The translations under genes were made by a program, and so were the position numbers. This document shows, in pieces, positions 1 through 64,000 of a DNA stretch of 64,000 nucleotides. Numbering within the stretch: position 1 is the first letter of the stretch; each line of letters starts with the position of its first letter. Source of the stretch: a virus (Duplodnaviria; Caudoviricetes); IMG/VR virus record IMGVR_UViG_3300044797_000034, positions 247 through 64,246 of that record; one strand, written 5' to 3'. The notes under the pieces were generated by a model. That model searched no databases, was not told the DNA's origin, and saw nothing but the letters and a program-made list of their open reading frames with translations.

Positions 1-49
1 ATACTTCTTTGTTCTCTTCTTCACAATGTAGCTTTGCACAGTCACATCC

Positions 50-352
50 TCAGGTGTAGCGGGTTGCTACGTTGAACATCTGGTCCAACGCTTCTTTGGC
101 TTGTTGGTGATCCGGTCCCCACGCGCTGAAACAACCACGAGAAGCACACTGGCCCTCTACGTAGTTCTTCAGAGTTGTGGGAACACCTTTCTGTGTTTTG
201 TCCTTTTCCCACACCGGATTCGGCGCAGGAAAACGAGCCCTTTGTGGAGCGTACGTAACTGGAAGACATGCTGCATGGGCCATACGTCCATCGCAGAAGT
301 TACCACGTAGTTGATTGAGTTCATCGAAATTTCGGTACATAGAAGCCTCCAT
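50..352 (-). CDS. hypothetical protein
   Basis: 100-aa ORF co-oriented with, and directly downstream of, the HNH-like gene; no recognisable motif. Confidence 0.5.
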   Translation of the reverse strand: MEASMYRNFDELNQLRGNFCDGRMAHAACLPVTYAPQRARFPAPNPVWEKDKTQKGVPTTLKNYVEGQCASRGCFSAWGPDHQQAKEALDQMFNVATRYT

Positions 353-360
353 TCAGAAAC

Positions 361-1287
361 TTATACCGTATAAGTCGGGGAGATTTCGTTAATGGTTTTA
401 GGCTGTAAACATTCTAAGTCTGCTATAATGAAATTAATCTCGGTTAAGGACGCATCCTTTTTTAGGAAATTGCATCTACAACAAATCACCCTACTATTCA
501 TCAAGCTGTAGCCCACTGTAGGATCTAAGCGATCAATAGCAGGAGATTCATAAGCAGGACGTCCCTTAATGGCGTAGTTAATGACCCTGTTACAACAAGA
601 ACAATTATTTGGAGGCGCTGCTGCTAAAGAATGCAGCAACTGCTCAAAATTAATACCATCGCGTTTAGCGCGATATGCAGCACCATACACCAAATAATGT
701 ATTTTGCTAGCAGGTGTAGTAATAAGGGCAGTTCCTTTAGTTAAATTAGCCTGCCGGATAATAATGGGAAGCTCATTAGACGCAGTCATGTAGTATGCTA
801 GTGTTTTGAACTCTAGTAAAGTACCGTTACTTCTTAGATTATTACAGCGCCAACAAATTATGCGCGTGTTGGCACGAGTATACCCTATAGCACTATCACG
901 CCTATCTAATGATGGAGCACTTGGATTTTTTCCTTTATTCTGATTGTAATAGCATCTGTAATCTAGTTGTTTGTGACAACAATCACAAGACACAGGTAAT
1001 GCTTTAAGTAATTCAAACACGGATATATCAAAAATCATACCTTCAACATTAGCACGTAGTTTTGCATCATTTAAGATTTTTGTTACTCTCTTTATAGGGG
1101 TGTCCAGATTACGTATACGGCGAGCAATTCCTTTAGGAGAACGGTTATTTACAATAGCCTTAGCTCTTAAAATATCTTTTTGTTCTAAACGTTTCAAACG
1201 CAACTTTTCTTTATGCTGCTCTCTATAGCGAGCAGTAGCATTATGCCTGGCTATTCTCGTTTCCTCCTCCGACTTACGAATTCTCAT
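361..1287 (-). CDS. HNH-like (His-Me finger) endonuclease family protein with two tandem domains
   Basis: Basic N-terminus followed by two CxCC...P(S/A)xDR...GY...N...ICxRCN domains; AT-rich; start reassigned to the ATG at 1287, 6 nt after a -10 box. Confidence 0.75.
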   Translation of the reverse strand: MRIRKSEEETRIARHNATARYREQHKEKLRLKRLEQKDILRAKAIVNNRSPKGIARRIRNLDTPIKRVTKILNDAKLRANVEGMIFDISVFELLKALPVSCDCCHKQLDYRCYYNQNKGKNPSAPSLDRRDSAIGYTRANTRIICWRCNNLRSNGTLLEFKTLAYYMTASNELPIIIRQANLTKGTALITTPASKIHYLVYGAAYRAKRDGINFEQLLHSLAAAPPNNCSCCNRVINYAIKGRPAYESPAIDRLDPTVGYSLMNSRVICCRCNFLKKDASLTEINFIIADLECLQPKTINEISPTYTV

Positions 1288-1293
1288 ACTTAA

Positions 1294-1322
1294 ACAGTAC
1301 AACTTTTCTGTGTGTAAATCAA
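1294..1322 (-). promoter_or_regulatory. sigma70-type promoter, probably leaderless
   Basis: Minus strand reads TTGATT-17 nt-TACTGT-6 nt-ATG. Confidence 0.5.
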
Positions 1323-1325
1323 GCA

Positions 1326-3590
1326 CTAACTAATAACGTTGCCTTGGGAGATTTCACAGACACCACTGCTGCAGTACTTATCTTCAGCCGCCACTTCATG
1401 TGTGTCCCCCGTATGCCCGTTTAAGGGTCGTATTTTAGAAACTGCAAATTCATAATCAGCTTCGGAGATCGGGATGTACGGAGCCTGCATAAACGCATGA
1501 TCACTGAGCGGTAAGAATGAAGCAGTCTTCAATTGCCCTGCGTACGCCTTTAGCACTCTCGCTACGTCTTGCTCTTCACCAGGGCGGAAATTCAAAGTAA
1601 TACTTACCGCGTTATCAGCCCACCATCGTTGAACGCAAGCAAGCAAGGCTGCTTGTTCCCACAGAGAAACATCCTTTCCAGTACGAATACCATCTGGTGT
1701 CTTACAAGGAAAATAGGCCACTACTGTACGAGGGCTTACACGGTCAGGTTCCACTCGATAACCGGCTTCCTTTAGGGACTGTGCTAACGGCGACAGATGA
1801 TCAATTCGTATTGTTCTAAAGTAGAAAGGTGCAGTCGGTACCTTCAAACCTCCCTCAACCCCGCAAAGCAAAGGTACACTGCCTCCTGGTTTAGTCGTAG
1901 TCAAACGAATCGATTTGTTGATACCTAACCAGTTTGAGTATTCCCTATCCAGTTCCTTTAAGTACTTATAGCCCTCATCAAACCAACGAGTGCATTCACG
2001 CATTCCCTTGCGCTCATACATTTCAAATACGCCAGCTAACGAAATTCCAAGACGTCGCTTGGAGGCAATAATCTCATTAAAACGTGGGTTATGTGTGGGT
2101 ACCAATGTTACAGTTTTGGCATACAGATACGCGTATTTCAAAGTGACTAAAAAATCTTCCAGTGTGTCGTGAGCATTTGGAAACGTTTCTACTAGGTTGC
2201 ATGTACCGCCTTTTCCTTCCAATGGAATTTCTGCGCATGGATTACACAGATCGACTGACGGGTCTGGATTAGGAACATCCGCTAGTCGCCCGTAGGTTCT
2301 ACAAATATCAAGCCACATATAACCAGGTTCACCATTACGAACTGTTTGTTCAGCAAGTTTATCATAGTCGGTATACTGGGTACAGAATACTGAGTTGTTA
2401 GACGCCCAACGAAATGCATTTAACGGCAAGGCATCATGCTTCGCTTTTAAGGCGAGCCAACTTTGATTGGCATAGGCTAATGCACCTTGCGCTTTTCGCA
2501 ATGCGTCTATCTTATCTTGAGCAGAAGCATACTCCTTAGACAACACACTGTAATTAGCCTGCTCAACTTGCTGTACGTGTAGAACTTCTGTTTCCGCAGA
2601 AACCCATTCCGGTATAGCAGATAGAATCTCTAGCATTTTCGTACGTAAGGCAATCGCATCAGTAGGATCTTTTAATGAGACAAAGTCTGTATCACCCGGC
2701 TCACCAATTGCTATCTCAGAGCTGCGCCGGATGCCTCCCACTACAACACAACGGCCTATCAAGTTCATCATATCAGATATAACACTACCCTTAATACGCC
2801 CAAGATTATTGGATAGAAGATCAAGTAAACCATCCAATAATTGCACCAGTGGACCGGGCCCACTTGCAATACCACCAAACGTTACAAGTGGCGCCCCCTC
2901 TGGTCGTACCTTCGATACGTCAAATTTGTACGGAAGCTCGCCCTTACCAACGAAAGCATCCAGCACAGACTTAACAGCGGCAATCCAACCCTCACGTGAG
3001 TCTTCAACAACGAAAACACTATTACCAATAACCGGTGCCGTTAGTGTAACTTTATTGGCCCCTCTAAGGTCATAACCGCAGCCACACCCATGCATCAAAA
3101 AATCCATGACATCACAAAACGGTTGAGAGAAATCTACATCGATTTCTTTTGTGGAGCGAGCAGCGCAATTGAAAAGAGCTAAGCCACCTTTCTTCTCTAC
3201 AATATCAGTTCCCATAGCAAATAGGCCCCTGCCCGGAGGAAGAAGTTTAAACGCCCACATGCGTTTGAAAAATTCTTGAGCCTTAATTTGTCCCTCTACA
3301 TCGTCCCATGGACGATGATCTGTCTTCGCGCGTTGTTTCAGTATCGAGAACATCCCCTCAACAACACGCTGAGCAGTCTGCCAGAACTCCTCATTTCCTG
3401 TTAGATCTAAGCCGAAGTTTTCTTTTGCGAAAGCTTTTTGCTTATCAGTAAGAACACGAGAATAAGTGCGAAGATAAACAACATACCCAAGTGTATCCCA
3501 CTTAGGTTGTTTCCCCACATATTCCATCAAAAACGTAGGATCTAAAGTAAAGCGATTCTCCTCTTTTATTTCAAAGATCTTCTCAGACAT
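1326..3590 (-). CDS. nrdJ: class II (B12-dependent) ribonucleotide reductase, monomeric RTPR type
   Basis: YLRTYSR, LPPGRGL, FNCA, GGIRRS, NPCAE (thiyl-radical Cys), CNLVE, KPGGS and C-terminal CSSGVC motifs. Confidence 0.93.
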   Translation of the reverse strand: MSEKIFEIKEENRFTLDPTFLMEYVGKQPKWDTLGYVVYLRTYSRVLTDKQKAFAKENFGLDLTGNEEFWQTAQRVVEGMFSILKQRAKTDHRPWDDVEGQIKAQEFFKRMWAFKLLPPGRGLFAMGTDIVEKKGGLALFNCAARSTKEIDVDFSQPFCDVMDFLMHGCGCGYDLRGANKVTLTAPVIGNSVFVVEDSREGWIAAVKSVLDAFVGKGELPYKFDVSKVRPEGAPLVTFGGIASGPGPLVQLLDGLLDLLSNNLGRIKGSVISDMMNLIGRCVVVGGIRRSSEIAIGEPGDTDFVSLKDPTDAIALRTKMLEILSAIPEWVSAETEVLHVQQVEQANYSVLSKEYASAQDKIDALRKAQGALAYANQSWLALKAKHDALPLNAFRWASNNSVFCTQYTDYDKLAEQTVRNGEPGYMWLDICRTYGRLADVPNPDPSVDLCNPCAEIPLEGKGGTCNLVETFPNAHDTLEDFLVTLKYAYLYAKTVTLVPTHNPRFNEIIASKRRLGISLAGVFEMYERKGMRECTRWFDEGYKYLKELDREYSNWLGINKSIRLTTTKPGGSVPLLCGVEGGLKVPTAPFYFRTIRIDHLSPLAQSLKEAGYRVEPDRVSPRTVVAYFPCKTPDGIRTGKDVSLWEQAALLACVQRWWADNAVSITLNFRPGEEQDVARVLKAYAGQLKTASFLPLSDHAFMQAPYIPISEADYEFAVSKIRPLNGHTGDTHEVAAEDKYCSSGVCEISQGNVIS

Positions 3591-3631
3591 TCGTGGTTTC
3601 TCCGTAGGGTAGGGGCTAGTGATACCGTGAA

Positions 3632-4213
3632 CTAGATGTTGGGCTCACGGCTCTTTCGTTTAGTTGGAACCCTCATCTTAGTGTCGTCCGCCTTGTCGCG
3701 CAAGGCCTTCATGACCTCTAATTTGGGTCGATCGTCTAAGGGCGCAGAAGTACAAAAGCTTCTTGAAATATTTGCTAAAATAACGGCATCAGCTTCATTA
3801 TCGTTGTTTACTTTTGCACCGAAGCTTATCTTTGCGGAATTGATCATTTGAAGCTTTTCGGCCTTCGCGTTGCCAGTAGCGTACTTTTTCACTTGTGATG
3901 GCGCTACTACCAACGGATCGACCCCCAACATGTACAGCTCGGTCTGTAGTATAGCAAATATACCTCCTAAGTCAATGCCCCTGTGGACACTTCCGAAGCT
4001 AATGCCCTCCATTGCAGACGCCTTTACCGAATCCTTAAAATCATTTTCAGCTTTTACAATAAATGACTTCATCTCCTCTCGTATGTAATTTAACCGTAAA
4101 GGGCCGTTCATATTTTTGGTAAACACAGTATGTGTACGTAGACACTCGCCTTTTTCGTTAATAATCGCTAGTCCGGTTGAACGAAGACTCTGATCGATAC
4201 CTAAAAAAAGCAT
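3632..4213 (-). CDS. ruvC: RuvC-like Holliday junction resolvase
   Basis: FLGIDQSLRSTG, MEG, PSQVKKYATGNAKAEK and NDNEADA motifs. Confidence 0.9.
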   Translation of the reverse strand: MLFLGIDQSLRSTGLAIINEKGECLRTHTVFTKNMNGPLRLNYIREEMKSFIVKAENDFKDSVKASAMEGISFGSVHRGIDLGGIFAILQTELYMLGVDPLVVAPSQVKKYATGNAKAEKLQMINSAKISFGAKVNNDNEADAVILANISRSFCTSAPLDDRPKLEVMKALRDKADDTKMRVPTKRKSREPNI

Positions 4214-4227
4214 ATACTTAATCTAAC

Positions 4228-5136
4228 ATGGCATTCCGGCTTTGGCAACAAGGACAAATTCTACCTACCGGCTTTTCCGGTACAGAGTATATAGATGACA
4301 CAGCGGTTACCACCCCTGCGTACCTAAATGCGTTTGTAATGTCATCCGCTGGCTATGGCATGCCTGATATGTTTTATCGTGTTGCTGTACCATCTGATTA
4401 CGGAACAATGACACCGAATCCGTTAATTGCTTTCGACTATAAAGGCCCCCTGACAAATACTACAGCCGCACCACAACCAGGTGATACCTTACGCCTGTAC
4501 TCAGTGCCATTCCCACATTGGATCTTGCCTATAGACATTGACGGCACGCCTTACACACAAACCGATGACGGCTATAGTGAATTTACTATTACCAATATAG
4601 TGCCTTTCTTAGGTAAACAGCCCGGTGATGGTCCTACGCAAGTTAGTGGGTATAATGTCATAGCCTCTAACTACGAATTCTCAATTAACGATATAGGTCG
4701 TATTATTACTCTTAGCGGCTTTTCATGGGACGCTAACAACGTCACCACACCGATCATAGGTGTAAACGGTGGAATGGCGATAACCACTGTAAATTTCATC
4801 ACTGAACTGATAACATCTTCGGCCAGCTGGACGTACAACCAATTTCTACTGAGTCCTGCTAAACCAATCCTGAGGATCGAAAGTGGTGTGTCATGGCAAG
4901 TTAGATCTGCTACATCGGGTTTAATCATTGCCGCCGGACCGACAGGATCTCCTATGCGTCAAAACCCAAGGCTTGCATCCTTTAGTGATGACAGATATAC
5001 TCTAGTTTCTGGCACACAAACCGTGATACAGAATCACTTTACCCTTGTACAGTCATATCTCGAAAGTCTAGAACAAGCGCTGACAGCTGTTGCTCCAGCG
5101 TTTCAAAGTGCTGGTCCATATGACTTCGAAAGTTAA
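4228..5136 (+). CDS. putative virion structural protein
   Basis: 302-aa Thr/Ser/Pro-rich, beta-type composition; TATACTT upstream. Confidence 0.55.
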   Translation: MAFRLWQQGQILPTGFSGTEYIDDTAVTTPAYLNAFVMSSAGYGMPDMFYRVAVPSDYGTMTPNPLIAFDYKGPLTNTTAAPQPGDTLRLYSVPFPHWILPIDIDGTPYTQTDDGYSEFTITNIVPFLGKQPGDGPTQVSGYNVIASNYEFSINDIGRIITLSGFSWDANNVTTPIIGVNGGMAITTVNFITELITSSASWTYNQFLLSPAKPILRIESGVSWQVRSATSGLIIAAGPTGSPMRQNPRLASFSDDRYTLVSGTQTVIQNHFTLVQSYLESLEQALTAVAPAFQSAGPYDFES

Positions 5137-5141
5137 CAAAC

Positions 5142-5525
5142 ATGTCATTTATAGATGTAGACCAGAAGCGTAACATTATCGTCGATGACACGACGAAAGC
5201 GTTGCTCTATCAAGTCAACACGTCTGTATTACGTGCTGTCGGCATCGATTCAAATCTTTTTGTATATGATACTCTTCACGGTTGTTTCCAGCATGTTGCC
5301 GCTGTGTATGATTTGGTTAAGTTCCCAACAAGCCAAGACGTCGCGGCAGCATCGGGCATTGACTACTACCGGCAAGCTACGGTAAGCGTAACATTTCCCA
5401 CAGCTAAGATAGCCCAGGCAGCAGCTAACGATCACTTACGTAGACTGCAATTTGTCGTAGAAAATTACGATTCCCAGCCAACCAATTTCCCAGGAGAAAC
5501 CCTGGTAACTCTGAAGGGTGTCTAA
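5142..5525 (+). CDS. hypothetical protein, putative virion component
   Basis: 127 aa; TAATG-coupled to the next gene; its C-terminal part resembles the middle of the next ORF (YYRQATVSVTF vs YLSPSVTF). Confidence 0.55.
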   Translation: MSFIDVDQKRNIIVDDTTKALLYQVNTSVLRAVGIDSNLFVYDTLHGCFQHVAAVYDLVKFPTSQDVAAASGIDYYRQATVSVTFPTAKIAQAAANDHLRRLQFVVENYDSQPTNFPGETLVTLKGV

Positions 5526-6580
5526 TGAGTTCGCCTGTATTACGCCAATACCGTGACATAGTCAAGATGACCGATGGTTCGCAGGGCTTCTTAGTTACGG
5601 CACAGGTAACAAGCTTGGGTACTGGTAGTACTTCATTGCCGTTTGCCAACGTGTTCTTAATGAACATAACTGACCCGTTGAATCCTGGCGCGGACGCATT
5701 AGCGGCTGTCGCAAGCCCCCTAGAAATACAACGTGCTAGTAATACCACTGTTTACATAAAACTTGATCCTACTACGATAATTACGTTGGGCGCTGATCAG
5801 TTCGCAAGCGTAGCTAGTATCTCACAGTTTACCCAGCTGGCCCGAGATCGTGATACGGCACTAGCTCGCGGACAAACACAGTATCTATCTCCATCTGTAA
5901 CCTTTCTTTACACCGACCCCGTAACTGCAACCGCTGCATACCAGACCATACTGAGCAGAGTATCAACACTTGTTTCCGCCTGGTATCAATACCAAACAAG
6001 CTTCTTACCTAACCCACCCCCGTTCATAAATTACAATCTTCCACAAGTTTCGATTGGAGTAGAGGCTCAATTAGTCGCAGCCTATACAACTGCTAAACAA
6101 GCTACTGCAACCGCACAAACCGCTGTTAACAGTGCTCAGGCCGCTGTTACGGCTTGTAACGCTAGTTGTGCGTGTAATCAACAGATTCTGCAGCTACTAA
6201 CACAAGATGTAACTGGACTACGTGCAACACTGGATTACGTAGCCACACTTGTAGAAGCCGCTACTGCTCTAGTAACCGTATATCCAAGTACAACTGTTAC
6301 AGTGCCCCCTGGATATTCTGTGGCAGTAAGTCAAACCTCAGTAACAAAATCGTTTATTACTGGTGGTGACGCTCGTAGCATACAAACCTTATATTCTCAA
6401 AAGGTTAACGCGCTCTCAGCCGCTCAAGCAGCAGTTAACGCTTGCGTAGCTACTTGCCAAGGTCTCCAAACTACGTTACTTTCTACACAAGCGGCTCTCA
6501 CTACCGCACAAGCAAATGAAGCCACTGCTCTAGCTGCTGTGGTAGCAGTATGTCCAACCTTCAATCCGGCTTCAGTATAG
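5525..6580 (+). CDS. putative virion protein with Ala/Thr/Gln-rich coiled coils
   Basis: 351 aa; two heptad-like helices each carrying a CxxxC pair; C-terminal AVCPTF. Confidence 0.55.
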   Translation: MSSPVLRQYRDIVKMTDGSQGFLVTAQVTSLGTGSTSLPFANVFLMNITDPLNPGADALAAVASPLEIQRASNTTVYIKLDPTTIITLGADQFASVASISQFTQLARDRDTALARGQTQYLSPSVTFLYTDPVTATAAYQTILSRVSTLVSAWYQYQTSFLPNPPPFINYNLPQVSIGVEAQLVAAYTTAKQATATAQTAVNSAQAAVTACNASCACNQQILQLLTQDVTGLRATLDYVATLVEAATALVTVYPSTTVTVPPGYSVAVSQTSVTKSFITGGDARSIQTLYSQKVNALSAAQAAVNACVATCQGLQTTLLSTQAALTTAQANEATALAAVVAVCPTFNPASV

Positions 6581-6626
6581 GCTAATAATTGGGAATTGAA
6601 CTTCCCAGGAGCTAAAATAGATAACC

Positions 6627-7649
6627 ATGGCAACCTTAATCGACCAAACCAATGATTCCGGCCACAGCTACCTCGTAGCGTTACTTAAGACGCATCCTAA
6701 GGCGTACGAGCTTGTTAAGACTGCCGAGGTTGTTTCAGACTTCTCTACGTTACCTGATGACGCTTTTGCGTGGCCATCGGAACGCAAATTTCCCATACAT
6801 ACCCGGCATGACGCGGTTCTTTCCCATCTTTACATGAAGGTTGCGAAAGAGAAGATTGCCAGTGAAGTACGAGAAAAGGTAGCCGAGGCCCTAGAAGCCT
6901 ATGGTGTCGATACAACGGTGCTTGAGCCTGAGATGGTTAAGGAAGCTGCTATTGATGACAAAGAGTACATCTTCCCTGACGCTAAACTGTATCGCGTAAA
7001 GACCGCCCAAGACCTCTTTAAGGCTCAGGAGCGTATGTTAGACCAGGTTGGCAAGATGAGTGCGGAGAGCCGTGCAGAGGGCTTTACGAGGCTCTATAAG
7101 CGTGCCCAGGAGCTAGGACAGCCGCTTGACCCTAGAAGCTATCAGTACGCTGGCGTGGTCGAAACTGATCTACGAGAGACCAAGCTAGCGCTTGAAGTAC
7201 GGGCCGCCGCCACCAAGGATGAATCCGTTGGCGACGCCTTTATGAAACTTGCTAGTACCCTCGGAGAATACCCGCGTAAGCTACGTGACCGTTCGGTACA
7301 GGTAAAGCTTGCCCAATTGATTTCAGACTTGGATACCAAAGGGGATTTGAAGCGTCATTATGATCGTCGCCTGCCCGATCCAATTCAAACAGTATTTAAT
7401 ACCGACATCCGTACTAAAGTTGCGGATCAGATGGTGGAGCTTGGCCAAGATGTGTTTCCGTTAACGCAGCTGTGCGCGCTCTCACCAAATGATTACGGAG
7501 ATATATTAGGCCCAGAGATTGTTTCTGAAATTTCTTTAGCCCCTGGTGGAAATGTAGATCCTGGCAAACTAATGCAGATACTACCAACGTTGCCGCAGGA
7601 TCTAAAGGCAATGCTTGGCCAACGGCTTCGTTCGTTAGTAGGTGGCTAG
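6627..7649 (+). CDS. putative head protein rich in K-x-A motifs
   Basis: 340 aa; by my count 11 of 25 Lys are in K-x-A; lies upstream of terminase. Confidence 0.6.
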   Translation: MATLIDQTNDSGHSYLVALLKTHPKAYELVKTAEVVSDFSTLPDDAFAWPSERKFPIHTRHDAVLSHLYMKVAKEKIASEVREKVAEALEAYGVDTTVLEPEMVKEAAIDDKEYIFPDAKLYRVKTAQDLFKAQERMLDQVGKMSAESRAEGFTRLYKRAQELGQPLDPRSYQYAGVVETDLRETKLALEVRAAATKDESVGDAFMKLASTLGEYPRKLRDRSVQVKLAQLISDLDTKGDLKRHYDRRLPDPIQTVFNTDIRTKVADQMVELGQDVFPLTQLCALSPNDYGDILGPEIVSEISLAPGGNVDPGKLMQILPTLPQDLKAMLGQRLRSLVGG

Positions 7650-8320
7650 TGACCACGTTGATAGATGCGTTGCGAGACCCTAGGGTGTCACCTTATGTGG
7701 CCTGGTCGGCACTACAAAAACTTATACCAGGGGAGACTTCGTGGGAACCTGAAGCTTTGTCTATGGCTCTAGATAAGCTACGTGTGCCGCCAACTGCGGC
7801 CTTAATGACAAAGCTGCTAGGCGCACAAACAGTAGTTACTTGTGCTGCAGTAACCCATGACCATGAAGCACTGTTTGCATTCGCATTAGCTGGAGACGGC
7901 GTAGCAGTAGGTTATGACGAATTCAAAAAGCCAGAACCTGAGCAACTCGCATGGGCAGTTCTTCAGATAGAGAAGCTTGTAGGAAAGAAGATCACTGAAG
8001 ATGATGGTTTTGAGCCTGATGAAATAGACCCAGCCATAGCAGTACTTCTAAACTATGAAGGTTGGTTCCTGGCTCCAGAAGAACTGTCTTTCGCACAAGT
8101 GTCTTTAGAGAAGATGTCGCACGTAGATAAGGACGTCTTAGCTAAGACTAAAAAGGCTTGGGATAAACTTTCAAACGTGAGCAACACTAGTGAGTTGGCA
8201 GAAGCATTACCTGAACGCGTGGAGACAATTCAACTACAAAGACTTACGGACTGCTTGACGTACGTAAAGGAGCACCGTAAGATAGAAGAAGAACTGGTGG
8301 AATGTCTGTCGGTTAAGTAG
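7649..8320 (+). CDS. hypothetical protein
   Basis: 223-aa acidic helical protein; GTG start overlaps the upstream stop. Confidence 0.6.
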   Translation: MTTLIDALRDPRVSPYVAWSALQKLIPGETSWEPEALSMALDKLRVPPTAALMTKLLGAQTVVTCAAVTHDHEALFAFALAGDGVAVGYDEFKKPEPEQLAWAVLQIEKLVGKKITEDDGFEPDEIDPAIAVLLNYEGWFLAPEELSFAQVSLEKMSHVDKDVLAKTKKAWDKLSNVSNTSELAEALPERVETIQLQRLTDCLTYVKEHRKIEEELVECLSVK

Positions 8321-8331
8321 TTGAGATTAGG

Positions 8332-8817
8332 ATGAGGACTGAAGAAGAACGGAAAGCATATAAGGCGGCGTGGTATCTTGCTAATAAAAAGCTAATTAGA
8401 TTAAGAGCCAAGGAGAAGTTAAAAAACCTGAGTTCAGAAGCCCGCCTAAAAAGGAAACAAGACAGGCGTCGCTATAGGGCTACGCACAAAGAGGTAGTAG
8501 TTGCGGGCAACCGCCGGTATCAACGAGCGCATAGATACGCGTTACACAGTTTAGCTGCTAACCCACCAGACAAATGTCCTTGTTGTGGACGTACGTTAGA
8601 GTATTTTTTAAGTGCTGCTGCAGATTCCTCGCCATCCATTGACCGACATGGTAGCACCTTAGGATATACGCTAGATAACTGTGTAATTATTTGTTTACGT
8701 TGCAACCGCCTTAAGAAAAACATTACCCTACAAGAAATACAAGTCATCATCAAAGACTTTGAACGCTTAGCACGAGAGGCACAAGCCGTCACGGCGGGTA
8801 CTCAATGCCCGCTATAG
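8332..8817 (+). CDS. HNH-like endonuclease family protein, single domain
   Basis: Basic N-terminus; CPCC...SPSIDR...GY...N...ICLRCN; overlaps the terminase start. Confidence 0.7.
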   Translation: MRTEEERKAYKAAWYLANKKLIRLRAKEKLKNLSSEARLKRKQDRRRYRATHKEVVVAGNRRYQRAHRYALHSLAANPPDKCPCCGRTLEYFLSAAADSSPSIDRHGSTLGYTLDNCVIICLRCNRLKKNITLQEIQVIIKDFERLAREAQAVTAGTQCPL

Positions 8818-10421
8818 TCACAGCAGAGGAAATACATCTAACCAGAAGTGAGTTTACAGAAGCACTTATCTGGTTGGACGGCAAACGTTTTTCTTTGGCC
8901 GACTTCCAAATGTTCAAGGCTATATATGACGGTGACTATCCAAAGATGTTACTTAAAACATCGAGGCAGGTCGGTAAAAGTACAACCGCCAGTAATTTCA
9001 TAATTGCGGAATCTATAACCCGCCCGTTTCATAAAACACTATACATAGCTCCTACGGCTGAACAAACCCATAAGTTTAGCTCACTTAGGGTAGGCAAGTC
9101 ATTAGCATACTCACCGTTTCTCTCTAAGTATGTTATACAGGACCGTGTTCTAGTGCGTCTCTATAAGAATGGTTCCGAAAATTCATTTTCATACTGTTTG
9201 GATTCTGCAGACAGGATCAGAGGTATTAGCGCAGACCGTATCTTATTAGACGAGGTTCAAGACCTAATTTTACCTGAGGTAATGCCAGTTGCCGTAGAAT
9301 GTATGCGGCAGAGTGATATGCAATTTCAGATTCTAGCCGGTACGCCTAAAACCTTCGATAACGCCATAGAGGATTATTGGTTAGACAGTAGTCAGACAGA
9401 GTGGGTTATGAAATGCTCTGGCTGTTCTAAATGGACTTTCGTAGATTCTGAAAAAGGCTTAAAGCCCCATGGCCCAGTCTGCGTAGGCTGTGGAACACTT
9501 TTAAATCCCAAGAATGGTCAATGGGTAGACATGAAATCTGGGAGCGATATGAAGGGTTTTCACATATCCCAACCTATAATGCCTAGAAATATACCTATTT
9601 GTTGGCCGGAATCCACAGATCCTAGCAGTAGATATGTTAAAGCGTTAATGCGTTGGAAAGAGATTATGTCCGCGTTAGAGGGGCCTAAGGCATACCCAAT
9701 AGCCAAATTTAGAAACGAAATTTTGGGGGTTTCTGATAGCCAAGGTGTGCGCTTAATTGTACGTGAAGACCTTACAAAGCTTTGTACCGGCCATCCCTCT
9801 ATGCCTATACGACCTGATCCAAGATTCAATGGCGACATTATCAAAGTTAGTATTGGCGCGGACTTCTCCGGTGGTGGGATTGACCAAGTATCTACTACAG
9901 CTATCGCCGTACTAGGACTTACTAAACAGCGTAAACTACGACTACTGTACTATCGTCTGTTTATCGGTGAGCACCCTATAAAAGAGTTAGCAGCTATACG
10001 TGAAGTACTAGCCATGTACCAGCCTGAATTGGTTGCGTGTGACGCTGGGGAGGGACTTCTTCAAATAGAAGAACTCCGTAAGCAGATGAATTGGTATCAT
10101 CGTATACAGAAGATTCGCTACGGAGCTGGCGGGGCGCACATCAAATGGAATGCTGAAAACGGCAGCTATTCAGTAAATAGAACTGCCGCTATTGATTCAT
10201 TCATGATGGCGGTATTACGCGCAGAGTTTATCTTTCCCAATAACATAGAAGCCATGACTCCAGCGTTCGATCACATTCTAGCAGAATTTACAGATGTTAC
10301 GAACGCAGGACGAAAGATCTGGCAGCACAGCAAGAGCGATCCTGATGACTTTCTTCATGCGATCATCTACGCACGACTAGCTATGCAGATGGCCACTGGC
10401 GAAATAGACCTGACTAGCTAA
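8805..10421 (+). CDS. terL: terminase large subunit
   Basis: Walker A SRQVGKST, Walker B ILLDE, coupling motif AGTP, two CxxC pairs, nuclease motifs GADFSGG and PDDFLHA. Confidence 0.92.
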   Translation: MPAIVTAEEIHLTRSEFTEALIWLDGKRFSLADFQMFKAIYDGDYPKMLLKTSRQVGKSTTASNFIIAESITRPFHKTLYIAPTAEQTHKFSSLRVGKSLAYSPFLSKYVIQDRVLVRLYKNGSENSFSYCLDSADRIRGISADRILLDEVQDLILPEVMPVAVECMRQSDMQFQILAGTPKTFDNAIEDYWLDSSQTEWVMKCSGCSKWTFVDSEKGLKPHGPVCVGCGTLLNPKNGQWVDMKSGSDMKGFHISQPIMPRNIPICWPESTDPSSRYVKALMRWKEIMSALEGPKAYPIAKFRNEILGVSDSQGVRLIVREDLTKLCTGHPSMPIRPDPRFNGDIIKVSIGADFSGGGIDQVSTTAIAVLGLTKQRKLRLLYYRLFIGEHPIKELAAIREVLAMYQPELVACDAGEGLLQIEELRKQMNWYHRIQKIRYGAGGAHIKWNAENGSYSVNRTAAIDSFMMAVLRAEFIFPNNIEAMTPAFDHILAEFTDVTNAGRKIWQHSKSDPDDFLHAIIYARLAMQMATGEIDLTS

Positions 10422-10429
10422 AAATAAGG

Positions 10430-10624
10430 TTATTTCTCAGTTATCTCGTAGAGAAAATCTAAGTCACTCTGACTAAGGTGTAAGTCGTAAAATACGAACG
10501 CTACCTGTAGAGCTGCAGCTCGGAACAAATCAGCCGTAGATACACGATCTGCCCGCTCAGTTACCTGAGCGAACAGATCGGCAATGAACATTTTATCATC
10601 GTCTGAGTAATCCCTATGAAACAT
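10430..10624 (-). CDS. small hypothetical protein
   Basis: 64-aa acidic ORF overlapping the polymerase stop and filling the gap to terL. Confidence 0.5.
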   Translation of the reverse strand: MFHRDYSDDDKMFIADLFAQVTERADRVSTADLFRAAALQVAFVFYDLHLSQSDLDFLYEITEK

Positions 10625-13600
10625 TCTCTCCGGCTCCCTCCATTAATAAATCGTGCAGTATTTCTTCTTCACTGATTACATCAGTTTCTGACTCATGTCT
10701 GAGACCCGCTAAGTAGGTGTTAATTGATGATAGTTCCCCGTAGGAGGGTCCGACGCCAATATCCCACTTAAACGCCACAGGAAGCCAAGGACAAAGCTTA
10801 GCTACCCGCTTTGTACCATACTCATTCATGAATTCAGGTAATTGGGAGACGTACTCTTTCTTTATCTGGAAACCTAAAGAGTCATGCACAGTCAATAGCA
10901 TACGTCCACCAAAGTCTGATTTTATCACAGGAGAAGCTTCGGTCAATACCCATAGTACGATATCACTAGAACTAGACTGAATCTTGAAATTCACGGCTTG
11001 ACGTTCAGCACGCGAAATCATTTCCTTAGGAGCGTTCTTCATAGAGAAACGTCGCTTACGGCCAAAATATGTTTCCACCATCCCGAATGTACGCAATTCC
11101 CATTTAGTATGTTCGATGAAAGACGGGATGGACGGGAACATCTTGAATAGCAGGTTTATAATCGCTTTAGCTTGCTCTACTTCAATACCTACAATTTCCG
11201 CTATCTTTCGACTACCAGCTCCGAAAAGAATACCGAATACAACACGTTTGACGTTATCACGATGCTTCTTCAGGCGCTTACCGTAATCACGCATATCCGC
11301 TGTTTCACCCGTTTCAGCGAACTTGTCTCTATTAACGAAATCAGAATAATTCCACGCGTGAGAATCATCTATGCCGATCTTGTCTAACAGACGCTTACGA
11401 TCTTCGCCTGTTAGACCATTCGCTACAACATCAGGATTCAATATTTTTGAACTGAAGAAGCTATGCGCGTCTAAGCCATCGTTCAAAGCTTTTATCAGCT
11501 CTTCGTCACGAGAGTAAGCCGCAAACACTGAAATTTCAGCGCCACGAGCATCAGCATTAGCAAGTATGAAAGTAGAGTCGTCCGGGATAAACATCTTTTT
11601 ACAGCTAACACCCTCGCGTTGTTCAGGGGTCGCAGTAGCATACCGGGGATCTTTCTTAGAGATACCGCCCATAGGGTTACCTGAGATGTTTTGCATGTTC
11701 AGGTCAGAACTAGAAAGTCGGCCCGTTGCAGTTCCGCTAAGGTGATAACTAGTATGCAAGAATCCGTCATATTGTGAGAGTATCAAGCCGTTAGTTAAAA
11801 ACGTATCCTTCGCTTTTGAAGCTTTACGTAACAACAATAGCGAATTGGCAAATTCACACTCATACGTATTAGACAGAACACCTAGTACCTTTTCCGTTGT
11901 TTGTATAGTTCCGTTAGACGTGTAACTGTTGCTCTTATACATGACCCGCTCACCGTTGAACTTCACACGGTCTGGATACTTTTCTGCCATCTTACGAGCA
12001 TGTTCTTTATCTGTCGGAATATACCCTTCACCGCTATCAAATAGGAATCTAGCTATCTGCCCGCCACTGCCTGTTTTGAATTCTTGCCCGGCTAGCTTAT
12101 AGAGCGTATTGGTTTCATTCAATACCACATGCTCAAGTTTGTCGATGGCCCGTTTGATATGATCACGGTCTACCTTTATGCCACGGTATTCCATGCTAGC
12201 CAATTCGATAGAACGTGGCATATAGTACGTCTTAACTAAGTTAGATACGGGATTAGGTATAGTACACAAAGGACGTACGTTAAAGCTGCCTCCGCCGTTA
12301 CGGTTGAGCATTTCCATTAATTTAGCAGTACGATTTTGCTCAGCTTTGTAAGAATTATCCTCAGTTAACATACGTGTATTTTGCTGTATAGCTAATTGCC
12401 GTGTTACGTCAGCATCAACTGCAGCATAGAAAAGCTGTACGCCCTTGCCTGCGGCGTCCCACAAAGGGATATTTTCGAATCCGCCACTATCCTTCTGCTT
12501 GTCCTTCTTGGGTGCCTTGGCCTTGAAGTAACTGGCATACTGTAGTACGACTTCAGCTGCAGTTAAAAACTTAACGTCAATATCAGACGGCGGGGCTTCG
12601 ATATAACTGTCCGCTTTAGTATCTTGCTGAAATACAGCCGCGTCCATTTGAAACTGTAATTCTTCGTCAGTCGCTACGTAACCATTGTGTAGTCTATCAT
12701 TAAGTTCAGCAGCCCTAGTTTGAATCTTAGTTACAGCCTTCAATGTCTTTTTAGTCGACATGTCCACGGGGTAAGTTAACCCTAGTCGATCAATCGTAGT
12801 ATGTAGAGGCGTCCGGCCTATCGTAATTTTTTCTTTCAATTCCGCTATTCTAGAGGCAAGTTTAGTTGGATTGAAGTTAGGCCTAATATCTGTCTCAGCA
12901 ATAGCCTTCTGAGCTACCTCTGGTACGCCAACGGCAACCTCAAGTTCCTTACTCTCTTTTTTAGCGCTGTCTAACTGTCGCTCCCCCTGCGCCTCAACCA
13001 GCATATTGTGTAGCTGGTCTTCGTATCCTGCATGCGTAGGCAAGAATTGCTTAACTAAGTACTTTAAGCCGTACTGGCCTTTCTTATCCTCTTCAAGAGC
13101 ATGCTCCGCTAACATTACGTCCCAGTAAACACGATTGACGTCAGTGCCCTTTTTCCAGAACACCTTTATATCGTACTTTACGTTAAAGAAGATCTTCTTC
13201 TTAGCGCAGTGCAATACGCGTAGTACATGAGGCCACGCTTCCTCAGGATCATAAGGAGTCTGAGCGTGCCACAACGGAATGGCACATGCTTTACCGGGCG
13301 CCCAAGCAATGGACACAATAGTCAGCTTCAAACCGTCTCTGTGAGGAAATAACGTATTCGTTTCGGTGTCGATAGATATAGCCCATTCTTCTGGAGCACA
13401 ATTAGGAGCAGCATAGTTGATAATGTCTTCACAAAGCTTGGCAACTTCTTCAATTGTCTTGGGGTATACATAACCAACCTCTAATTGTTCCTGTGTAAGA
13501 CGTACCACCGGTTTATTTATAGCCAGCCGAAACGCACGTTCTACGTCTGCTAGCAAGGACGAAAATTTACCAGGAGCGCCCACAATAGACCGCATACTGC

Positions 13601-14210
13601 GAGATGCTACTATCTTCACCGGAAGATCATTTAGCATTGTGTCATATACCTGTCCCATAACTTCGTTTTCAGATGGAGCTGCTATCCCTAACGCCCGTAG
13701 CGCGGCAGTACCGTGGGCCACTATTACAAGTGGCCCTTTATTACCAGCAGCTGCCCGCGCGGTAGCGATACCCTCAATCTCACCCAAAAGATGACTGTGA
13801 CACGACTCAATCATCTTTTTAGTGGCAGAATCAGCAGCGCAACGTACGGCATACGTATAACGACATTCAATGCGCGAGTAAGTAATATCACGTTGTAATT
13901 GTGTGACGGCAGACATGACAATCTTGCCGGCAGTATCAGAGAACGTTATGTGCTCCGGTTCTCTATCAGAACGTACAAGTGTTAATCGAGGAACTAGGGG
14001 TGCATCTCCTACAAAAAGAATATCACAATTTTCATGTCCTAGTGGGTTAGGAAAGTAGTGTTTATCTTTGAAAGCAGGGCAGCTTCTACAAGCTGCCGTA
14101 CCCAATTTGCTCTCATGTCTACTGCAAATTCCACAAGAAAAGTCTGGGGGAGGCTCAGGGAAGGTTGTCGTCGGCATTTGTTTTGGTACGTCTTTCAGGT
14201 ACCCCGTCAT
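10614..14210 (-). CDS. polA: family A DNA polymerase with N-terminal UDG family 4-like domain and 3'-5' exonuclease
   Basis: Cys cluster plus ILFVGDAP; exonuclease motifs SIDTET, FNVKYD, YAAVDAD; polymerase motifs TATGRLSS, NMQN, DARGAE, KRVVFGILFG, NFKIQS, VHDS. Start could be the ATG at 14177. Confidence 0.93.
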   Translation of the reverse strand: MTGYLKDVPKQMPTTTFPEPPPDFSCGICSRHESKLGTAACRSCPAFKDKHYFPNPLGHENCDILFVGDAPLVPRLTLVRSDREPEHITFSDTAGKIVMSAVTQLQRDITYSRIECRYTYAVRCAADSATKKMIESCHSHLLGEIEGIATARAAAGNKGPLVIVAHGTAALRALGIAAPSENEVMGQVYDTMLNDLPVKIVASRSMRSIVGAPGKFSSLLADVERAFRLAINKPVVRLTQEQLEVGYVYPKTIEEVAKLCEDIINYAAPNCAPEEWAISIDTETNTLFPHRDGLKLTIVSIAWAPGKACAIPLWHAQTPYDPEEAWPHVLRVLHCAKKKIFFNVKYDIKVFWKKGTDVNRVYWDVMLAEHALEEDKKGQYGLKYLVKQFLPTHAGYEDQLHNMLVEAQGERQLDSAKKESKELEVAVGVPEVAQKAIAETDIRPNFNPTKLASRIAELKEKITIGRTPLHTTIDRLGLTYPVDMSTKKTLKAVTKIQTRAAELNDRLHNGYVATDEELQFQMDAAVFQQDTKADSYIEAPPSDIDVKFLTAAEVVLQYASYFKAKAPKKDKQKDSGGFENIPLWDAAGKGVQLFYAAVDADVTRQLAIQQNTRMLTEDNSYKAEQNRTAKLMEMLNRNGGGSFNVRPLCTIPNPVSNLVKTYYMPRSIELASMEYRGIKVDRDHIKRAIDKLEHVVLNETNTLYKLAGQEFKTGSGGQIARFLFDSGEGYIPTDKEHARKMAEKYPDRVKFNGERVMYKSNSYTSNGTIQTTEKVLGVLSNTYECEFANSLLLLRKASKAKDTFLTNGLILSQYDGFLHTSYHLSGTATGRLSSSDLNMQNISGNPMGGISKKDPRYATATPEQREGVSCKKMFIPDDSTFILANADARGAEISVFAAYSRDEELIKALNDGLDAHSFFSSKILNPDVVANGLTGEDRKRLLDKIGIDDSHAWNYSDFVNRDKFAETGETADMRDYGKRLKKHRDNVKRVVFGILFGAGSRKIAEIVGIEVEQAKAIINLLFKMFPSIPSFIEHTKWELRTFGMVETYFGRKRRFSMKNAPKEMISRAERQAVNFKIQSSSSDIVLWVLTEASPVIKSDFGGRMLLTVHDSLGFQIKKEYVSQLPEFMNEYGTKRVAKLCPWLPVAFKWDIGVGPSYGELSSINTYLAGLRHESETDVISEEEILHDLLMEGAGENVS

Positions 14211-17200
14211 CTGCAGTAGCTTCTATAGCTGATTGCGCCACTGCTACAGTAGATGGAGTACGGTTTAGGTTTGCATCGTTCAAGAATTCTTCGAGATTCA
14301 ATACAGAGACGTCAGATTTTTTTACACCATGGATTAGGCCTTGGACGTGGGGCCATACGCCTAGTTTCTCATAATCATCAGTGCGAATAGAACGGGGATA
14401 TCGGTCAAAACTTTCCTTCAATGTTCTATGGGGCACATTGGCATATGCAGGCCATGGGTGCAGTAAAGACGTCTGTGCCGTGATCCAATGTATTACACCG
14501 ATCTTCAGTTCTGGCAAGAAGTAAAAGCCACAACCACTACGATTTATCTCACTCCATGTTGACACATCGGCTAGAAGGGTAGTTATAGAAACACGAGCAC
14601 CGCCTCTACCACCATCATTAACGAGTACGTTACTTGTAAACATTACATGGTCGTATAGAAGTTGGCTGGTGGTTTCCTTTGAAACAGCATCAAACTTCTG
14701 CTTCCGTGCAGTGCAACAATCACGTATAAACGCGCGCCAATCATCTCCTATTAAAGCTGCTATAGTAGCTGCAGGTACGAAATTCCGAAGCGTTCTATTG
14801 TCTACGTTAAAAGGTACCACTTTGTTGGTAAGTAATTCGCGTTCGATTTCTTTGCTTAAATGCCGTAGTCTGGGTATGTAACGTAGAAGACCAAGAGTTA
14901 CCGCTCGTCTAATTACGTGGTACTGTTCAATTTGCATATTGCCGAGGATTCCTTGCTTTACGTCAGCATGGCCCTCGATCTTATCCATTTCAATTTCGTA
15001 ACGTCGGTTAGAGTCTTGGGCTTTAGAGGGAGATTTGATCGCCGCTGTGAAAATGAATGAACGGAGATTATATGACCGTACAGTACCCTCTTTAGTAGCA
15101 CGAGTAATAGCAGTAGGTTCATCGTTGATAATTTGTCGAAGCATGTCATTGATATCAGCGACTTGCTTTGCCTTATGTGTGGTGTCGCGTTCATCTTCAT
15201 ATTCGTCGAAGGCAATAGCGAGCGTAGTATTGTTACACTTTTGGTAAACAGATGCCTGTGTGAAGTTAGAAAAAGAAACGCTTTGCTCAAGTAACTGTAG
15301 TGCCTTGGATGAATGTCCTGCAAAGACATTCAAGATAGTCGTCTTACCAGAGTGAGTATCGCCCAAGAATGACACTAGAACCATTGACTGAAAGGCACGC
15401 GATACGCCGGCTGCGAATAAGTGGTAAGACAAAAACTGGGCGTCTAAGCGTTGGTGCTTGAAATTCCAATGGGTATTGAAGAGATCATATATAGTACGTA
15501 CCGACGCTGTGATATCAATGTCATTGCCATCGTTCAGATCCGCTACAGAACGAATCTCCCTTGACCAAGATTCAACAGGAGATTCGAACCCTACGTTAAA
15601 TAAGAAATTACCGTCGGACGGTCCTGGTAATTTCTTCCATACGGCCGGAGGAGCCTTCTCAATGAGTTCTATCTCCGGTTCATACTCACATTTATAGACT
15701 GACGGACCGTTGACTATGTAGACAACGGTTCTGTCTGATGAGTCTTGTATTACGTGTACGCCTTGACCAAGTTCCGTGCAAAATTTTCTGTCCATTATTC
15801 CCTCGTATAGATGTTGTAGTGCGATCTTTAGGTAGCCACAAATGTCTTTGTAAGTGTTCTTGATTGTCTGTAATACCGGGCTGTCTTCCATACCTTCCGG
15901 TGGAGCAAGAAAGCCAGGTAGACCAATAGATGATTGAAAAAATTCATATATAGGACCGTATATACCGGCCAACTGAATAGCCGCTGCCTCACCATCATGC
16001 ATCGGCAGTTTTACGACACGATCCTTCTCTCGACTGAAAAGCAATAGATACGAGTTACGATTATCCTCTTCTTTACAGACAATATGACAGTCGCGCTTCA
16101 GGGTCTCAGCTATACGAAGAATAAATGATTCCTCTGTATCCTGACGCTTGAGAATCTCCTGCTGAACTACACCTGAGTTGATATCGAATGCTTTAGAAAT
16201 GTCCTTGATGTACTGTTGTTGTAATGCTGGATGCCGTACATACTTACCAAAATCACTGGCAATGCGTGTTTTCTCACGTACGTCCGTTTGATCATCAAGT
16301 AAGTGGTACGCAGCCATAGCGTATTCACGTGCCCACGTATCTATAGTAACTAAATTAGCTGGAGTCTCTATTACGGCTTTGTATACCGCATCAAAGCCTT
16401 GTACTTGAATAGCGTCGTCTGGATCTTTAACGCCTACTGTACGCAGTATCGGCCATGCGTTGAAGATACGTACGTCTAATTCAAAGGCGGTCGCCAAACG
16501 ACCCTTGATGTAATCGTTACCGTTACCTGTAAGTGGATCATCGGCAAATAAAATGATCTTGTTGAAACCGGCGCTGACCAGGTCATCAAGATCATTTTTA
16601 GAGCCTCCTGTAGCCATGACAAGAGGTTCTGTTCGTCCCGCGTGGACAAGTCCTTCCAGGAATGAAATGCAGTCATTTTCACCTTCGACAACTACAGGCG
16701 TCATACTACGAAGATCACCAGCACTATACAACGAGAAAGGACGATACAAACCAAAGAATCCTACGCGCTCGTTGTCGTCGAACGCTTCAGTAACAAAAAT
16801 GTCCTTATGGCCGTGCGGCTTTCGAAGGACTATACGGCCTGGGATGTTATGAGAGTGCCCACTAAAAAAGCACACGGAGTACACCCAAGAAATATCGATC
16901 CTATCTATGATCTCGTGAGCGCGTCTTGAAACTGCTTCAGCGCGTGTACTAGGAATCATCATACGGCCAGCAATACGATTACGTTCAAGTAGTTCTGCAA
17001 GGCGATTGCTAACTAGATGCTTAAGAACATTGGGAGACGGTAACACGCCATAAGGAAATTTGTTAACTAAGCCAGGGTCATGCTTACGTTCCTCGAATAG
17101 CCATACGAGCGTAGGCGTTACACTTTCTAGTACGCTGGTACTATAGTTCGTAGGGTCGCTTGTCTCACCGGACTTCCAATAAAGGATCATGTCCTGCAAA

Positions 17201-17616
17201 AATTTGTTACAGGCAGCCATAAGAATAGACATGGCCATTCGGTGAGTGTCTAGCTTATCTAACTGCTCAGATTGCTTACCGTTGAATATACGAACGTTAG
17301 TTTGATCCTGTACGGCCTTAGCACTGTCTGAGTAAGACCATCCTAGTGCATCCTGTAGGAACTGTAGGAGATCTCTTTCATGATAAAGACAACCGTAGCA
17401 GTGTATAGTGTTACTGATTACATCGAAATCAAGAGAAGGCGTGGAGTCGCCATGAATCGGGCAGCACATGCGGATTGCAGTGTTACCACGAGACTTTGGG
17501 TTCTGAGTTGTAAAATGACGTTGTAGAAAAGTTAGAAGTGATGGTTGTCCAATGAGCGATAATAATTTTGTAGTTTGTGCACGTGATGCGCCTTCGTTTG
17601 ATTTCTTCTTAGCCAT
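14155..17616 (-). CDS. DNA primase-helicase fusion (CHC2 Zn finger, TOPRIM, P-loop ATPase)
   Basis: CPIH...CYGC; VVVEGEND, FADD, KDPDD; GDTHSGKT and AFDE. Confidence 0.85.
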   Translation of the reverse strand: MAKKKSNEGASRAQTTKLLSLIGQPSLLTFLQRHFTTQNPKSRGNTAIRMCCPIHGDSTPSLDFDVISNTIHCYGCLYHERDLLQFLQDALGWSYSDSAKAVQDQTNVRIFNGKQSEQLDKLDTHRMAMSILMAACNKFLQDMILYWKSGETSDPTNYSTSVLESVTPTLVWLFEERKHDPGLVNKFPYGVLPSPNVLKHLVSNRLAELLERNRIAGRMMIPSTRAEAVSRRAHEIIDRIDISWVYSVCFFSGHSHNIPGRIVLRKPHGHKDIFVTEAFDDNERVGFFGLYRPFSLYSAGDLRSMTPVVVEGENDCISFLEGLVHAGRTEPLVMATGGSKNDLDDLVSAGFNKIILFADDPLTGNGNDYIKGRLATAFELDVRIFNAWPILRTVGVKDPDDAIQVQGFDAVYKAVIETPANLVTIDTWAREYAMAAYHLLDDQTDVREKTRIASDFGKYVRHPALQQQYIKDISKAFDINSGVVQQEILKRQDTEESFILRIAETLKRDCHIVCKEEDNRNSYLLLFSREKDRVVKLPMHDGEAAAIQLAGIYGPIYEFFQSSIGLPGFLAPPEGMEDSPVLQTIKNTYKDICGYLKIALQHLYEGIMDRKFCTELGQGVHVIQDSSDRTVVYIVNGPSVYKCEYEPEIELIEKAPPAVWKKLPGPSDGNFLFNVGFESPVESWSREIRSVADLNDGNDIDITASVRTIYDLFNTHWNFKHQRLDAQFLSYHLFAAGVSRAFQSMVLVSFLGDTHSGKTTILNVFAGHSSKALQLLEQSVSFSNFTQASVYQKCNNTTLAIAFDEYEDERDTTHKAKQVADINDMLRQIINDEPTAITRATKEGTVRSYNLRSFIFTAAIKSPSKAQDSNRRYEIEMDKIEGHADVKQGILGNMQIEQYHVIRRAVTLGLLRYIPRLRHLSKEIERELLTNKVVPFNVDNRTLRNFVPAATIAALIGDDWRAFIRDCCTARKQKFDAVSKETTSQLLYDHVMFTSNVLVNDGGRGGARVSITTLLADVSTWSEINRSGCGFYFLPELKIGVIHWITAQTSLLHPWPAYANVPHRTLKESFDRYPRSIRTDDYEKLGVWPHVQGLIHGVKKSDVSVLNLEEFLNDANLNRTPSTVAVAQSAIEATADDGVPERRTKTNADDNLP

Positions 17617-17625
17617 TGGGTGGAT

Positions 17626-18480
17626 CTAGAGGTTAGTACTCGTCGGAGCAATTGGCAAGCGTTTCTTCTTTTTTAGATACGAAATTCCTTCGTCGCAATC
17701 AGGGTCCTTCAGGTAGCTACACCAGCTGCAAAGCACACTAGGGATAGCGGGTGCTATACCTGCCTCTACTTGCTCTAAACGACCAGTGAGACTGTTCAAA
17801 TGTTTCACCATCCACGGACGTAGTTCACTTTGAATCTTGTCCCGCGAAATGACTTGCATTCTAGACAATTCAGGTTCGCCTACATAATGGATTATACACT
17901 GCACGCCTTTTATATCTGAGTTAACCTCAGATAATACGGCATACGTATACATCTGTGAGTAGTGGAAACTTATGTCCTTTGGCTTCCCGGTCTTGTGATC
18001 AAAGGCAAGTAAGATGTTGTCATTGGTCAACACACTTAGGTCTACAATGCCCCGCATGAAGGCATTCGGAGATTTGTAATCGCACGGAGTGAAATTAGAC
18101 AACATTGCCAGCTTATTTTCAACCAGCAATTGTTTTACGCCGTGCTTTAACTTGAAGCTGCGTATACGTTCGATAAACGATACACAGCCAACCATGAACG
18201 TTGTTGCCTCCAAGAAATCTTCCTGTAGCAAGCTGTCTTTATTAGCGGCTTCTTCCAACCGAGCTAAAAGAAACGGCTCATCACAATTATCATTCAACAG
18301 CCCGCGCTCTAATACATAATGAACCGCGGTCCCCACCTTACCTGTCTTAGCTGAAATCCCTTTTTCTGCCTTGTCTATATATTGACGTACGTAGTTACGA
18401 GGACAGCGCTCTAATGTACCAGCTTTGCTAGTAGACCAAGGCGCGTACTTTAGTACGATCTCAGAAAAGAATTCAGTCAT
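17626..18480 (-). CDS. PD-(D/E)XK Cas4/RecB-like nuclease
   Basis: WSxSK...CP, GTAVH, GIVDL, DHKTG, QMYTY and C-terminal CSWC...C. Confidence 0.85.
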   Translation of the reverse strand: MTEFFSEIVLKYAPWSTSKAGTLERCPRNYVRQYIDKAEKGISAKTGKVGTAVHYVLERGLLNDNCDEPFLLARLEEAANKDSLLQEDFLEATTFMVGCVSFIERIRSFKLKHGVKQLLVENKLAMLSNFTPCDYKSPNAFMRGIVDLSVLTNDNILLAFDHKTGKPKDISFHYSQMYTYAVLSEVNSDIKGVQCIIHYVGEPELSRMQVISRDKIQSELRPWMVKHLNSLTGRLEQVEAGIAPAIPSVLCSWCSYLKDPDCDEGISYLKKKKRLPIAPTSTNL

Positions 18481-19354
18481 TTGAATGCCTTTTTATATAG
18501 TCAGCTATCATTTCGTGGTCCTCCGCCGTCCCTGTATGTTTTACAGTGTTACAGCCATTACATATAACACTTATATTACCGGAGACGTATCCTTTTTCTG
18601 GAAGTCGCTTATCCAATGACGGCGACGCCATTACATCTTTGTGCCCGTTTCCTGTAACGTAATTGATTACATTATTACAGCAAGGACAGCGCATTGGCAA
18701 TGCAAGGACCAACGATTTACAAGCCAATTTATCAAATGGTAATTTGTAGAGCGTTGCCCTACGTTTAGCAGCACTAACGGCCCCATTTAACCTATTTAGT
18801 GGGACTGTATGGTTAAGCTCAAAGCTTATTGGTGACCCTGTTCGTATGTATGAGGCTATTCCTAAATGTATCATCGCTCCACCAATAGACTTTATAGTAT
18901 TACACCGGTTACACACAATTGCTACGTTATAGGGGATATAACCTTTATTGTTGTCAATTCTATCTAGTGTTGGAGACAGATCGCGTACATACTTGTACCC
19001 TACTGTATAATCTAGTTCTCTATTGCAACAGGCGCAAAGCAAATAGTTACTTAAGATCAATAGTTCGTATATTGTATCGTCAAAAGCGAGTTTCTTTTTT
19101 AGTGCGCGTCGTCTCGCATGCGATACCATCTTGCTAATTCTATTAACAGGTAGTTGTAGTCTATTCTGCGCTCTATTGCATATATCTTTTCTATGTGTTT
19201 CTCTGTAATGCTTCTGATACGATGCCATAGCTAATAGCATTTTCTTAGAATTACGAGCATAATAGAATCGCATATATGCGGCTTTATATGCTCGTTTTTC
19301 GAATAACGTTAGAAACATAGTATTGACTATTGCGGTGCCACTAATTCTATTCAT
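18473..19354 (-). CDS. HNH-like endonuclease family protein with two tandem domains
   Basis: Two A(R/K)RRA...FD...CxCC...SPxLD(R/K)...GY...N...CNxCN repeats; AT-rich; start uncertain. Confidence 0.75.
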   Translation of the reverse strand: MNRISGTAIVNTMFLTLFEKRAYKAAYMRFYYARNSKKMLLAMASYQKHYRETHRKDICNRAQNRLQLPVNRISKMVSHARRRALKKKLAFDDTIYELLILSNYLLCACCNRELDYTVGYKYVRDLSPTLDRIDNNKGYIPYNVAIVCNRCNTIKSIGGAMIHLGIASYIRTGSPISFELNHTVPLNRLNGAVSAAKRRATLYKLPFDKLACKSLVLALPMRCPCCNNVINYVTGNGHKDVMASPSLDKRLPEKGYVSGNISVICNGCNTVKHTGTAEDHEMIADYIKRHSND

Positions 19355-19393
19355 GAATTAGTTTATGTCTGGCTAACACCGCTATAGATTTTC

Positions 19394-20554
19394 TCACAGA
19401 TTGGAAGCGGGGTCTTGATCTAGCGCTTTATTGACATCATCTAGATTAGCTACGTTTTCTTCACCACCGGCTTCAACAGCCTTTGAACGCGAGTACGCAG
19501 TTGCAAGAGAAGGAAAATATACAGCAGATTCGATCTTACGTGCAAACAACTCTAGTACCTTGCGCGCTGCAGGAGATGTCGGAATACCCGCAGGATTATC
19601 ACGATCGACGGCTACAGCTGACTTCCATACCTGATAAGTATTTATTCCCTTGGTAACAGATAACGTTTCAAACACAAACAAACGATCCCACATGGTGTTC
19701 CACCCACCCTCAATACGAGTGCGAATAGGTTTTACACCAGTAGCATTGGATGCTGTGCTCATTGTCAGCTTGTACAGAGAGCTAAACGGTTTGATATCTC
19801 CGTTCGGGTCCATACGCATTACGTATACATCAGTATTGTCCTTACACTGGCTTCGCCATTGTACGGAAGGACTGTTCGGACGGAAGTTACAACGTTCACA
19901 ATCACCGAAACGCGAACCAACCTTACGGTCCATGCTTGTACATAGAGGCTGATTCTTCTGCGGAGGACCCCCCTTCAGACCAGGCATGGGAATAGGTTCC
20001 CCGCTTTCGTCCTTAGGTGCCCATAGAATGCGCGTTTCATGTATTCCAACTACAGCACCATAAATGCGCTCCACTACGCCTAATGCAAGAGCACTTTGGC
20101 CCGGAGCTGTGACTAGATTTCCATCTGAGTCATACGAACAGCCTGCCTTAGAGTTGACGGGCTTCTTATCTTCCTTACCCTTACCTTGATCCAAGCTCAG
20201 AGTAGGAATACGGAAGTCAGTTGTAGCTACGTGATAGCCAATTTTACGGGTATAGTTTTTCTCTACCCAAGTACGAAATCCTTCTTTAGAACGAACATCC
20301 AATGCCTGCGAAGCAGTATTGAAATCGTTGAAATCGGGGTTGCTCAAGTCTTGAATGGCAGGGTGATACTCCTGCGGCAATACTTCTAAATACTTGCGGC
20401 CAACGAATTCATCTGTCACACTATCTTGTGCAGTCACAGATAAACTGGTCTCGTCATTTACGACCACTACTTCGGGTTCTGTTGTCACGGCTACTGTTTC
20501 CATTGGTGCTTTTGTTTCTGGTTGGGTATTTGGTTTATTGTGATGTTTACTCAT
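19394..20554 (-). CDS. putative ssDNA-binding or recombination protein
   Basis: 386 aa in the replication block; C-S-x-D...G...C-x-x-C...C pattern; acidic C-terminus. Confidence 0.45.
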   Translation of the reverse strand: MSKHHNKPNTQPETKAPMETVAVTTEPEVVVVNDETSLSVTAQDSVTDEFVGRKYLEVLPQEYHPAIQDLSNPDFNDFNTASQALDVRSKEGFRTWVEKNYTRKIGYHVATTDFRIPTLSLDQGKGKEDKKPVNSKAGCSYDSDGNLVTAPGQSALALGVVERIYGAVVGIHETRILWAPKDESGEPIPMPGLKGGPPQKNQPLCTSMDRKVGSRFGDCERCNFRPNSPSVQWRSQCKDNTDVYVMRMDPNGDIKPFSSLYKLTMSTASNATGVKPIRTRIEGGWNTMWDRLFVFETLSVTKGINTYQVWKSAVAVDRDNPAGIPTSPAARKVLELFARKIESAVYFPSLATAYSRSKAVEAGGEENVANLDDVNKALDQDPASNL

Positions 20555-20594
20555 TGTTTTTGTACCTTTTCTCTTTCGAGAGGTGAATGTAATT

Positions 20595-21437
20595 ATGGCA
20601 CGTAAATCTGAGATGTCAAGCGTAAAACCGAATCACACACAACAAAATCATTCGGGCAATCGACTCATCAATACTTACTTCAAAGAAGTTGCTGCGTTAC
20701 CTATCCCTACTGCCGCCAAAGAAAAAGAACTCTTTACAGCATATGCTGCGGCTCCTGATAGGAACCCTGATGCTTATGGCACAGACGGTCCTATAGCCGG
20801 AAAGATCAAACAGGAGATCGCCCAAGGATATTTACGTTTCGTGATGAAACAGGCTCTTGCTAGAACTAAAGACGAGCACCTACTCTTAGATCTCTTGGCT
20901 GCGGGGAATGAGGGTCTCCTCATAGGAATAAAGAAATTCGACGTAAATCGCGGAACAAGGTTTTTGACTTACGGTGCCTCATGGGTGAAGGTTTTGATAC
21001 AAAACGCTCTACATGCGGCAGGACTTGGTCGACAGCCGATTATACATGAGAGTTTCGAGGAGATTGACACTGATGCTGATCCAGAGCCATTTCCTGATAA
21101 GCCCGCCCGAAGTCAGATGATATACATGTCCGATCACACCCAATTAGCAGTTGTGGATGCCAATATAGAATCGGACATGTCGGTGGCCCACTTCAATATG
21201 TTACGTGAGCTAAAGGAGGCGTGTCTTACACGGAAGGAAACACTTATCTTGATTTATTATTATGGACTTCGTGGCGGGGTACGTCAGACGTTTGGTCAAC
21301 TATCAAAAATTCTTCTTGACCTTGAAGGCGTATACATAAGCTCTGAGCGCGTAAGACAAATCAAAGAGCACGCACTTCGTAACTTACGTAAGGCCTTCAA
21401 GCGCAAGAAGATAAGCAGTGTTACTGACGTCTTCTAA
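20595..21437 (+). CDS. RNA polymerase sigma70-family factor
   Basis: Region 2 DLLAAGNEGLL...KFDVNRGTRFLTYG..W; region 4 ISSERVRQIKEHALRNLR; GAGG upstream of the ATG at 20595. Confidence 0.88.
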   Translation: MARKSEMSSVKPNHTQQNHSGNRLINTYFKEVAALPIPTAAKEKELFTAYAAAPDRNPDAYGTDGPIAGKIKQEIAQGYLRFVMKQALARTKDEHLLLDLLAAGNEGLLIGIKKFDVNRGTRFLTYGASWVKVLIQNALHAAGLGRQPIIHESFEEIDTDADPEPFPDKPARSQMIYMSDHTQLAVVDANIESDMSVAHFNMLRELKEACLTRKETLILIYYYGLRGGVRQTFGQLSKILLDLEGVYISSERVRQIKEHALRNLRKAFKRKKISSVTDVF

Positions 21438-21438
21438 C

Positions 21439-22650
21439 TTACTTGCTGTAGCCGCCCGCCAACTTAATCCCCTTCAACACACCGCGTAATTCAGCTAACT
21501 TAGCAGGTTCGTAGTCCGTATCCTTACGCGCTTCCTTGAACTTGGTAGTCCAAGTTGCGTATGTTTCAGCTACCTTTGACGCAGATAACGGTTTGAATGT
21601 ATACTTAGCAGAGGGTGTTTCCACCTCTTGGTCTGTTTCATCGTCTACTATACCCGCTGAGTGGCGTTTAGCAGTGCTAACCCACTCATTAAGTGTATCT
21701 ATATCAGGAGGAGTCTCTCCCTTGCGTATACATGTATACGTATCTTTAGATAGAATCTTGGCAAGCTCGAACTGTTGCTCAGAATTCTTTAACTTAGCTA
21801 ACGTCTTTACGCGTTCAGCGGAGTTGGGTTCTAAATCACCGTGGAGAATCAACTCTATCACGCGTGAGTCAACCCCTGAGCCTTCATCTATTGCAAACAG
21901 GTAAGCATCGATAATACGTTGAAGTGCTGCAAGATGTACTCTCTTAGCCGTACGCGCTAGTAAGAACTGAATAGAAACGTCCTTAACTTTACGCATATAA
22001 CGCAGTTTATTCTGCGCACTTTCACCGTAGTCTCCGTCTGCCCACTCTTTCACAATCTCGGGTGGAAGAGTAAACAAAGACAGTATCTGACTTATATACG
22101 CTTCTGAAACTGCCAGGCGCTTGGCAATGTCTTTATTGGACATACTGTTATCGACTGACAGTTTTTGAATCATCATAGCGAAATCGTATGACTTGAGATT
22201 CTCACGATGTTGGTTTGCTTGTATAGCAAAAACAAGAAGTTCAGACAGGTCCTTGGGTGGCGGACGTAACATAGCCTTTATATGCGTAGCACCATTGTGC
22301 TTTAAACCGTTATAGCGTCCACGCCCATCGATAATTAGGTACGTACCGTCTTCTAACATACACACGTGAATCGGAGTGTGTTGTTCCTCACTAAGTGAGT
22401 CCAGAAATTCTGGGAGTAATGGACGTGGAGCAAGACGCGAATCAAACGTAGGTAGTACACAATCCTTGAGCTTCAAGGTCATGTACCGACGGGGGTCGTC
22501 TTCACTCAGTTCATACTTTGAAAACTTATACGGCAGGGCGGTGGTTACTTCTGCAGGTGGTAATACCGGAATTGTTCTAGTTTTTGGACTTTTTTCGTTT
22601 TCCATGGGGCTTGTCATCGTGACTTCGCTCGTCGAATGCGCTGTCGTCAT
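21439..22650 (-). CDS. ParB/Srx-like DNA-binding protein
   Basis: PIHV...YLIIDGRGRY, NQHRENL and HTH DIAKRLAVSEAYISQIL; start uncertain. Confidence 0.8.
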   Translation of the reverse strand: MTTAHSTSEVTMTSPMENEKSPKTRTIPVLPPAEVTTALPYKFSKYELSEDDPRRYMTLKLKDCVLPTFDSRLAPRPLLPEFLDSLSEEQHTPIHVCMLEDGTYLIIDGRGRYNGLKHNGATHIKAMLRPPPKDLSELLVFAIQANQHRENLKSYDFAMMIQKLSVDNSMSNKDIAKRLAVSEAYISQILSLFTLPPEIVKEWADGDYGESAQNKLRYMRKVKDVSIQFLLARTAKRVHLAALQRIIDAYLFAIDEGSGVDSRVIELILHGDLEPNSAERVKTLAKLKNSEQQFELAKILSKDTYTCIRKGETPPDIDTLNEWVSTAKRHSAGIVDDETDQEVETPSAKYTFKPLSASKVAETYATWTTKFKEARKDTDYEPAKLAELRGVLKGIKLAGGYSK

Positions 22651-23035
22651 TTTCTTTTCTCTTTTGTTCAGTACGGAGTTCCATTCCGTCAACTGCAAAC
22701 TTGACTGCACTAAAAAATGAGAGAAATTCTTCTTTATCGACTAGATCTAACGGAAGTTCTGCCAGTGGTCTACTTTCAACTAGGTGCCGGTAGGCCCTGT
22801 AAAATTCCTTAGCGATAGCGTCCTCGCTGTGATGAGACGTAAAAAGCATTACAAATAAATGGTTTAACACCTGCTTATGAACTAAAGAATCATGCAGGTG
22901 CAGATCCTCAGATAAACTTGCTGGCGCGATTGTTACTTTTTTGTTGGGGACGGTGTCCGTTTGTGGCGTTGACAAACGTGTGAGCTTTCGTAGCTCCCGT
23001 GAAGTGAGTCTTCGTTTAGTTGGCATACTTTGCAT
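22577..23035 (-). CDS. hypothetical protein
   Basis: 152-aa ORF in the minus-strand block with overlaps at both ends. Confidence 0.45.
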   Translation of the reverse strand: MQSMPTKRRLTSRELRKLTRLSTPQTDTVPNKKVTIAPASLSEDLHLHDSLVHKQVLNHLFVMLFTSHHSEDAIAKEFYRAYRHLVESRPLAELPLDLVDKEEFLSFFSAVKFAVDGMELRTEQKRKENDDSAFDERSHDDKPHGKRKKSKN

Positions 23036-23118
23036 TTTACATCGTCAGACGTATTCTGCAAAGTATTCGCTTGCTTTTCCAAGTGCGCCTCTTCTTCTAC
23101 CACACCGTATTTCAACAT
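22933..23118 (-). CDS. small hypothetical protein
   Basis: 61 aa starting just after the nuclease gene; contains EKQA and CKVC; overlaps the next ORF. Confidence 0.35.
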   Translation of the reverse strand: MLKYGVVEEEAHLEKQANTLQNTSDDVKCKVCQLNEDSLHGSYESSHVCQRHKRTPSPTKK

Positions 23119-23132
23119 GACTGTACTTAATA

Positions 23133-23984
23133 TTAAGTCCGTTTACCGCGACATTTAAACCAATAACCGCAAAACTTCTCTGAGCATCCCCAGCTATCAA
23201 TTGATGTTTTTGGGTATATTTCGTTATGGATCAGCTCAATCGTCTCAGCCATGTGTTCTACTACAGTTAGGTGCGCGTGGCCATCCCTAACAGCAATCTG
23301 CTGTTTGAATACCGGTCCAGCTTTGAGATTTACTATGTTATCTACCCGTACTGTAGGTATTCCTGTTACTTTGGAATACAGGGTAAACTGTGGGTCCTTC
23401 TCTAGATCAGCTTTAGACCATGTCTGCTTACTCAACTTCAGATCAGCTACTACTAACTGCTCTGGAGCTGCTACACCGTTATACGCCGGGCCAGCTACAT
23501 TGTCAATGAGATCTATGTAACCTATGACCGGCGTTCTGTTGATATAAAAAACAAAGGACTTCTCGACTGCAATCGGATTCACCGCCGGCAAGGCACGTTG
23601 ATGATACATTGAGTACGAGCGTATAGCAGTATCTTTTATCTGTCCCGCGGTCTCACCATCATCACCCCACTGCTCTACCGCCTCTTTACCCTTATCAAAC
23701 TCATCAGCTACTAAAGCCATTCCCTCCTCAACAGGGAACGGTTGTTTCTCCATTACACTTCGATGCCCGGCTTCTACGCCACGGTGAACTACCTGGCCTT
23801 TGTACTGCAATCCACCCGGCGGAATCTTCAAATTTTCAACGTAGGAAAACCAGTAAGCCTTAGGGCACTTTTGATAAAGAGAGTATTGTGAATAGCTAAA
23901 AGTACCCTTAGGTAGTTTACCGTCTAAGTCAGATTCTGGTACCAAGCCACTAACACGATCATGTAAGAAATCCTTAGCTGCCAT
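23133..23984 (-). CDS. second PD-(D/E)XK Cas4/RecB-like nuclease
   Basis: FSYSQ...CP, GQVVH, GYIDL, ADLK, QFTLY and CSEKFCGYWFKC; GAGGA RBS before the ATG at 23984. Confidence 0.85.
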   Translation of the reverse strand: MAAKDFLHDRVSGLVPESDLDGKLPKGTFSYSQYSLYQKCPKAYWFSYVENLKIPPGGLQYKGQVVHRGVEAGHRSVMEKQPFPVEEGMALVADEFDKGKEAVEQWGDDGETAGQIKDTAIRSYSMYHQRALPAVNPIAVEKSFVFYINRTPVIGYIDLIDNVAGPAYNGVAAPEQLVVADLKLSKQTWSKADLEKDPQFTLYSKVTGIPTVRVDNIVNLKAGPVFKQQIAVRDGHAHLTVVEHMAETIELIHNEIYPKTSIDSWGCSEKFCGYWFKCRGKRT

Positions 23985-24378
23985 TATTTCCTCGGTATGC
24001 GAAAGCGGTTGCATTGCCGCTGATTTCATCTAAAAAATCAGACGGATCGCCCCTTCCCAGGGACGATAAATCAGATGACATTATTGCTTGTGAGCTCCAA
24101 TCTATTTTGTCTCTGTGTGCGTCTAAAGCCTTATCTAGTGGAAGTGGTCCTGTCTTTGGAGGCGAAATTCCTATCGGCTCGTCTTTTACCACAGAAGTAA
24201 TAGTTTCTTTGACGACAGGTTTAGTTGAGGGCGTTGTACCTGTTACGTGCGCTGTCAAGTGTTTTTTCTTACACGTAATTTCAATTTTGGAATCCGTTTC
24301 TACCTCTAAGTTCAATACATTTTTCAAGTAGCCGTATATCGCCTTCTCAATGTCCGCATGTTCCAGTACGAGTTTCAT
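23974..24378 (-). CDS. hypothetical protein
   Basis: 134-aa ORF between the helicase and nuclease genes. Confidence 0.55.
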   Translation of the reverse strand: MKLVLEHADIEKAIYGYLKNVLNLEVETDSKIEITCKKKHLTAHVTGTTPSTKPVVKETITSVVKDEPIGISPPKTGPLPLDKALDAHRDKIDWSSQAIMSSDLSSLGRGDPSDFLDEISGNATAFAYRGNNGS

Positions 24379-24387
24379 ACGCCTATA

Positions 24388-26469
24388 CTACTTCACTATT
24401 GCCGCTCTAGCAACAGGTCGATCTACAGTGCTTTGATATTTGCACCCAGGTTGAAACGGTCTAACCTCAGCTATGCCACATTTAGTCTTCCACTCACAAG
24501 GGGCACATGCTACTTTTTCACTCAGTGTATAGGCCAGTGTATCTTTGTAGTTGAGTGTTCTAGAAACGAATTCGTCCAGTGTATCTTTACCTAACAACCT
24601 GTAAACAGTTACGTGTCTAGTCTGACCTATACGAACATTTCGGTCAAATGACTGTCGATAAGTAGTTCGATCCCAAGGCAAGGAGTAGTAGATTGTATAG
24701 TTAGCCGCCGTTAAAGTAACTCCTATGCCGGAGGATACTTGACCTAAATAAATACGGCAACCGGGGTTTGTCTGAAACTCTTTTTCAATAGAAGCAATCT
24801 TGTTTGTATTAGAGCCATCTACCCGCACGTATGTCCATTTATTCTCCTTGCATACTGCCTCAAGGTCATCTAGTTCAGGTAGATAGGTAGCCCACACAAT
24901 GAGCTTATTGGAAGAGTCTTCCTCAAGGATATTCTCAGCCAAGTCCTTGAAGACTTCTAGTTTTGGATTTTCTACGTCCCGTAATATTTTTCTCGGTGGA
25001 TAAGTAGGTTGAACCTTGCAATCCTTGGTGTACGGGTTTATCCCGCTATCTACACAACCCTGTAAATATTCGCATCCGTTACAAATGGTTTTATCAGGTT
25101 CGATTATCAAGAATCCGCTAGTGATCTGTAGAAGTTTATTTACCCTAACTGCTCCGTGTGCAATTGAAAGAATTGTGTTATCGGTTGCATTATCCACCAC
25201 AGGTAAGTGCCTAGTAAATGGAGATTCACTAGCGGACATTTCTTCTACTAATTGATTGTAACGCACCTTCTGTTTTGGCTGAAGTGAAAATAGTACATCA
25301 CTTACTACTACGGGAGGCAAGTCTAAACATTCAGATTTTTTCATACGACTTGCTATCAAGTTTACCTTGGCATTTATCTCATGAAGATTTTTCCATCCAA
25401 GTATCAAATACTTGTTGTAAGGATCTTGTTCTGTATGATGTTGTTTGAACTGCCAAAACGGGCGTTTCTCTAGCCATGGATGGAGTATGCGTAAGAGAGA
25501 GTAGTACTTCAACGGATCATTGCCAGCAGTACCCGTTAGAATATACCTACGCGCAGCTTTAGTGGATAATTGAAGACAAGCCTTGGTTACCTCTGAGTCG
25601 TAAGTGCCTAATACGTGTCCTTCGTCGAAAACAACTACATCGTAATCAATTAATGTGAATATATCCGATGGTGGCACCCCGCCTGTTTGAAGAGTTTTCA
25701 TTGTCTTGTCGTACAGGGCAGGATTTGCTTTAGCTAGTGCAGTGAGCTTCCTTTTTAAGGCTTTATCTGACGCGGCACCGCCAACTTTCCAATCCTCTGG
25801 TAATACGTGGTTAACGGCCGACTTGTACTCAGATCGAGCAATACCGTACGTAGTTAGTACTACATCCGCAGCATTCGCCTCCTGTATCCTCTTATCCCTG
25901 TCACCATGTGTGAGATCAATACACGTCAGTTCTCCACCGCCATACTCTAATACCTGCCTCTCCCAGGTTGGGAGTACCACTCTCGGGCACACTACAAGGA
26001 CTCTCTTCACACAGCCTATAGCCTTTAACCAACGCAGGAGTTCGATTATGACACGGGTCTTGCCGGTACCCATTTCCCAGAGAAGTAGCATCCGGTAATA
26101 GGCGTACGCCTTAGCTAGCCCCATTCTCTGATGGGCGAACAATGGTGGTCCATGAAAAATATGATCCTTGGGTAATGGCAGGATTACCTCTTCCTTTGTT
26201 GCGTATTGGGCTTCAGCTTCGGCCCACAATGACCCTGTTATACGGGCGGCACGTATGAAAGCTTCCGCGGAAGCGTCTGTCGGGGTGCTACCTACGGCAG
26301 TTAGGTCTTTTACAACCCAATCAACGAAGGGAAAATAGGCAGGGAAGGCCCACTTACCTTCTTTTTGTAGATAAGTGGCGCCCCAAACCTTGTCCCAAGG
26401 TGCTAACTGGTCGCTGGAAAGGGTCAGAATAGGTGTAGAACCTAGTACAGAACCGTTTAATACTGGCAT
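24388..26469 (-). CDS. SNF2-family helicase
   Basis: EMGTGKT, FDEGH, LTGT, GIGVTLTAA and QSFDRNVRIGQ motifs. Confidence 0.92.
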   Translation of the reverse strand: MPVLNGSVLGSTPILTLSSDQLAPWDKVWGATYLQKEGKWAFPAYFPFVDWVVKDLTAVGSTPTDASAEAFIRAARITGSLWAEAEAQYATKEEVILPLPKDHIFHGPPLFAHQRMGLAKAYAYYRMLLLWEMGTGKTRVIIELLRWLKAIGCVKRVLVVCPRVVLPTWERQVLEYGGGELTCIDLTHGDRDKRIQEANAADVVLTTYGIARSEYKSAVNHVLPEDWKVGGAASDKALKRKLTALAKANPALYDKTMKTLQTGGVPPSDIFTLIDYDVVVFDEGHVLGTYDSEVTKACLQLSTKAARRYILTGTAGNDPLKYYSLLRILHPWLEKRPFWQFKQHHTEQDPYNKYLILGWKNLHEINAKVNLIASRMKKSECLDLPPVVVSDVLFSLQPKQKVRYNQLVEEMSASESPFTRHLPVVDNATDNTILSIAHGAVRVNKLLQITSGFLIIEPDKTICNGCEYLQGCVDSGINPYTKDCKVQPTYPPRKILRDVENPKLEVFKDLAENILEEDSSNKLIVWATYLPELDDLEAVCKENKWTYVRVDGSNTNKIASIEKEFQTNPGCRIYLGQVSSGIGVTLTAANYTIYYSLPWDRTTYRQSFDRNVRIGQTRHVTVYRLLGKDTLDEFVSRTLNYKDTLAYTLSEKVACAPCEWKTKCGIAEVRPFQPGCKYQSTVDRPVARAAIVK

Positions 26470-26499
26470 GTTGTACTTTTTAGGTGATAAACTTGTTGC

Positions 26500-28218
26500 A
26501 TGAGTGGCGATCCTACGTTTTCAGATTTAGCGTTGAACAGCAAAGATGCTGCACACCCCAACCCTCTTTTCGATTTCCTAACTGGCTTCGTGCCACGAAA
26601 ACTAAAGGATTTATTCAAGTGGGCAGAATATCTTGTGTTCAATTCTGCACAGGTATATGCCGTTGTAAAGAAATTTGGAGAATTTCCAATAACTAAGATA
26701 GTTTACGAGTCTGCGGTACCAGGTGTTTTAGCAGTACATAGAAAAATTTTTGAGAAAAATCTAGGAGTCCTTAGCTTTTTGACCAAGGCCTCATTCGATA
26801 AGTTTATTTATGGCAATGGTTTTTACTCCATTTATACACCATTCAAGCGTTTTCTTGAGTGTAAAAGCTGTAAATCACGTAAGGACATTAACTATATAGA
26901 CTATAAATTCAAAGTCAAGAGCCTTGAGTTTACATATACCTGTACGAACTGTAAAAAGCTCACTAAAGGTAGGATGGTTGATCTTAAGTTAAAGGACGCC
27001 AGTAAGCTCAGAATGATTCGCTGGGATCCAAAACTAATTGACATTGAACATAACCCTATTACGGATGAGAGCGTCTACTACTACACAATTCCAAAGTCAA
27101 TGAAAGAGCAGATTGATAAAGGGAACAAAGTCCTGATCAACTCAATGCCAAAGGGATTTTTGGAAGCGGTTAAGGAGAACAAGATTTTCCGTTTTGAAAA
27201 AGATGCCTTGTATCACATGAAGGTGCCCGGTCCGGCAGGGGTAGAAGCGCACTGGGGCTTCCCACCCATTACGTCGTCTATCAAACTGTTCCTATTTGCT
27301 GCGATTCTGCGAAAGGCAAATGAAGCTATCGCCCTGGAGCATATTGTTCCATTCCGCGTGTTATTTCCACAAATGAATAGTCCAAACGGCGACCCACTTA
27401 CGACGATATCTTTGGCTAAATGGAGAACTGAACTCGAACATAATCTAAAACGGTGGCGACGTGACCCGTTGGCTATACAATTTGCCCCTGTACCATTAGG
27501 CGTAACGAATTTAGGCGGCGAGGGGCGTGCGCTGATGGTATCTGCTGAAATCAAGGACGCAGAGAGTAACATTGTCACCGCTATGGGTGTTCCAATGGAA
27601 TTTATTACTGGGGGATTAGGGCAAACTCGTGGTGAAATTTCATTGCGCATGTTGGAAAATCAATTGCGATGCCACACTGAGGATTTGAACAAGTTATTAC
27701 AGTGGATAGAAGATAAAGTTGCTCGTTATATGGGTTTTGAACCTGTGCCAGTACATCTATCTGATTTTAAGATGATAGACGATTCTGAGAAAAAGCAATT
27801 GGTCATGCAACTTTGGGCCCAAGGAAAAGTATCAGATTCGACAATAGCAGAGATGTTTGAGCTTGACTTGGACAAGGAACGTGATTTAATACTTGAGAAC
27901 GCAATTGCTCAAGCTAAGGCTCAGCAAAAGACTGAGGCTGAGATGAAGAAGATACAGGGTTCGTTAGTGCAGCAAGTACAGCAACAAGCTTCTGCAACAG
28001 GGTTGGATTATAACGATCCGCAACAGGTAATTGCTGCCGCGGATCAAAAGGTACAGGAGTTTATGGCGCTGGATCCAAATACAAGGAGATCACAATTAGA
28101 CGGCCTGAAAACTGAAGATATCATCATGTTCAGCGTCGTAAAAGAGCGTATGGAGCAGGCGCAGCAAACACAAGAGGCAGAAGTGAAGCAACAAGTCCGA
28201 CAAGGTCAAGGGCAATAA
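26500..28218 (+). CDS. portal protein
   Basis: 572 aa; FIYGNGF, WGFPPI, IVTAMGVPMEF pattern; Zn-ribbon insertion; Gln-rich C-terminus. Confidence 0.75.
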   Translation: MSGDPTFSDLALNSKDAAHPNPLFDFLTGFVPRKLKDLFKWAEYLVFNSAQVYAVVKKFGEFPITKIVYESAVPGVLAVHRKIFEKNLGVLSFLTKASFDKFIYGNGFYSIYTPFKRFLECKSCKSRKDINYIDYKFKVKSLEFTYTCTNCKKLTKGRMVDLKLKDASKLRMIRWDPKLIDIEHNPITDESVYYYTIPKSMKEQIDKGNKVLINSMPKGFLEAVKENKIFRFEKDALYHMKVPGPAGVEAHWGFPPITSSIKLFLFAAILRKANEAIALEHIVPFRVLFPQMNSPNGDPLTTISLAKWRTELEHNLKRWRRDPLAIQFAPVPLGVTNLGGEGRALMVSAEIKDAESNIVTAMGVPMEFITGGLGQTRGEISLRMLENQLRCHTEDLNKLLQWIEDKVARYMGFEPVPVHLSDFKMIDDSEKKQLVMQLWAQGKVSDSTIAEMFELDLDKERDLILENAIAQAKAQQKTEAEMKKIQGSLVQQVQQQASATGLDYNDPQQVIAAADQKVQEFMALDPNTRRSQLDGLKTEDIIMFSVVKERMEQAQQTQEAEVKQQVRQGQGQ

Positions 28219-28910
28219 TGCAAACACTAGAAGAAAGATTATTACGTAAACGAGAGAATAACAGAAACTACAGGCTTAGGAATAAGGACAAACTTAAAGA
28301 GTCTTATCGCATGTCCAGGGACAAACACATCGCGCAAAAAGCTATATACCGTGAGACACACAGACTGGAGATAAAGGAATCGCAGCGCAAACACTATCTC
28401 AAAAATAGGGATGTTATACTTGAAAAAACCAAGGCAAAGCGTAAGGCTAACCCTGAAAAACTCAGGTTACAAAAAGCGGCCTATACAATCAGAGCACGTG
28501 TTAAAATAAGAAATCATACAATAGCGTTTTATTCTGTACCTGAAAATAAAATAAAACGTCTTGTGAGTAGTGCTCGGCGACGCGCTAAAGATAAGGTATT
28601 ATCTTTTGATGCTTCGATTGAGGAATTTCTAATAGCCAGCGCCCCGACGCACTGTCCTATATGTGAAATCGCTATCGATTATACTTCAGGCAGAGGTACT
28701 GCCTGGGAGAATAAAAAAGATTCCCCTGCTATCGATCGCATTGACTCCTCATTAGGGTATATAGTGGGAAATGTAGCTATTACTTGTCTAGAGTGTAACA
28801 CTATCAAATCTTGTGGTACAATTGAACGACACGAAGCTGTCATTGTCTACATGAAAAAACATCTTAAACGGTCACATCTCACACTAGTACCACAGGTTAA
28901 CAATGGCTAA
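28218..28910 (+). CDS. HNH-like endonuclease family protein
   Basis: Basic repetitive N-terminus; SARRRA...FD...CPIC...SPAIDRID...GY...N...CLECN. Confidence 0.75.
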   Translation: MQTLEERLLRKRENNRNYRLRNKDKLKESYRMSRDKHIAQKAIYRETHRLEIKESQRKHYLKNRDVILEKTKAKRKANPEKLRLQKAAYTIRARVKIRNHTIAFYSVPENKIKRLVSSARRRAKDKVLSFDASIEEFLIASAPTHCPICEIAIDYTSGRGTAWENKKDSPAIDRIDSSLGYIVGNVAITCLECNTIKSCGTIERHEAVIVYMKKHLKRSHLTLVPQVNNG

Positions 28911-29421
28911 AAGACAAATGATCCCTCAAACCGGACCCTCATTCTCAGACGTAGTCGAATCTACATTACCGTCTCCGCCTACTCTAGACAACGTCTTTGG
29001 TTCTAGCTCGGCAGCTCAAATTCCAGGTATAGAGACGGTTCCAGTCGAGTCACCTAAAAATCCGTACGCGGTTCCATATCAGGCTATGGACTATACCTAC
29101 CATCATGAGGTATTTCTAATCCATAAGCCGTGGAATCAGTGTAATCAATGTAAGGACGACCTCAATAGTGGAATTCTAAAACTACCTGAAACTGGTACGC
29201 CTAAGTGTCCGCACACTGACAAAGATGCTTACATAAAGCAGGTAAACTCATTCCTCTCGAAGGGTCATATCAAGCAAACCCTAAAAGAAGACTTACTGAT
29301 AGATGGCAGCGTTGTAGTATCCCTGTCATGGTTAGTTCCACACGTAGATCCTAAAAAATTAGAGGCAATGCGTAAGAATGCCGAGGATCACGGAAGCAAT
29401 AGTTCTGAGGGACGTAATTAA
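28903..29421 (+). CDS. hypothetical protein
   Basis: 172 aa; CNQC and CPH motifs. Confidence 0.55.
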   Translation: MAKRQMIPQTGPSFSDVVESTLPSPPTLDNVFGSSSAAQIPGIETVPVESPKNPYAVPYQAMDYTYHHEVFLIHKPWNQCNQCKDDLNSGILKLPETGTPKCPHTDKDAYIKQVNSFLSKGHIKQTLKEDLLIDGSVVVSLSWLVPHVDPKKLEAMRKNAEDHGSNSSEGRN

Positions 29422-29425
29422 GAAA

Positions 29426-29528
29426 GTAGGCGCAGAATTGTAGCACTGGGCGCTATGCGATGACAGCTTATTAGTAGCTAGGCGGGCACCTCCCTACTAA
29501 CTATCCAGTGCTACAACTCTGCGCCTAC
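29426..29528. repeat. long inverted repeat between convergent genes
   Basis: GTAGGCGCAGAATTGTAGCACTGG / CCAGTGCTACAACTCTGCGCCTAC pair at 23 of 24 positions, with an inner TTAGTAG/CTACTAA stem. Confidence 0.85.
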
Positions 29529-29535
29529 CTCATGA

Positions 29536-30159
29536 CTAGAACCCTAGAAACTCTAGTTCGTCTGTAGATAGATCGAAGTGCGTTTGTTCGTACTTGGTTC
29601 CATCGCCTGAGGCAAAGCGCGTAATTGGTCCGAGATTACGGGCTACCAGCTCCAAACGCTTGACTTGATCTTTCTCTGATTCGATGAAGTCATTCTCCGT
29701 CAACAAGTCGTTGACCGCGCCAGCACCGATTGTACGCTCCTCCATCCGATTTCCACTGCCCACTGGAGCATTAGATGTGGATGAATACGAGTACATGTTA
29801 TTCGCAGCGTGGTTGGCAGCGTTCTTACGCGCTTCGGTTAGAAGCTGAATGAGCGCTCCATCATCGATACTGTACTCTTTACGCAAACGCGCAATACGTG
29901 TTTGCCGCTCCTCAATCTTGGCCTTGATTTTGCCAATCTTAGCGTGTGTCTTATCTATGATTTCATGATACGACTTCTCGTATGAGAACACGAACAGATG
30001 CTGAATGTTTCTTGCTTGCCTGCGAATCTCCAATCGGCGAAATTGCCGTACATGGTAACGGACGTAGAGAGTAGGCGCAACTCTACACGGCGGATTTACT
30101 GCAGATTTACCGACGTCTCTAATGGCCTTTGCGTTCGACCGAGTCCTAGCCGTTACCAT
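29536..30159 (-). CDS. hypothetical coiled-coil protein (true start probably downstream, near 30030-30050)
   Basis: Protein-like from about LEIRRQARN; the N-terminal extension runs through a 15-bp inverted repeat. Confidence 0.6.
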   Translation of the reverse strand: MVTARTRSNAKAIRDVGKSAVNPPCRVAPTLYVRYHVRQFRRLEIRRQARNIQHLFVFSYEKSYHEIIDKTHAKIGKIKAKIEERQTRIARLRKEYSIDDGALIQLLTEARKNAANHAANNMYSYSSTSNAPVGSGNRMEERTIGAGAVNDLLTENDFIESEKDQVKRLELVARNLGPITRFASGDGTKYEQTHFDLSTDELEFLGF

Positions 30160-30355
30160 GTACGAAAATCTCTAGATACCTATGGGTGCATTGTAAAGAA
30201 CGCCCGGCGATTCTAACGCCGTGACGGGTCACAGTGCACCCACAGAAATCCAAGTTGGAACGCATAACCGGGACAGGCAAATGCCCCGGTTATGCCTCCA
30301 TAGATAGTCGCCCAGTTGGATAGCACACTCAAGTGCTAGGAAATCCAAACGGGGC
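30047..30355 (-). ncRNA. candidate structured RNA: array of four stem-loop elements
   Basis: Stems at 30047-30164, 30183-30242, 30262-30295 and 30310-30355; G-U pairs mostly favour the minus strand. Confidence 0.45.
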
Positions 30356-30365
30356 CGATGACCAT

Positions 30366-31094
30366 TTATCCTGTTGCTTTCTCGTTGTTGTTAGCTTGCG
30401 GAATGTTGATACGATGTGCAATAGATGATGTTGATTGAAGCTTTTTCATCTCGTGTTCATTGCGCTTCCGGTCCTTACAAGGAGTGCATTGAACACGGAT
30501 ACGATAGTGATCAGGGCTGCCACTTATCTTAAGGTACTTCGCCACCCGCAAGATTTCTCCAATGTTTACGTGAAAAACGCTTTCGCATTCACGGCACGCG
30601 CCACTGTAAACATGCGTAGCTAAGTAGGCTGCTGCTTCCCGCGTTCCCGCAGTACGTACTTCCTTGCCCTTATCGTCCTTCTCCCATACCCCTCCAAGTG
30701 ATTCCCACTTAATGAGAAACTCGTCAGGTTTTACAGGAAGATACTCCATGTACCCGATTCCGTACTGGCGATAACACGAACAGAGCACTCCGCCGACACC
30801 AGTGATCATACGAGAGTCACAGAGCATGCAGCGCTTCTCGCGCCACACCATAGCCTTCTCTATATCACCGTTTTTCTCGGCTTGTTCCGCCTTCTTCCAA
30901 CGCCAGGCATTGTGTGCCTCTTGGCGATCGTGGAATTGGGCGGCTATTTCCTCAAGTTCTTCTTTTTCGAGGCCCAGCATATTACTGAGCATCTTCCAAT
31001 GCCCTTGCTGTATACCACGGATATAACACAACACACTTATTCGACTACCGGCCTCCAAACTAGTGGCGGCCTGAGCGCTAACTTCACTTGACAT
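30366..31094 (-). CDS. hypothetical Zn-binding protein
   Basis: 242 aa; several CxxC pairs. Confidence 0.6.
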   Translation of the reverse strand: MSSEVSAQAATSLEAGSRISVLCYIRGIQQGHWKMLSNMLGLEKEELEEIAAQFHDRQEAHNAWRWKKAEQAEKNGDIEKAMVWREKRCMLCDSRMITGVGGVLCSCYRQYGIGYMEYLPVKPDEFLIKWESLGGVWEKDDKGKEVRTAGTREAAAYLATHVYSGACRECESVFHVNIGEILRVAKYLKISGSPDHYRIRVQCTPCKDRKRNEHEMKKLQSTSSIAHRINIPQANNNEKATG

Positions 31095-31202
31095 TACGAC
31101 ACCTTCCTACAGAACAGTGTTAGTCGCGACAGCCGTAACAGCCGTATCACTAAATATTCCTAACATTATCTTCTACCGAAAAATATTGCTATTATTTGCA
31201 AT

Positions 31203-34200
31203 ATGACTGGCGATCTTCGACCTGTCCTTACTACTGCGGCAAATATCCGTAAGGACATACATACAAAAATAAAAGCAGCGCTGCACAATATTTTTCCGTT
31301 AGACCTGAAAGGTCGTACGCTGGAGCTAAAGGATGTTGCTGTTTTCCCACAAAACTTTTCTCCAGATGAAGAGAAACACGCATTGCTAACAGGCGGTGGC
31401 CTACATGAGCCGGTTAAGGGCACACTTGTACTACGCGGTGGTGATGGAAAAATAATTGACGAGGCCAGAAACTTTACGTTAATGAAGCTGCCGTTTTTTA
31501 CCGATAGACACACGGTCATAGTGGACGGTAATGAATACCAGGTAGCTAACCAGTTGCGTCGTAAGCCGGGTATTTATACACAACGCTCCGCTAACGGCGA
31601 ATTAAGTACCCTATTCAACCTTTCTAAGGGCGGTAGTTTCTATGTAACGATGGTGCCAGAAACCGGCAAGTTCAACTTAGAGTACGACAACACAAAGATT
31701 CCACTATACCCTATTCTACGTGCCCTAAGTGTTCCTCACGCAGATATAGCAAAACACTGGGGTGCAGGTGTTGCCGATGAGAATAAGAACATCTCAGAGG
31801 TACAATCAACCCAGGCTATAAACAAGCTTTACAAAAAACTAGTACACCCGCACGTACAAAACTTGAGTGCGCCTATAGAAGACAAGATTAAGGCGATAGC
31901 CGACAAGTATGCGGCTACAGAAATAACAGGCGGTGTTACCGAACAGACTGTTGGAGCTCATCACTCAAAGGTTTCGCCGTCAGCATTACTTGATGCATCT
32001 AGGAAGCTTTTATCTGTGCATGAGGGTAAGTCAGAAATAGATGATGCAGATAGTCTTACGTTCAAGTCCTTTCATGCAGTAGATGATTTCTTGAAGGAAC
32101 GACTTGAACTTTTTGCTCGTACATGGGGGCCTAAGACACGACTTAGATTCACAGGTAAAGACAAGATAAGAGATGCTCTCGCACCACAACCTTTTACTGA
32201 AAACATCAAACGATTTGTAACTACGTCTACACTTACGGCGGTTCCTACTGGTATAAATCCAATAGAACTTCTTGACCACTCTGTAAAAGTTACGTCTCTT
32301 GGCGAAGGTGGCATTAGCTCAGATAGAGCCATTCCCTATGAATCACGATTAGTGCACAATTCCCATTATGGAGTTATTGATCCTATCCGTAGCCCTGACT
32401 CGTCACATGCTGGCGTAGACGTTCGTATTACAATCGCAGCTAAGCATGATGATCAAGGTAACCTCTATACCCCGGTTAAAAATCTAAAGACCGGTAAGAC
32501 AGAATTCTTACCTGCCGGCGATCAACATAAGTACATCATCGCTTTTCCACACCAGGAAATGAAAGGTCAAGTAGACGCATTTGTTCACGGTAAGGTGGAA
32601 AAGATAGACGCTAAAAAAGTAGAACACCAATACGTGCACAATGCGCAGGCGTACTCGCCCGCAACGTCTCTGATTCCATTTTTGCACAATATTCAGGGGA
32701 ATCGTGCTATCATGGCGTCAAAGATGCAAACACAGGCGTTACCTCTCGTAGAACGAGAGGCGCCGTTAGTACAGGTAAAATCACATCGTGGAAATGAAAG
32801 TTATGAAAAACTATATGCCAAATTGGTTGTTCCGACTGCTCCTTTTGATGGTGTTATCTCTCGTATTGAGGGTGGACGAATATATGTTTCGCCGACTGGA
32901 AAAGCGTCAACGACTCCTACCGAAGCGTTAAAGATTGCTTCTGATGACGTAGGCGTGCCATACCAAACAGACTTCCCATTTCCGTCTAAGACATTCTTGA
33001 ATCACACGGTCTCGGTTAAAGTCGGGGATAAAGTAAAAGCGGGTCAGACGCTGGCCGGATCTAACTTCACTAAAGATGACACCCTCGCCCTAGGTAAAAA
33101 CCTTCGTGTCGCGTATATGGCATACCACGGTTTGAATTCAAATGACGCCATTGTAATTAGTGAAGGCGCTGCCAAGAAGCTAACGTCTGAGCACGGGTAC
33201 CGAGAGGTATTTCCGATTAACCCAAAAACAGAACTTAGCAAGGAGAAGCACCGAGTATATTACTCAAGTAAGTATGATCCCACACAGTACACACGCTTGG
33301 ATGAACACGGTGTAATAAAGAAGGGTGAAAAAGTAAACCCACATGATCTCTTAGTTGCGGCTCTTACTAAGAGCGCTCCCTCAGGAGCTGACTTGATGTT
33401 AGGTAGGATATCTAAGGCGCTAACCCGTCCGTACAAAGACATGGCGCTGACTTGGGAACATAGTTTTCCTGGCGAAGTAGTAGAAGTTGTGCGTACTCCT
33501 AATCAGATTGCGTTGCTGATAAAAACAAATGAGCCTATGCAGATTGGAGATAAGCTAGCCGCACGTTACGCTAACAAGGGTGTAGTAGCAAAGATAATTC
33601 CCGATCATGAGATGGTACAGGATGAATCGGGTGCACCTATAGATGTGGTTATGACATCAGCCGGTATTACGAGCCGTATTAACCCTGGTCAGTTAGTAGA
33701 ATCAGCACTTGGTAAGGTAGCTGAGAAGACAGGTAAGCCTATTCTAGTAGACAATGCTGATCCACATGACGCCGTAGAATATGCGTCTAAGATGCTTAAG
33801 GATCACGGGCTAAAAGACAAAGAAGTTCTTTACGACCCCGTTAACAAACGCAGCATTACTGGTCCCGACGGTAAGGGCGTATTCGTAGGACGTAGTTACA
33901 TTCTCAAGTTGTTTAAAAGTACAGATACAAACTTTTCAGCTCACGGGATATCAGGATATGATTTGAATGAGCAGCCATTAAAGCACGGCGGTGAGGAAAC
34001 ACCAAAGGGCATTGCTAAGATGGAGTTCGATGCTCTAATAGCACATAATGCTCGTAACGTGTTGAAGGAATCTAGTACAATACGTTCGCAGAAAAATGAA
34101 GAGTTTTGGCGTGCACTGCAGTTAGGTCACCCACTACCTGCCAGCAAACCGTCGTTTGTATGGAACAAATTCTTAGCTCTACTTGAGGGTGCAGGCGTAA

Positions 34201-35600
34201 AGGTGGATAAGACTGGTAGCAAGATCCGTTTACTACCTATGACTGACAAGGACATTATTGGTAAGTCTTCTGGTGTAATAGAAAACAACAAAACCATAGT
34301 CGCTAAGAATTTACAACCTGAACGCGGTGGTTTATTTGATGCAAATGCTACTGGCGGTCCGCAAGGTACTAAGTTCTCACACATACCACTGTCAGAGTCT
34401 TTGCCCAATCCTGTATTCGAAGAACCTATACGCCGCTTACTAGGACTGACCGGGCCACAGTTTGATAAGTTAGTTAAGGAACACGGTGGTGCACATTTTC
34501 ACAAGGAGCTCTCTAAGATAAACATAGACGAGCGGTTAGGTGAGTTACACACTGAGCTTTCTACAGCTAAGGGTGCTGATATAAACAGCAAGGTAAAGCA
34601 GATAAAGTATCTGATGGCATTAAAAGCTGAGGGACTACGTCCAGAGGACGCTTACATACTCAACAATGTACCTGTTGTACCGCCGGTATTCAGACCGATT
34701 CTGCCTATGGTTCACGACCCTAAGCAATTGATGGTATCTGATGCTAACAAGCTATACATTCACTTAATGGACGCGAACCATACGCTGAAAACTACTTTAC
34801 TTCCATCTGACATGGCTGCTAATAGAGAGCATCTTTACAATGCCGTAGGGGCCTTATTTGGTACGCATGATGTGGCTGATGATGAATTACGTGGACAAAA
34901 AGTAAAAGGCTTTTTGTCTTCTATATCTGGTGTAACTTCTCCTAAGTCAGGTTTCTTTCAGAAGAAAATCATGCGTAAAACCATGGATATTTCAGGCCGT
35001 GGTACGATTGTACCTGATGTAAACATATCTATGGACCAGGTAGGCATACCTGAAGAAATGCTATGGAAGATGTACGAACCGTTCTTGGTATCACGGCTTG
35101 TAAAGACAGGCTACCCTGCAATCCAGGCTAAAGAAATGGTCAAGGACCGCGTACCGGCAGCTAAAACAGCTCTCTTAATCGAGTGTAAGGAACGCCCGGT
35201 TTACATTAACCGTGCTCCGACTTTACATAGATGGTCAATCGTTGGAGGTTACCCTATTCCAGTAGAAGGCAAGACTCTTAGGATCTCGCCTCTTATAGAA
35301 AAAGGAATGAACGCCGACTATGACGGCGACGCCCTACAAATACACGCCCCTGTAACAGCGGCTGCAGTACGTGACGTACGTAACATGTTGCCGTCTAATC
35401 TGTTGTTACAAGACCAAAAACGTAACAGTCTTACGTCATTCCCTCAGCATGAGGCTATTCTAGGGGTGGCTCACGCATCTAACGCTAAAGCAACAGGCCC
35501 CGAGAAAACGTTCAAAACTACAGAAGAAATGACTGCGGCATACCGCCGAGGCGAGCTTAAGTTGTCGGATTCTGTAAAGATAGATCCAGGGCACAAGTAA
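31203..35600 (+). CDS. multisubunit RNA polymerase: beta fused to the N-terminal (catalytic) part of beta-prime
   Basis: Beta motifs NQLRRKPG, NRAIMASKMQTQA, GDKLAARYANKGVV and KMEFDAL, followed by beta-prime motifs PERGGLF, PVVPPVFRP, DISGRGTI, NRAPTLHR and catalytic NADYDGD. Confidence 0.95.
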   Translation: MTGDLRPVLTTAANIRKDIHTKIKAALHNIFPLDLKGRTLELKDVAVFPQNFSPDEEKHALLTGGGLHEPVKGTLVLRGGDGKIIDEARNFTLMKLPFFTDRHTVIVDGNEYQVANQLRRKPGIYTQRSANGELSTLFNLSKGGSFYVTMVPETGKFNLEYDNTKIPLYPILRALSVPHADIAKHWGAGVADENKNISEVQSTQAINKLYKKLVHPHVQNLSAPIEDKIKAIADKYAATEITGGVTEQTVGAHHSKVSPSALLDASRKLLSVHEGKSEIDDADSLTFKSFHAVDDFLKERLELFARTWGPKTRLRFTGKDKIRDALAPQPFTENIKRFVTTSTLTAVPTGINPIELLDHSVKVTSLGEGGISSDRAIPYESRLVHNSHYGVIDPIRSPDSSHAGVDVRITIAAKHDDQGNLYTPVKNLKTGKTEFLPAGDQHKYIIAFPHQEMKGQVDAFVHGKVEKIDAKKVEHQYVHNAQAYSPATSLIPFLHNIQGNRAIMASKMQTQALPLVEREAPLVQVKSHRGNESYEKLYAKLVVPTAPFDGVISRIEGGRIYVSPTGKASTTPTEALKIASDDVGVPYQTDFPFPSKTFLNHTVSVKVGDKVKAGQTLAGSNFTKDDTLALGKNLRVAYMAYHGLNSNDAIVISEGAAKKLTSEHGYREVFPINPKTELSKEKHRVYYSSKYDPTQYTRLDEHGVIKKGEKVNPHDLLVAALTKSAPSGADLMLGRISKALTRPYKDMALTWEHSFPGEVVEVVRTPNQIALLIKTNEPMQIGDKLAARYANKGVVAKIIPDHEMVQDESGAPIDVVMTSAGITSRINPGQLVESALGKVAEKTGKPILVDNADPHDAVEYASKMLKDHGLKDKEVLYDPVNKRSITGPDGKGVFVGRSYILKLFKSTDTNFSAHGISGYDLNEQPLKHGGEETPKGIAKMEFDALIAHNARNVLKESSTIRSQKNEEFWRALQLGHPLPASKPSFVWNKFLALLEGAGVKVDKTGSKIRLLPMTDKDIIGKSSGVIENNKTIVAKNLQPERGGLFDANATGGPQGTKFSHIPLSESLPNPVFEEPIRRLLGLTGPQFDKLVKEHGGAHFHKELSKINIDERLGELHTELSTAKGADINSKVKQIKYLMALKAEGLRPEDAYILNNVPVVPPVFRPILPMVHDPKQLMVSDANKLYIHLMDANHTLKTTLLPSDMAANREHLYNAVGALFGTHDVADDELRGQKVKGFLSSISGVTSPKSGFFQKKIMRKTMDISGRGTIVPDVNISMDQVGIPEEMLWKMYEPFLVSRLVKTGYPAIQAKEMVKDRVPAAKTALLIECKERPVYINRAPTLHRWSIVGGYPIPVEGKTLRISPLIEKGMNADYDGDALQIHAPVTAAAVRDVRNMLPSNLLLQDQKRNSLTSFPQHEAILGVAHASNAKATGPEKTFKTTEEMTAAYRRGELKLSDSVKIDPGHK

Positions 35601-35626
35601 TTAAGGCTTATCCTTAACCTAAGCAG

Positions 35627-36349
35627 ATGAGTTCCAAAGAAGCATTACATCCGTATCTGCAAACCATAATGGGTAACCTACCGCCGACTATAGGTGAGGG
35701 TGAGGGTTCGCCTGATATGGAGCCACCGCCTGAGCCAGTACCGCCGGGTATGACTACTGAGCAGCCTATGGAGGGTGAGCAGGCTGCGACGACTGATATG
35801 CCACCCCAACAGCCTGGTATGGGTGGGCAGCTTCCGCCAGAGGCTCAGATGTTAGCGGCTATGGGTCAGACACCTGGTATGCCTGATCCAAATGATCCTC
35901 TACGCAATACCAAAGATGAAGGTGTGTATAGCGTAGATGAAATGGGTATTCTTGAGATACTCAGTAAAATATTAACTGGCAAGTATGCCATTTTGATAAT
36001 GTACTATCACTACGGTGCTACGATGCTGTCTTTATCACGAGATAGCATTTACAAACACTTTTTAGAACACGCAAAAGAGGAACGTGAATCTGCTTACATG
36101 GTGGCTAAGCTGATTGTTGCTATGGGAGGGCAAGCTGCGCCTAAGGTTGGTCCAGTACGTCCTGCGGTTGATATGGCTTCTATGTTTTCAGAACTGCTGA
36201 AGGCGGAACAGAAGGTACAAGGCTTTTGGCGAGAATTGAATATGGCAGCTGGACAGAACTTAGGGTTGCAGGCATTCGCGCAGGATCAATGTCAGCTAGA
36301 CTTTCAACACGCAAACGATTTGCGACGGTGGATTAGAAGCGAATGTTAA
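35627..36349 (+). CDS. ferritin-like four-helix-bundle protein with Pro/Met/Gln-rich N-terminus
   Basis: YYHY...HFLEHAKEERESA..VAKLIVAMGG...LKAEQK...DFQHA pattern. Confidence 0.65.
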   Translation: MSSKEALHPYLQTIMGNLPPTIGEGEGSPDMEPPPEPVPPGMTTEQPMEGEQAATTDMPPQQPGMGGQLPPEAQMLAAMGQTPGMPDPNDPLRNTKDEGVYSVDEMGILEILSKILTGKYAILIMYYHYGATMLSLSRDSIYKHFLEHAKEERESAYMVAKLIVAMGGQAAPKVGPVRPAVDMASMFSELLKAEQKVQGFWRELNMAAGQNLGLQAFAQDQCQLDFQHANDLRRWIRSEC

Positions 36350-36990
36350 AGGTAGCTCTATTTGGATTAGATAAGACACCAAAGTTAGACGCAGCACATG
36401 CAGAACTAATTAGGAGTCATGCGTCACCAGAACACGTAGCCGCAATCAATGCTTTGCCTACAGATGCAAAGGGCATTGCTGCTTATCCATTTTCTGATAT
36501 CGAAGGGCATCACACTTTAGTATTCTACAGTCCTACTAAAGGCAATTTAGAAGTTCCTGTACCAAAAGATTTAATGCTTCACATGTTTCCTGAACTTAAA
36601 GATGAAAACACAGTACTATATCAGGAGGGACATGAAGGGCTTAACAGAGCTACTAATTACCTGTCAGAAAAAAATAAAGTTAAAGCAAAAACAGCTTCAG
36701 ATTTCAATTATATGTTTGAAAACATAATCAAGATGGCTGCGGCGGACGCGCGTTGTCAATACGGCATTGGACAAGAGGAGCAGAATCCTAACCCCGTGGA
36801 ACAGCTTACTCATGCTATGCAAAACATGGGTGATGATGCTAAGCCATTCTGGCTGTATGATTCTAAGAAAAATGATCCGAGTCGGTCAGATACGTCTTGG
36901 GGTCCGGCTACACCACTGAACTCTGGCGATGCAGCTGATAGAAATACTCCGTTTTCAGCAGGCTTGAACATTGTATTTGGAGGCGTGTAA
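36343..36990 (+). CDS. hypothetical K-x-A-containing protein
   Basis: KVA, KTAS and KMAA motifs; coupled to its neighbours. Confidence 0.6.
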   Translation: MLKVALFGLDKTPKLDAAHAELIRSHASPEHVAAINALPTDAKGIAAYPFSDIEGHHTLVFYSPTKGNLEVPVPKDLMLHMFPELKDENTVLYQEGHEGLNRATNYLSEKNKVKAKTASDFNYMFENIIKMAAADARCQYGIGQEEQNPNPVEQLTHAMQNMGDDAKPFWLYDSKKNDPSRSDTSWGPATPLNSGDAADRNTPFSAGLNIVFGGV

Positions 36991-37385
36991 TGTCGCAGCA
37001 AAAATTGATAAACGTGTTTGCTCAATTTTATCCAGAAACTTCAAAGTATGGAAAGCTGTTGAAAACTGCTGTAGACTTCGGTGTAGTCGCCAAACACATC
37101 GTAACGCCTCCGGCTAACCTTCTTCAGGCAATGGGCGCTGGCCTTCGTGGTGCCGGTAATGCCGCTCATGCAGTTACATCTTCCATGCCAGATCACGGGC
37201 AACTAGCACGTATGCTGGCGTCTCTACCATCAGCCGTTGCTGGTGGCGCTAAGAGCTTCTATGATGCTGGTGGCGTTGGTGCTGGCGCACTGACAGGACT
37301 AGGTGCTTCAGCACTATACGGTGGCAAAAAACTATACGATGAATACGCATCACCTGCGGGGTACTACAAGCCGGGCGGATACTAA
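36990..37385 (+). CDS. Gly/Ala-rich protein, putative virion component
   Basis: KTA followed by a GxxxG-rich hydrophobic segment; TAATG-coupled on both sides. Confidence 0.6.
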   Translation: MSQQKLINVFAQFYPETSKYGKLLKTAVDFGVVAKHIVTPPANLLQAMGAGLRGAGNAAHAVTSSMPDHGQLARMLASLPSAVAGGAKSFYDAGGVGAGALTGLGASALYGGKKLYDEYASPAGYYKPGGY

Positions 37386-39193
37386 TGGCATCTGTTGGTC
37401 ACCTGCTGGTAAATGAGGTCTTGCCGGATAAGTACAAGATCACTGGACCAGTAACAGCTAAGAGTTTACATGATTCAATGGTCAGCCTGGCCAAGGAAGA
37501 CCCGCAGCTATACGCCCATGTTGTACACAAGCTAAAGCAGCGTGGTGATGAGATAGCAACACTCGAAGGTATATCAGTAGGCCTTGATGACATTAGACCT
37601 GAGTATGCCGCCCGCGATGCAATTCTAAACCCTGTCATCAAAGCGTTCAACGCTACGAAGAATCCAAAAGAGCAAGTGAAGCTTGTTGTAGATGCGCAGA
37701 AAAAATTACTTGATTACACAAAGCAACACAAAGGCTCCATGACCGAAATGGCGGCTACAGGGGCTCGTGGGAGCTTTCCTCAATTGATGAAGATGATAGG
37801 TACGCCACTGGCTTCACAATTACCTGGTAAAGACGTAACGCCATGGCTTGTTACAAAAAGCTATTCAGAGGGTTTGAGTCCCGCTGATTACTGGGTGATG
37901 GCCCCTGAATCCCGTGCAAACAGCATTGCAACTACGGTATCTACTGCTGAGCCGGGTGAAATGGCGAAGGTGTTAGTTGCTAACATGACTAGTCAGGTAA
38001 TCACACAGCATGATTGTGGTACGCACAATGGTGTACGTATGATGATAGATGACCCACACAGTATTGATCGCTATCTTGCTAGTGAACAACATGGGCAGGC
38101 ACACAACACGTTGGTTACGCCTGAACTCATAAATATCCTAAAGGCTAAAAAAGCAGAATGGTTACTTGTGCGAAGTCCTATGACCTGCGTTGATCCTCAC
38201 GGTGTTTGTCAGATGTGTTATGGATTAAATGAAAAGGGTCATTTACACGCAATAGGGATTAACGTAGGTACGCGCAGTGCTCAGGCAATGGCAGAACCAC
38301 TTACACAGATGGCCCTCGGATCTAAGCACGCAATTCTTACTGTTAAAGAAAAAACACTTACACCGACAGGTTTTAAAGGTGTACGTCAGATTTTGGAAAT
38401 ACCGAAGATCTTTCAAGGTGAAGCGGTACTAGCCCCTGCCGCTGACACAGTGTCTGAAATACGTAGTGCACCACAGGGCGGTAGTTACGTAAAACTGAAG
38501 CAACATAAAAAAGAACTCTACGTTAATCCAGCCTTAGATTTACACGTTAAGGTAGGTGATCATGTTGAAGCCGGTGATGCTATGACAAATGGCTTGCCAC
38601 GACCAGATGAAATCACGCAACACAAAGGTATTGGCGCTGGCAGACAATATTTCGTAAACGCGCTGCATGACATGTACAATGGTTCGGGGGTAAACCTTGA
38701 TAAGCGGCATTACGAACTTTTAGCTAAATCAGCTCTTAACCACGTACAGTTCGTAGATTCAGATCCTAACCATCCTGAATTTCTCAGAGGCGATGTTGTA
38801 GCATACAATACTTTTGCGGATGCTTATAGAAAGGATGCCGAAACTGTCTCTACTGACAAAGCTGAGGGCCACCGTCTTGCAGCAGACGTTCATCACCACA
38901 CTGTAGGTACGTTGATTACCCCGTCTCTAGTAAAGGAACTGAAGTCCCACGGCGTAAAGGAAGTTTCAGTTTCTAGAGTCGCTCCCAATGTAACATTTGT
39001 ACACAGATCCTTCGTGATGAATCCTTTACTAGATCACGATTGGTTAGGACGTCTAGCACATAGATTTTTACGAAACTCTATCCAACAGGCTGCACATACA
39101 CGAGAAGAGAGCAATTTACACGGTACACACCCTGTGCCGGCTTATGCTTTTGGTGCGGAAATGCAAGAAGGTTTAGATGGCGGAACCTACTAA
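37385..39193 (+). CDS. RNA polymerase beta-prime C-terminal part
   Basis: TGARG, SYSEGLS, DCGT, RSPMTC...GVCQMCYG, trigger loop AQAMAEPLTQMALGSKH, VEAGD and KRHYE. Confidence 0.93.
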   Translation: MASVGHLLVNEVLPDKYKITGPVTAKSLHDSMVSLAKEDPQLYAHVVHKLKQRGDEIATLEGISVGLDDIRPEYAARDAILNPVIKAFNATKNPKEQVKLVVDAQKKLLDYTKQHKGSMTEMAATGARGSFPQLMKMIGTPLASQLPGKDVTPWLVTKSYSEGLSPADYWVMAPESRANSIATTVSTAEPGEMAKVLVANMTSQVITQHDCGTHNGVRMMIDDPHSIDRYLASEQHGQAHNTLVTPELINILKAKKAEWLLVRSPMTCVDPHGVCQMCYGLNEKGHLHAIGINVGTRSAQAMAEPLTQMALGSKHAILTVKEKTLTPTGFKGVRQILEIPKIFQGEAVLAPAADTVSEIRSAPQGGSYVKLKQHKKELYVNPALDLHVKVGDHVEAGDAMTNGLPRPDEITQHKGIGAGRQYFVNALHDMYNGSGVNLDKRHYELLAKSALNHVQFVDSDPNHPEFLRGDVVAYNTFADAYRKDAETVSTDKAEGHRLAADVHHHTVGTLITPSLVKELKSHGVKEVSVSRVAPNVTFVHRSFVMNPLLDHDWLGRLAHRFLRNSIQQAAHTREESNLHGTHPVPAYAFGAEMQEGLDGGTY

Positions 39194-39716
39194 ATTCCTG
39201 GATAAAGTGGTATTCGCCGCTAAAGAAGCTGCTCATGAGAAGTACGCTGACATACCTGATTTTTTAGGTCATGTGTTTAGCTCACACCAATTACCGCAAA
39301 ATGCACCATTTCATCACCATGTAGGTGAGGGGCTACGACAAATGGCATTTGGCGATCCTTTGACGGTACATAATGAATTTCGGCAAGGTGGGCTTGGACA
39401 CGTTCTTAGTAAGACCTTGAGGCCACAGGGGCTACTTGACGCAGGTATGCGTTACGGTTTGCCTGCGGCTCTTACAGCGAATATGTACCGTAAGTTGTCA
39501 CCAGAACAACGATCTAACTCCGGCGGCGCTATATTAGGTAACGCGGCCGGTGGTTTACTAGGTGGACATGTCGGGGGTAGGTTTGGAATGTTAGGTCAGT
39601 CAGTGCTCGCGCCTCTAGGAGCCCGTGCTGGACAATGGTTAGGTAGTAAATTCGACAAACCAGCGCCCCAACAGCAACAACCGCCCGTACACCAAGTTAA
39701 CGTTCCACCAACTTAA
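39177..39716 (+). CDS. glycine-zipper protein
   Basis: KEAA and KYA near the N-terminus; GAILGNAAGGLLGGHVGG...GARAGQWLG. Confidence 0.6.
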   Translation: MAEPTKFLDKVVFAAKEAAHEKYADIPDFLGHVFSSHQLPQNAPFHHHVGEGLRQMAFGDPLTVHNEFRQGGLGHVLSKTLRPQGLLDAGMRYGLPAALTANMYRKLSPEQRSNSGGAILGNAAGGLLGGHVGGRFGMLGQSVLAPLGARAGQWLGSKFDKPAPQQQQPPVHQVNVPPT

Positions 39717-39773
39717 TTTTGATTTTTCGTCGGTTTCACAATATACTAGGTGAAGTACACTTTAGGAGTTTAC

Positions 39774-41333
39774 ATGTCGACCCCCCACTTGAATACAAAA
39801 GAAGCTGTCCGTGGAGTAAATGCTTACCTCGGAGCGAATTACGGAATTACTTGGGCAAATGAGAAAGTAGCGTCGGATGTCTGTGCTTTTGTAGCTTCTC
39901 AGCTGCAGGGTCCGACAACGCTACCGGAGACCGGGCTCAGCCCCGACTCGGCAGTGAAGATTGCGCAACTGATTGTAAATGCGCACGAATCACTGAAAGC
40001 GAAGGGTTATGCCGGGGAACCGGACTCACTTCGTAAGGTAGCGGCTGGTTGGTCAGTTGCGGATCTTGCGGTTGCCACTACGCGTTTTGATATGGCGGAT
40101 ATGGCGAAGCAGGCAGATGCGCTGATTACTACTGGTGGACAGCACACGAATCGTCCGGGTGAATCACCCGAGGCGCTCGCGAAGCTGGATCAGCACAATC
40201 GTCCGCAGGGTGAGTATCTAGTGGGCATGGGCAACACAGATATGCGAGCCCACGGTTCGGCTGTGATTGGTAAAGAGGAAGTGCATCCGAAGGCGCCGGA
40301 GAATACGTCGCCTACGCCGAATAGTCTGCTTGAGCAGTCAAAGGCTGCTTTTGATATGCAGAGTATGATGCAAGGTGCAAAAAACATGGGAGGCCGTGCT
40401 ATGCAGGGCATGCAGAATGCCGGCAATAACGCTATGTCAGGGTTACAAGGTGCTGGTAAAGCCATAGGGGGAGCGGCGCAAAGCGCCGGTCAAGCGGTGT
40501 CGAATGCACCAGCTGATTTAGCTAGTCTTTGGGCGAGTCTCTCGCCTGAGGCAAGGGGTGCTCTAGTGGGTGGTGGTGCTGGTGCTGCGTTAGGTGGTGC
40601 TGGCGGAGCGATGATGGATGATGAGAGTCCGCTACGCGGTGGTTTGATGGGCGCTGCTGGTGGAGGCCTTCTAGGTGCTGGCGCGGGCGCTATGTATCAG
40701 CACGGTATGCCAAGTGGTAAAGCGTGGCCAGGTTCGTCGGCTGCGGGACATGACGCAGCGAACTCACGTAATATGGTAGGAATGTCGGATCCGGCGCTTG
40801 ATACCGGATATGCGTCGCCCTACGCCCTTGCTCAGATGGGCAAAGGCGCGAGCGACTCGATGGCTCTTGCGTTCAAGAGTGCCCAAGAAATTGGTCTCTC
40901 AAATGATCAAACGGTTGCTCTTCTTTCCAAGATGGCGGCTGGTGGATCACTGACGGATAGCAAAACAAACACTCCCGAGGAAGCGGCTAAGCACGACTCA
41001 GTTGCTAAACTAGATCACAAAAATCGTTCCCCGGAAAAGTATCTTGAAGGTGTGGGAAAGACTGAACTGCCTAATGTAGGCCGCGTTGAACATGCGTCCA
41101 AGCGCCCGGATCAGCCGGGTACTAAGGAGAAGGAGCCGGACACGACTCCTTCACGCGAAGTGAAGTCGGCGGCGGATGAGGCCTTTATGGCGATCTTCAA
41201 GAAGACAGCAGAGGAAGTTGGTCCGTATCTTCCGACAGCCCTATCTGCAGATGATAAAGTTGCGCACGTACGTCGCATGATGGGTCTCAATGAATCAGAA
41301 CGCGGCGAGTATCTAAAGGCGCTAGCTAAGTAA
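39774..41333 (+). CDS. putative inner-head polyprotein with duplicated module and glycine zipper
   Basis: AGGAG RBS; about 12 K-x-A sites; two copies of AKLDxxNR...YLxGxGxT. Confidence 0.65.
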   Translation: MSTPHLNTKEAVRGVNAYLGANYGITWANEKVASDVCAFVASQLQGPTTLPETGLSPDSAVKIAQLIVNAHESLKAKGYAGEPDSLRKVAAGWSVADLAVATTRFDMADMAKQADALITTGGQHTNRPGESPEALAKLDQHNRPQGEYLVGMGNTDMRAHGSAVIGKEEVHPKAPENTSPTPNSLLEQSKAAFDMQSMMQGAKNMGGRAMQGMQNAGNNAMSGLQGAGKAIGGAAQSAGQAVSNAPADLASLWASLSPEARGALVGGGAGAALGGAGGAMMDDESPLRGGLMGAAGGGLLGAGAGAMYQHGMPSGKAWPGSSAAGHDAANSRNMVGMSDPALDTGYASPYALAQMGKGASDSMALAFKSAQEIGLSNDQTVALLSKMAAGGSLTDSKTNTPEEAAKHDSVAKLDHKNRSPEKYLEGVGKTELPNVGRVEHASKRPDQPGTKEKEPDTTPSREVKSAADEAFMAIFKKTAEEVGPYLPTALSADDKVAHVRRMMGLNESERGEYLKALAK

Positions 41334-41354
41334 GTTTGTACGACAAGGAATGGT

Positions 41355-41390
41355 AAAAAGCCTGTGGTCTGGTGAGACCATGGGCTTTTT
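41355..41390 (+). terminator. intrinsic terminator, possibly bidirectional
   Basis: AAAAAGCCTGTGGTCT-GGTG-AGACCATGGGCTTTTT. Confidence 0.8.
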
Positions 41391-41428
41391 ACTTTGGTGC
41401 GGTGCTATACTTGTAAATAGGGTACCAC

Positions 41429-43963
41429 ATGACAATGCAGGGCTTACCAGTTTCGAACTCTCCGCGAACACAAGGTTTTCAAGCTCAAAACCAGGATGCT
41501 CAGGTTGAGGAACTGTTCAATGATGGTTTCACGCAACGTGCTTACGATACATTTGGTAAGGCGTATCCTGATCTTGTAGCTGAGATTGTAACGCTGAAAA
41601 TAATTGACTCAGATCCAGATGATGGTACGGCTTGTGGCGTATTCATACTAGACCACGGACAGGAAATTTTCTATGTCCCTGTAGTCTTTGGTAATAATGA
41701 AATAAAACCGATTGATGTATTTTATTCAAAGCGTTTAGACCGATATCTTCCACTTTCAAGTGAGTGGCTAAACGAGGCTACTAAGGGTGCAATTTCTGAA
41801 TTAGGTCATGCAGTACAGACGCCTAAGACACTGCAGACGGACGTGGACATCCGTAACTTGGTAGTGCCTCCCACGACAGGCCGTTACTCATACGCGTCTG
41901 CTAACGACGAAGATCCGGCTTTTATTCAAATGCTTGAGAAAGCGCCTGCCGCTGTAAAGCAAGGTACGGTTATTTTTTTCGCCAAGCACGCGGCTCTCTT
42001 TAAGAAGGCAGTAGAAGTATTCGGTAAGGAGAGTCTTAGCCGTGCACTGACGATAAAGAAGGCATCAATTGAAGATACTTCTAGCGTAAAGGAAGAAAAG
42101 GCTAAACACGAAAATTACAAAAGTCCTCGCGAAGGAAATGTAATTACTGCTGACAAGGCGACTAAGCCTGCTAAATTAAAAGAGATGTTCGGTGAGGAAG
42201 CCGGTGTAGCGTATTCAACTATACGCACACAAGGTTTTTACGCTAAGGATTACCGTAAAGAAACCAAAGCTGTAATATCTACGCCTGAACGAATGATTAA
42301 TCTTGAGGAACCGTCTACCTCAGGTCTTTACCGTGTTTATATGGCGGATGGTTCCTCTGAGAAGGCACTTGTAATCAAGGACGTAGTTCGTCTAGGTGAT
42401 GGCTACGGTAGTCATAAGTTTGAATTACGTAATCAAACAAATGATCATCCGCATTCGGCGCCTGGTTACAAGGATGACGTATTTCCTCCGTCACGGGCAG
42501 CAGCACATAAGAAATTCTGGTTAGTGATATTTAAAGATGGCCGTTACTGTGAAACAAAATCTTTGCAGGCTGAACCGGTTGTGTCTAGCCACGCGGCATG
42601 TGAGGCTTTTATGAAAGATTCAGAACCTAAGAGTGGCGATGAAGGCTTTTTTGTCTCTACTACTGGTCTTTCACTGCGAGCTACTGACGTAGGATATCTT
42701 CATGAGGTACGTAGCTCCAATGGACGTACATCTATGGTAATGCACGGTACTAAAGTAGTACGCAATGACGATGTGCGCGGTAAAACGATACTTTTTCCTG
42801 CGGATCAAGACGCTGTTTTTCTACCTGGAAATTACCGATTCATCAAAGTATCAAAGCGTTTAGATCCGGCTGATATCTGCATTGATCCTAAGGGGGTCTA
42901 CGCACACGTGGAGGATAAGCTGAAGAAGGAGGGTGCGGTCAAACTTCAGGTTACCTATAAGATGGACGGTTACTATGTTGGTCGTGGTGGACCGTCACTA
43001 TCTAAGGCGGCAGCTCTTAAACAAGTAGCCGAAAAGTATGACCTCACATTAGGTCATTCTGAGCATATTCTCAAACTTGCCGAAGAAGATAAGGTCAAGA
43101 ATGTATGGGCGCTTACCGCTAAAACCATCGCTAAATTGGCTGCTGATAGCGCCCCTCCCAAGAAGGACAAAGCTCCTGCCCAACCTGCCCAACAAGACCC
43201 TGCGGCTCAAGGTGGAATGGATCCTTCGATGGGCGGCGATCCAGCGGCTATGGGTATGGGAATGCCTGCTGGTCCTCCGCAGCCTAGCTCTATAGAACTA
43301 GCGGCGGCTGAAATGCTACAGCAACTACAATCGCAGCAAGATTCTCTTGCTCAGCAAATGCAATTACTTCAGCAAGTAGCTGCACGCGCTCAACAAATAG
43401 AAGCTTCAGGTGCGGGCGTAATGGCTGCTCCGTTAGCGGCGCAAATGATTGCCCCTCCGCCTCAGGCTGGTGCTCCTGCTCCTGCAGCTCCACCTGACCC
43501 TGCCGCACAACCACAGGATCCATCACAAGGGCAAATAGACCCTAATACGGGCATGCCTATGCAACAGCAACAACCTATGGGACGTATGAATCCTGGATCG
43601 AAAGACTTAACGCCTGATAATATGGCGCAGTCTATAAATCCACAGTTCATGCAAGACGCCGCTGCCCTATCCGATGCTCAAGTATTTGATGCGGCTTCAG
43701 TAGCATCTCTCGCTCAAAACAGCGATACAATGGAGCTAGCTCAAGCCTATACCCCTAAAATTGAATCAGCCCTAGACTCCATTTGTCGTCTATTGACGCT
43801 CTTCAACATCAAAGAAGATGTCATCAAAGAACAGTTTGGCCAAGAATCCTACAGTATGACCGTTCAAAAACTACGCGATCTTGTTAAAGGAATGGGGGAT
43901 ACCCTTCTTAAGGTCGAACAAATGGGACAGCACCGGGCACCCGAGTATGCTGATGCACGGTAA
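41429..43963 (+). CDS. large putative head or inner-core protein
   Basis: 844 aa; K-x-A sites; Pro/Gln/Met-rich low-complexity linker; TATACTT upstream. Confidence 0.6.
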   Translation: MTMQGLPVSNSPRTQGFQAQNQDAQVEELFNDGFTQRAYDTFGKAYPDLVAEIVTLKIIDSDPDDGTACGVFILDHGQEIFYVPVVFGNNEIKPIDVFYSKRLDRYLPLSSEWLNEATKGAISELGHAVQTPKTLQTDVDIRNLVVPPTTGRYSYASANDEDPAFIQMLEKAPAAVKQGTVIFFAKHAALFKKAVEVFGKESLSRALTIKKASIEDTSSVKEEKAKHENYKSPREGNVITADKATKPAKLKEMFGEEAGVAYSTIRTQGFYAKDYRKETKAVISTPERMINLEEPSTSGLYRVYMADGSSEKALVIKDVVRLGDGYGSHKFELRNQTNDHPHSAPGYKDDVFPPSRAAAHKKFWLVIFKDGRYCETKSLQAEPVVSSHAACEAFMKDSEPKSGDEGFFVSTTGLSLRATDVGYLHEVRSSNGRTSMVMHGTKVVRNDDVRGKTILFPADQDAVFLPGNYRFIKVSKRLDPADICIDPKGVYAHVEDKLKKEGAVKLQVTYKMDGYYVGRGGPSLSKAAALKQVAEKYDLTLGHSEHILKLAEEDKVKNVWALTAKTIAKLAADSAPPKKDKAPAQPAQQDPAAQGGMDPSMGGDPAAMGMGMPAGPPQPSSIELAAAEMLQQLQSQQDSLAQQMQLLQQVAARAQQIEASGAGVMAAPLAAQMIAPPPQAGAPAPAAPPDPAAQPQDPSQGQIDPNTGMPMQQQQPMGRMNPGSKDLTPDNMAQSINPQFMQDAAALSDAQVFDAASVASLAQNSDTMELAQAYTPKIESALDSICRLLTLFNIKEDVIKEQFGQESYSMTVQKLRDLVKGMGDTLLKVEQMGQHRAPEYADAR

Positions 43964-43966
43964 TAC

Positions 43967-44665
43967 ATGCTTAGAGAAGCGCTTGACCATAACGCTAATA
44001 GGATAAAATCACTAGTTGAATCTGGTGCGTCCTTTTCTAGCGAACAGCCGATAGAAACGTCCTTTTATCAACTACTCACGTCTGGTAAGTGTGATATAGA
44101 ACAGGTGATTGACGCTTACGTATTGTACTTAGCTACTGAGGAACGGCATATTATGGACGCTTTGATAATCGCTAAGGCTAGCGATATCAATATAGCAGAG
44201 GCGTTAAGTATGTCACAGCCAATGATATCGGCGTATAGATATCTTTTCTGTGACCGAACAGTATTTAGACATGACCTAGAAATACGTCAGTATGTTCGTA
44301 CTTTAAAGGTCTTGCCGCAACATAAGCTATTTTATGACGAAGCCTTTCTCAAGGGTTACAAATACTTCGCAGACAGATTTCGTATAGGTGAAAAGCCTAC
44401 ATTATCTCCCAAACAGGTAATCGAGCAAATAATGCTTGACGCTTCGGATAGGGCTATTGCTCATAGAGGAGAGGTTATAACGTCTGAGATTGCTAAGGAG
44501 GCCTTACGTTGGGCCAGCGCTGCGGTTTCGTCAGCGCAAGCACTAATACGTGTAGGCGCGGAGTCTAAAAACATCAGCGATGACTTACGACTTGCTTTAC
44601 GGATAGAGGATCATACAACTACTGTAGAAGACCTAGGAATTGAACCTGGTCAAATGGTACACTAA
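43967..44665 (+). CDS. hypothetical protein
   Basis: 232-aa helical protein; possible HTH (IAEALSMSQPMISAY). Confidence 0.6.
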   Translation: MLREALDHNANRIKSLVESGASFSSEQPIETSFYQLLTSGKCDIEQVIDAYVLYLATEERHIMDALIIAKASDINIAEALSMSQPMISAYRYLFCDRTVFRHDLEIRQYVRTLKVLPQHKLFYDEAFLKGYKYFADRFRIGEKPTLSPKQVIEQIMLDASDRAIAHRGEVITSEIAKEALRWASAAVSSAQALIRVGAESKNISDDLRLALRIEDHTTTVEDLGIEPGQMVH

Positions 44666-44699
44666 TAACAGCTTATACTTACCTAGCGAGGCACGGCTA

Positions 44700-45572
44700 A
44701 TGGCTCTGTGGGACAACAAAAAATACGACGAAGAGGCTACTAAAATAGCGAAAGCTTTTGTTGCCGGAGAAAAGCAGAAGGGTGCAAGCCTAACGGCATT
44801 GGTGGAGAAAACTGCCCGTGACAATGGCCTTAATCCTGAGCAAATACGTCGTCTTGTCCGCGTGTCAAATATACGCTCTTGGGAAGAAAAATTCGAAGGT
44901 ATGAAGACAGCTGAAGCCCCTGACCGCAATGTTGAGTTCTCGTTGGGCGATGAGAACGCAGTTATTCGCACACTTCACGGCGAAGCGGCGGCTATGGTAT
45001 CTATGGCCATTAAAACAGGTGAAGACGTGGCAATATGTGACTTTCCTGACTTGACAGATGAAATGGCGGACGTTCGTCAGCCAGTACCGAAAGATTCGGG
45101 CACGTATAAGAAAGGTTCGATAGAACCGGTTGATGCTCCTCGCCATTATGACGTAGATGCATTGAAACTTGAGAAACTTGCTGAGGATATTGATGTAAAA
45201 ATCGCTACGGCTCGTTTTGAGTGGAAGGATGCTATGCAGGGTCTTTTAGATGAAAGCCGTAAGATATCTTGGACACCTGAAACTGCAGCCGAGTTTGAAA
45301 AGTCAGCTATAGCTCTTCATGGCGTATCAATAGTTCCTGAGATAAACGCGCTTCGTAAGATGCGTGGTGAAACTACGCTTGCCTTGACTAATGAAAAGGC
45401 CGCTGCCCTACGTAATCGTATTTACGCACAAGCTACTATTGCAACTGAGCTCGTTAAGGCCGCTTCAGTGGCGCGACATGATCACGCGTTACTTGAAAGT
45501 GCTAAAGTAAAGGCTACTGCTAAACTGGCAGAGCTTATATCAAAGATGGGCCTGAAGAAAGCAGCTGGGTAA
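44700..45572 (+). CDS. putative head protein, K-x-A rich
   Basis: Start moved to the ATG at 44700 (GAGG and TATACTT upstream); KTA, KLA, KSA and KAA motifs. Confidence 0.6.
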   Translation: MALWDNKKYDEEATKIAKAFVAGEKQKGASLTALVEKTARDNGLNPEQIRRLVRVSNIRSWEEKFEGMKTAEAPDRNVEFSLGDENAVIRTLHGEAAAMVSMAIKTGEDVAICDFPDLTDEMADVRQPVPKDSGTYKKGSIEPVDAPRHYDVDALKLEKLAEDIDVKIATARFEWKDAMQGLLDESRKISWTPETAAEFEKSAIALHGVSIVPEINALRKMRGETTLALTNEKAAALRNRIYAQATIATELVKAASVARHDHALLESAKVKATAKLAELISKMGLKKAAG

Positions 45573-45573
45573 T

Positions 45574-46242
45574 ATGGGTATACTAAATGCTATCAAGGCG
45601 CATCCGGTTGCAACATTAGGTATAGCCGCCGCTGGTACGGCTGGTGTGCGTGGAGCTATGGACGCGGGTAAACAAAAGGATCAAGTACGAAATCAGATTG
45701 AGGCCATGAAGCATGACGTCAGTACACCCGTACGTAAATTCGCTGAGGACATTGATTCACAGATCAAAACAGCTTCATTGCGATATGATGCGTTTGTAGA
45801 GAAGATGGCTGATGGTTTTGGTGATTATTCAAAACCGCATGCTAATTCTTTTGCATCGGCGGCCTTGAGTGGATTTGGCGGAAAGGTAGTTTCTACGCTC
45901 GCTGACAAATTGTTTCAACGACCCATAAACAAGGTTTTTGATATCATAGACAAAAAGTTCTACATGGAGCCACAGCAGAAGAATGTATTTCAGCAAGTGA
46001 CTCAGTCTGATCCGATTCTAGCGAAGGCTATGCACGACACCCCTGAGATCGTCATGGATGCGTACAACTCTATCAAACGATTTGCACCAACCCTAACCGT
46101 TGATACCAATGCGCTAAGAAACTTTTTGCGTCAAGCAGTTGCTCTTGGTGGACAACTAGACCCAATGTCAATTAAGCTCTTAGCTGAGACAGAAAAAGCT
46201 GTAAGACAGTCTCGTGGACAACTAGATAATAGGATGCAATAA
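45574..46242 (+). CDS. putative head protein
   Basis: Hydrophobic Gly/Ala N-terminus; KFA, KTAS and KMA motifs. Confidence 0.6.
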   Translation: MGILNAIKAHPVATLGIAAAGTAGVRGAMDAGKQKDQVRNQIEAMKHDVSTPVRKFAEDIDSQIKTASLRYDAFVEKMADGFGDYSKPHANSFASAALSGFGGKVVSTLADKLFQRPINKVFDIIDKKFYMEPQQKNVFQQVTQSDPILAKAMHDTPEIVMDAYNSIKRFAPTLTVDTNALRNFLRQAVALGGQLDPMSIKLLAETEKAVRQSRGQLDNRMQ

Positions 46243-46244
46243 CA

Positions 46245-46466
46245 ATGAACAACTTACCCTTAAGCCGAATCACTCGTGCCGTTAATTCACACGGTCTGCA
46301 CACCATTACGTCTGAGTTACTTAAACAGGCTGGTGCGCCTTACCCTGAGGAATGGAGTCTTCGTACTGCGGCTTTAGCTATCACATTGAAGATGGCTGAG
46401 AATCGTGAATCTGAGAAAAGCATACGTGCTGGTGTAAGTAGCTATATAAAAGCAGTGGGTGCGTAA
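46245..46466 (+). CDS. small putative head protein
   Basis: 73 aa; KQA and KMA motifs. Confidence 0.55.
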   Translation: MNNLPLSRITRAVNSHGLHTITSELLKQAGAPYPEEWSLRTAALAITLKMAENRESEKSIRAGVSSYIKAVGA

Positions 46467-46467
46467 C

Positions 46468-47328
46468 ATGAATTACTTTCGACAGTTGTTTACGATTGGT
46501 CGCATGGAAAGCATGATGGCTAAGCATGCTGGCGAAGGTGCGGGTTTATCCAGCGTAAGGGAGTTAAAACAAACCTTATGGACAGGTATGAAAGCGGCTT
46601 CGCGCGGTGAACTAGTAGACTTAGCTAAGATGGCATTGAAGGTAGCCAACGAAGTCAGTATTTGTAACCAGACTAAGCTAGCTAATGCTATAGACCGTGA
46701 TTTACTAGCTGTGAGTTTTGCTACTGCTAAAACAGTGGATGACGTCATATGCAAACAAGCTTATAACCATGAAATATCTTCGGCGGACGCTGAAAAGTTA
46801 CTCAAGTTAAATGCCGAAAGCGCTATTGATGATCTACTAGATATAGCTAAATTAGCTGCGCCAGACTGGTTAACCCACCCTGCTACTCTTGGTGCAATGG
46901 GCGGAGGACTGATAGGTGCTGGTGTCGGAGCATGGACAGACCCTGAACAAAATAGAGGGCGAGGCGCGTTGTTTGGTGGCGTAGGCGGTGCAGCATTAGG
47001 CGGTTTAGGTGGGTTAGCCTACAAACACTTCAAGGACTTAGCGATTGACAATGCGGCTGCCGCAGAAAAGATACTGGCAAATGAGACTGCTGAAAAAATA
47101 GAGCAGGCTCGCGCAGGTTATACAAATATGGGCATCAAACCTGAAACGATGCCACAAGAAGAACTGGCGTTTTCAGCTAAAGACTTAATGCCTAATATAT
47201 CAGGGGAAAGCGCGTATAAACCTAAGTCACACTCGGGCGCGGCTTCTAGCGTAGAGCCCCCTTCGCACTTTGGTGCGAACCCGTCTAAACCTGAAGTTTA
47301 TAAGGCACCTAAGCATCCTGGTCAATAA
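46468..47328 (+). CDS. K-x-A-rich protein with glycine-zipper hairpin
   Basis: Seven K-x-A sites in the first ~135 aa, then GAMGGGLIGAGVG...GALFGGVGGAALGGLGG. Confidence 0.6.
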   Translation: MNYFRQLFTIGRMESMMAKHAGEGAGLSSVRELKQTLWTGMKAASRGELVDLAKMALKVANEVSICNQTKLANAIDRDLLAVSFATAKTVDDVICKQAYNHEISSADAEKLLKLNAESAIDDLLDIAKLAAPDWLTHPATLGAMGGGLIGAGVGAWTDPEQNRGRGALFGGVGGAALGGLGGLAYKHFKDLAIDNAAAAEKILANETAEKIEQARAGYTNMGIKPETMPQEELAFSAKDLMPNISGESAYKPKSHSGAASSVEPPSHFGANPSKPEVYKAPKHPGQ

Positions 47329-49310
47329 TGAAAAAGATAGTCACATTACCAGAACGATTCATCACTGGTGAGCCGACTATATTAGTTGTTGCTCATTGGA
47401 ATGGGCACCACCATGTGATAGAGAAGGCGGCTAGTTATCGCTCTTCTGGCGTAAGCACTAAATTAGCGTCAGAAGCTTTTGATTACGTAGCTGCTGTTAC
47501 GCCAAAAGACGGCGAGACCATGATACTCGTAAACGCGTTAGGTGCGTTTGAGTTCTATGACGATAACCGCAACGGTGATGGGTTTAATGAACTCCCTTAC
47601 AAGGTTGGCGTTAAACCACTGTGTGATTGTGAGAAGTGTCAGAATATAGATTGGAAACATGGCTGGATAAGCGAAAAAGAAACAACGCGCAATCACTACA
47701 AGTCTTTCGAAAGCGGTGGGATTTATCAAAGCCATCAGAACAAAGACAACACTAAGTCACTTGGTAGAGTTGAAAAAGCATTCTGGAATGACTCGATGCA
47801 TAGAGTCGAACTTCTTTTAGCCATCGTTAACTCACGAGCACCAGAGTGGATAAACGAACTAGAAAACGGCATTTATTCAGCATTATCAATGGGTTGCCAT
47901 GTACGTTGGGACGTTTGTGCTAATTGTGGTCACCGAGCTCCAACGCGCAAAGAATATTGTGATCACTGCAAATTTGAGATGCGTAAGATTGATCCAGTCA
48001 CGGGTACGCGAAATGCCGCGTTGAATCCATCACCTAGATTTTTCGATATATCTAAGGTGTTTCGTCCTGCAGACCGACAAGCCTACATGATAAAGAAAGT
48101 AGCTGAAGAGGCGCCGTTAGAAATCTATTCATCTGCAGAACTCGGTGAGAAGGTTGCTACGTTTGAAGCTAAGCAAGCTAGTATCCGTAAGCTATGCACC
48201 ATACAAAAAATCTTAACAGGTGAAATTGAATACTCTAAGTTAGACCCGTCTAAACAATTGCTTCAGCGCTATCGTCACAACATGATGTCAGCGGAAGTAA
48301 ACGAGATGACACCTGCCGGGAAACCTGAAATAGACGCGATGGCAGAGCACTCTTTGCCAGAGATAGCTTCTACATTAGCTGAAAAGGGTGCTGGGTTAAC
48401 TACTAGTGAGCTAATATCGGTCCTGTTCAAGAAGGCCGGGCTGGGTACACCTGATAAAGATTTACTTGATCGTGCTGTAGCTCTTCAACCGACCGTATCT
48501 AGTTTCTTGGCTAGATTCCCTGACGTAGCTGAAAAATTGGCGGGTGCCGTTGCTATAGCTGATGAATTTGTTGTGCCTGCTCTCGCTGATAAGTTAGGAG
48601 CCTGGCTAGAGAAACGGGCAGGCATTGGTGACTATTTAACGTCTGCTTTAGGTCGTACAGGTTTACCGGGTACGCAATTTATACGAGATCGAGAACCTCC
48701 GCGTACTGACGTATTGTCAGTAACAGATCCTAATACTGGCGGAAGATACACTACTACGCGTGGTGCTGTTATGTCAGCGCACGATGAGCATGCTAAGGCT
48801 GATTTACTGCGAAGAGCAGGAGGCACGTTACTGCTATCTGGGGCTTACAGAGCTGGTCTGGGAAAAATGATCCCTGGATTTAATCAAGCCGGTGGTATGT
48901 TGCGCCACGGGTTACCCCTTGCCGCAGGCGCATATACTGCCAATAAACTACTTAATCATTACCCTATAGGACAACACTTTGTATCAGATGAAGGTTACTC
49001 AGTACCAGGCAATGCTGAGATGATGAAGGAGTCATCAGAACTAAACCCAGCCATAAGCGTACCAGCCTATCTAAACCTTATAGCCTTCGATTATGCAGAA
49101 CGAACTGGTCAGATAAAGGCAGCTCAAAATCTACAAAAGACTTTAATTGCTAAAATTCCTGATAGTTATGTCGCTAAAAACTTTCCATTAGAGGAAAAAG
49201 TTGCTATTCTATTCGAAGATTTAGAGAAACGGGCAACGGATCCTACTGATCCTCCCGAAGTGGATTTTGACCAAGTCTGTCAGAGACTTGGGTTATTGCT
49301 TGTAAACTAA
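47328..49310 (+). CDS. putative prohead (maturation) protease with Zn finger and C-terminal extension
   Basis: NRNGDGF, HQNKD, LSMGC (candidate nucleophile Ser), CANC...CDH and FFDISKVFRPAD resemble the assemblin/HK97-type prohead protease layout; lies upstream of the capsid genes. Confidence 0.7.
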   Translation: MKKIVTLPERFITGEPTILVVAHWNGHHHVIEKAASYRSSGVSTKLASEAFDYVAAVTPKDGETMILVNALGAFEFYDDNRNGDGFNELPYKVGVKPLCDCEKCQNIDWKHGWISEKETTRNHYKSFESGGIYQSHQNKDNTKSLGRVEKAFWNDSMHRVELLLAIVNSRAPEWINELENGIYSALSMGCHVRWDVCANCGHRAPTRKEYCDHCKFEMRKIDPVTGTRNAALNPSPRFFDISKVFRPADRQAYMIKKVAEEAPLEIYSSAELGEKVATFEAKQASIRKLCTIQKILTGEIEYSKLDPSKQLLQRYRHNMMSAEVNEMTPAGKPEIDAMAEHSLPEIASTLAEKGAGLTTSELISVLFKKAGLGTPDKDLLDRAVALQPTVSSFLARFPDVAEKLAGAVAIADEFVVPALADKLGAWLEKRAGIGDYLTSALGRTGLPGTQFIRDREPPRTDVLSVTDPNTGGRYTTTRGAVMSAHDEHAKADLLRRAGGTLLLSGAYRAGLGKMIPGFNQAGGMLRHGLPLAAGAYTANKLLNHYPIGQHFVSDEGYSVPGNAEMMKESSELNPAISVPAYLNLIAFDYAERTGQIKAAQNLQKTLIAKIPDSYVAKNFPLEEKVAILFEDLEKRATDPTDPPEVDFDQVCQRLGLLLVN

Positions 49311-49359
49311 CCAAAAAGCCCTTAACCTTTAGAAAGTCAAGGCACAAGGAAAAATCATC

Positions 49360-49977
49360 ATGACAGCACCCGCGCGAATTGAAGACATAATGCGTTTCCT
49401 GGATTCAGAGGAAACTTCAACTAAGGTAGCCGAGGAAAAAGTAGCGGTAGCGCCTGTTGCGCCTCCGGCTTTGCGGACGGCTCTCGCTGATGCGATGGCG
49501 TCGGTGGGCCTTACTAAGGCGGCTTCTGCCGTGGCTCCGGTTACAGCGCCGACAGCGCCTGTGGCGGATCTGGTGAAGATGGCCAATGAAGTTGTTGCTA
49601 TTGATCGTGACGGCGAAATCAAGCATGCGCAGTTAGTTGGAACTGCGATGGCTGATGCGTTTGTTTCGAGAATTAATCAATGGGATTCAGCGTCAGCATC
49701 CGTTGAAAAAACGGCGTCGGAAGGTACTGAGGTAGAGCAGCTTCAGAAATTTGCGGAAGCTAACCCTGAAGCGTATGAGTCAGCTGTTCGTCAGGGCTAC
49801 ACGGATGCAAAGAGCCTGATCGAGAAGGTTGGTCAGGATCTATACGCGCAGAGTTTCGAAGCTGAGAAGTCACGTATTGAAAAGGTTGCTGCGGAGCACT
49901 TCATCTATGGTTGGAATGCGATTCAAGCAGCCGACAAATACCTTACTGAGCAATCGAAGTCGCAAGCGAGCGCGTAA
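49360..49977 (+). CDS. putative scaffolding or core protein
   Basis: Acidic, Ala-rich; 8 of 13 Lys are in K-x-A. Confidence 0.6.
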   Translation: MTAPARIEDIMRFLDSEETSTKVAEEKVAVAPVAPPALRTALADAMASVGLTKAASAVAPVTAPTAPVADLVKMANEVVAIDRDGEIKHAQLVGTAMADAFVSRINQWDSASASVEKTASEGTEVEQLQKFAEANPEAYESAVRQGYTDAKSLIEKVGQDLYAQSFEAEKSRIEKVAAEHFIYGWNAIQAADKYLTEQSKSQASA

Positions 49978-50078
49978 TGAGCGATAAAGAGTTACTGCAA
50001 AAGTATGCAGAGTTACGTAAGATTGTTTTTGAGACGCTAGCTAAACCGATACTGGAAACACTAAGAAGTACTAAGTAA
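49977..50078 (+). CDS. 33-aa ORF absent from the ORF track
   Basis: MSDKELLQKYAELRKIVFETLAKPILETLRSTK; TAATG-coupled on both sides. Confidence 0.6.
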   Translation: MSDKELLQKYAELRKIVFETLAKPILETLRSTK

Positions 50079-50302
50079 TGAAAAAGGCTCCTCGATCAAC
50101 ACTGGAAAGCGCGATAGGTCAGATGATGACCGACGGCGCTCCATTAGCGAAAGTTGCGGCCCCTATTCGCCAATCTAACCAGCTTACAAATGACTTGCGT
50201 AAGTTAGCGTCAGAGTTAAATGGCGATTGCCTTGGTGGCGAGCTGTACATCACATACGACATGCTAAACCTGGTTAAGGACACTATTTATGGCAGTCGAT
50301 AA
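50078..50302 (+). CDS. small head-module protein
   Basis: KVAA and LRKLAS motifs. Confidence 0.55.
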   Translation: MKKAPRSTLESAIGQMMTDGAPLAKVAAPIRQSNQLTNDLRKLASELNGDCLGGELYITYDMLNLVKDTIYGSR

Positions 50303-50474
50303 TACATCTACGGAGCTTCGCAAGTTGGCTGCCATACTTCGTGAAGAAGATTCGAAGTTAGATAAACAGACTGCGCATTCAACGCTTGTCAAAGTTGGTC
50401 ACATACTTTGTGCAGGTAAGGGTCTCTCTATATTGGGACAAAAAGTACGAGGTTGGTATGAGCCTTCTATCTAA
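50289..50474 (+). CDS. small head-module protein
   Basis: ELRKLAA, similar to DLRKLAS in the previous ORF. Confidence 0.5.
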   Translation: MAVDNTSTELRKLAAILREEDSKLDKQTAHSTLVKVGHILCAGKGLSILGQKVRGWYEPSI

Positions 50475-50835
50475 AGTAGCTACTGTATTAGAGGCAACGG
50501 CAGACCATCTGGATGAACAGATGAAACTTGCTCTTGTTGTAGCATCAACACCGGTACCTGTACAAGAAAAAGTGGCCGCGAAAAGTGGTGATGCGCATAT
50601 AGCAGAACTATTTCAAGCGGTAACAGGTAACGCTCCTGATGAGGAATTGCTTTCCAAGCTCTCGTCAGATGAAAAACTTCGTGATGCGTTTCTGAAGGTT
50701 GCAGAACACGCTGCTGGGGCCGAATCTCTCGGTGGTCCTGGTGATAGAACTGATCAACCGGCGGAGCCGAAGACGGCTGAGGAACGTATCAAAGCATCAG
50801 AAGATCGATTTGGTGATTGGATTTTGAACGGTTAA
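50458..50835 (+). CDS. putative scaffolding protein
   Basis: GAGG RBS before the ATG at 50458; four K-x-A sites; C-terminal helix RFGDWIL. Confidence 0.6.
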   Translation: MSLLSKVATVLEATADHLDEQMKLALVVASTPVPVQEKVAAKSGDAHIAELFQAVTGNAPDEELLSKLSSDEKLRDAFLKVAEHAAGAESLGGPGDRTDQPAEPKTAEERIKASEDRFGDWILNG

Positions 50836-50902
50836 TTCACTTTTAGTACCGATTTACTTTCGGTATCACTAGTATTTCACACAGGCACTCGGAGAAAACA
50901 CA

Positions 50903-51424
50903 ATGACTATTCTTAGTAGCAACTTTAACATCGTAAACAAGGACGGCCCCGGATTCGCGCTGGGCGGAATTTGGGACTCACTTGAGCCTGCGGAAGTCGC
51001 GACGGCTATCGCGGCTGGTTCGGGTGCGGGCGTACCTGATTCAACTGGTACGATTACCCTTGGCGCCATTCAAGCAGGTCATATCTGCTCGATGGATACC
51101 AACGGTCACCTTGTGCTTGGATCGAGCCCGACGCTGTCGGCTTCGCTCTCACAAATGTTCTTCGTGGTGTTCGAAGGGGACAATGACTTTTCGGGTGCTG
51201 CTGCTGGACAGGTCTCGTGTGTACACGGCGGTGTGCGTATTGAAACTACACTGTTCTCGACAGGCCAGGTTTGGACACCCGGAGCGCCGGTCATCTGCGT
51301 AAGCGGATTGATTCAGCCTGAGGCGACGGCTAACGACCAAGTACAAGTAATTGGCTGGGTAGGCCCGAACGGCTTGAACTCAAGCGGTATTCTGGACGTA
51401 TATCTTTGTCAGGGACGCGGCTAA
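50903..51424 (+). CDS. putative capsid decoration/cement protein
   Basis: 173 aa, Gly-rich beta composition; immediately upstream of the capsid gene; GGAG RBS. Confidence 0.6.
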   Translation: MTILSSNFNIVNKDGPGFALGGIWDSLEPAEVATAIAAGSGAGVPDSTGTITLGAIQAGHICSMDTNGHLVLGSSPTLSASLSQMFFVVFEGDNDFSGAAAGQVSCVHGGVRIETTLFSTGQVWTPGAPVICVSGLIQPEATANDQVQVIGWVGPNGLNSSGILDVYLCQGRG

Positions 51425-51473
51425 TAGTTTCGCAGTAGAAGTTGTTAACTAGAAGGACTTTTGGAGTAAACAG

Positions 51474-52394
51474 ATGAGTTACAAAACAGAAACCACGAAT
51501 GTAAGCGCTCAGTATCTGAATGCAGCGTTTGTCCGTAAAATTGCGGATGAAGGAAAGATCAAAGAAGCTGCGGTAGAAGGTACTGCCTTCGTTCGCGAGA
51601 AGGTCCGTCAGGAATCCTTCGCTCGTGAAATCATTGTTCCTGTGGGGTTACAGGATGATGAGATTGATCGTGACGTGAGTACTGATCAGCCAAAAAAGAT
51701 AGTGGAAAAAGAACCGGCATCGTTTGCTACCTACGTACCTTTTACAGGCCAGGGTCCTCGCGTATGGTTCCGTGGGCCACGCTATCAGATTTACTTCTAT
51801 AAGGTTGAAAGCCAGCGCTTTACGAAGTCGAAGTTCGAGCTTATGACATATCAGAACGATATTCGTAAGATTCTCTCGGATAACAGCGTTAAAGATATGG
51901 CGGACGTAGAGGATATACGATTCCTCACGACCATTAGCGAAATCATAGCACTGAACCCTGCGCAGGTAACTCCTGCTCCTGCGTTCAACTCAGTTGCTTG
52001 GTCAAAGGCACAGCAATCAATGGCGAATCGTCGTCGTCCGGTTGGCAAGTTCCTTATGACTAAGGAACTTTACTACGATGCGATTAACCTTCCGGCTACT
52101 GCGGTTGGTAATGAGATTGCGGAAGGCCACTACCGTGAGGGCATTGAGAAAGAGGAACGTCTCTTTGGTATGCCTGTAGTGACTACTGTGAAGTCAGATG
52201 TATTTCAGACAGTACTTGGCAGTTCACGTACAGCATTCGTGTTCTCACCTGAGAACTTCCTTGGTAACTTCTTCCTGCTTCAGGACGCAACGCTATTCAT
52301 AAAGCAGGAAGCAGATATTATAACCTTCTATACTTACGAGTCAATTGGTCTTGGTATAGGTAATCGTCTCAGCTTCCAGCAAATCAACTTCTAA
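51474..52394 (+). CDS. major capsid protein
   Basis: 306 aa; GGAG RBS; follows protease, scaffold and decoration genes and precedes a terminator; FVREKVRQESFAREII and LFGMPVVTT. Confidence 0.75.
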   Translation: MSYKTETTNVSAQYLNAAFVRKIADEGKIKEAAVEGTAFVREKVRQESFAREIIVPVGLQDDEIDRDVSTDQPKKIVEKEPASFATYVPFTGQGPRVWFRGPRYQIYFYKVESQRFTKSKFELMTYQNDIRKILSDNSVKDMADVEDIRFLTTISEIIALNPAQVTPAPAFNSVAWSKAQQSMANRRRPVGKFLMTKELYYDAINLPATAVGNEIAEGHYREGIEKEERLFGMPVVTTVKSDVFQTVLGSSRTAFVFSPENFLGNFFLLQDATLFIKQEADIITFYTYESIGLGIGNRLSFQQINF

Positions 52395-52424
52395 GAAGAG
52401 ACATCCGAACATCATCTTTCGGAG

Positions 52425-52453
52425 TTGACAAGAAGAAACCCATGTTGTACACT
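52425..52453 (+). promoter_or_regulatory. sigma70-type promoter
   Basis: TTGACA-17 nt-TACACT. Confidence 0.7.
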
Positions 52454-52469
52454 ACAACATGGGTTTTTT
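52436..52469 (+). terminator. intrinsic terminator after the capsid gene
   Basis: AAACCCATGTTGTA-CAC-TACAACATGGGTTT followed by a T run. Confidence 0.8.
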
Positions 52470-52487
52470 CATTGGTGTTGGTTTACA

Positions 52488-54101
52488 GTGATTCCTACAA
52501 AAGAACAAATTATCTCTGCTATAGATGAAGTAGAAACCCTTAAACAATTTGGCTACCATCCTTCTTCACTGAAGCAGTGTTCCGAAAAATCAGTTATATT
52601 AAGGTGTCCTACTTGTTCAAAGCTATTTGAACGTATGTATAAAACTGTCAAGGCAAGTGTCTATTGTTTTAGCTGCTCTAGACACACAAAACCTATTTCA
52701 GATAGTGTACTCTCTGCTGTTAATACCCCAGAGACATTGAGTGCCTTTGGTTATTCGCCAAATACCTTACTAAGGACTTCACATAGTTTTGTAGTGGTTA
52801 ACTGTAGTTTTTGTGGTAATTTATTTAGACGTAGATTTTATCAGTTGATGGCTAGTACTTATTGTAAGAAGTGTGGCCAGCCTGGCAATCGGGTGTTAGT
52901 TTCGGAAGACATAACAACTGCAATCAATATCATTGCCACTATTGACAGACTCAACTATCATCCAAATACGCTGTCTCCTAATTCCATAAAACACGTAGTT
53001 ATCAACTGTATTGATTGTGGAGAGCTTGTGACTAGACAGCGTAATCTATTAATAACTACATTACGCTGTAAATCTTGTGGCCATAAAAACTGTGATACAG
53101 TGGCTATAAATACCAAACGGCTAAAGACCATAAAAGAAAGACACGGAGGAATGAATAATCCTGTAATTTTAGCTAAAAAAGCAGAGACTTTGTATAAACA
53201 TTACGGTGAAGGAGGGCCTCCTCAAAACCACAAATATAGCGCTACAGCCAACAAAATAGGTGAGATGATTGAGTCCTGGGGACTTGAAGTAATATATGAA
53301 AAAGCCTTAAAAACAGGCCAGTACCTTGACATAACAGTTCCATCTAAAAACTTCTCTCTTGAATATTGTGGTTTATATTGGCACAATGAAATGAGTAAAT
53401 CTCCAAGATTACGTAACTATCACATCAGTAAAATGAAGGCTGCTAATGCAGAGGGCCTCCGGCTAATGACTCTCTTCGAAGATGAATGGAAGGACAATCC
53501 TGACGGAGTAATCAATTTACTAAAGTCCATATTGCTTCCTCCTGAGACACGGCTATTTGCTCGTAAGTGTGAAGTTCGTATGTTAGACAAGAAGATTGCC
53601 AAGGCATTCTTAAATAAAAATCACTATCAAGGCTCTGCTAACAGCATATACATGGCTGCTGGGCTATTTCAGGGAGAAGAGTTATTAGGTGTGATGAGCA
53701 TGGCAAAACATCACAGGCAAAACCATGAGCATTGTTTGATTCTTTCTCGTATGGCTTTTAAAATGGGGGTTCAAATAGTCGGTGGTGCTGGTAGATTACT
53801 CAAATTTTTGCTGGCTCAACCTGAAGCAGCTACTTTCACAGAGCTGATATCCTGGTCAGACAATCGTTATAGTGAAGGGCATGTCTACGAAGCTATAGGA
53901 ATGACGTTAACTAAAGAACTAGGCCCAGACTATTCATACGTAATGGGCGGTAAGGATCGCCGGGAAAGCAAACAGGCACATCGTAAGGTATGCACTGGCT
54001 GCCCTAAGGAGATAACGGAACGAGACTGGGAGTTACAGCATGGTAACCCTCGTATATGGGATTGTGGAAAGAAAGTCTGGACTATGCCGTTACTACGTTA
54101 A
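52488..54101 (+). CDS. Hef-like putative homing endonuclease with three N-terminal Zn-ribbon repeats
   Basis: Three repeats of T(L/I)...Y.P..L...S...V...CxxC; LDI...EYCGLYWH; FEDEW; ARKC...FLxxNHYQG...IWDCG; GTG start inferred. Confidence 0.7.
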   Translation: MIPTKEQIISAIDEVETLKQFGYHPSSLKQCSEKSVILRCPTCSKLFERMYKTVKASVYCFSCSRHTKPISDSVLSAVNTPETLSAFGYSPNTLLRTSHSFVVVNCSFCGNLFRRRFYQLMASTYCKKCGQPGNRVLVSEDITTAINIIATIDRLNYHPNTLSPNSIKHVVINCIDCGELVTRQRNLLITTLRCKSCGHKNCDTVAINTKRLKTIKERHGGMNNPVILAKKAETLYKHYGEGGPPQNHKYSATANKIGEMIESWGLEVIYEKALKTGQYLDITVPSKNFSLEYCGLYWHNEMSKSPRLRNYHISKMKAANAEGLRLMTLFEDEWKDNPDGVINLLKSILLPPETRLFARKCEVRMLDKKIAKAFLNKNHYQGSANSIYMAAGLFQGEELLGVMSMAKHHRQNHEHCLILSRMAFKMGVQIVGGAGRLLKFLLAQPEAATFTELISWSDNRYSEGHVYEAIGMTLTKELGPDYSYVMGGKDRRESKQAHRKVCTGCPKEITERDWELQHGNPRIWDCGKKVWTMPLLR

Positions 54102-54110
54102 ACTTACAGC

Positions 54111-54440
54111 ATGAGTCTCACGTATCTTCAAAAGATAGCAGCGGCTGGCGCCTTCGCAGCATCTAATCAATTTCTAGGTACTGGCAGTATGGGTACACCT
54201 GGGGCTGGTGCTGCTGGCGCTAAACTGCCTCAACTGAACAGCAAGATAACCACTCCTGGTCTAGGTGGAGCAGGTAGTGGAATGGGCACTGGCGGGCCTA
54301 TTAGCGCCCCTGCCTTAGCCGGTGGGACAGGTGCCACATTACAACAAGAAACCATTACACATGGTGACTCACAGAACAAAATTAATACTGCTCCTATAAC
54401 ACCGGGAATGATTCACCCTACACATCCAAAGTTCTCATAA
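54111..54440 (+). CDS. Gly-rich small protein
   Basis: LQKIA at the N-terminus; TAAACTT 5 nt upstream of the ATG. Confidence 0.55.
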   Translation: MSLTYLQKIAAAGAFAASNQFLGTGSMGTPGAGAAGAKLPQLNSKITTPGLGGAGSGMGTGGPISAPALAGGTGATLQQETITHGDSQNKINTAPITPGMIHPTHPKFS

Positions 54441-55000
54441 TGCCCAATTATCCTGTTGATACCCAAAACGCTGCTACAAATAACTACGGTACCGATCGAG
54501 AAATTGACGAACTGTGGCCAGGGTTGAGCCATTGGTATCTATCACAATCAACTGGTGATGGTTATCCGGGCCGTCGAAATTCTAGAGCTAGACCTGCTGG
54601 TGATGAGGCAGCCAGTTACATGAGGGATCATGACTTCTTTCAGGATTACAATGGCTGGGAACCTACCAATGCATTGGACGCTAACGATAAGCTGTATAAC
54701 ACAAGTGATCAGCAACCCGTTAACCAAATGGAGATAACAGGATCACTACAAGACTATTCCGGTCTTTTTGATACGGATCATATTGACCCCCGTATGCCTG
54801 AATCACAACAAAACCTTTTGAACCAACCATTTCGTACAGGCATGGGAGTAGAACAAGACCAAGCCATATCAAAAATGTTCAGTGATTTAAAAGCTATGGG
54901 TGGTGATAATCAAACAATGAATACTCAGGGTGAAGGTACTATAGGGGACAGTTTTGGTAAATCGGGAGCGCTTGCAGCAAGGCGTCTATATGGCATATGA
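54440..55000 (+). CDS. acidic hypothetical protein
   Basis: 186 aa; TAATG-coupled. Confidence 0.55.
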   Translation: MPNYPVDTQNAATNNYGTDREIDELWPGLSHWYLSQSTGDGYPGRRNSRARPAGDEAASYMRDHDFFQDYNGWEPTNALDANDKLYNTSDQQPVNQMEITGSLQDYSGLFDTDHIDPRMPESQQNLLNQPFRTGMGVEQDQAISKMFSDLKAMGGDNQTMNTQGEGTIGDSFGKSGALAARRLYGI

Positions 55001-55830
55001 ATTTCAAAGTAGAATTTACAAAAACAACGCCTTTAATCCCACAATCAAATTTTGTGCAGTGGACGCTATCACATGCTACTACGTCAGGGGATTATTGGTT
55101 TAAGCTGTACCGTGCTGGTTCACTAGATGGTCCGTGGGAATGTGTTGCCGAAAATCTACAAAACGTATACTGCTATGTCGATAGCTTTCCGCAGCCATCA
55201 AATACAGATCCTACGGTGTATCTACGCCCTAATTATCTGTCTGTAACTAGAAACTTCTTTTACAAGGTGGTCGCTACTGGTCCAGACGGTACAACAGTAG
55301 AAGATATCACCGAAGTAAGTGCTACCTTAGCCCCAAAACAAAAACAAATACTACGTAAATTAATACACGATGAGTACCGGGCGTTAAGCAAATTCACAGG
55401 CGTACCTGTAGCTGTTTTAAAGCGTCGTCAATGGGGTAAACGGTGCCAACGCTGCACAGATAAAATCACTAAAGAGATTACTAGAGCTCACTGTACTGAC
55501 TGTTGGGGCACTGGTTTTATCGGTGGGTATTGGGATCCTCTATTAACTTACGCTCGACGTGCTCCGTTACAAACAACGATACAAATCGCACAGGAAAATA
55601 AGGTAGAATCCACTACTGCTAAATTCACTATGTTAAACATACCTCGCTTGGAGCAAAGCGATGTGGTAGTATTCTTGTCTGACAATCGACGTTTTTTAGT
55701 TGATCAACAGTCTGAAACAGGTCTACGTACTGTAGCAGTACATCAAACTGTATTTGCCTTAGAGATACCACGTTCCAATATATTGTTTCGTTTCCCTGTT
55801 GATATAATAACCATACCGCCGTTGATATAA
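54997..55830 (+). CDS. putative neck or head-tail protein
   Basis: FN3-like N-terminus; CQRC...CTDCWGTGFIGGY; located between capsid and tail genes. Confidence 0.6.
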   Translation: MNFKVEFTKTTPLIPQSNFVQWTLSHATTSGDYWFKLYRAGSLDGPWECVAENLQNVYCYVDSFPQPSNTDPTVYLRPNYLSVTRNFFYKVVATGPDGTTVEDITEVSATLAPKQKQILRKLIHDEYRALSKFTGVPVAVLKRRQWGKRCQRCTDKITKEITRAHCTDCWGTGFIGGYWDPLLTYARRAPLQTTIQIAQENKVESTTAKFTMLNIPRLEQSDVVVFLSDNRRFLVDQQSETGLRTVAVHQTVFALEIPRSNILFRFPVDIITIPPLI

Positions 55831-56591
55831 TGACTACGCCGCCAACAAATCTAGATCCAGGTCCTCTCTCTGAGGGTCGATTAGCTAAAGTTAAGGGCCA
55901 AAACCCCGATATTTTTTACGGTAGTTCTTTAGCTATACAGGGAGTATTTGTTGAGGTTATGCGCGCACGGTTTAGAGGTATAAATACCAATACTGACATA
56001 CCGTACTACTGGGACGCCGATCCTACGCCATTGCCTACTGAGAATAACGAGGCGGGCAACCCTAGAAAACTCTATATAGAGAGTGAATATTTAGAGTTCC
56101 CCGACGCTAAGAATTATCGACCTGCTATTCTTGTGGATGCCGCGGAGTGTGTACCCATTAAGGATGTGGTAACGAATAGAGCTGGTGTCTATCGTCCACA
56201 GGGCATAGAAGGTTTCTACTCACGATGTCAAACATCTATGGAAGTTCTTGTAATTGATGATACCCGCGGTGCCTGCTCTGTTTTAGGTGATATTGCCTGG
56301 TTCCACTTATTAGCTTGTCGCATGCTTATACGTCAGGAATTTCGTATCCATGAGATGACAGAGCCAGTTAAAGGCCGTGTAATACCGTTTCGAAGGGATC
56401 AGGACATATGGGAATGCCCGATAACATTCAATGTTCAGGTAGAGATGCGGTGGCTCACCAAGGAAATCGCTCCACTTTTACGGTCTGTTAGGGCTAATTT
56501 GACTGCTAAGGGTAATGGCGATGTGTCTATAGGTGCCATACAAGTAGCCTTGTATAACGAGAATACGCCTCGTATAAAGGTGAAGGGCTAA
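55830..56591 (+). CDS. putative tail completion or terminator protein
   Basis: 253 aa directly upstream of the sheath gene; RPAILV motif. Confidence 0.55.
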   Translation: MTTPPTNLDPGPLSEGRLAKVKGQNPDIFYGSSLAIQGVFVEVMRARFRGINTNTDIPYYWDADPTPLPTENNEAGNPRKLYIESEYLEFPDAKNYRPAILVDAAECVPIKDVVTNRAGVYRPQGIEGFYSRCQTSMEVLVIDDTRGACSVLGDIAWFHLLACRMLIRQEFRIHEMTEPVKGRVIPFRRDQDIWECPITFNVQVEMRWLTKEIAPLLRSVRANLTAKGNGDVSIGAIQVALYNENTPRIKVKG

Positions 56592-56671
56592 ATAGTTTTC
56601 ATTGTAGGATCTCGCCATCTTACTATCCTTATGGTCAAGGCCCCTTCTTTGGCCTCCTTGGAGTTAAGAAA

Positions 56672-59530
56672 ATGGCACGTCCTATTGTAATCGTTTATCA
56701 GGAAGTGACTAACACTAGCGTTACGCCGATCACACCTGATCTGCAGACGATAATTGTTGGTCCGGCTTACGTTATTAACGATTACCCTGACGACGCTGCG
56801 AACATACTTCTGCCTACAGGATATGGTACAGCGGGAGGCGCGGCACAAACAGCTGGAAGTGCGACGGTATATCAACCTCCGGTACAGAACGTTATTCAGC
56901 AAACAGTAAATGCCTTTCCGAATAACGCACCTGGTGCTATTGTAGATCAATCAAGTGTGGCGCTATGGCTACAAACGCCGAGCGTAATCCTTGGTTCGAC
57001 CACCGCCAACTCAGGCATCGGTGGAACTATCTATGCCCCTAGCCTAGGGACATCAGTAACGACAGTTAACTCGTCTAGCAGCCTGAACCTGATTCAATTT
57101 ACCGGTGGTATTTCACTTGCCGCTACGTTTGGAGTGCAAGCAGGAGACCTGATCTACCTTACGGACTCGGCTGGTAATACACTCAAGCGCACAGTTCTTT
57201 CTGTTGGCGAAGGCGGGTCTGCGCTGTACGATCTTCGCGTTACGCAAAATCTTCCTTCTTCGGGTTGGGTATTTGACGCCAACGGTTCAGCGCGTATTGA
57301 ACGCGTACTAGCAACACAACTGGCGCCTAACCCCAATGGCACGATCCTTCAATTCCCGAATCCTGCAGCGAATCCCATGAACATCATGGGCTTTATTCAG
57401 GTATCTGTATCGATTGCAGGTACACCTACGCTACTTACGGTTTCATATGCCGGCCTGTACTTAGTTTACACTGCACTTCGACAAGATCTTCAGACAATTA
57501 ATAGCTGTAACTTTACACAAATAACGACACTAGTAGGAAAAATTGATGCGCGCAATCCTCTAGCAGTTGGGCTCTCGGTAGCGTTGCAAAACTCAGGTAG
57601 CGCACCGATGCTATTTTACGGTGTAGCATCTGATGACCTCGCAGGTTACGCACTTTTCCGCGATGCCGTAAATGCTCGTAAGGATCTTTATGCTGTTGTA
57701 CCGTTGATTGCGGACACGAGTACCCTGCTTGGTTTTAGCATCGATAACACGAACCTAGCTGATCCTACACAAGCAGCTGCTACCGGTGTGGTACAGAAAT
57801 TTCGTATGGTTCTCGGTTCAGGTACGTTACCTACAGATCAAATTACGGCTGCGGGATCTACCGATGGTGTTCCCCATCAATCAGGAGCTAGTTCTGGTAA
57901 GTATCAGACCATAAATATACTTGAGCCTGGTGGAAGTGATATCTCAACGTCTCTACCTGGTGACTTAGTAACAATCGGATTGGTTCCAACGACAGGTCCT
58001 GACATAGGTACATGGACCACACGTCGTGGCGTACATCAGATTTCGCACGTCAATACTACGACGCAGTTTGAGATTCTTCCTAGTAACCCTGCTTCGTGGA
58101 ATAACACTGCTGGTGATACGACTGGTATTGGTGGCGGTGAACCTGGCGCTGAAATCATGATCACCGACCCAACGGGATACACGGTGAAGTTCAAAAAAAT
58201 AGCAACCCTATCTATCACGTATGGCTCATCAACTCTACTGATATCACATCGGGTACCGGTCACATCGGGCGGCCCGTATCAAGTAGCATTCGTGGGCGGG
58301 GCCGGTACGCTTAACGTAACTCTTTCAGGTTTCAATATTACTGTTAACTTTGTAACAGCTTCATCCACGGTCAGCCAGGTTATAGCCGCGCTACAGGCAA
58401 ATGCTGCTATTAACGCAGTTATAACTACCACCTTAACTGGTCCGGGTACTGACCACGTAACAGCATCAAGTCTTACGCCTCTAGCAATTGATGATCTTAC
58501 CGGTTGCGGAGTCTCAGTAGTCATTAATGACAACTACTACGATATCTTGGAAGATGATACTGCGACCTTCCTTACGGATGGTGTACTTCCGGGTGATATA
58601 GTTCAAATCCCTGCTAACCCGAATAACTACTCTAACTCAGCTTTTACTGGACTGATTACGTCGTATGTTGTTACGAATGTTATTAGTGAAAACCGTGTAG
58701 AACTAACTCCTGCTACGGATGATCTTCCCTCAGTTGCTACTGAATTCCCACACGGTTACAGTCGCTCTGGGTCAGGACTTGTAGACGTTACTACGCCTAC
58801 AGCTATTCGCTATCAGATAGTTCGAGTACTTAATGCGACAGCTCAAGTGACAGCTCTTCAAGAATATGCACAAAGCTTTATGAATGCGCGTGCTACGCTT
58901 GTGTGGCCGGATCTTTGTCTAGTCTCAGGGCTAGTCGATGGTAGTCTGCCGCGTACATCACCTGCAGTTCCTGCGGTAGCTGGTAACCAACCTGGTTACT
59001 ACGCCGCTTGCGCTGTAGGCGGAGCGATGGCTGGTCTACCCGCGCAGCAAGGTCTTACAAACATCGCGTTTGCAGGCCTGACGTCAGTTACCCACTCTAC
59101 GGACTACTTCACGGATCCGCAAATCTCGCAGATCTCAGACGGTGGTTGGTTTGTGCTTCAGCAAGACAATCCGATCGCAGCTCCGTATTGTGTACATCAG
59201 CTTACGACTAACCCGTCTGCGGTTGAGACTGGTGAAATATCAGTTGTTAAGGACATTGACTTCGTGTCTCTGTACTTAGTCAACGTACTCGACCCGTTCA
59301 TCGGACAGTACAACGTAACGGAAGATACCCTTACAGAAATAAATCAGGCTCTTGTTCAAGCGATGGAACAATTGGTAATTCGTAAGGTCGCTCGTATCGG
59401 GGCACCGCTTATTTCAGGAAGTGTTACTTCTCTAGCTGTGTCTCCGGTGAGTTCAGATCAGGTAGATATTTACCTAGATCTAGATGTTCCGCGGCCCCTT
59501 AACCGCATCGGCCTGCACCTGGTGGTGTAG
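56672..59530 (+). CDS. tail sheath protein
   Basis: MARPIVIVYQE start; C-terminal HQLTT...EISVVKDIDFV...FIGQYN...PLNRIGLHLVV; beta-rich insertions. Confidence 0.85.
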   Translation: MARPIVIVYQEVTNTSVTPITPDLQTIIVGPAYVINDYPDDAANILLPTGYGTAGGAAQTAGSATVYQPPVQNVIQQTVNAFPNNAPGAIVDQSSVALWLQTPSVILGSTTANSGIGGTIYAPSLGTSVTTVNSSSSLNLIQFTGGISLAATFGVQAGDLIYLTDSAGNTLKRTVLSVGEGGSALYDLRVTQNLPSSGWVFDANGSARIERVLATQLAPNPNGTILQFPNPAANPMNIMGFIQVSVSIAGTPTLLTVSYAGLYLVYTALRQDLQTINSCNFTQITTLVGKIDARNPLAVGLSVALQNSGSAPMLFYGVASDDLAGYALFRDAVNARKDLYAVVPLIADTSTLLGFSIDNTNLADPTQAAATGVVQKFRMVLGSGTLPTDQITAAGSTDGVPHQSGASSGKYQTINILEPGGSDISTSLPGDLVTIGLVPTTGPDIGTWTTRRGVHQISHVNTTTQFEILPSNPASWNNTAGDTTGIGGGEPGAEIMITDPTGYTVKFKKIATLSITYGSSTLLISHRVPVTSGGPYQVAFVGGAGTLNVTLSGFNITVNFVTASSTVSQVIAALQANAAINAVITTTLTGPGTDHVTASSLTPLAIDDLTGCGVSVVINDNYYDILEDDTATFLTDGVLPGDIVQIPANPNNYSNSAFTGLITSYVVTNVISENRVELTPATDDLPSVATEFPHGYSRSGSGLVDVTTPTAIRYQIVRVLNATAQVTALQEYAQSFMNARATLVWPDLCLVSGLVDGSLPRTSPAVPAVAGNQPGYYAACAVGGAMAGLPAQQGLTNIAFAGLTSVTHSTDYFTDPQISQISDGGWFVLQQDNPIAAPYCVHQLTTNPSAVETGEISVVKDIDFVSLYLVNVLDPFIGQYNVTEDTLTEINQALVQAMEQLVIRKVARIGAPLISGSVTSLAVSPVSSDQVDIYLDLDVPRPLNRIGLHLVV

Positions 59531-59531
59531 T

Positions 59532-60026
59532 ATGCGACTGACTGAGAAGTTAGCTAAATACCACGCCGGGTTTCCTTATATGTCTGATAATGAGCGTCAG
59601 ACAAAATGGGCGTCTTTAGAAGAAGATGAAAAAGTAGCGTTCACTGCTATACTGAATGCTGCCAAGCCTGTCCTAGGACGTATAGGTGGTGCAGTGTCTA
59701 ATGTGGCTGGTAAAGCTAGCAAGGCTGTCGGCATGGGCATGACAGGCTTGGGCCTTTATGGGGCTGCGCAGGCTGCTGGGCAGGCGGCGAACGTTAACCC
59801 TAAGATGGCTGGCTTAATGGCCCTAGGTAAGGGAATGAAGATCCCAGCGTTAGGCCCAGGAATGCGCAATGCCGTTGATTTAGGCGGGTACGGATTACTT
59901 GCGGCGGGTCCGGCGGCGGAGATGGTTGCCCCTAATTTTGCGGAAAAACATCACAAGGCTCTGGCCCTTGCTGATTTACTTGGGTTAGGCGTAGTTTCGC
60001 GTGACCATTGGATGCCAGGACACTAA
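59532..60026 (+). CDS. Gly/Ala-rich amphipathic K-x-A protein
   Basis: ATG 1 nt after the sheath stop; KLA, KWA, KVA and KMA motifs. Confidence 0.6.
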   Translation: MRLTEKLAKYHAGFPYMSDNERQTKWASLEEDEKVAFTAILNAAKPVLGRIGGAVSNVAGKASKAVGMGMTGLGLYGAAQAAGQAANVNPKMAGLMALGKGMKIPALGPGMRNAVDLGGYGLLAAGPAAEMVAPNFAEKHHKALALADLLGLGVVSRDHWMPGH

Positions 60027-60050
60027 CCATTACAATTAGGAACAATAAAC

Positions 60051-60830
60051 ATGGCGACTTATCCAATCGGAGTTACAAAAGGGTTAGGAACGTGGGCTTT
60101 TCAGCAACACCACGTAGAGCGTTTGCTTGACAATGCGTCGTATGATGCGGCGCACCCGGATGATACGCTGCTGTTAGCAGGACCGGCACGTGCTGGCGTA
60201 GCGAATGCTACGTCTGCTGCGGGAGGCCATACACTACTTGCACTTGGAATGTTCCAGGGTTTCAACTGGTCAACGACGGCTCCAGTACAGCCAATGATGG
60301 CAATTGGTTCTGGTCGTAGCTTCTACCTTCGAGGTAAAAGCCAAACGCAATGGCAGATGACTCGCGTTCTTCTGAATGGCCGTAACCTTCTTCGTGCTCT
60401 TTACCACAGTGCAGTTGAATCGGGTATTGATGTCTCGCAATTCGATGACACCCCCGCGTTTAGCACGCAGGATGCCTTTTATACGAACCTCGACTCAGAA
60501 CTTTACTACGTTCCGTTTGGTCTGGGACTCATCATGCGTTCAAAGGCGCACAGCCTTATCGCATCGATGTACTTTGAGCTTTGTTGCATTGGAACTTGGG
60601 GCGCTGGCGTTCAGGCTGGTCAGGCACTCATTGTTGAATCAGTTTCAGGTCTATGCGACCGCGTTAATCGTTTTGCGCCTTCGGACGCAGGCCGCTTCTA
60701 CAACGTACCACGTAAGACAATTGACGCGATTCTTGGAATCGGTCCGACAGCAATGCCCCCAGCATCACTGAACGCGATTTCAACTTTCGATGATTCTGAT
60801 TTTAGCGTGGCTGATGTTCCTGCAGTGTAA
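60051..60830 (+). CDS. putative tail tube protein
   Basis: LGMFQGFNWS...QPMMAIGSGRSFY...YFELC...IVESVSG; downstream of the sheath. Confidence 0.7.
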   Translation: MATYPIGVTKGLGTWAFQQHHVERLLDNASYDAAHPDDTLLLAGPARAGVANATSAAGGHTLLALGMFQGFNWSTTAPVQPMMAIGSGRSFYLRGKSQTQWQMTRVLLNGRNLLRALYHSAVESGIDVSQFDDTPAFSTQDAFYTNLDSELYYVPFGLGLIMRSKAHSLIASMYFELCCIGTWGAGVQAGQALIVESVSGLCDRVNRFAPSDAGRFYNVPRKTIDAILGIGPTAMPPASLNAISTFDDSDFSVADVPAV

Positions 60831-60837
60831 GTCACTA

Positions 60838-60866
60838 TTGACATAGTCAAATATGTGAGTTACAGT
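60838..60866 (+). promoter_or_regulatory. sigma70-type promoter, probably leaderless
   Basis: TTGACA-17 nt-TACAGT-6 nt-ATG (60873). Confidence 0.7.
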
Positions 60867-60872
60867 TCTTGT

Positions 60873-61601
60873 ATGAAAAAATGTGTTCGTTGTTCTAACG
60901 ACAACTTTACCAAAACACAATGTTGCGCGACTTGCTGTGAAGCAGCACGTCTTAGAACTAAGCACCGGCGTAAACAACGCAAAGACAACGGCATTTGTAT
61001 TAACTGCCCTGCTATAGCTACTAGAGGCGCTAATTGTGATAACTGTTATGGGCGTAAGGAACAAGCTAGAGCCTTTAGAGACAAAAGAAAAACTAAGGGA
61101 CTTTGTTCTAGGTGCAGTAACACAATTGGCATCTCTAGAACATCTTTATGTGATGTGTGTGGAGAAAAAGATAGCGCACTTCATAAAACTAAACGGCGTG
61201 CTCACATGTCTAATGGGCTGTGCACCCACTGTTCTAACCCGGCTACAATAGGAAATTATTGCGAACGTCATTGGTTTGGCGCCAGAGCATCTGAAACAGC
61301 ACGCGGCACTTCTGGTGATGCTATACGAAAACTATTGATTAATCAGAATTATACTTGTCCTTACTCAGGTGATATGCTAATACCTGGTAAAAACGCTAGT
61401 TTAGATCACAAAATTCCAAAATCTCGCGGAGGTACACATACTGTTGCGAACTTACAGTGGATCACTCTCGTAGTCAACAGGGCTAAAAGCGATCTTTCTG
61501 ATGCGGAATTCATTGAGATGTGTCGCAAGGTAGTAAGCAAAAGAGATACGCTAAACTTTATGACAAAGGATTCGAATGATACCGCGCCTTCCACAAAATA
61601 A
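60873..61601 (+). CDS. HNH endonuclease with repeated N-terminal CxxC motifs
   Basis: Repeated G(I/L)CxxC...CxxC units; CPYSG...SLDHKIPKSRGG...NLQW...VNRAK. Confidence 0.8.
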   Translation: MKKCVRCSNDNFTKTQCCATCCEAARLRTKHRRKQRKDNGICINCPAIATRGANCDNCYGRKEQARAFRDKRKTKGLCSRCSNTIGISRTSLCDVCGEKDSALHKTKRRAHMSNGLCTHCSNPATIGNYCERHWFGARASETARGTSGDAIRKLLINQNYTCPYSGDMLIPGKNASLDHKIPKSRGGTHTVANLQWITLVVNRAKSDLSDAEFIEMCRKVVSKRDTLNFMTKDSNDTAPSTK

Positions 61602-63084
61602 CTTCTCCGGCCAGCCTTCTAACCTAGGTCCAGAGGCTAATGGTGGAGATCCACTAAGTAGCACCCAGCGGTCTATTAGACGCGGTGACGTGTGGACTGA
61701 GCCAGGACGCGCGGTTCGAGAACGTGGGCGTATAGTAGCCGTAGATGCCAATAGACGTTCTTATAGAGTTGTAACGCTTGGTGGCCGTAACATTACCTGC
61801 TTACGCATAATGGATTCTCCACAGGACCATGCTTTACTGCCTATCGGCACAGATGTCCGAGTAGATTGGTCACTCGGTGCTCCTTATATAGATGGCATTC
61901 TTCCGGCTGAAGGAGACGTGCCTTCAGCAGCAAGTAATGCTGTAGATAATCCTACGGGCACGGAAGGATTTGTAATAAATGACCCTGTACTTGATAGAAA
62001 CTATGGTGCTAATGCTAGACCGATAGGCGCACCGACCGATATACTTCCAGGTGACTTTTTACAACAAGGTCCAGACGGAGCATCAGTGGGCGCACTAGGT
62101 GGCCAAGTGGCAATGCTTCACGGCGGGCACTTAGCTCAATTGATGTTGTTTGGTGCGCAAGATCGTGCTGAACTCATAGCTGGTGTTCTACGCATTATCA
62201 CTTGGATGGGTGAGTCAAAAACAGTAAATGAGAATGGTAGAACTTCTTTTATATGGCGCGGTGGTGCGAATCAACTAAGTGAAACTGGAGCTGATGAAGA
62301 AAACTATACCATTCAATTAGACGTAGGTGCCACCGGTGATCTAGTAAATTTACGAGTGACAACAGTCGATCAGCAAACCTTGTTTCAAGCGCACATAACT
62401 GCTGATGGCCACATTGAACTATTCGGCATAGCAGGTGTAAACGCTACATACAATGACCGATTAAACACAGGTCATACTATCCGCTACGCCGGTGATATCG
62501 ATAAACGAGTAGAGGGGTCGGTTACTGACTATGTTACCGGTAATCAAACTAATACTGTTGAAGGTGATTTCTCTGAAGAACTTTCAAACAACATGGCCCA
62601 ACGCATTGGTAATGACTGGAACGTAAGAGCTAACCGTAATATAGAGTTAAATGCTGGTGGAGGGATGTCACGCCAAATCGTTGGCGATGAATTAAAGAGC
62701 GTTGGCGGCAAAAGTGAGGAGACTATAACAGGGCATAAACAAAGCTATGCTGATGACTATAACGAAGTCAAATCAACAAATGGCAGCGTAAAACTTACAT
62801 GTCAAAACGCGAATATGACCTTCGATGCAGGTAGTAACACAGTTGTGGTTACCTGCGATAGTATGGAAGTAAGCGGTAATAGTGATAATGCGGTTCTATA
62901 CACACCGCTTCAAAATCTTCTAAATACCTTCATAACCAACTATTCTGTTCATACACATGAAGTTGCTACTTCTGGTACTGCAGTAGCCCAATCAGGTCTA
63001 GCTGCACCACCTATTGACAGTACCTCTTCACTTACTGGGCAGTTACAACAATTACAATCGCAAAGTTTGAAGTTGGGCAGTTAA
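61576..63084 (+). CDS. baseplate central spike (gpV/gp5-like)
   Basis: N-terminal OB-like region, beta-helix-type repeats (V.G...) and C-terminal HTH (His-Thr-His) apex motif. Confidence 0.7.
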   Translation: MIPRLPQNNFSGQPSNLGPEANGGDPLSSTQRSIRRGDVWTEPGRAVRERGRIVAVDANRRSYRVVTLGGRNITCLRIMDSPQDHALLPIGTDVRVDWSLGAPYIDGILPAEGDVPSAASNAVDNPTGTEGFVINDPVLDRNYGANARPIGAPTDILPGDFLQQGPDGASVGALGGQVAMLHGGHLAQLMLFGAQDRAELIAGVLRIITWMGESKTVNENGRTSFIWRGGANQLSETGADEENYTIQLDVGATGDLVNLRVTTVDQQTLFQAHITADGHIELFGIAGVNATYNDRLNTGHTIRYAGDIDKRVEGSVTDYVTGNQTNTVEGDFSEELSNNMAQRIGNDWNVRANRNIELNAGGGMSRQIVGDELKSVGGKSEETITGHKQSYADDYNEVKSTNGSVKLTCQNANMTFDAGSNTVVVTCDSMEVSGNSDNAVLYTPLQNLLNTFITNYSVHTHEVATSGTAVAQSGLAAPPIDSTSSLTGQLQQLQSQSLKLGS

Positions 63085-63138
63085 TGCGCGGTCTTATACT
63101 TTGACTAAGCCGCGGGTCGGCCAAGGAAACAAATCATC

Positions 63139-64000
63139 ATGTATATGAACGTAACAGTTACTGCTAATGCCCCTTTCGCCGTAATGGATTATCTCGGGCT
63201 TGAGGCTCAGGACATCGGTCGTGGGTATCCCTTCGTAAGTGCTTCATTTAATGCTGGTGATGTTAAGTCATTTCAGCTTACGGAATCACAATGGAGTCGT
63301 ATGCGCGCTGTGCTTGATAAACTTGCGCAGTCACAGTTTCTGCCGCAGACAAGTGCTACGAGCGGTGTAAACATTGGTACATGGCAGTCAGTACTTACGT
63401 ATATAGCAGTACCGGTTCCGGGGTCATACGCGGGCATTGAGCAGGTAAAGGGTGCTATTAGTTTGGGCTCAGCGACGAACGCTATTGTTCTGAATGGTCA
63501 GCAATTCCTTCGCGGTAATACAGCAGTCGCAACTATTGGTGCGGGCACGTCTCTTTTAACTATCACGTCCTCACGCAAAGGTCCCGAAGCTAACAACATC
63601 TCGGTTACGATTGCTGCAGCTATCTCTGGTGGTTCCGTTGTAACAACTGTTACACCGTCACGTCAGGGATGGTTTACATCGATTGTAGTATCACCTGCTA
63701 CAGGGTCATTGGGAGCTAACGCGATAGCTTCTCAGATTGCTGCAAACGCACTAGCCACTACTTATATCGTCGCGGTTGGTGGTGGTACAGCTACTGTGCC
63801 ACAAACTACTGTAACACTCACAGGTGGTGAGGGTGGTTCACAATCGTATTACGATTTAATCAATGCGAATGCTGAACGTCTGCATCTTAAGGCGGTGCTT
63901 CCTGGTACAGCTGGTAATCAGATCTCTTTCGTTCTCAGTGCTGCATCAGGCGCGGGTAGCGTAACAGTATCGGGTACTAAAATCACGGTTGTTCCAGCTG
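63139..64000 (+). CDS. virion structural protein, truncated by the window end
   Basis: AAGGA RBS; ATG at 63139 (MYMNVTVTANAP...); appears open to the end; Thr/Ala/Gly-rich; TATACTT upstream. Confidence 0.65.
   Translation, partial: MYMNVTVTANAPFAVMDYLGLEAQDIGRGYPFVSASFNAGDVKSFQLTESQWSRMRAVLDKLAQSQFLPQTSATSGVNIGTWQSVLTYIAVPVPGSYAGIEQVKGAISLGSATNAIVLNGQQFLRGNTAVATIGAGTSLLTITSSRKGPEANNISVTIAAAISGGSVVTTVTPSRQGWFTSIVVSPATGSLGANAIASQIAANALATTYIVAVGGGTATVPQTTVTLTGGEGGSQSYYDLINANAERLHLKAVLPGTAGNQISFVLSAASGAGSVTVSGTKITVVPA

Follow-up and report, generated by a model that had tools for sequence, protein, structure and literature searches.

A probable phage-owned RNA polymerase with a moved subunit boundary: beta continued into the front half of beta-prime, and the remaining half on a separate gene

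The window, a stretch of 64,000 nucleotides of viral DNA (IMGVR_UViG_3300044797_000034:247-64246), was found to contain two RNA polymerase genes on the plus strand. The fused-chain gene (31203..35600, +, 1465 aa), assigned from Pfam, a family profile and relatives, was followed by exactly three ORFs and then by a gene for the C-terminal half of beta-prime (37385..39193, +, 602 aa), assigned from Pfam Rpb1_5 and the family profile. Translation reproduced the coordinates, frames, sizes and three intervening ORFs of the original prediction.

The fused chain was found to contain a complete beta at about residues 1-1000 followed by the N-half of beta-prime at about residues 1005-1465. The Pfam domains Rpb2_2 (121-286), Rpb2_3 (351-411) and Rpb2_6 (598-925, E 3e-44) of beta were followed downstream by Rpb1_1 (1108-1199) and Rpb1_2 (1329-1395, E 4e-20) of beta-prime. 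The alignment of the family profile with E. coli beta reached residue 1338 of 1342, after which E. coli beta-prime 32-565 was aligned; the domain order and the mapping onto E. coli thus bore out the claim that beta and the beta-prime clamp and catalytic motif lie in one chain. The junction was placed at 34155..34265 (+, residues about 985-1021) by the profile alignment and an AlphaFold2 model. E. coli beta 1338 corresponded to node 1000 and beta-prime 32 to node 1018 of the profile alignment, and the join is head-to-tail because beta-prime begins 18 profile positions past the end of beta. The junction contained the last beta helix and strand, a turn, and the first beta-prime strand and helix, in that order (elements H56-67, E70-75, E78-83 and H86-92 in the model of residues 930-1465, block pLDDT 75-94). 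The model as a whole (pLDDT 84.2) was found to resemble bacterial beta-prime N-halves (Foldseek E ~1e-28). The top solved-structure matches were bacterial beta (E 3e-70) and beta-prime or cyanobacterial gamma (E 1e-40 to 2e-46), and the identity of the phage chains to any bacterial enzyme was only 26-30%. In the profile alignment GDKLAARYANKGV of the fused chain was paired with the E. coli GDKMAGRHGNKGV block, which holds basic residues of the beta barrel, and the GDK..R..NKG block was also retained. The flap region was aligned with E. coli 834-932, and the clamp coiled-coil was likewise alignable to E. coli.

The catalytic metal-binding motif was found to read NADYDGD at residues 1370-1376 of the translation (35310..35330, +), as had been predicted, though this is a minority spelling in the family: the best 120 relatives contained NLDYDGD in 87 cases, NADYDGD in 12 and NLDFDGD in 11. 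The change from Phe to Tyr was present in 104 of these 120, and NxDYDGD is a family trait. The residues D1372, D1374, G1375 and D1376 were unvarying in 26 of 26 aligned sequences. The N-terminal zinc ribbon of beta-prime, predicted to be missing, was found to be replaced by a Cys-free segment (PERGGLFD...TGGPQGT...NPVF; 34317..34418, +), and the translated fused chain contained PERGGLFDANATGGPQGTKFSHI as quoted. About 42 profile positions cover E. coli beta-prime 64-171 in this replacement, and the bacterial counterparts of the segment contain four Cys. No Cys was found in the replacement in any of the 29 aligned family members, nor in any of the 67 segments matched by pattern among the best 120 relatives, and the ribbon is absent family-wide.

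The 602-aa chain was found to contain Rpb1_5 at residues 163-458 (E 1e-20) and a weak Rpb1_4 match in Pfam. The profile of the C-half family covered E. coli beta-prime 572-936 and resumed at 1137-1326, a gap that corresponds to the SI3 insert of E. coli, which the chain lacks. Beta-prime is accordingly divided at E. coli 565-572, with no loss at the split. The chain contained the bridge helix at about residues 166-203, a second zinc site (C211, C268, C275 and C278), the trigger loop EPLTQMALGSKH at residues 304-315 of the translation, and the C-terminal conserved region. The first three of these elements, though divergent in sequence, were alignable to E. coli beta-prime (762-936, and from 1137 on), so that Rpb1_5 and this alignment agree with the predicted placement of bridge helix and trigger loop on a separate gene. 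The Cys pattern of the second zinc site was present in 112 of the best 120 relatives. The divergent loop, which reads as quoted, contained EPLTQMALGSKH against the bacterial consensus EPGTQLTMRTFH, and a second divergent stretch contained TAEPGEMAKVL against TANSGYLTRRL; when variants were counted in the best 120 relatives, the trigger-loop sequence EPLTQ..L...H was found to be a family trait. Since the bridge helix and trigger loop depart from the bacterial consensus, the kinetics may be unusual. On these alignments the two chains jointly hold every conserved block of beta and beta-prime, without the lineage-specific inserts and the N-terminal zinc ribbon.

The database contained 811 clusters matching the fused chain and 626 matching the C-half chain at E<=1e-5. 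The junction of beta and beta-prime was found within one profile stretch of one chain in all of the best 120 database relatives, and the C-half was a separate downstream frame in 80 of 80 IMG/VR loci. The fused chain was whole in one frame in 77 of these loci, was present as two overlapping frames in one, and was cut by the contig end in two. The family was conserved at 55-72% identity. Assembly error or chance was rejected as the origin of the layout, on the 120 of 120 relatives that span the junction and the 80 of 80 loci that keep the C-half separate. The layout was also found in Salmonella phage Arash (gp206 and gp216) and in Vibrio phages D69, D148 and D181, already in GenBank, and the window's clade was only about 33% identical to Arash. 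The layout is the rule in a large family, made up of hundreds of uncultured phages and a small number in culture, and is not peculiar to this contig. No published description of the fused-then-split layout was found in print. The public records label the fused chain 'beta subunit' only. In one peat-metagenome run, Logan contigs were found to run unjointed across the beta/beta-prime junction, the stop codon and the second gene's start, so that the fusion and the split, for which an assembly error had been the named risk, were carried by contigs without a break at the boundaries; these contigs are not independent support, because that run may be the source sample.

The first of the three intervening ORFs (35627..36349, +, 240 aa) was found to have an N-terminal part rich in Pro, Glu, Gly and Met and, after it, a ferritin-like domain (PF00210, E 9e-10; 39.1 bits, cut-off 24.5), and a homologue was located directly 3′ of the fused gene in 29 of the 80 loci. 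The second (36343..36990, +, 215 aa) had neither a Pfam nor a PHROGs match, and its homologue was found in one of the 80 loci only, that of the closest relative, L006. The third (36990..37385, +, 131 aa) was Gly/Ala-rich, had no family match in Pfam or PHROGs and a homologue in one of the 80 loci, and its stop overlaps the start of the C-half gene. A portal protein homologue (26500..28218, +), a sign that the polymerase genes lie among virion genes, was found with 31.5% identity to Arash gp204 (portal; E 4e-109). The order of portal, fused gene, C-half gene and structural gene was conserved in the four genomes compared (window, L006, Arash and D69), and in all four the polymerase genes were on the same strand as the flanking portal and structural genes. 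A copy of the CGGTATCACTA motif, a weak promoter candidate, was located 51 nt upstream of the fused gene (31142..31152, +). This motif had five matches with at most one mismatch against 0.96 expected, three of them intergenic and facing a gene, and was not conserved among relatives (2 of 78).

A sigma-70-family gene, a candidate initiation factor of 284 aa recognised by Pfam, was found at 20583..21437 (+), with Sigma70_r2 above the cut-off (33-36 bits) and Sigma70_r4 below it (18.9 bits). Its counterpart in Arash was gp196, annotated as a sigma factor, and Sigma70_r2 matches were present in all three complete genomes of the family. The predicted lack of alpha and omega genes held: the window's record of 64,246 bases matched neither PF01000 (alpha) nor PF01192 (omega). 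The profiles for alpha (PF01000, PF01193) and omega (PF01192) also matched none of the three complete genomes, with controls positive in 14 of 14 genomes, a Pfam-profile result that a very divergent or host-supplied subunit would escape. Each of the three complete genomes contained a single Rpb1_2 locus, that is, one polymerase set.

A sister group was found to contain the entire beta and beta-prime as one chain of about 2000-2100 aa, continuous across the exact split point, so the window's form is one of two related layouts. The phage clade was located on a long branch apart from the 18 bacterial beta-prime rows (SH-aLRT 100% in both trees), a narrow sample in which 16 of the 18 are close kin of rows named Patescibacteria by their sources; clustering within a host rpoB/rpoC clade, which had been named as a possible outcome, was not seen against this small sample. 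In the C-half tree the split clade was nested among fully fused lineages, in the N-half tree the split and fully fused groups were sisters (supports 84 and 80), and a single fully fused clade was not rejected by the AU test (p 0.54). The fused gene of Vibrio phage D181 was found to be interrupted by a group I intron with a homing endonuclease, and intein families were recorded in many relatives. No intron signature was found between the window's two polymerase genes.

The enzyme class was already known from uncultured tailed phages, as the original prediction had stated (PMC7481178, main text); what is new is the layout, which is real and widespread. The mReC phages of that main text are, like the window's phage, uncultured and tailed, and some of their contigs, too, come from IMG/VR; some are near 200 kb, and the mReC beta and beta-prime, bacterial-like as in the window, branch outside cellular clades (PMC7481178). 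The same main text describes beta and beta-prime as two subunits, a description that sets them apart from the window, and it uses 'fused' or 'fusion' for crAssphage only and 'split' never. Among its 97 listed contigs eight capsid proteins were detected, of the Gp23-type PF07068, and 17 of the 31 terminase large subunits detected were PF03237 (PMC7481178). The PF07068 profile matched none of four family records, and no control genome matched either.

The phiKZ/AR9 type, as given in the sections covered of PMC7598289 and PMC7824862, is likewise a phage-owned two-barrel enzyme that lacks alpha and omega and has its beta-prime cut past the catalytic barrel, and one of the two phiKZ-type enzymes is virion-borne. 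In those sections phiKZ-type beta is in two to three pieces and never joined to beta-prime, whereas the window's beta is whole and fused; the phiKZ type has two paralogous enzyme sets per genome, no sigma gene and a non-sigma fifth subunit, whereas the window's family contains one set and sigma-70-like genes. The sequence similarity of the phiKZ-type enzymes to the window was lower than that of the bacterial enzymes. In Helicobacter and Wolinella rpoB-rpoC, the beta C-terminus also runs directly into the beta-prime N-terminus in one frame, but the whole of beta-prime follows (about 2900 aa), whereas the window's chain stops past the catalytic barrel (covered part of PMC1557499, citing Zakharova et al. 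1999). The Helicobacter fusion has a closer analogue in the fully fused sister group (about 2000-2100 aa) than in the window. Helicobacter and Wolinella cells retain alpha and omega.

The cyanobacterial and plastid gamma/RpoC1 and RpoC2 resemble the window in having beta-prime cut somewhere after the catalytic barrel and before the bridge helix, and gamma, unlike the window's beta-prime N-half, is not fused to beta. The end of the fused chain was aligned with gamma residue ~553 of 624-625, and the window's cut therefore appears to lie about 70 residues earlier than gamma's; the start of the second chain, when aligned against gamma, gave no match. The crAss-like and YonO-type enzymes share with the window the presence of both barrels, or of a beta-prime-like barrel, in one phage polypeptide, and the crAss-like polymerase is carried in the particle. 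They have no recognisable similarity to beta/beta-prime profiles according to the main text of PMC7481178, whereas the window contained ordinary Pfam Rpb1 and Rpb2 domains far above cut-offs.

Together the two genes probably specify the catalytic core of a two-barrel RNA polymerase of bacterial type, owned by the phage, in which the polypeptide boundary has been moved. Chain 1 would be the whole of beta continued covalently into the beta-prime clamp and DxDGD barrel, and chain 2 would be the rest of beta-prime, carrying the bridge helix and trigger loop as well as the second zinc site and the C-terminal region. The covalent tether may substitute for the assembly role of the bacterial alpha dimer. 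Initiation would occur with the phage sigma-70-family factors, as suggested by the retained clamp helices and flap-tip-like helix. The enzyme may be produced alongside the virion genes, carried in the particle and put to transcribing phage DNA on entry, a scheme suggested by the Arash proteome and the conserved position adjoining the portal gene. A fusion of the rpoB-rpoC type may have come first, followed by fission past the beta-prime barrel, which mobile introns, inteins and homing endonucleases, frequent in the family's polymerase genes, may have promoted. It is proposed tentatively, as a reading that could well be wrong, that the particle in this phage family carries a complete, self-contained transcription system of bacterial style, its core a polymerase of two polypeptides that lacks alpha, omega and the zinc ribbon, is kept together by the covalent tether of beta to beta-prime and is programmed by phage sigma-70-family factors, and that this system is injected with the DNA so that the host polymerase is not needed.

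Misassembly, a pseudogene in decay or recent capture of a host rpoBC fragment is very improbable as the source of the finding: nothing was found in favour, and against it stand intact ORFs with invariant catalytic residues across a family at 55-72% identity, boundaries that are each bridged by contigs, the low bacterial identity and the long, fully supported branch (SH-aLRT 100%, both trees). The same enzyme might instead be made in the cell for the middle or late genes and not be virion-borne, the Arash particle signal then being carry-over; this is possible, though on the unlikely side. In the Arash virion proteome, Gp206, the fused chain, had 3516 spectra, the most of all proteins and above the capsid protein; 1210 spectra came from Gp216 and 467 from Gp10, a sigma-like protein. 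The particle list also contained ribonucleotide reductases, ligases and helicases, and the authors allow for carry-over of abundant proteins. These unexpected enzymes, and the fact that the particle data come from a phage only about 33% identical to the window's clade, speak for carry-over, whereas the rank of Gp206 above capsid protein, the location of the polymerase genes between portal and structural genes on the same strand in four of four genomes and the single polymerase set per genome speak against it; a phage that does without the host polymerase must bring its own into the cell along with its DNA.

The proposal of a self-contained enzyme also meets the suggestion that the two chains form no core alone and borrow the host alpha dimer, and perhaps omega, for assembly. 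This is unlikely, although the C-terminal regions of beta and beta-prime are both retained and the phage subunits are much nearer to bacterial enzymes than phiKZ-type ones are (tblastn to bacterial-type rpoC contigs E ~1e-25 to 1e-29, against ~1e-12 for AR9). The identity to any bacterial enzyme is low, the cultured members infect different hosts, Salmonella and Vibrio, so that one conserved docking surface is not obvious, and the phiKZ and AR9 polymerases are wholly without alpha and omega in the covered part of PMC7598289. Somewhat doubtful, too, is a role of the sigma-like protein (20583-21437) in redirecting the host core, as happens in phages that lack a polymerase of their own, with the phage polymerase using another, unrecognised initiation factor. 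Phage sigma factors acting on host core enzymes are common (PMC7824862, part covered), the phiKZ and AR9 enzymes employ a non-sigma fifth subunit (PMC7598289, part covered), and region 4 is below the Pfam cut-off; but sigma-70-type genes were present in three of three complete family genomes, the clamp helices and flap region, which are sigma docking sites in bacteria, are kept, and a sigma-like protein accompanies the polymerase in the listed Arash particle proteins. That detected protein, Gp10, differs from gp196, the counterpart of the window's sigma, which was absent from the examined part of the list.

In cellular RNA polymerases beta and beta-prime are two large subunits that need an alpha-type platform for assembly, and the N-terminal zinc domain of beta-prime is linked to termination control. 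The family departs from these enzymes in where the boundary falls, in having no platform genes and in the deletion of the zinc domain, while sigma-type factors are still encoded. If the proposed reading is true, this would be the smallest known sigma-dependent cellular-type polymerase, and a natural experiment in which the subunit boundary of the enzyme is movable by fusion and then fission. The family raises the questions of the minimal subunit set for sigma-dependent transcription, of a tether in place of alpha, and of how a 170-kDa enzyme is packed into a capsid and delivered from it. Since Arash (on Salmonella) and D69 with its relatives (on Vibrio) are in culture, bench tests are possible, and the pair of fully fused and fused-then-split forms offers a dated instance of fusion and fission among the genes of an essential enzyme.

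The fused chain was found to be encoded by an ORF of 1465 residues at 31203-35600, which contained Pfam Rpb2 domains 2, 3 and 6 followed by Rpb1 domains 1 and 2. The second chain was encoded by an ORF of 602 residues at 37385-39193, which contained Rpb1 domain 5 and a weak match to domain 4. In PHROGs, the long chain matched a beta-like family followed by positions 167-540 of a beta-prime-like family, and the short chain matched positions 608-1108 of that same beta-prime-like family. The two polymerase genes were separated by three ORFs of 240, 215 and 131 residues; all five genes were located on the plus strand, and successive genes were spaced by a gap of 26 nt followed by overlaps of 7, 1 and 1 nt. 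When residues 900-1465 were used as the query, 7999 candidates were scored and 811 clusters passed E<=1e-5. Each of the 120 fused proteins listed (the query's own entry and 119 relatives) combined Pfam domains of beta with those of beta-prime, and the junction was spanned by one profile stretch in every one of them; the predicted fusion of beta to the N-half of beta-prime was therefore borne out. The second chain as query recovered 626 clusters, and the 120 C-half chains (the query and 119 listed relatives) had a median length of 600 residues (range 482-610).

The E. coli rpoB and rpoC products were compared with two profiles, one of the fused chain (29 sequences) and one of the C-half (120 sequences). 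E. coli beta aligned up to residue 1338 of 1342 at node 1000 and residue 32 of beta-prime was placed at node 1018, which indicates a direct head-to-tail fusion in which the first 31 residues of beta-prime are shortened. The profiles contained neither of the large E. coli beta inserts nor the beta-prime SI3, and the zinc-ribbon stretch (E. coli beta-prime 64-171) was reduced to about 42 profile positions. The N-terminal zinc ribbon is missing, as predicted: the replacement contained no Cys in 29 of 29 aligned sequences and in 67 of the 67 segments found among the 120 relatives, and four Cys were found at this position in Patescibacterial and Bipolaricaulota beta-prime in the same search. The end of the fused chain corresponded to about residue 565 of E. 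coli beta-prime and the start of the second chain to residue 572, and on this alignment the split of beta-prime between the two chains is clean. The clamp coiled-coil, lid/rudder region, flap, bridge helix, second zinc site, trigger loop and C-terminal conserved region were retained, with an unusual sequence in the bridge helix and the trigger loop. An AlphaFold2 model of fused-chain residues 930-1465, made from 41 aligned sequences, had a mean pLDDT of 84.2, and the junction was modelled with good confidence as helix, strand, turn, strand and helix. Foldseek matched this model to the N-halves of bacterial beta-prime, to plastid RpoC1 and to the gamma chain of cyanobacteria, with E of about 1e-26 to 1e-29. 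When the second chain was compared with cyanobacterial gamma over its initial 130 residues, just weak actinobacterial beta-prime matches were obtained.

A single-protein scan of viral contigs recovered one locus only, and the wider set was obtained from an alignment-based scan of IMG/VR, which gave 135 relatives. Among the best 80 of these 135 loci, the C-half had a frame of its own in all 80, located downstream on the strand of the fused gene, and the two beta-prime halves were joined in none, in agreement with the prediction of a separate gene three ORFs downstream. The fused chain was whole in one frame in 77 of the 80 loci; one of the exceptions contained it in two overlapping frames and two were cut by contig ends, of which one still spans the junction. 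The spacer between the polymerase genes ranged from 504 to 5722 nt in the related loci, with a median of 1491 nt. An assembly error as the source of the fusion or the split is contradicted by the conservation of the layout, and the contigs of one public run, possibly the source sample, crossed every boundary without joints. RNA data covering the window were not found among the public runs listed. The layout is a real, conserved and widespread form of phage-owned bacterial-type polymerase. When the C-half alignment was run against 185,579 species genomes with two search patterns, three distant Clostridia matches only were obtained (23-24% identity), with no prophage copy and no host clue.

The search for longer relatives of the C-half returned proteins with a length of about 2000-2100 residues and an identity of 28-32%, encoded on contigs as long as 188 kb. 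In these fully fused proteins a single chain comprised beta and both halves of beta-prime, and the two profiles abutted exactly at the split point of the window (2-1460 and 1458-2061 in P0256). Their catalytic motif was mostly NADFDGD or GADFDGD, zinc-ribbon Cys were absent in all those in which the segment was found (10 of 22), and one subgroup contained a trigger-loop ending LGSKH, as in the window. An extended sister clade (P0248-P0250, P0253, P0257, P0259, P0263, P0265, P0269 and P0271) was found to contain a separate C-half with the same split-point start followed by a C-terminal extension of 500-1100 residues, in which some members contained PF18905 and AAA-type domains.

Three trees were obtained by quick IQ-TREE searches rooted on bacterial beta-prime. 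In the C-half tree (78 rows), the 60 phage-type rows formed one clade (support 100), and the split and extended groups together formed a clade (99) among the fully fused lineages. In the N-half tree (64 rows), the phage clade again had a support of 100 and the split clade (84) was sister to a fully fused clade (80). A single fully fused clade was not rejected by the AU test on the reduced C-half tree (41 rows, LG+G4; p 0.54). The phage-type rows stood apart from the small and narrow sample of bacterial beta-prime (18 rows, 16 of them close kin of rows named Patescibacteria) in both the C-half and N-half trees, and did not fall inside that sample. The trees indicate that the beta/beta-prime fusion is common to all groups and predates their divergence, and the event count would favour two events, fusion first and fission second, over three. 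Source-named cellular beta-prime among the matches listed was mostly Patescibacterial (Paceibacteria, Kaiserbacteria, Parcubacteria and Minisyncoccia; 26-28% identity), with many rows carrying no name, and this ranking may merely reflect a short, insert-free beta-prime.

The splitting of jumbo-phage polymerase genes through intron mobility is an earlier proposal recorded in a review (PMC7598289). Within 29000-42000 of the window, Rfam gave neither a group I intron nor a match to another family, which argues for a true gene fission rather than an intron. The fused gene is intact in Vibrio phage D69, and in its sibling D181 it is broken by a group I intron (RF00028, 100.7 bits; L098:2104-2384) with a homing endonuclease gene after it. 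Inteins and homing-endonuclease domains are on record in many relatives. At the catalytic DxDGD, between nodes 1374 and 1375, inserts of several hundred residues were found in P0268, P0281, P0285, P0287, P0289, P0296 and P0302-P0304, and PF14528, PF05204 and PF14890 (intein, homing-endonuclease) are on record for proteins with inserts at these nodes. The beta part of two other relatives, P0007 (residues 594-674) and P0036, contained an insert matching inorganic pyrophosphatase families, which was not found in the protein of the window. PF18823 reached 26.7 bits in P0007 against a cut-off of 26.8 and was precomputed in many of the 120 listed matches, and PF00719 was found in P0036. A pyrophosphatase domain inside a polymerase would be unusual.

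Directly after the fused gene, the ORF at 35627-36349 encoded a ferritin-like protein whose long N-terminal part is rich in Pro, Glu, Gly and Met, and a homologue was found likewise in 29 of 80 related loci; the remaining two intervening ORFs recurred in 1 of 80 loci each. An intervening ORF as a substitute for alpha or omega was dropped on these frequencies. Alpha N-terminal domains and omega had no Pfam match in the three complete genomes examined (G001, a relative of 191 kb that has terminal repeats and a completeness rating of 100%, Salmonella phage Arash and D69), whereas matches were obtained in 14 of 14 control genomes; each of the three contained exactly one Rpb1_2 locus and one or two Sigma70_r2 matches. 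The sigma-like gene of the window (20583-21437) contained a region 2 that passed the Pfam cut-off and a region 4 that did not, and its counterpart was Arash gp196, not the virion-detected Gp10. In a library of 1.84 billion proteins, the family of this sigma-like protein had 139 representatives at E<=1e-10, or 12 when the threshold was E<=1e-30. A complex prediction of sigma with fused-chain residues 1005-1465 scored 0.00 in a run without controls and bears neither way.

Canonical sigma-70 consensus sites were not enriched around the polymerase genes (13 found against 20.8 expected). The motif CGGTATCACTA occurred 5 times in the window, where 0.96 occurrences were expected, and three of its sites, at 3617-3627 (minus), 31142-31152 (plus, with C for the first G) and 50861-50871 (plus), were located 25-60 nt upstream of three genes, in 3 of 14 intergenic gaps. 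As a family promoter the motif was dropped for lack of conservation: upstream of the polymerase gene it was found, with one mismatch, in 2 of 78 relatives. The gene ending at 41333 was followed, at 41350-41395, by an A-tract, a hairpin rich in G+C and a T-tract; the element resembles a two-way intrinsic terminator that would close the block begun by the polymerase gene, and the terminator scan called it on the minus strand only.

The source of the window is a tailed phage. The window covers nearly the entire 64,246-base IMG/VR record, whose completeness estimate of 36% implies a genome of about 180 kb; the G+C content was even along it (about 0.43-0.52) and no tRNA genes were found in it. The minus strand contained a ribonucleotide reductase (1326-3590), a family A DNA polymerase (10614-14210), a primase (14155-17616) and a SNF2-type helicase (24388-26469), and a sheath-like protein was found at 56672-59530. 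The 558-aa ORF at 52425-54101 contained HNH/homing-endonuclease-type PHROG matches and a Mom-family domain (PF25680, 32 bits), which hints at DNA modification.

The enzyme class was already known, as the original prediction had held: published accounts describe deep-branching bacterial-like polymerases in uncultured tailed phages, termed mReC (PMC7481178), and the phiKZ/AR9 phage enzymes (PMC7598289, PMC7824862). A natural beta/beta-prime fusion is described in Helicobacter and Wolinella (PMC1557499), and a split of beta-prime after the barrel in cyanobacteria, plastids and phiKZ-type phages (PMC7598289); for the combination of fusion and split, no description was found in the literature searched, although the mReC supplementary tables may list such proteins. 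In the main text of that study, 'fused' and 'fusion' are used for crAssphage only and 'split' never (PMC7481178). A search of four genomes of the window's family for the mReC capsid protein family PF07068, run without a positive control, found it in none. The automatic IMG names of two relatives already read 'beta subunit/beta-prime subunit', and the layout is present in public records, apparently unremarked.

Both genes were also found in Arash (180.8 kb) and in the Vibrio phages D69, D148 and D181 (about 187 kb), with about 33% and 30% identity over 99-100% of the queries; in Arash both are annotated plainly as 'subunit beta'. The order of portal, fused gene, variable ORFs, C-half gene and structural gene was common to the window, its closest relative locus (L006), Arash and D69. 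In the Arash report, virion mass spectrometry gave Gp206, the fused chain, as the top protein (3516 spectra), followed by Gp216 (1210 spectra) and the sigma-like Gp10 (467 spectra), with the authors' caution that abundant enzymes may be carry-over (PMC10585845). From the gene content, the conserved docking elements and this one proteome, the enzyme may be independent of alpha through its covalent tether, would depend on sigma and may be delivered with the particle, and the cultured relatives make this mechanistic picture directly testable.

Follow-up and report, generated by a model that had tools for sequence, protein, structure and literature searches.

The window analyzed here, a 64,000-nucleotide stretch from a tailed virus (Caudoviricetes; IMG/VR record IMGVR_UViG_3300044797_000034), contains a head module whose genes occur in the order 44640, 46459, prohead protease, scaffold-like 49360, a group of small ORFs, and capsid (51474). 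Genes are referred to by their first coordinate where convenient, and all features described are on the plus strand. The order is identical in Arash, D69, and related IMG/VR loci. Most head-module proteins could be assigned to no PHROGs or Pfam family.

The major capsid protein (51474..52394) is 41% identical to Arash gp226 (E 3e-75). The head is not phiKZ-like, and the capsid protein is small, with 306 aa. The 844-aa structural protein at 41429..43963, also in the head module, is the counterpart of Arash gp218. A role as portal was considered for this protein, and BLASTP against the I3 portal gave no match.

The prohead protease

The gene at 47328..49310 encodes a 660-aa prohead serine protease, recognized by its predicted fold, by a match to the head maturation protease family phrog_18299 (E 2e-9), and by 12 copies of Lys-x-Ala (K-x-A), versus 4.6 expected. 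The catalytic domain spans approximately residues 57-261 and includes a Cys/His cluster; it is followed by a long helical C-terminal tail of 400 aa. Residues H136 and S187 (within S-M-G-C), the putative catalytic pair, are invariant in 32/32 family members. In Arash (gp222), D69 (0270), and I3 (gp103), the gene is labelled 'structural' or 'hypothetical'.

The structural model of the protein shows the fold shared by T4 gp21 and herpesvirus assemblin. When the model was compared with 48,161 chains by using VIA-align, the two top rows were T4 gp21 (5jbl_A; Z 9.6, rmsd 2.8, 127/165 residues aligned, model residues 57-246, 13% identity over the aligned core) and the VZV protease (1vzv_A; Z 8.3, 116 aligned), and the HCMV protease (8j3s_A) scored Z 6.1. 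Matches in BFVD include phage G gp19, many prohead proteases, and, at E about 1e-5, many entries named 'COG3740 phage head maturation protease' or XkdF. HK97 gp4 is of the COG3740 type, and hhalign places S187 on the Ser of its M-S-V-G-F sequence, in a weak and nonsignificant profile match (E 0.25). Foldseek with the whole 660-aa model found no PDB match at E<=0.001, a search of PDB sequences with a profile of the protease family returned chance helical matches only and no protease, and 0/32 family members match any Pfam protease family at E<=0.1.

The earlier note on this DNA had mentioned K-x-A in the protease, and none of the 12 sites lies between residues 48 and 256. The candidate self-release site after the catalytic domain, K257-V-A259 (48096..48104), is in a predicted disordered segment and occupies the position of the site that follows the herpes protease domain. 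K257 and A259 are invariant in 32/32 members, K-x-A is present at that column in 69/71 homologues, and an N-terminal site is present in 57/71. Segments with pLDDT<50 (residues 32-36, 41-46, 255-266, and 435-454) coincide with sites 33, 45, and 257, the last segment following site 429; about five of the 12 sites are within helices of the model. Across the 71 homologues, K-x-A is enriched 4.9x in the N-terminal flank and 2.4x in the C-terminal part, versus 1.16x in the catalytic core.

K-x-A in the late proteins

K-x-A counts were compared with composition-shuffled controls for 58 ORFs (2000 shuffles per ORF), which preserve composition only and not local composition or secondary structure. A set of 17 late plus-strand proteins, defined after the earlier reader's claim that the motif is over-represented in them, contains 97 K-x-A sites versus 43.6 expected (z 9.0), in agreement with that claim. 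A blind scan covering every residue pair at spacings 1-4 places K-x-A first in this set, once gapped pairs with only a handful of counts are set aside. The remaining 41 proteins have 79 sites versus 79.1 expected, and in these the pair is outside the top six; replication enzymes, in which the motif had been called sparse, rather have it at the chance level for their composition. All 16 minus-strand ORFs have a z of 2 or less. Sheath, tube, and spike do have few sites, but mainly because they have very few Lys residues (10 in the 952-aa sheath); sheath orthologues show a mild depletion (0.62x).

Seven ORFs individually have z > 3 (6627, 44640, 50078, 49360, 47328, 39750, and 50386), and three more have z 2.2-2.5 (39177, 46245, and 46459). 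Among the ORFs that had been listed as motif carriers, 36343, 36990, 41429, 45574, 50289, 54111, and 59484/59532 are individually unenriched. In eight enriched proteins pooled, there are 71 sites versus 24.8 expected (z 10.8). Ala and Ser are frequent after the motif, as had been proposed, but Glu is equally so: S, A, and E each occupy position +3 (the residue after the motif Ala) at 16 of the 97 sites. A site falls within residues 10-36 in 13/19 late proteins, versus 3.8 expected, which is a propeptide-like placement. This placement is the one hint of a prohead-addressing role, which is putative.

The scaffold-like, Ala-rich protein at 49360..49977 (205 aa) has K-x-A at 8 of its 13 Lys residues, distributed along its length (2.6 expected, z 3.9); predicted cleavage would yield pieces of 5-45 aa. 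Its orthologues at 49 loci have 512 sites versus 137 expected (3.7x), and the D69 counterpart has 10, all of which are K-x-A-S/A.

The gene at 44640..45572 encodes a helical head-module protein of 310 aa with 13 sites (4.3 expected, z 4.8). Its start codon is TTG, with an alternative ATG at 44700, and its C-terminus is K-K-A-A-G, where a cut would be purposeless. Orthologues at 53 loci have 525 sites versus 134 expected (3.9x). The consensus of 32 orthologues, with 17-37% identity, retains seven K-x-A blocks, one of which is a conserved K-x-A-S/A/E island inside an otherwise unalignable linker. In the model of this protein (pLDDT 85), 12/13 sites are inside confident helices. The idea that sites are situated in linkers thus suits the protease, in which disordered linkers flank the catalytic domain, but not this protein.

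A 340-aa protein encoded upstream of the terminase gene, apart from the head module (6627..7649), has K-x-A at 11 of its 25 Lys residues (2.3 expected, z 6.2). Each of the orthologues from five complete ~190 kb genomes carries 10-13 sites (z 5.2-7.2); seven positions are conserved and the others shifted. Late-protein orthologues in general show conserved positions with local turnover.

Two further proteins combine clustered sites with a site-free piece. The 527-aa protein at 39750..41333, which has a Gly-zipper core (a weak match, residues 266-314), has 12 sites (5.3 expected, z 3.3) that flank a site-free piece of 167 aa, and its orthologues at 33 loci are enriched 2.3x. The 289-aa protein at 46459..47328 has seven sites in residues 22-133 (3.5 expected, z 2.2), and its C-terminal 156 aa are site-free and contain a Gly-zipper; orthologues at 12 loci are enriched 1.9x. 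For both of these proteins, as for 6627..7649 and 49360..49977, the counts of the earlier note were exact.

Four small ORFs between the scaffold and capsid genes (49977..50835) each encode [L]-x-K-x-A in translation: 49977..50078, 50078..50302, 50289..50474, and 50458..50835. The second has three sites versus 0.46 expected, 50386/50458 has five versus 1.5, and 50458..50835 orthologues at 27 loci are enriched 4.3x. The structural protein 41429..43963 is unenriched in the window (8 versus 7.4), and its 54 distinct orthologues have 529 sites versus 259 expected (2.0x). The 179-aa protein at 39177..39716, with N-terminal sites at residues 16 and 22, is borderline (3 versus 0.84, p 0.04), and its orthologues show 1.13x.

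The sites previously reported at the capsid N-terminus are present: K22-I-A (51537..51545) and K30-E-A (51561..51569). K-[E/Q/L]-A occurs at the residue-30 column in 45/45 distinct capsid N-termini. In capsid orthologues, the N-terminal 45 aa have 48 sites versus 14.3 expected, whereas the remainder is depleted (36 versus 64.1). RNAP beta' orthologues are also depleted (0.69x).

Conserved motif islands, N-terminal placement in the 13/19 late proteins, and the many sites in helices, which are better suited to binding than to proteolysis, would be in keeping with an uncut docking motif that attaches core proteins to the capsid interior, the portal, or the protease and serves encapsidation only. 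We regard this as improbable. Docking leaves unexplained why the site in the disordered linker behind the catalytic domain is invariant, why sites bracket that domain, why one protein carries 8-13 copies, and why the mature capsid protein and the packaged RNAP beta' are depleted. The T4 analogue of the pattern is a proven cleavage motif. The invariance of the Lys, taken by itself, might also indicate a covalent modification or cross-link mark in the head. This is the most remote of the readings that we considered, given that PHROGs and Pfam reveal no modifying enzyme in the head module and that sites around the protease domain and at propeptide positions fit proteolysis.

Relatives and motif context

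Related loci were found by an alignment-based scan, and their ORFs were called mechanically; a single-protein locus scan found no related loci, and megablast of positions 44000-56000 against phages gave no match. K-x-A is the top gap-2 pair in 48/50 related IMG/VR loci and second in the other two. Orthologue groups of late proteins have 1.9x to 4.3x the expected K-x-A, with the caveat that orthologues share descent, so that pooled z-scores overstate independence.

The protease family comprises 2837 representatives (E<=1e-3), and 431 IMG/VR stretches were confirmed; the 150 best of the 2837 relatives contain 1271 K-x-A sites versus 592 expected. The family ranges over phages as different as the ~190 kb Arash-like ones, which package a multisubunit RNA polymerase, and phage G or the cluster C mycobacteriophages, and K-x-A accompanies it into four very different phage groups. 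The motif is the top pair in Arash (44 versus 19.4) and in D69 (56 versus 29.1), and it is in excess in phage G gp19 (8 versus 2.5) and mycobacteriophage I3 gp103 (18 versus 8.2). The Arash proteome paper (PMC10585845) mentions neither a protease nor cleavage. In a search of freely available literature, we found no paper that mentions 'K-X-A' and 'prohead' jointly, nor one that reports which motif is cleaved in Arash, phage G, RSL1, or Bxz1.

The signal is specific to the Lys, the Ala, and the spacing. In the eight enriched proteins, none of the pairs R-x-A (0.69x), K-x-S (0.60x), K-x-G (0.74x), KA (1.00x), K-x-x-A (0.91x), A-x-K (0.99x), and E-x-A is in excess, and K-x-V is depleted, whereas the extended forms [LIVMF]-x-K-x-A and K-x-A-[SAGE] reach 5.3x and 4.6x. 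A DNA-level cause was ruled out: because Lys and Ala codons are mixed at the sites, K-x-A is not a DNA motif. Over 2645 sites, sequence information is restricted to positions -2 to +4. F and L are each enriched 2.6x two residues upstream of the motif Lys, Ser is enriched 3.1x and Ala 1.9x at +3, and Pro is depleted at +1, +3, and +4. The fuller form of the motif is [F/L/M/I]-[E/V/T]-K-[T/V/I/L]-A-[S/A/E]-[E/D].

Since the enriched proteins are helical and contain much Ala (up to 20%), K-x-A could in principle merely reflect the structure of Ala-rich helical or coiled-coil proteins and play no part in recognition. This is very unlikely, since the shuffles control for composition, the related pairs K-x-x-A, KA, A-x-K, R-x-A, and E-x-A are unenriched, and an effect of helices should favor Arg as much as Lys and i+3 as much as i+2. 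Moreover, the motif also occurs in disordered linkers, and the flank preferences at +1, +3, and +4 are weak or absent in control proteins.

As a positive control, the same scan was applied to T4 gp67, gp68, gp21, and gp22. Its top two pairs were I-x-E (z 4.0) and L-x-E (z 3.9), and L/I-x-E is the known T4 cleavage motif; K-x-A is unenriched in these proteins. Conversely, the eight enriched proteins of the window have no excess of the T4-type [LI]-x-E (22 versus 24.6, 0.90x) or of the phiKZ-type [SAG]-x-E (58 versus 50.8, 1.14x, z 1.1).

Predicted cleavage and comparison with known proteases

We conclude that K-x-A is probably the recognition core for cleavage by the phage's own prohead protease (47328..49310), with a cut after the Ala favored. 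Every computational test that was run supports the cleavage-code half of the earlier proposal; from these patterns we infer the cutting, the enzyme, and the bond.

Cutting after Ala would put Lys at P3, Ala at P1, and a small residue (Ser or Ala) at P1'. It is favored because of the flank information at the 2645 sites, the enrichment of Ser at +3, and the preference of SPN3US gp245 for Ser at P1', as reported in PMC10052503. Alternatively, the same protease might use the same sites and cut after Lys, reading [L/I/F/M]-x-K and then x-A, with Lys at P1 and a hydrophobic P3 that would mirror the L/I-x-E of T4. [LIVMF]-x-K itself is enriched in the window (1.5x, z 3.9), and L-x-K has z 5.5 in Arash. 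The HK97 capsid protein is cut after Lys103, and its record reads K|S, without x-A, at this 103/104 junction, which speaks for cutting after Lys and against cutting after Ala. The hydrophobic P3 of T4, described in PMC5694885, points the same way. However, the Ala at +2 is no less obligatory than the Lys, with K-x-S, K-x-G, and K-x-V depleted, which is unusual for a P2' residue. The information would then span P3 to P5' and fall largely on the prime side, and the beta-branched T, V, or I at +1 would become P1'. Cutting after Lys is thus a less likely reading, though one with some weight.

If the sites are cut, the protease would be made as a 660-aa precursor and act inside the prohead. Its catalytic domain would free itself by cuts near residues 33-47 and at K257-V-A259. 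The capsid protein would lose about 32 N-terminal residues, and several internal proteins would lose N-terminal propeptides of 12-35 residues. The scaffold-like 49360, 44640, 6627, and the small ORF products of 49977-50835 would be chopped into short peptides, which may exit the shell before DNA packaging.

T4 gp21 shares the fold (5jbl Z 9.6) and a motif architecture of two fixed residues with one free residue between. In T4, as predicted here, scaffold and core proteins carry many sites, N-terminal propeptides are short, and the capsid protein is trimmed at its N-terminus; its like statistical footprint was recovered by the same scan. It differs in that its motif is Leu/Ile plus Glu rather than Lys plus Ala, and gp21 has 212 aa, whereas the 660-aa protein here is three times longer, with the Cys/His cluster and tail.

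Herpesvirus assemblin cuts (V/L/I)-x-A followed by S at its release and maturation sites. The fold is the same (VZV 1vzv Z 8.3, HCMV 8j3s Z 6.1), at 8-12% identity. As in assemblin, Ala would precede and Ser or Ala would follow the proposed cut, a site comes immediately behind the protease domain, the C-terminal part fused to the protease is long and scaffold-like, and a scaffold gene of its own adjoins. In contrast to assemblin, Lys would take the place of Val, Leu, or Ile three residues before the cut, and there are many more sites per protein. The likeness to HK97 gp4 lies in the COG3740-type fold matches and the weak alignment of S187, and the HK97 capsid junction lacks x-A.

According to PMC5694885 and PMC10052503, phiKZ gp175 and the proteases of 201phi2-1 and SPN3US (gp245) use S/A/G-x-E or A-x-E motifs. 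As would be the case here, one protease serves many head proteins in a large phage with a virion RNA polymerase, and phiKZ-type proteases cleave themselves after the catalytic domain and have extra motif copies inside propeptides (PMC5694885 and PMC10052503). In SPN3US, the RNAP and other proteins are substrates case by case, whereas RNAP beta' orthologues here are depleted in the motif. The motifs of phiKZ, 201phi2-1, and SPN3US rest on mass spectrometry, whereas K-x-A here is predicted only.

To our knowledge, multi-substrate prohead proteases with short motifs come from few phages (T4, phiKZ, 201phi2-1, and SPN3US), all of which cut after Glu. We judge it evenly balanced whether a previously undescribed specificity, K-x-A followed by S or A, is common to a very large and mostly uncultivated protease family, with an Ala-before, Ser-after preference like that of assemblin and not like that of T4 or phiKZ. 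K-x-A is a statistically strong candidate for a second kind of code, in an unannotated family that Pfam does not cover, and it would link the specificities of phage and herpesvirus proteases. The phages Arash, D69, and G, like cluster C mycobacteriophages, are culturable, and Arash virion spectra exist. If the proposal is true, the Ala-before, Ser-after preference would be either ancestral to the phage-herpes protease fold or have arisen twice. For these ~190 kb phages, it would predict which proteins are scaffold or core proteins that are degraded, which proteins carry propeptides, and where mature ends lie. Given how clean the code is, the internal head proteome of uncultivated phages and its mature ends would be readable from sequence.

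Gene layout and the Lys-x-Ala excess

The window covers all but 246 bases of the 64,246-base virus record. A megablast search with 44000-56000 against 50,697 phage records returned no close DNA relative. Replication genes (ribonucleotide reductase, family A DNA polymerase, primase, SNF2 helicase, and ParB) occupy the minus strand. The plus strand carries genes for the large terminase (8805..10421) and for RNA polymerase (RNAP), 3' of which lies the head module, followed by the sheath (56672..59530) and the baseplate hub. One RNAP gene (31203..35600; 1465 aa) encodes beta (Rpb2 domains 2, 3, and 6) fused with the beta' N-terminal region (Rpb1 domains 1 and 2), a separate gene (37385..39193) encodes the beta' C-terminal part (Rpb1 domain 5), and a ferritin-like domain protein (35627..36349) is encoded between them. 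In the available text on Salmonella phage Arash, the products of the counterpart genes have the highest spectral counts of all virion proteins (PMC10585845). The capsid protein (51474..52394) shares 41% identity with Arash gp226, which is annotated as the major capsid protein (E 3e-75). Homing endonuclease genes of the HNH or endonuclease VII type occur among the structural genes (8332..8817, 52425..54101, and 60855..61601); the second is directly 3' of the capsid gene, and mycobacteriophage I3 likewise has an HNH gene directly after its capsid gene. Directly after the endonuclease gene 52425..54101 is a 109-aa Gly/Ala-rich, low-complexity ORF (54111..54440) with an orthologue in only one of 80 related loci.

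The earlier note proposed that Lys-x-Ala (K-x-A) is over-represented in plus-strand late proteins as a prohead-protease cleavage code. Each of 58 long, non-nested ORFs was compared with 2000 composition-preserving shuffles, a control that is blind to local composition, and seven had K-x-A z-scores above 3. These are 6627..7649, which lies apart from the head module, upstream of the terminase gene (11 observed, 2.3 expected, z 6.2); 44640..45572 (13, 4.3, z 4.8); the small ORFs 50078..50302 (3, 0.46, z 4.0) and 50386..50835 (5, 1.5, z 3.2); the scaffold-like 49360..49977 (8, 2.6, z 3.9); the protease candidate 47328..49310 (12, 4.6, z 3.7); and 39750..41333 (12, 5.3, z 3.3). Start codons are uncertain for ORFs 39750, 44640, and 50386, and for another head-module ORF, 46459..47328. 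Three more ORFs reach z 2.2-2.5, and z stays at or below 2 in all 16 minus-strand ORFs. The note's Lys counts (11 of 25 in 6627..7649 and 8 of 13 in 49360..49977) are exact.

When all 400 residue pairs were scanned blindly at spacings 1 to 4, K-x-A ranked first in 17 late proteins (97 versus 43.6 expected, z 9.0), a set picked after the claim was made; per-locus scans in related phages are independent of that choice. The over-representation is borne out. K-x-x-x-E (z 5.9) and E-K (z 4.6) rank next and are parts of a longer motif. K-x-A is outside the top six pairs in the other 41 proteins, and replication enzymes, described as sparse in the motif, are instead at chance for their composition (79 versus 79.1 in these 41). 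Tail proteins do contain few K-x-A, as claimed, because they have very few Lys residues. Lys is strikingly scarce in eight plus-strand proteins, including several tail parts (4228..5136, 5525..6580, 50903..51424, 54440..55000, 56672..59530, 60051..60830, 61576..63084, and 63139..63999); the sheath has 10 Lys in 952 aa and the 50903 product 1 in 173 aa, with no matching rise in Arg. Their Lys poverty could reflect avoidance of the protease signal or could have another cause.

Across the eight enriched proteins, the K-x-A count is 2.9 times that expected (z 10.8). The related patterns R-x-A (0.69 of expectation), K-x-S (0.60), K-x-G (0.74), K-x-V (0.36), KA (1.00), K-x-x-A (0.91), A-x-K (0.99), [SAG]-x-E (1.14), and [LI]-x-E (0.90) do not share this excess, and a helix or charge effect would not tell Lys from Arg, nor i+2 from i+3. 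Lys and Ala codons are mixed at the sites, the same as elsewhere, which places the signal at the level of the protein rather than the DNA. As a positive control, the same blind scan was applied to T4 gp67, gp68, gp21, and gp22. The top two pairs were I-x-E (z 4.0) and L-x-E (z 3.9), and gp22 alone has 16 [LI]-x-E versus 5.8 expected; therefore, the method recovers an experimentally established cleavage motif. The K-x-A signal in the window is stronger than this control signal, and none of the seven T4 head proteins examined has a K-x-A excess.

The candidate protease

The product of 47328..49310 weakly matches a PHROG of head maturation proteases (E 2e-9), and neither it nor any of 32 homologues matches a Pfam family. 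An alignment of 32 sequences has invariant H136, S187 (in S-M-G-C), C197, C200, C211, H213, K257, and A259. With the AlphaFold model (mean pLDDT 80), Foldseek found no match in the PDB. A full VIA-align scan placed T4 gp21 first (5jbl, Z 9.6, rmsd 2.8 over 127 residues, model residues 57-246) and the varicella-zoster protease second (Z 8.3), and cytomegalovirus protease scored Z 6.1. Matches in BFVD include phage G gp19, RSL1, PaBG, and many entries named prohead protease or COG3740. Against HK97 gp4, the profile match was not significant (E 0.25), but S187 fell on the gp4 Ser. On these grounds, the product is predicted to be a prohead serine protease with the assemblin fold, belonging to a family named in no curated library. 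T4 gp21 is much shorter. An exhaustive HMMER scan found 2837 relatives at E<=1e-3, and the family is large, mostly uncultivated, and unannotated.

Within the protease domain, the C197/C200/C211/H213 cluster (47916..47966) looks like a small zinc-binding insert. The homologues of ~1000-1400 aa (P0004, P0008, P0010, and P0015) contain inteins, as judged from Hint, Intein_splicing, and LAGLIDADG matches, inserted near the catalytic Ser motif; the P0004 Hint domain begins at residue 183. Two BFVD phage proteins of ~620-680 aa named 'Ferritin/DPS domain containing' (A0A6J5N5R9 and A0A6J5RFH1) match the whole model over ~450-540 columns, so the C-terminal part may be ferritin-like in some relatives, or the helical tail may merely look similar to such a domain.

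None of the 12 K-x-A sites in the protease is between residues 48 and 256. Among 71 aligned homologues, K-x-A occupies the K257 column in 69, an N-terminal column in 57, column 282 in 38, and column 429 in 27, and the poorly conserved region 580-640 still has ~0.5 sites per 20 residues. Pooled ratios are 4.9x in the N-flank, 1.16x in the catalytic core, and 2.4x in the C-terminal part. Of the segments modeled with pLDDT <50 (32-36, 41-46, 255-266, and 435-454), the first three overlap sites 33, 45, and 257, in keeping with a placement in linkers, and the last follows site 429. This layout is as expected for an enzyme that would release its own catalytic domain, in the way described in the available text on SPN3US gp245 and the phiKZ protease (PMC5694885). 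The linker expectation fails in 44640..45572, whose model (pLDDT 85) has 12 of 13 sites inside helices. T4 gp22 is regarded as helical, yet is cut many times.

Conservation in related phages

Among the best 150 of the 2837 protease homologues, 1271 K-x-A are present versus 592 expected, and 68% have z above 2; pooled z-values overstate independence because the sequences share descent. Of 470 candidate stretches from an alignment-based IMG/VR scan, 431 were confirmed; 80 loci were kept, several on complete genomes of ~190 kb. In orthologue groups built from mechanical ORF calls and phmmer, K-x-A is enriched in orthologues of 50386 (4.3x, 27 loci), 44640 (3.9x, 53), the scaffold 49360 (3.7x, 49), the protease (2.4x, 77), 39750 (2.3x, 33), 41429 (2.0x, 60), and 46459 (1.9x, 12). 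The window's own 41429..43963 is not enriched. The motif is conserved: in blind scans of 50 individual loci with at least four such orthologues, K-x-A was the top pair in 48 and the runner-up in the remaining two. A consensus of 32 orthologues of 44640 (17-37% identity) displays seven K-x-A blocks, one of them a K-x-A-S/A/E island within an otherwise unalignable linker. Each of five complete genomes encodes a 6627 orthologue (38-67% identity) with 10-13 sites, seven positions being kept and several moved by a few residues. Short linear motifs under selection typically show such conserved islands together with local turnover.

Tblastn matches to the protease come from Vibrio phages D69, D181, and D148, from Arash and phage G (gp19), and from 209 Mycobacterium phage records. 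K-x-A is the top pair in Arash (44 versus 19.4, z 6.3; L-x-K next, z 5.5) and D69 (56 versus 29.1, z 5.8), second in I3 (32 versus 19.2, z 3.3; gp103 alone 18 versus 8.2), and fifth in phage G (28 versus 16.8, z 3.0; gp19 alone 8 versus 2.5). All ten sites in the D69 scaffold-like protein are K-x-A-S/A. The available portion of the Arash paper makes no mention of a protease or cleavage (PMC10585845), and that of a recent phage G paper names gp19 among its assignments as a head maturation protease but gives no motif (PMC12484599). The K-x-A observation is confirmed as real and reaches far beyond the window.

Site profile and predicted cleavage

A cleavage signal should be depleted in proteins that must survive, and this is seen in the mature part of the capsid protein, RNAP beta', and sheath. 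Pooled over 48 distinct capsid proteins, K-x-A occurs 48 times in residues 1-45 versus 14.3 expected, and 36 times in the remainder versus 64.1; K-[E/Q/L]-A is at the residue-30 column in 45 of 45 distinct N-termini. The motif is rarer than expected in orthologues of RNAP beta' (0.69x) and sheath (0.62x); in the Arash virion, RNAP ranks with the most abundant of the proteins detected, according to the accessible text (PMC10585845). A site at residues 10-36 is present in 13 of 19 late proteins of the window (3.8 expected) and in 7 of the 39 others (5.3 expected). A weak YMGG-type glycine-zipper match, under the Pfam cut-off, falls within a site-free stretch in each of the products of 39750..41333 (aa 266-314) and 46459..47328 (aa 143-185); once trimmed, these might be head-packaged proteins that act on membranes.

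In a profile of 2645 sites from 279 distinct substrate orthologues, information is limited to positions -2 to +4. With K at 0 and A at +2, the preferences are F, L, M, or I at -2; E, V, or T at -1; T, V, I, or L at +1; S (3.1x), A (1.9x), or E (1.7x) at +3; and E or D at +4. Pro is rarer at +1, +3, and +4, and control proteins lack the preferences at these positions. If the cut is after Ala, the site would span P5-P2', with Lys at P3, Ala at P1, and Ser at P1', and K-x-A would have the same 'fixed, free, fixed' layout as the L/I-x-E and A-x-E codes. Herpes assemblin has Ser at P1'. Ser at P1' is reported for SPN3US too, in the available text (PMC10052503). The profile favors this predicted cut over the less likely one after Lys, within the same cleavage-code reading. 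A cut after Lys would mirror the hydrophobic P3 of T4, and it would parallel the HK97 capsid protein, which is cut after Lys103, where the record reads Lys then Ser across the bond. For either bond, the best explanation of these sequence patterns is probably that K-x-A is a prohead-protease cleavage code. The predicted code is a variant of known prohead-protease systems, in a previously unannotated protease family.
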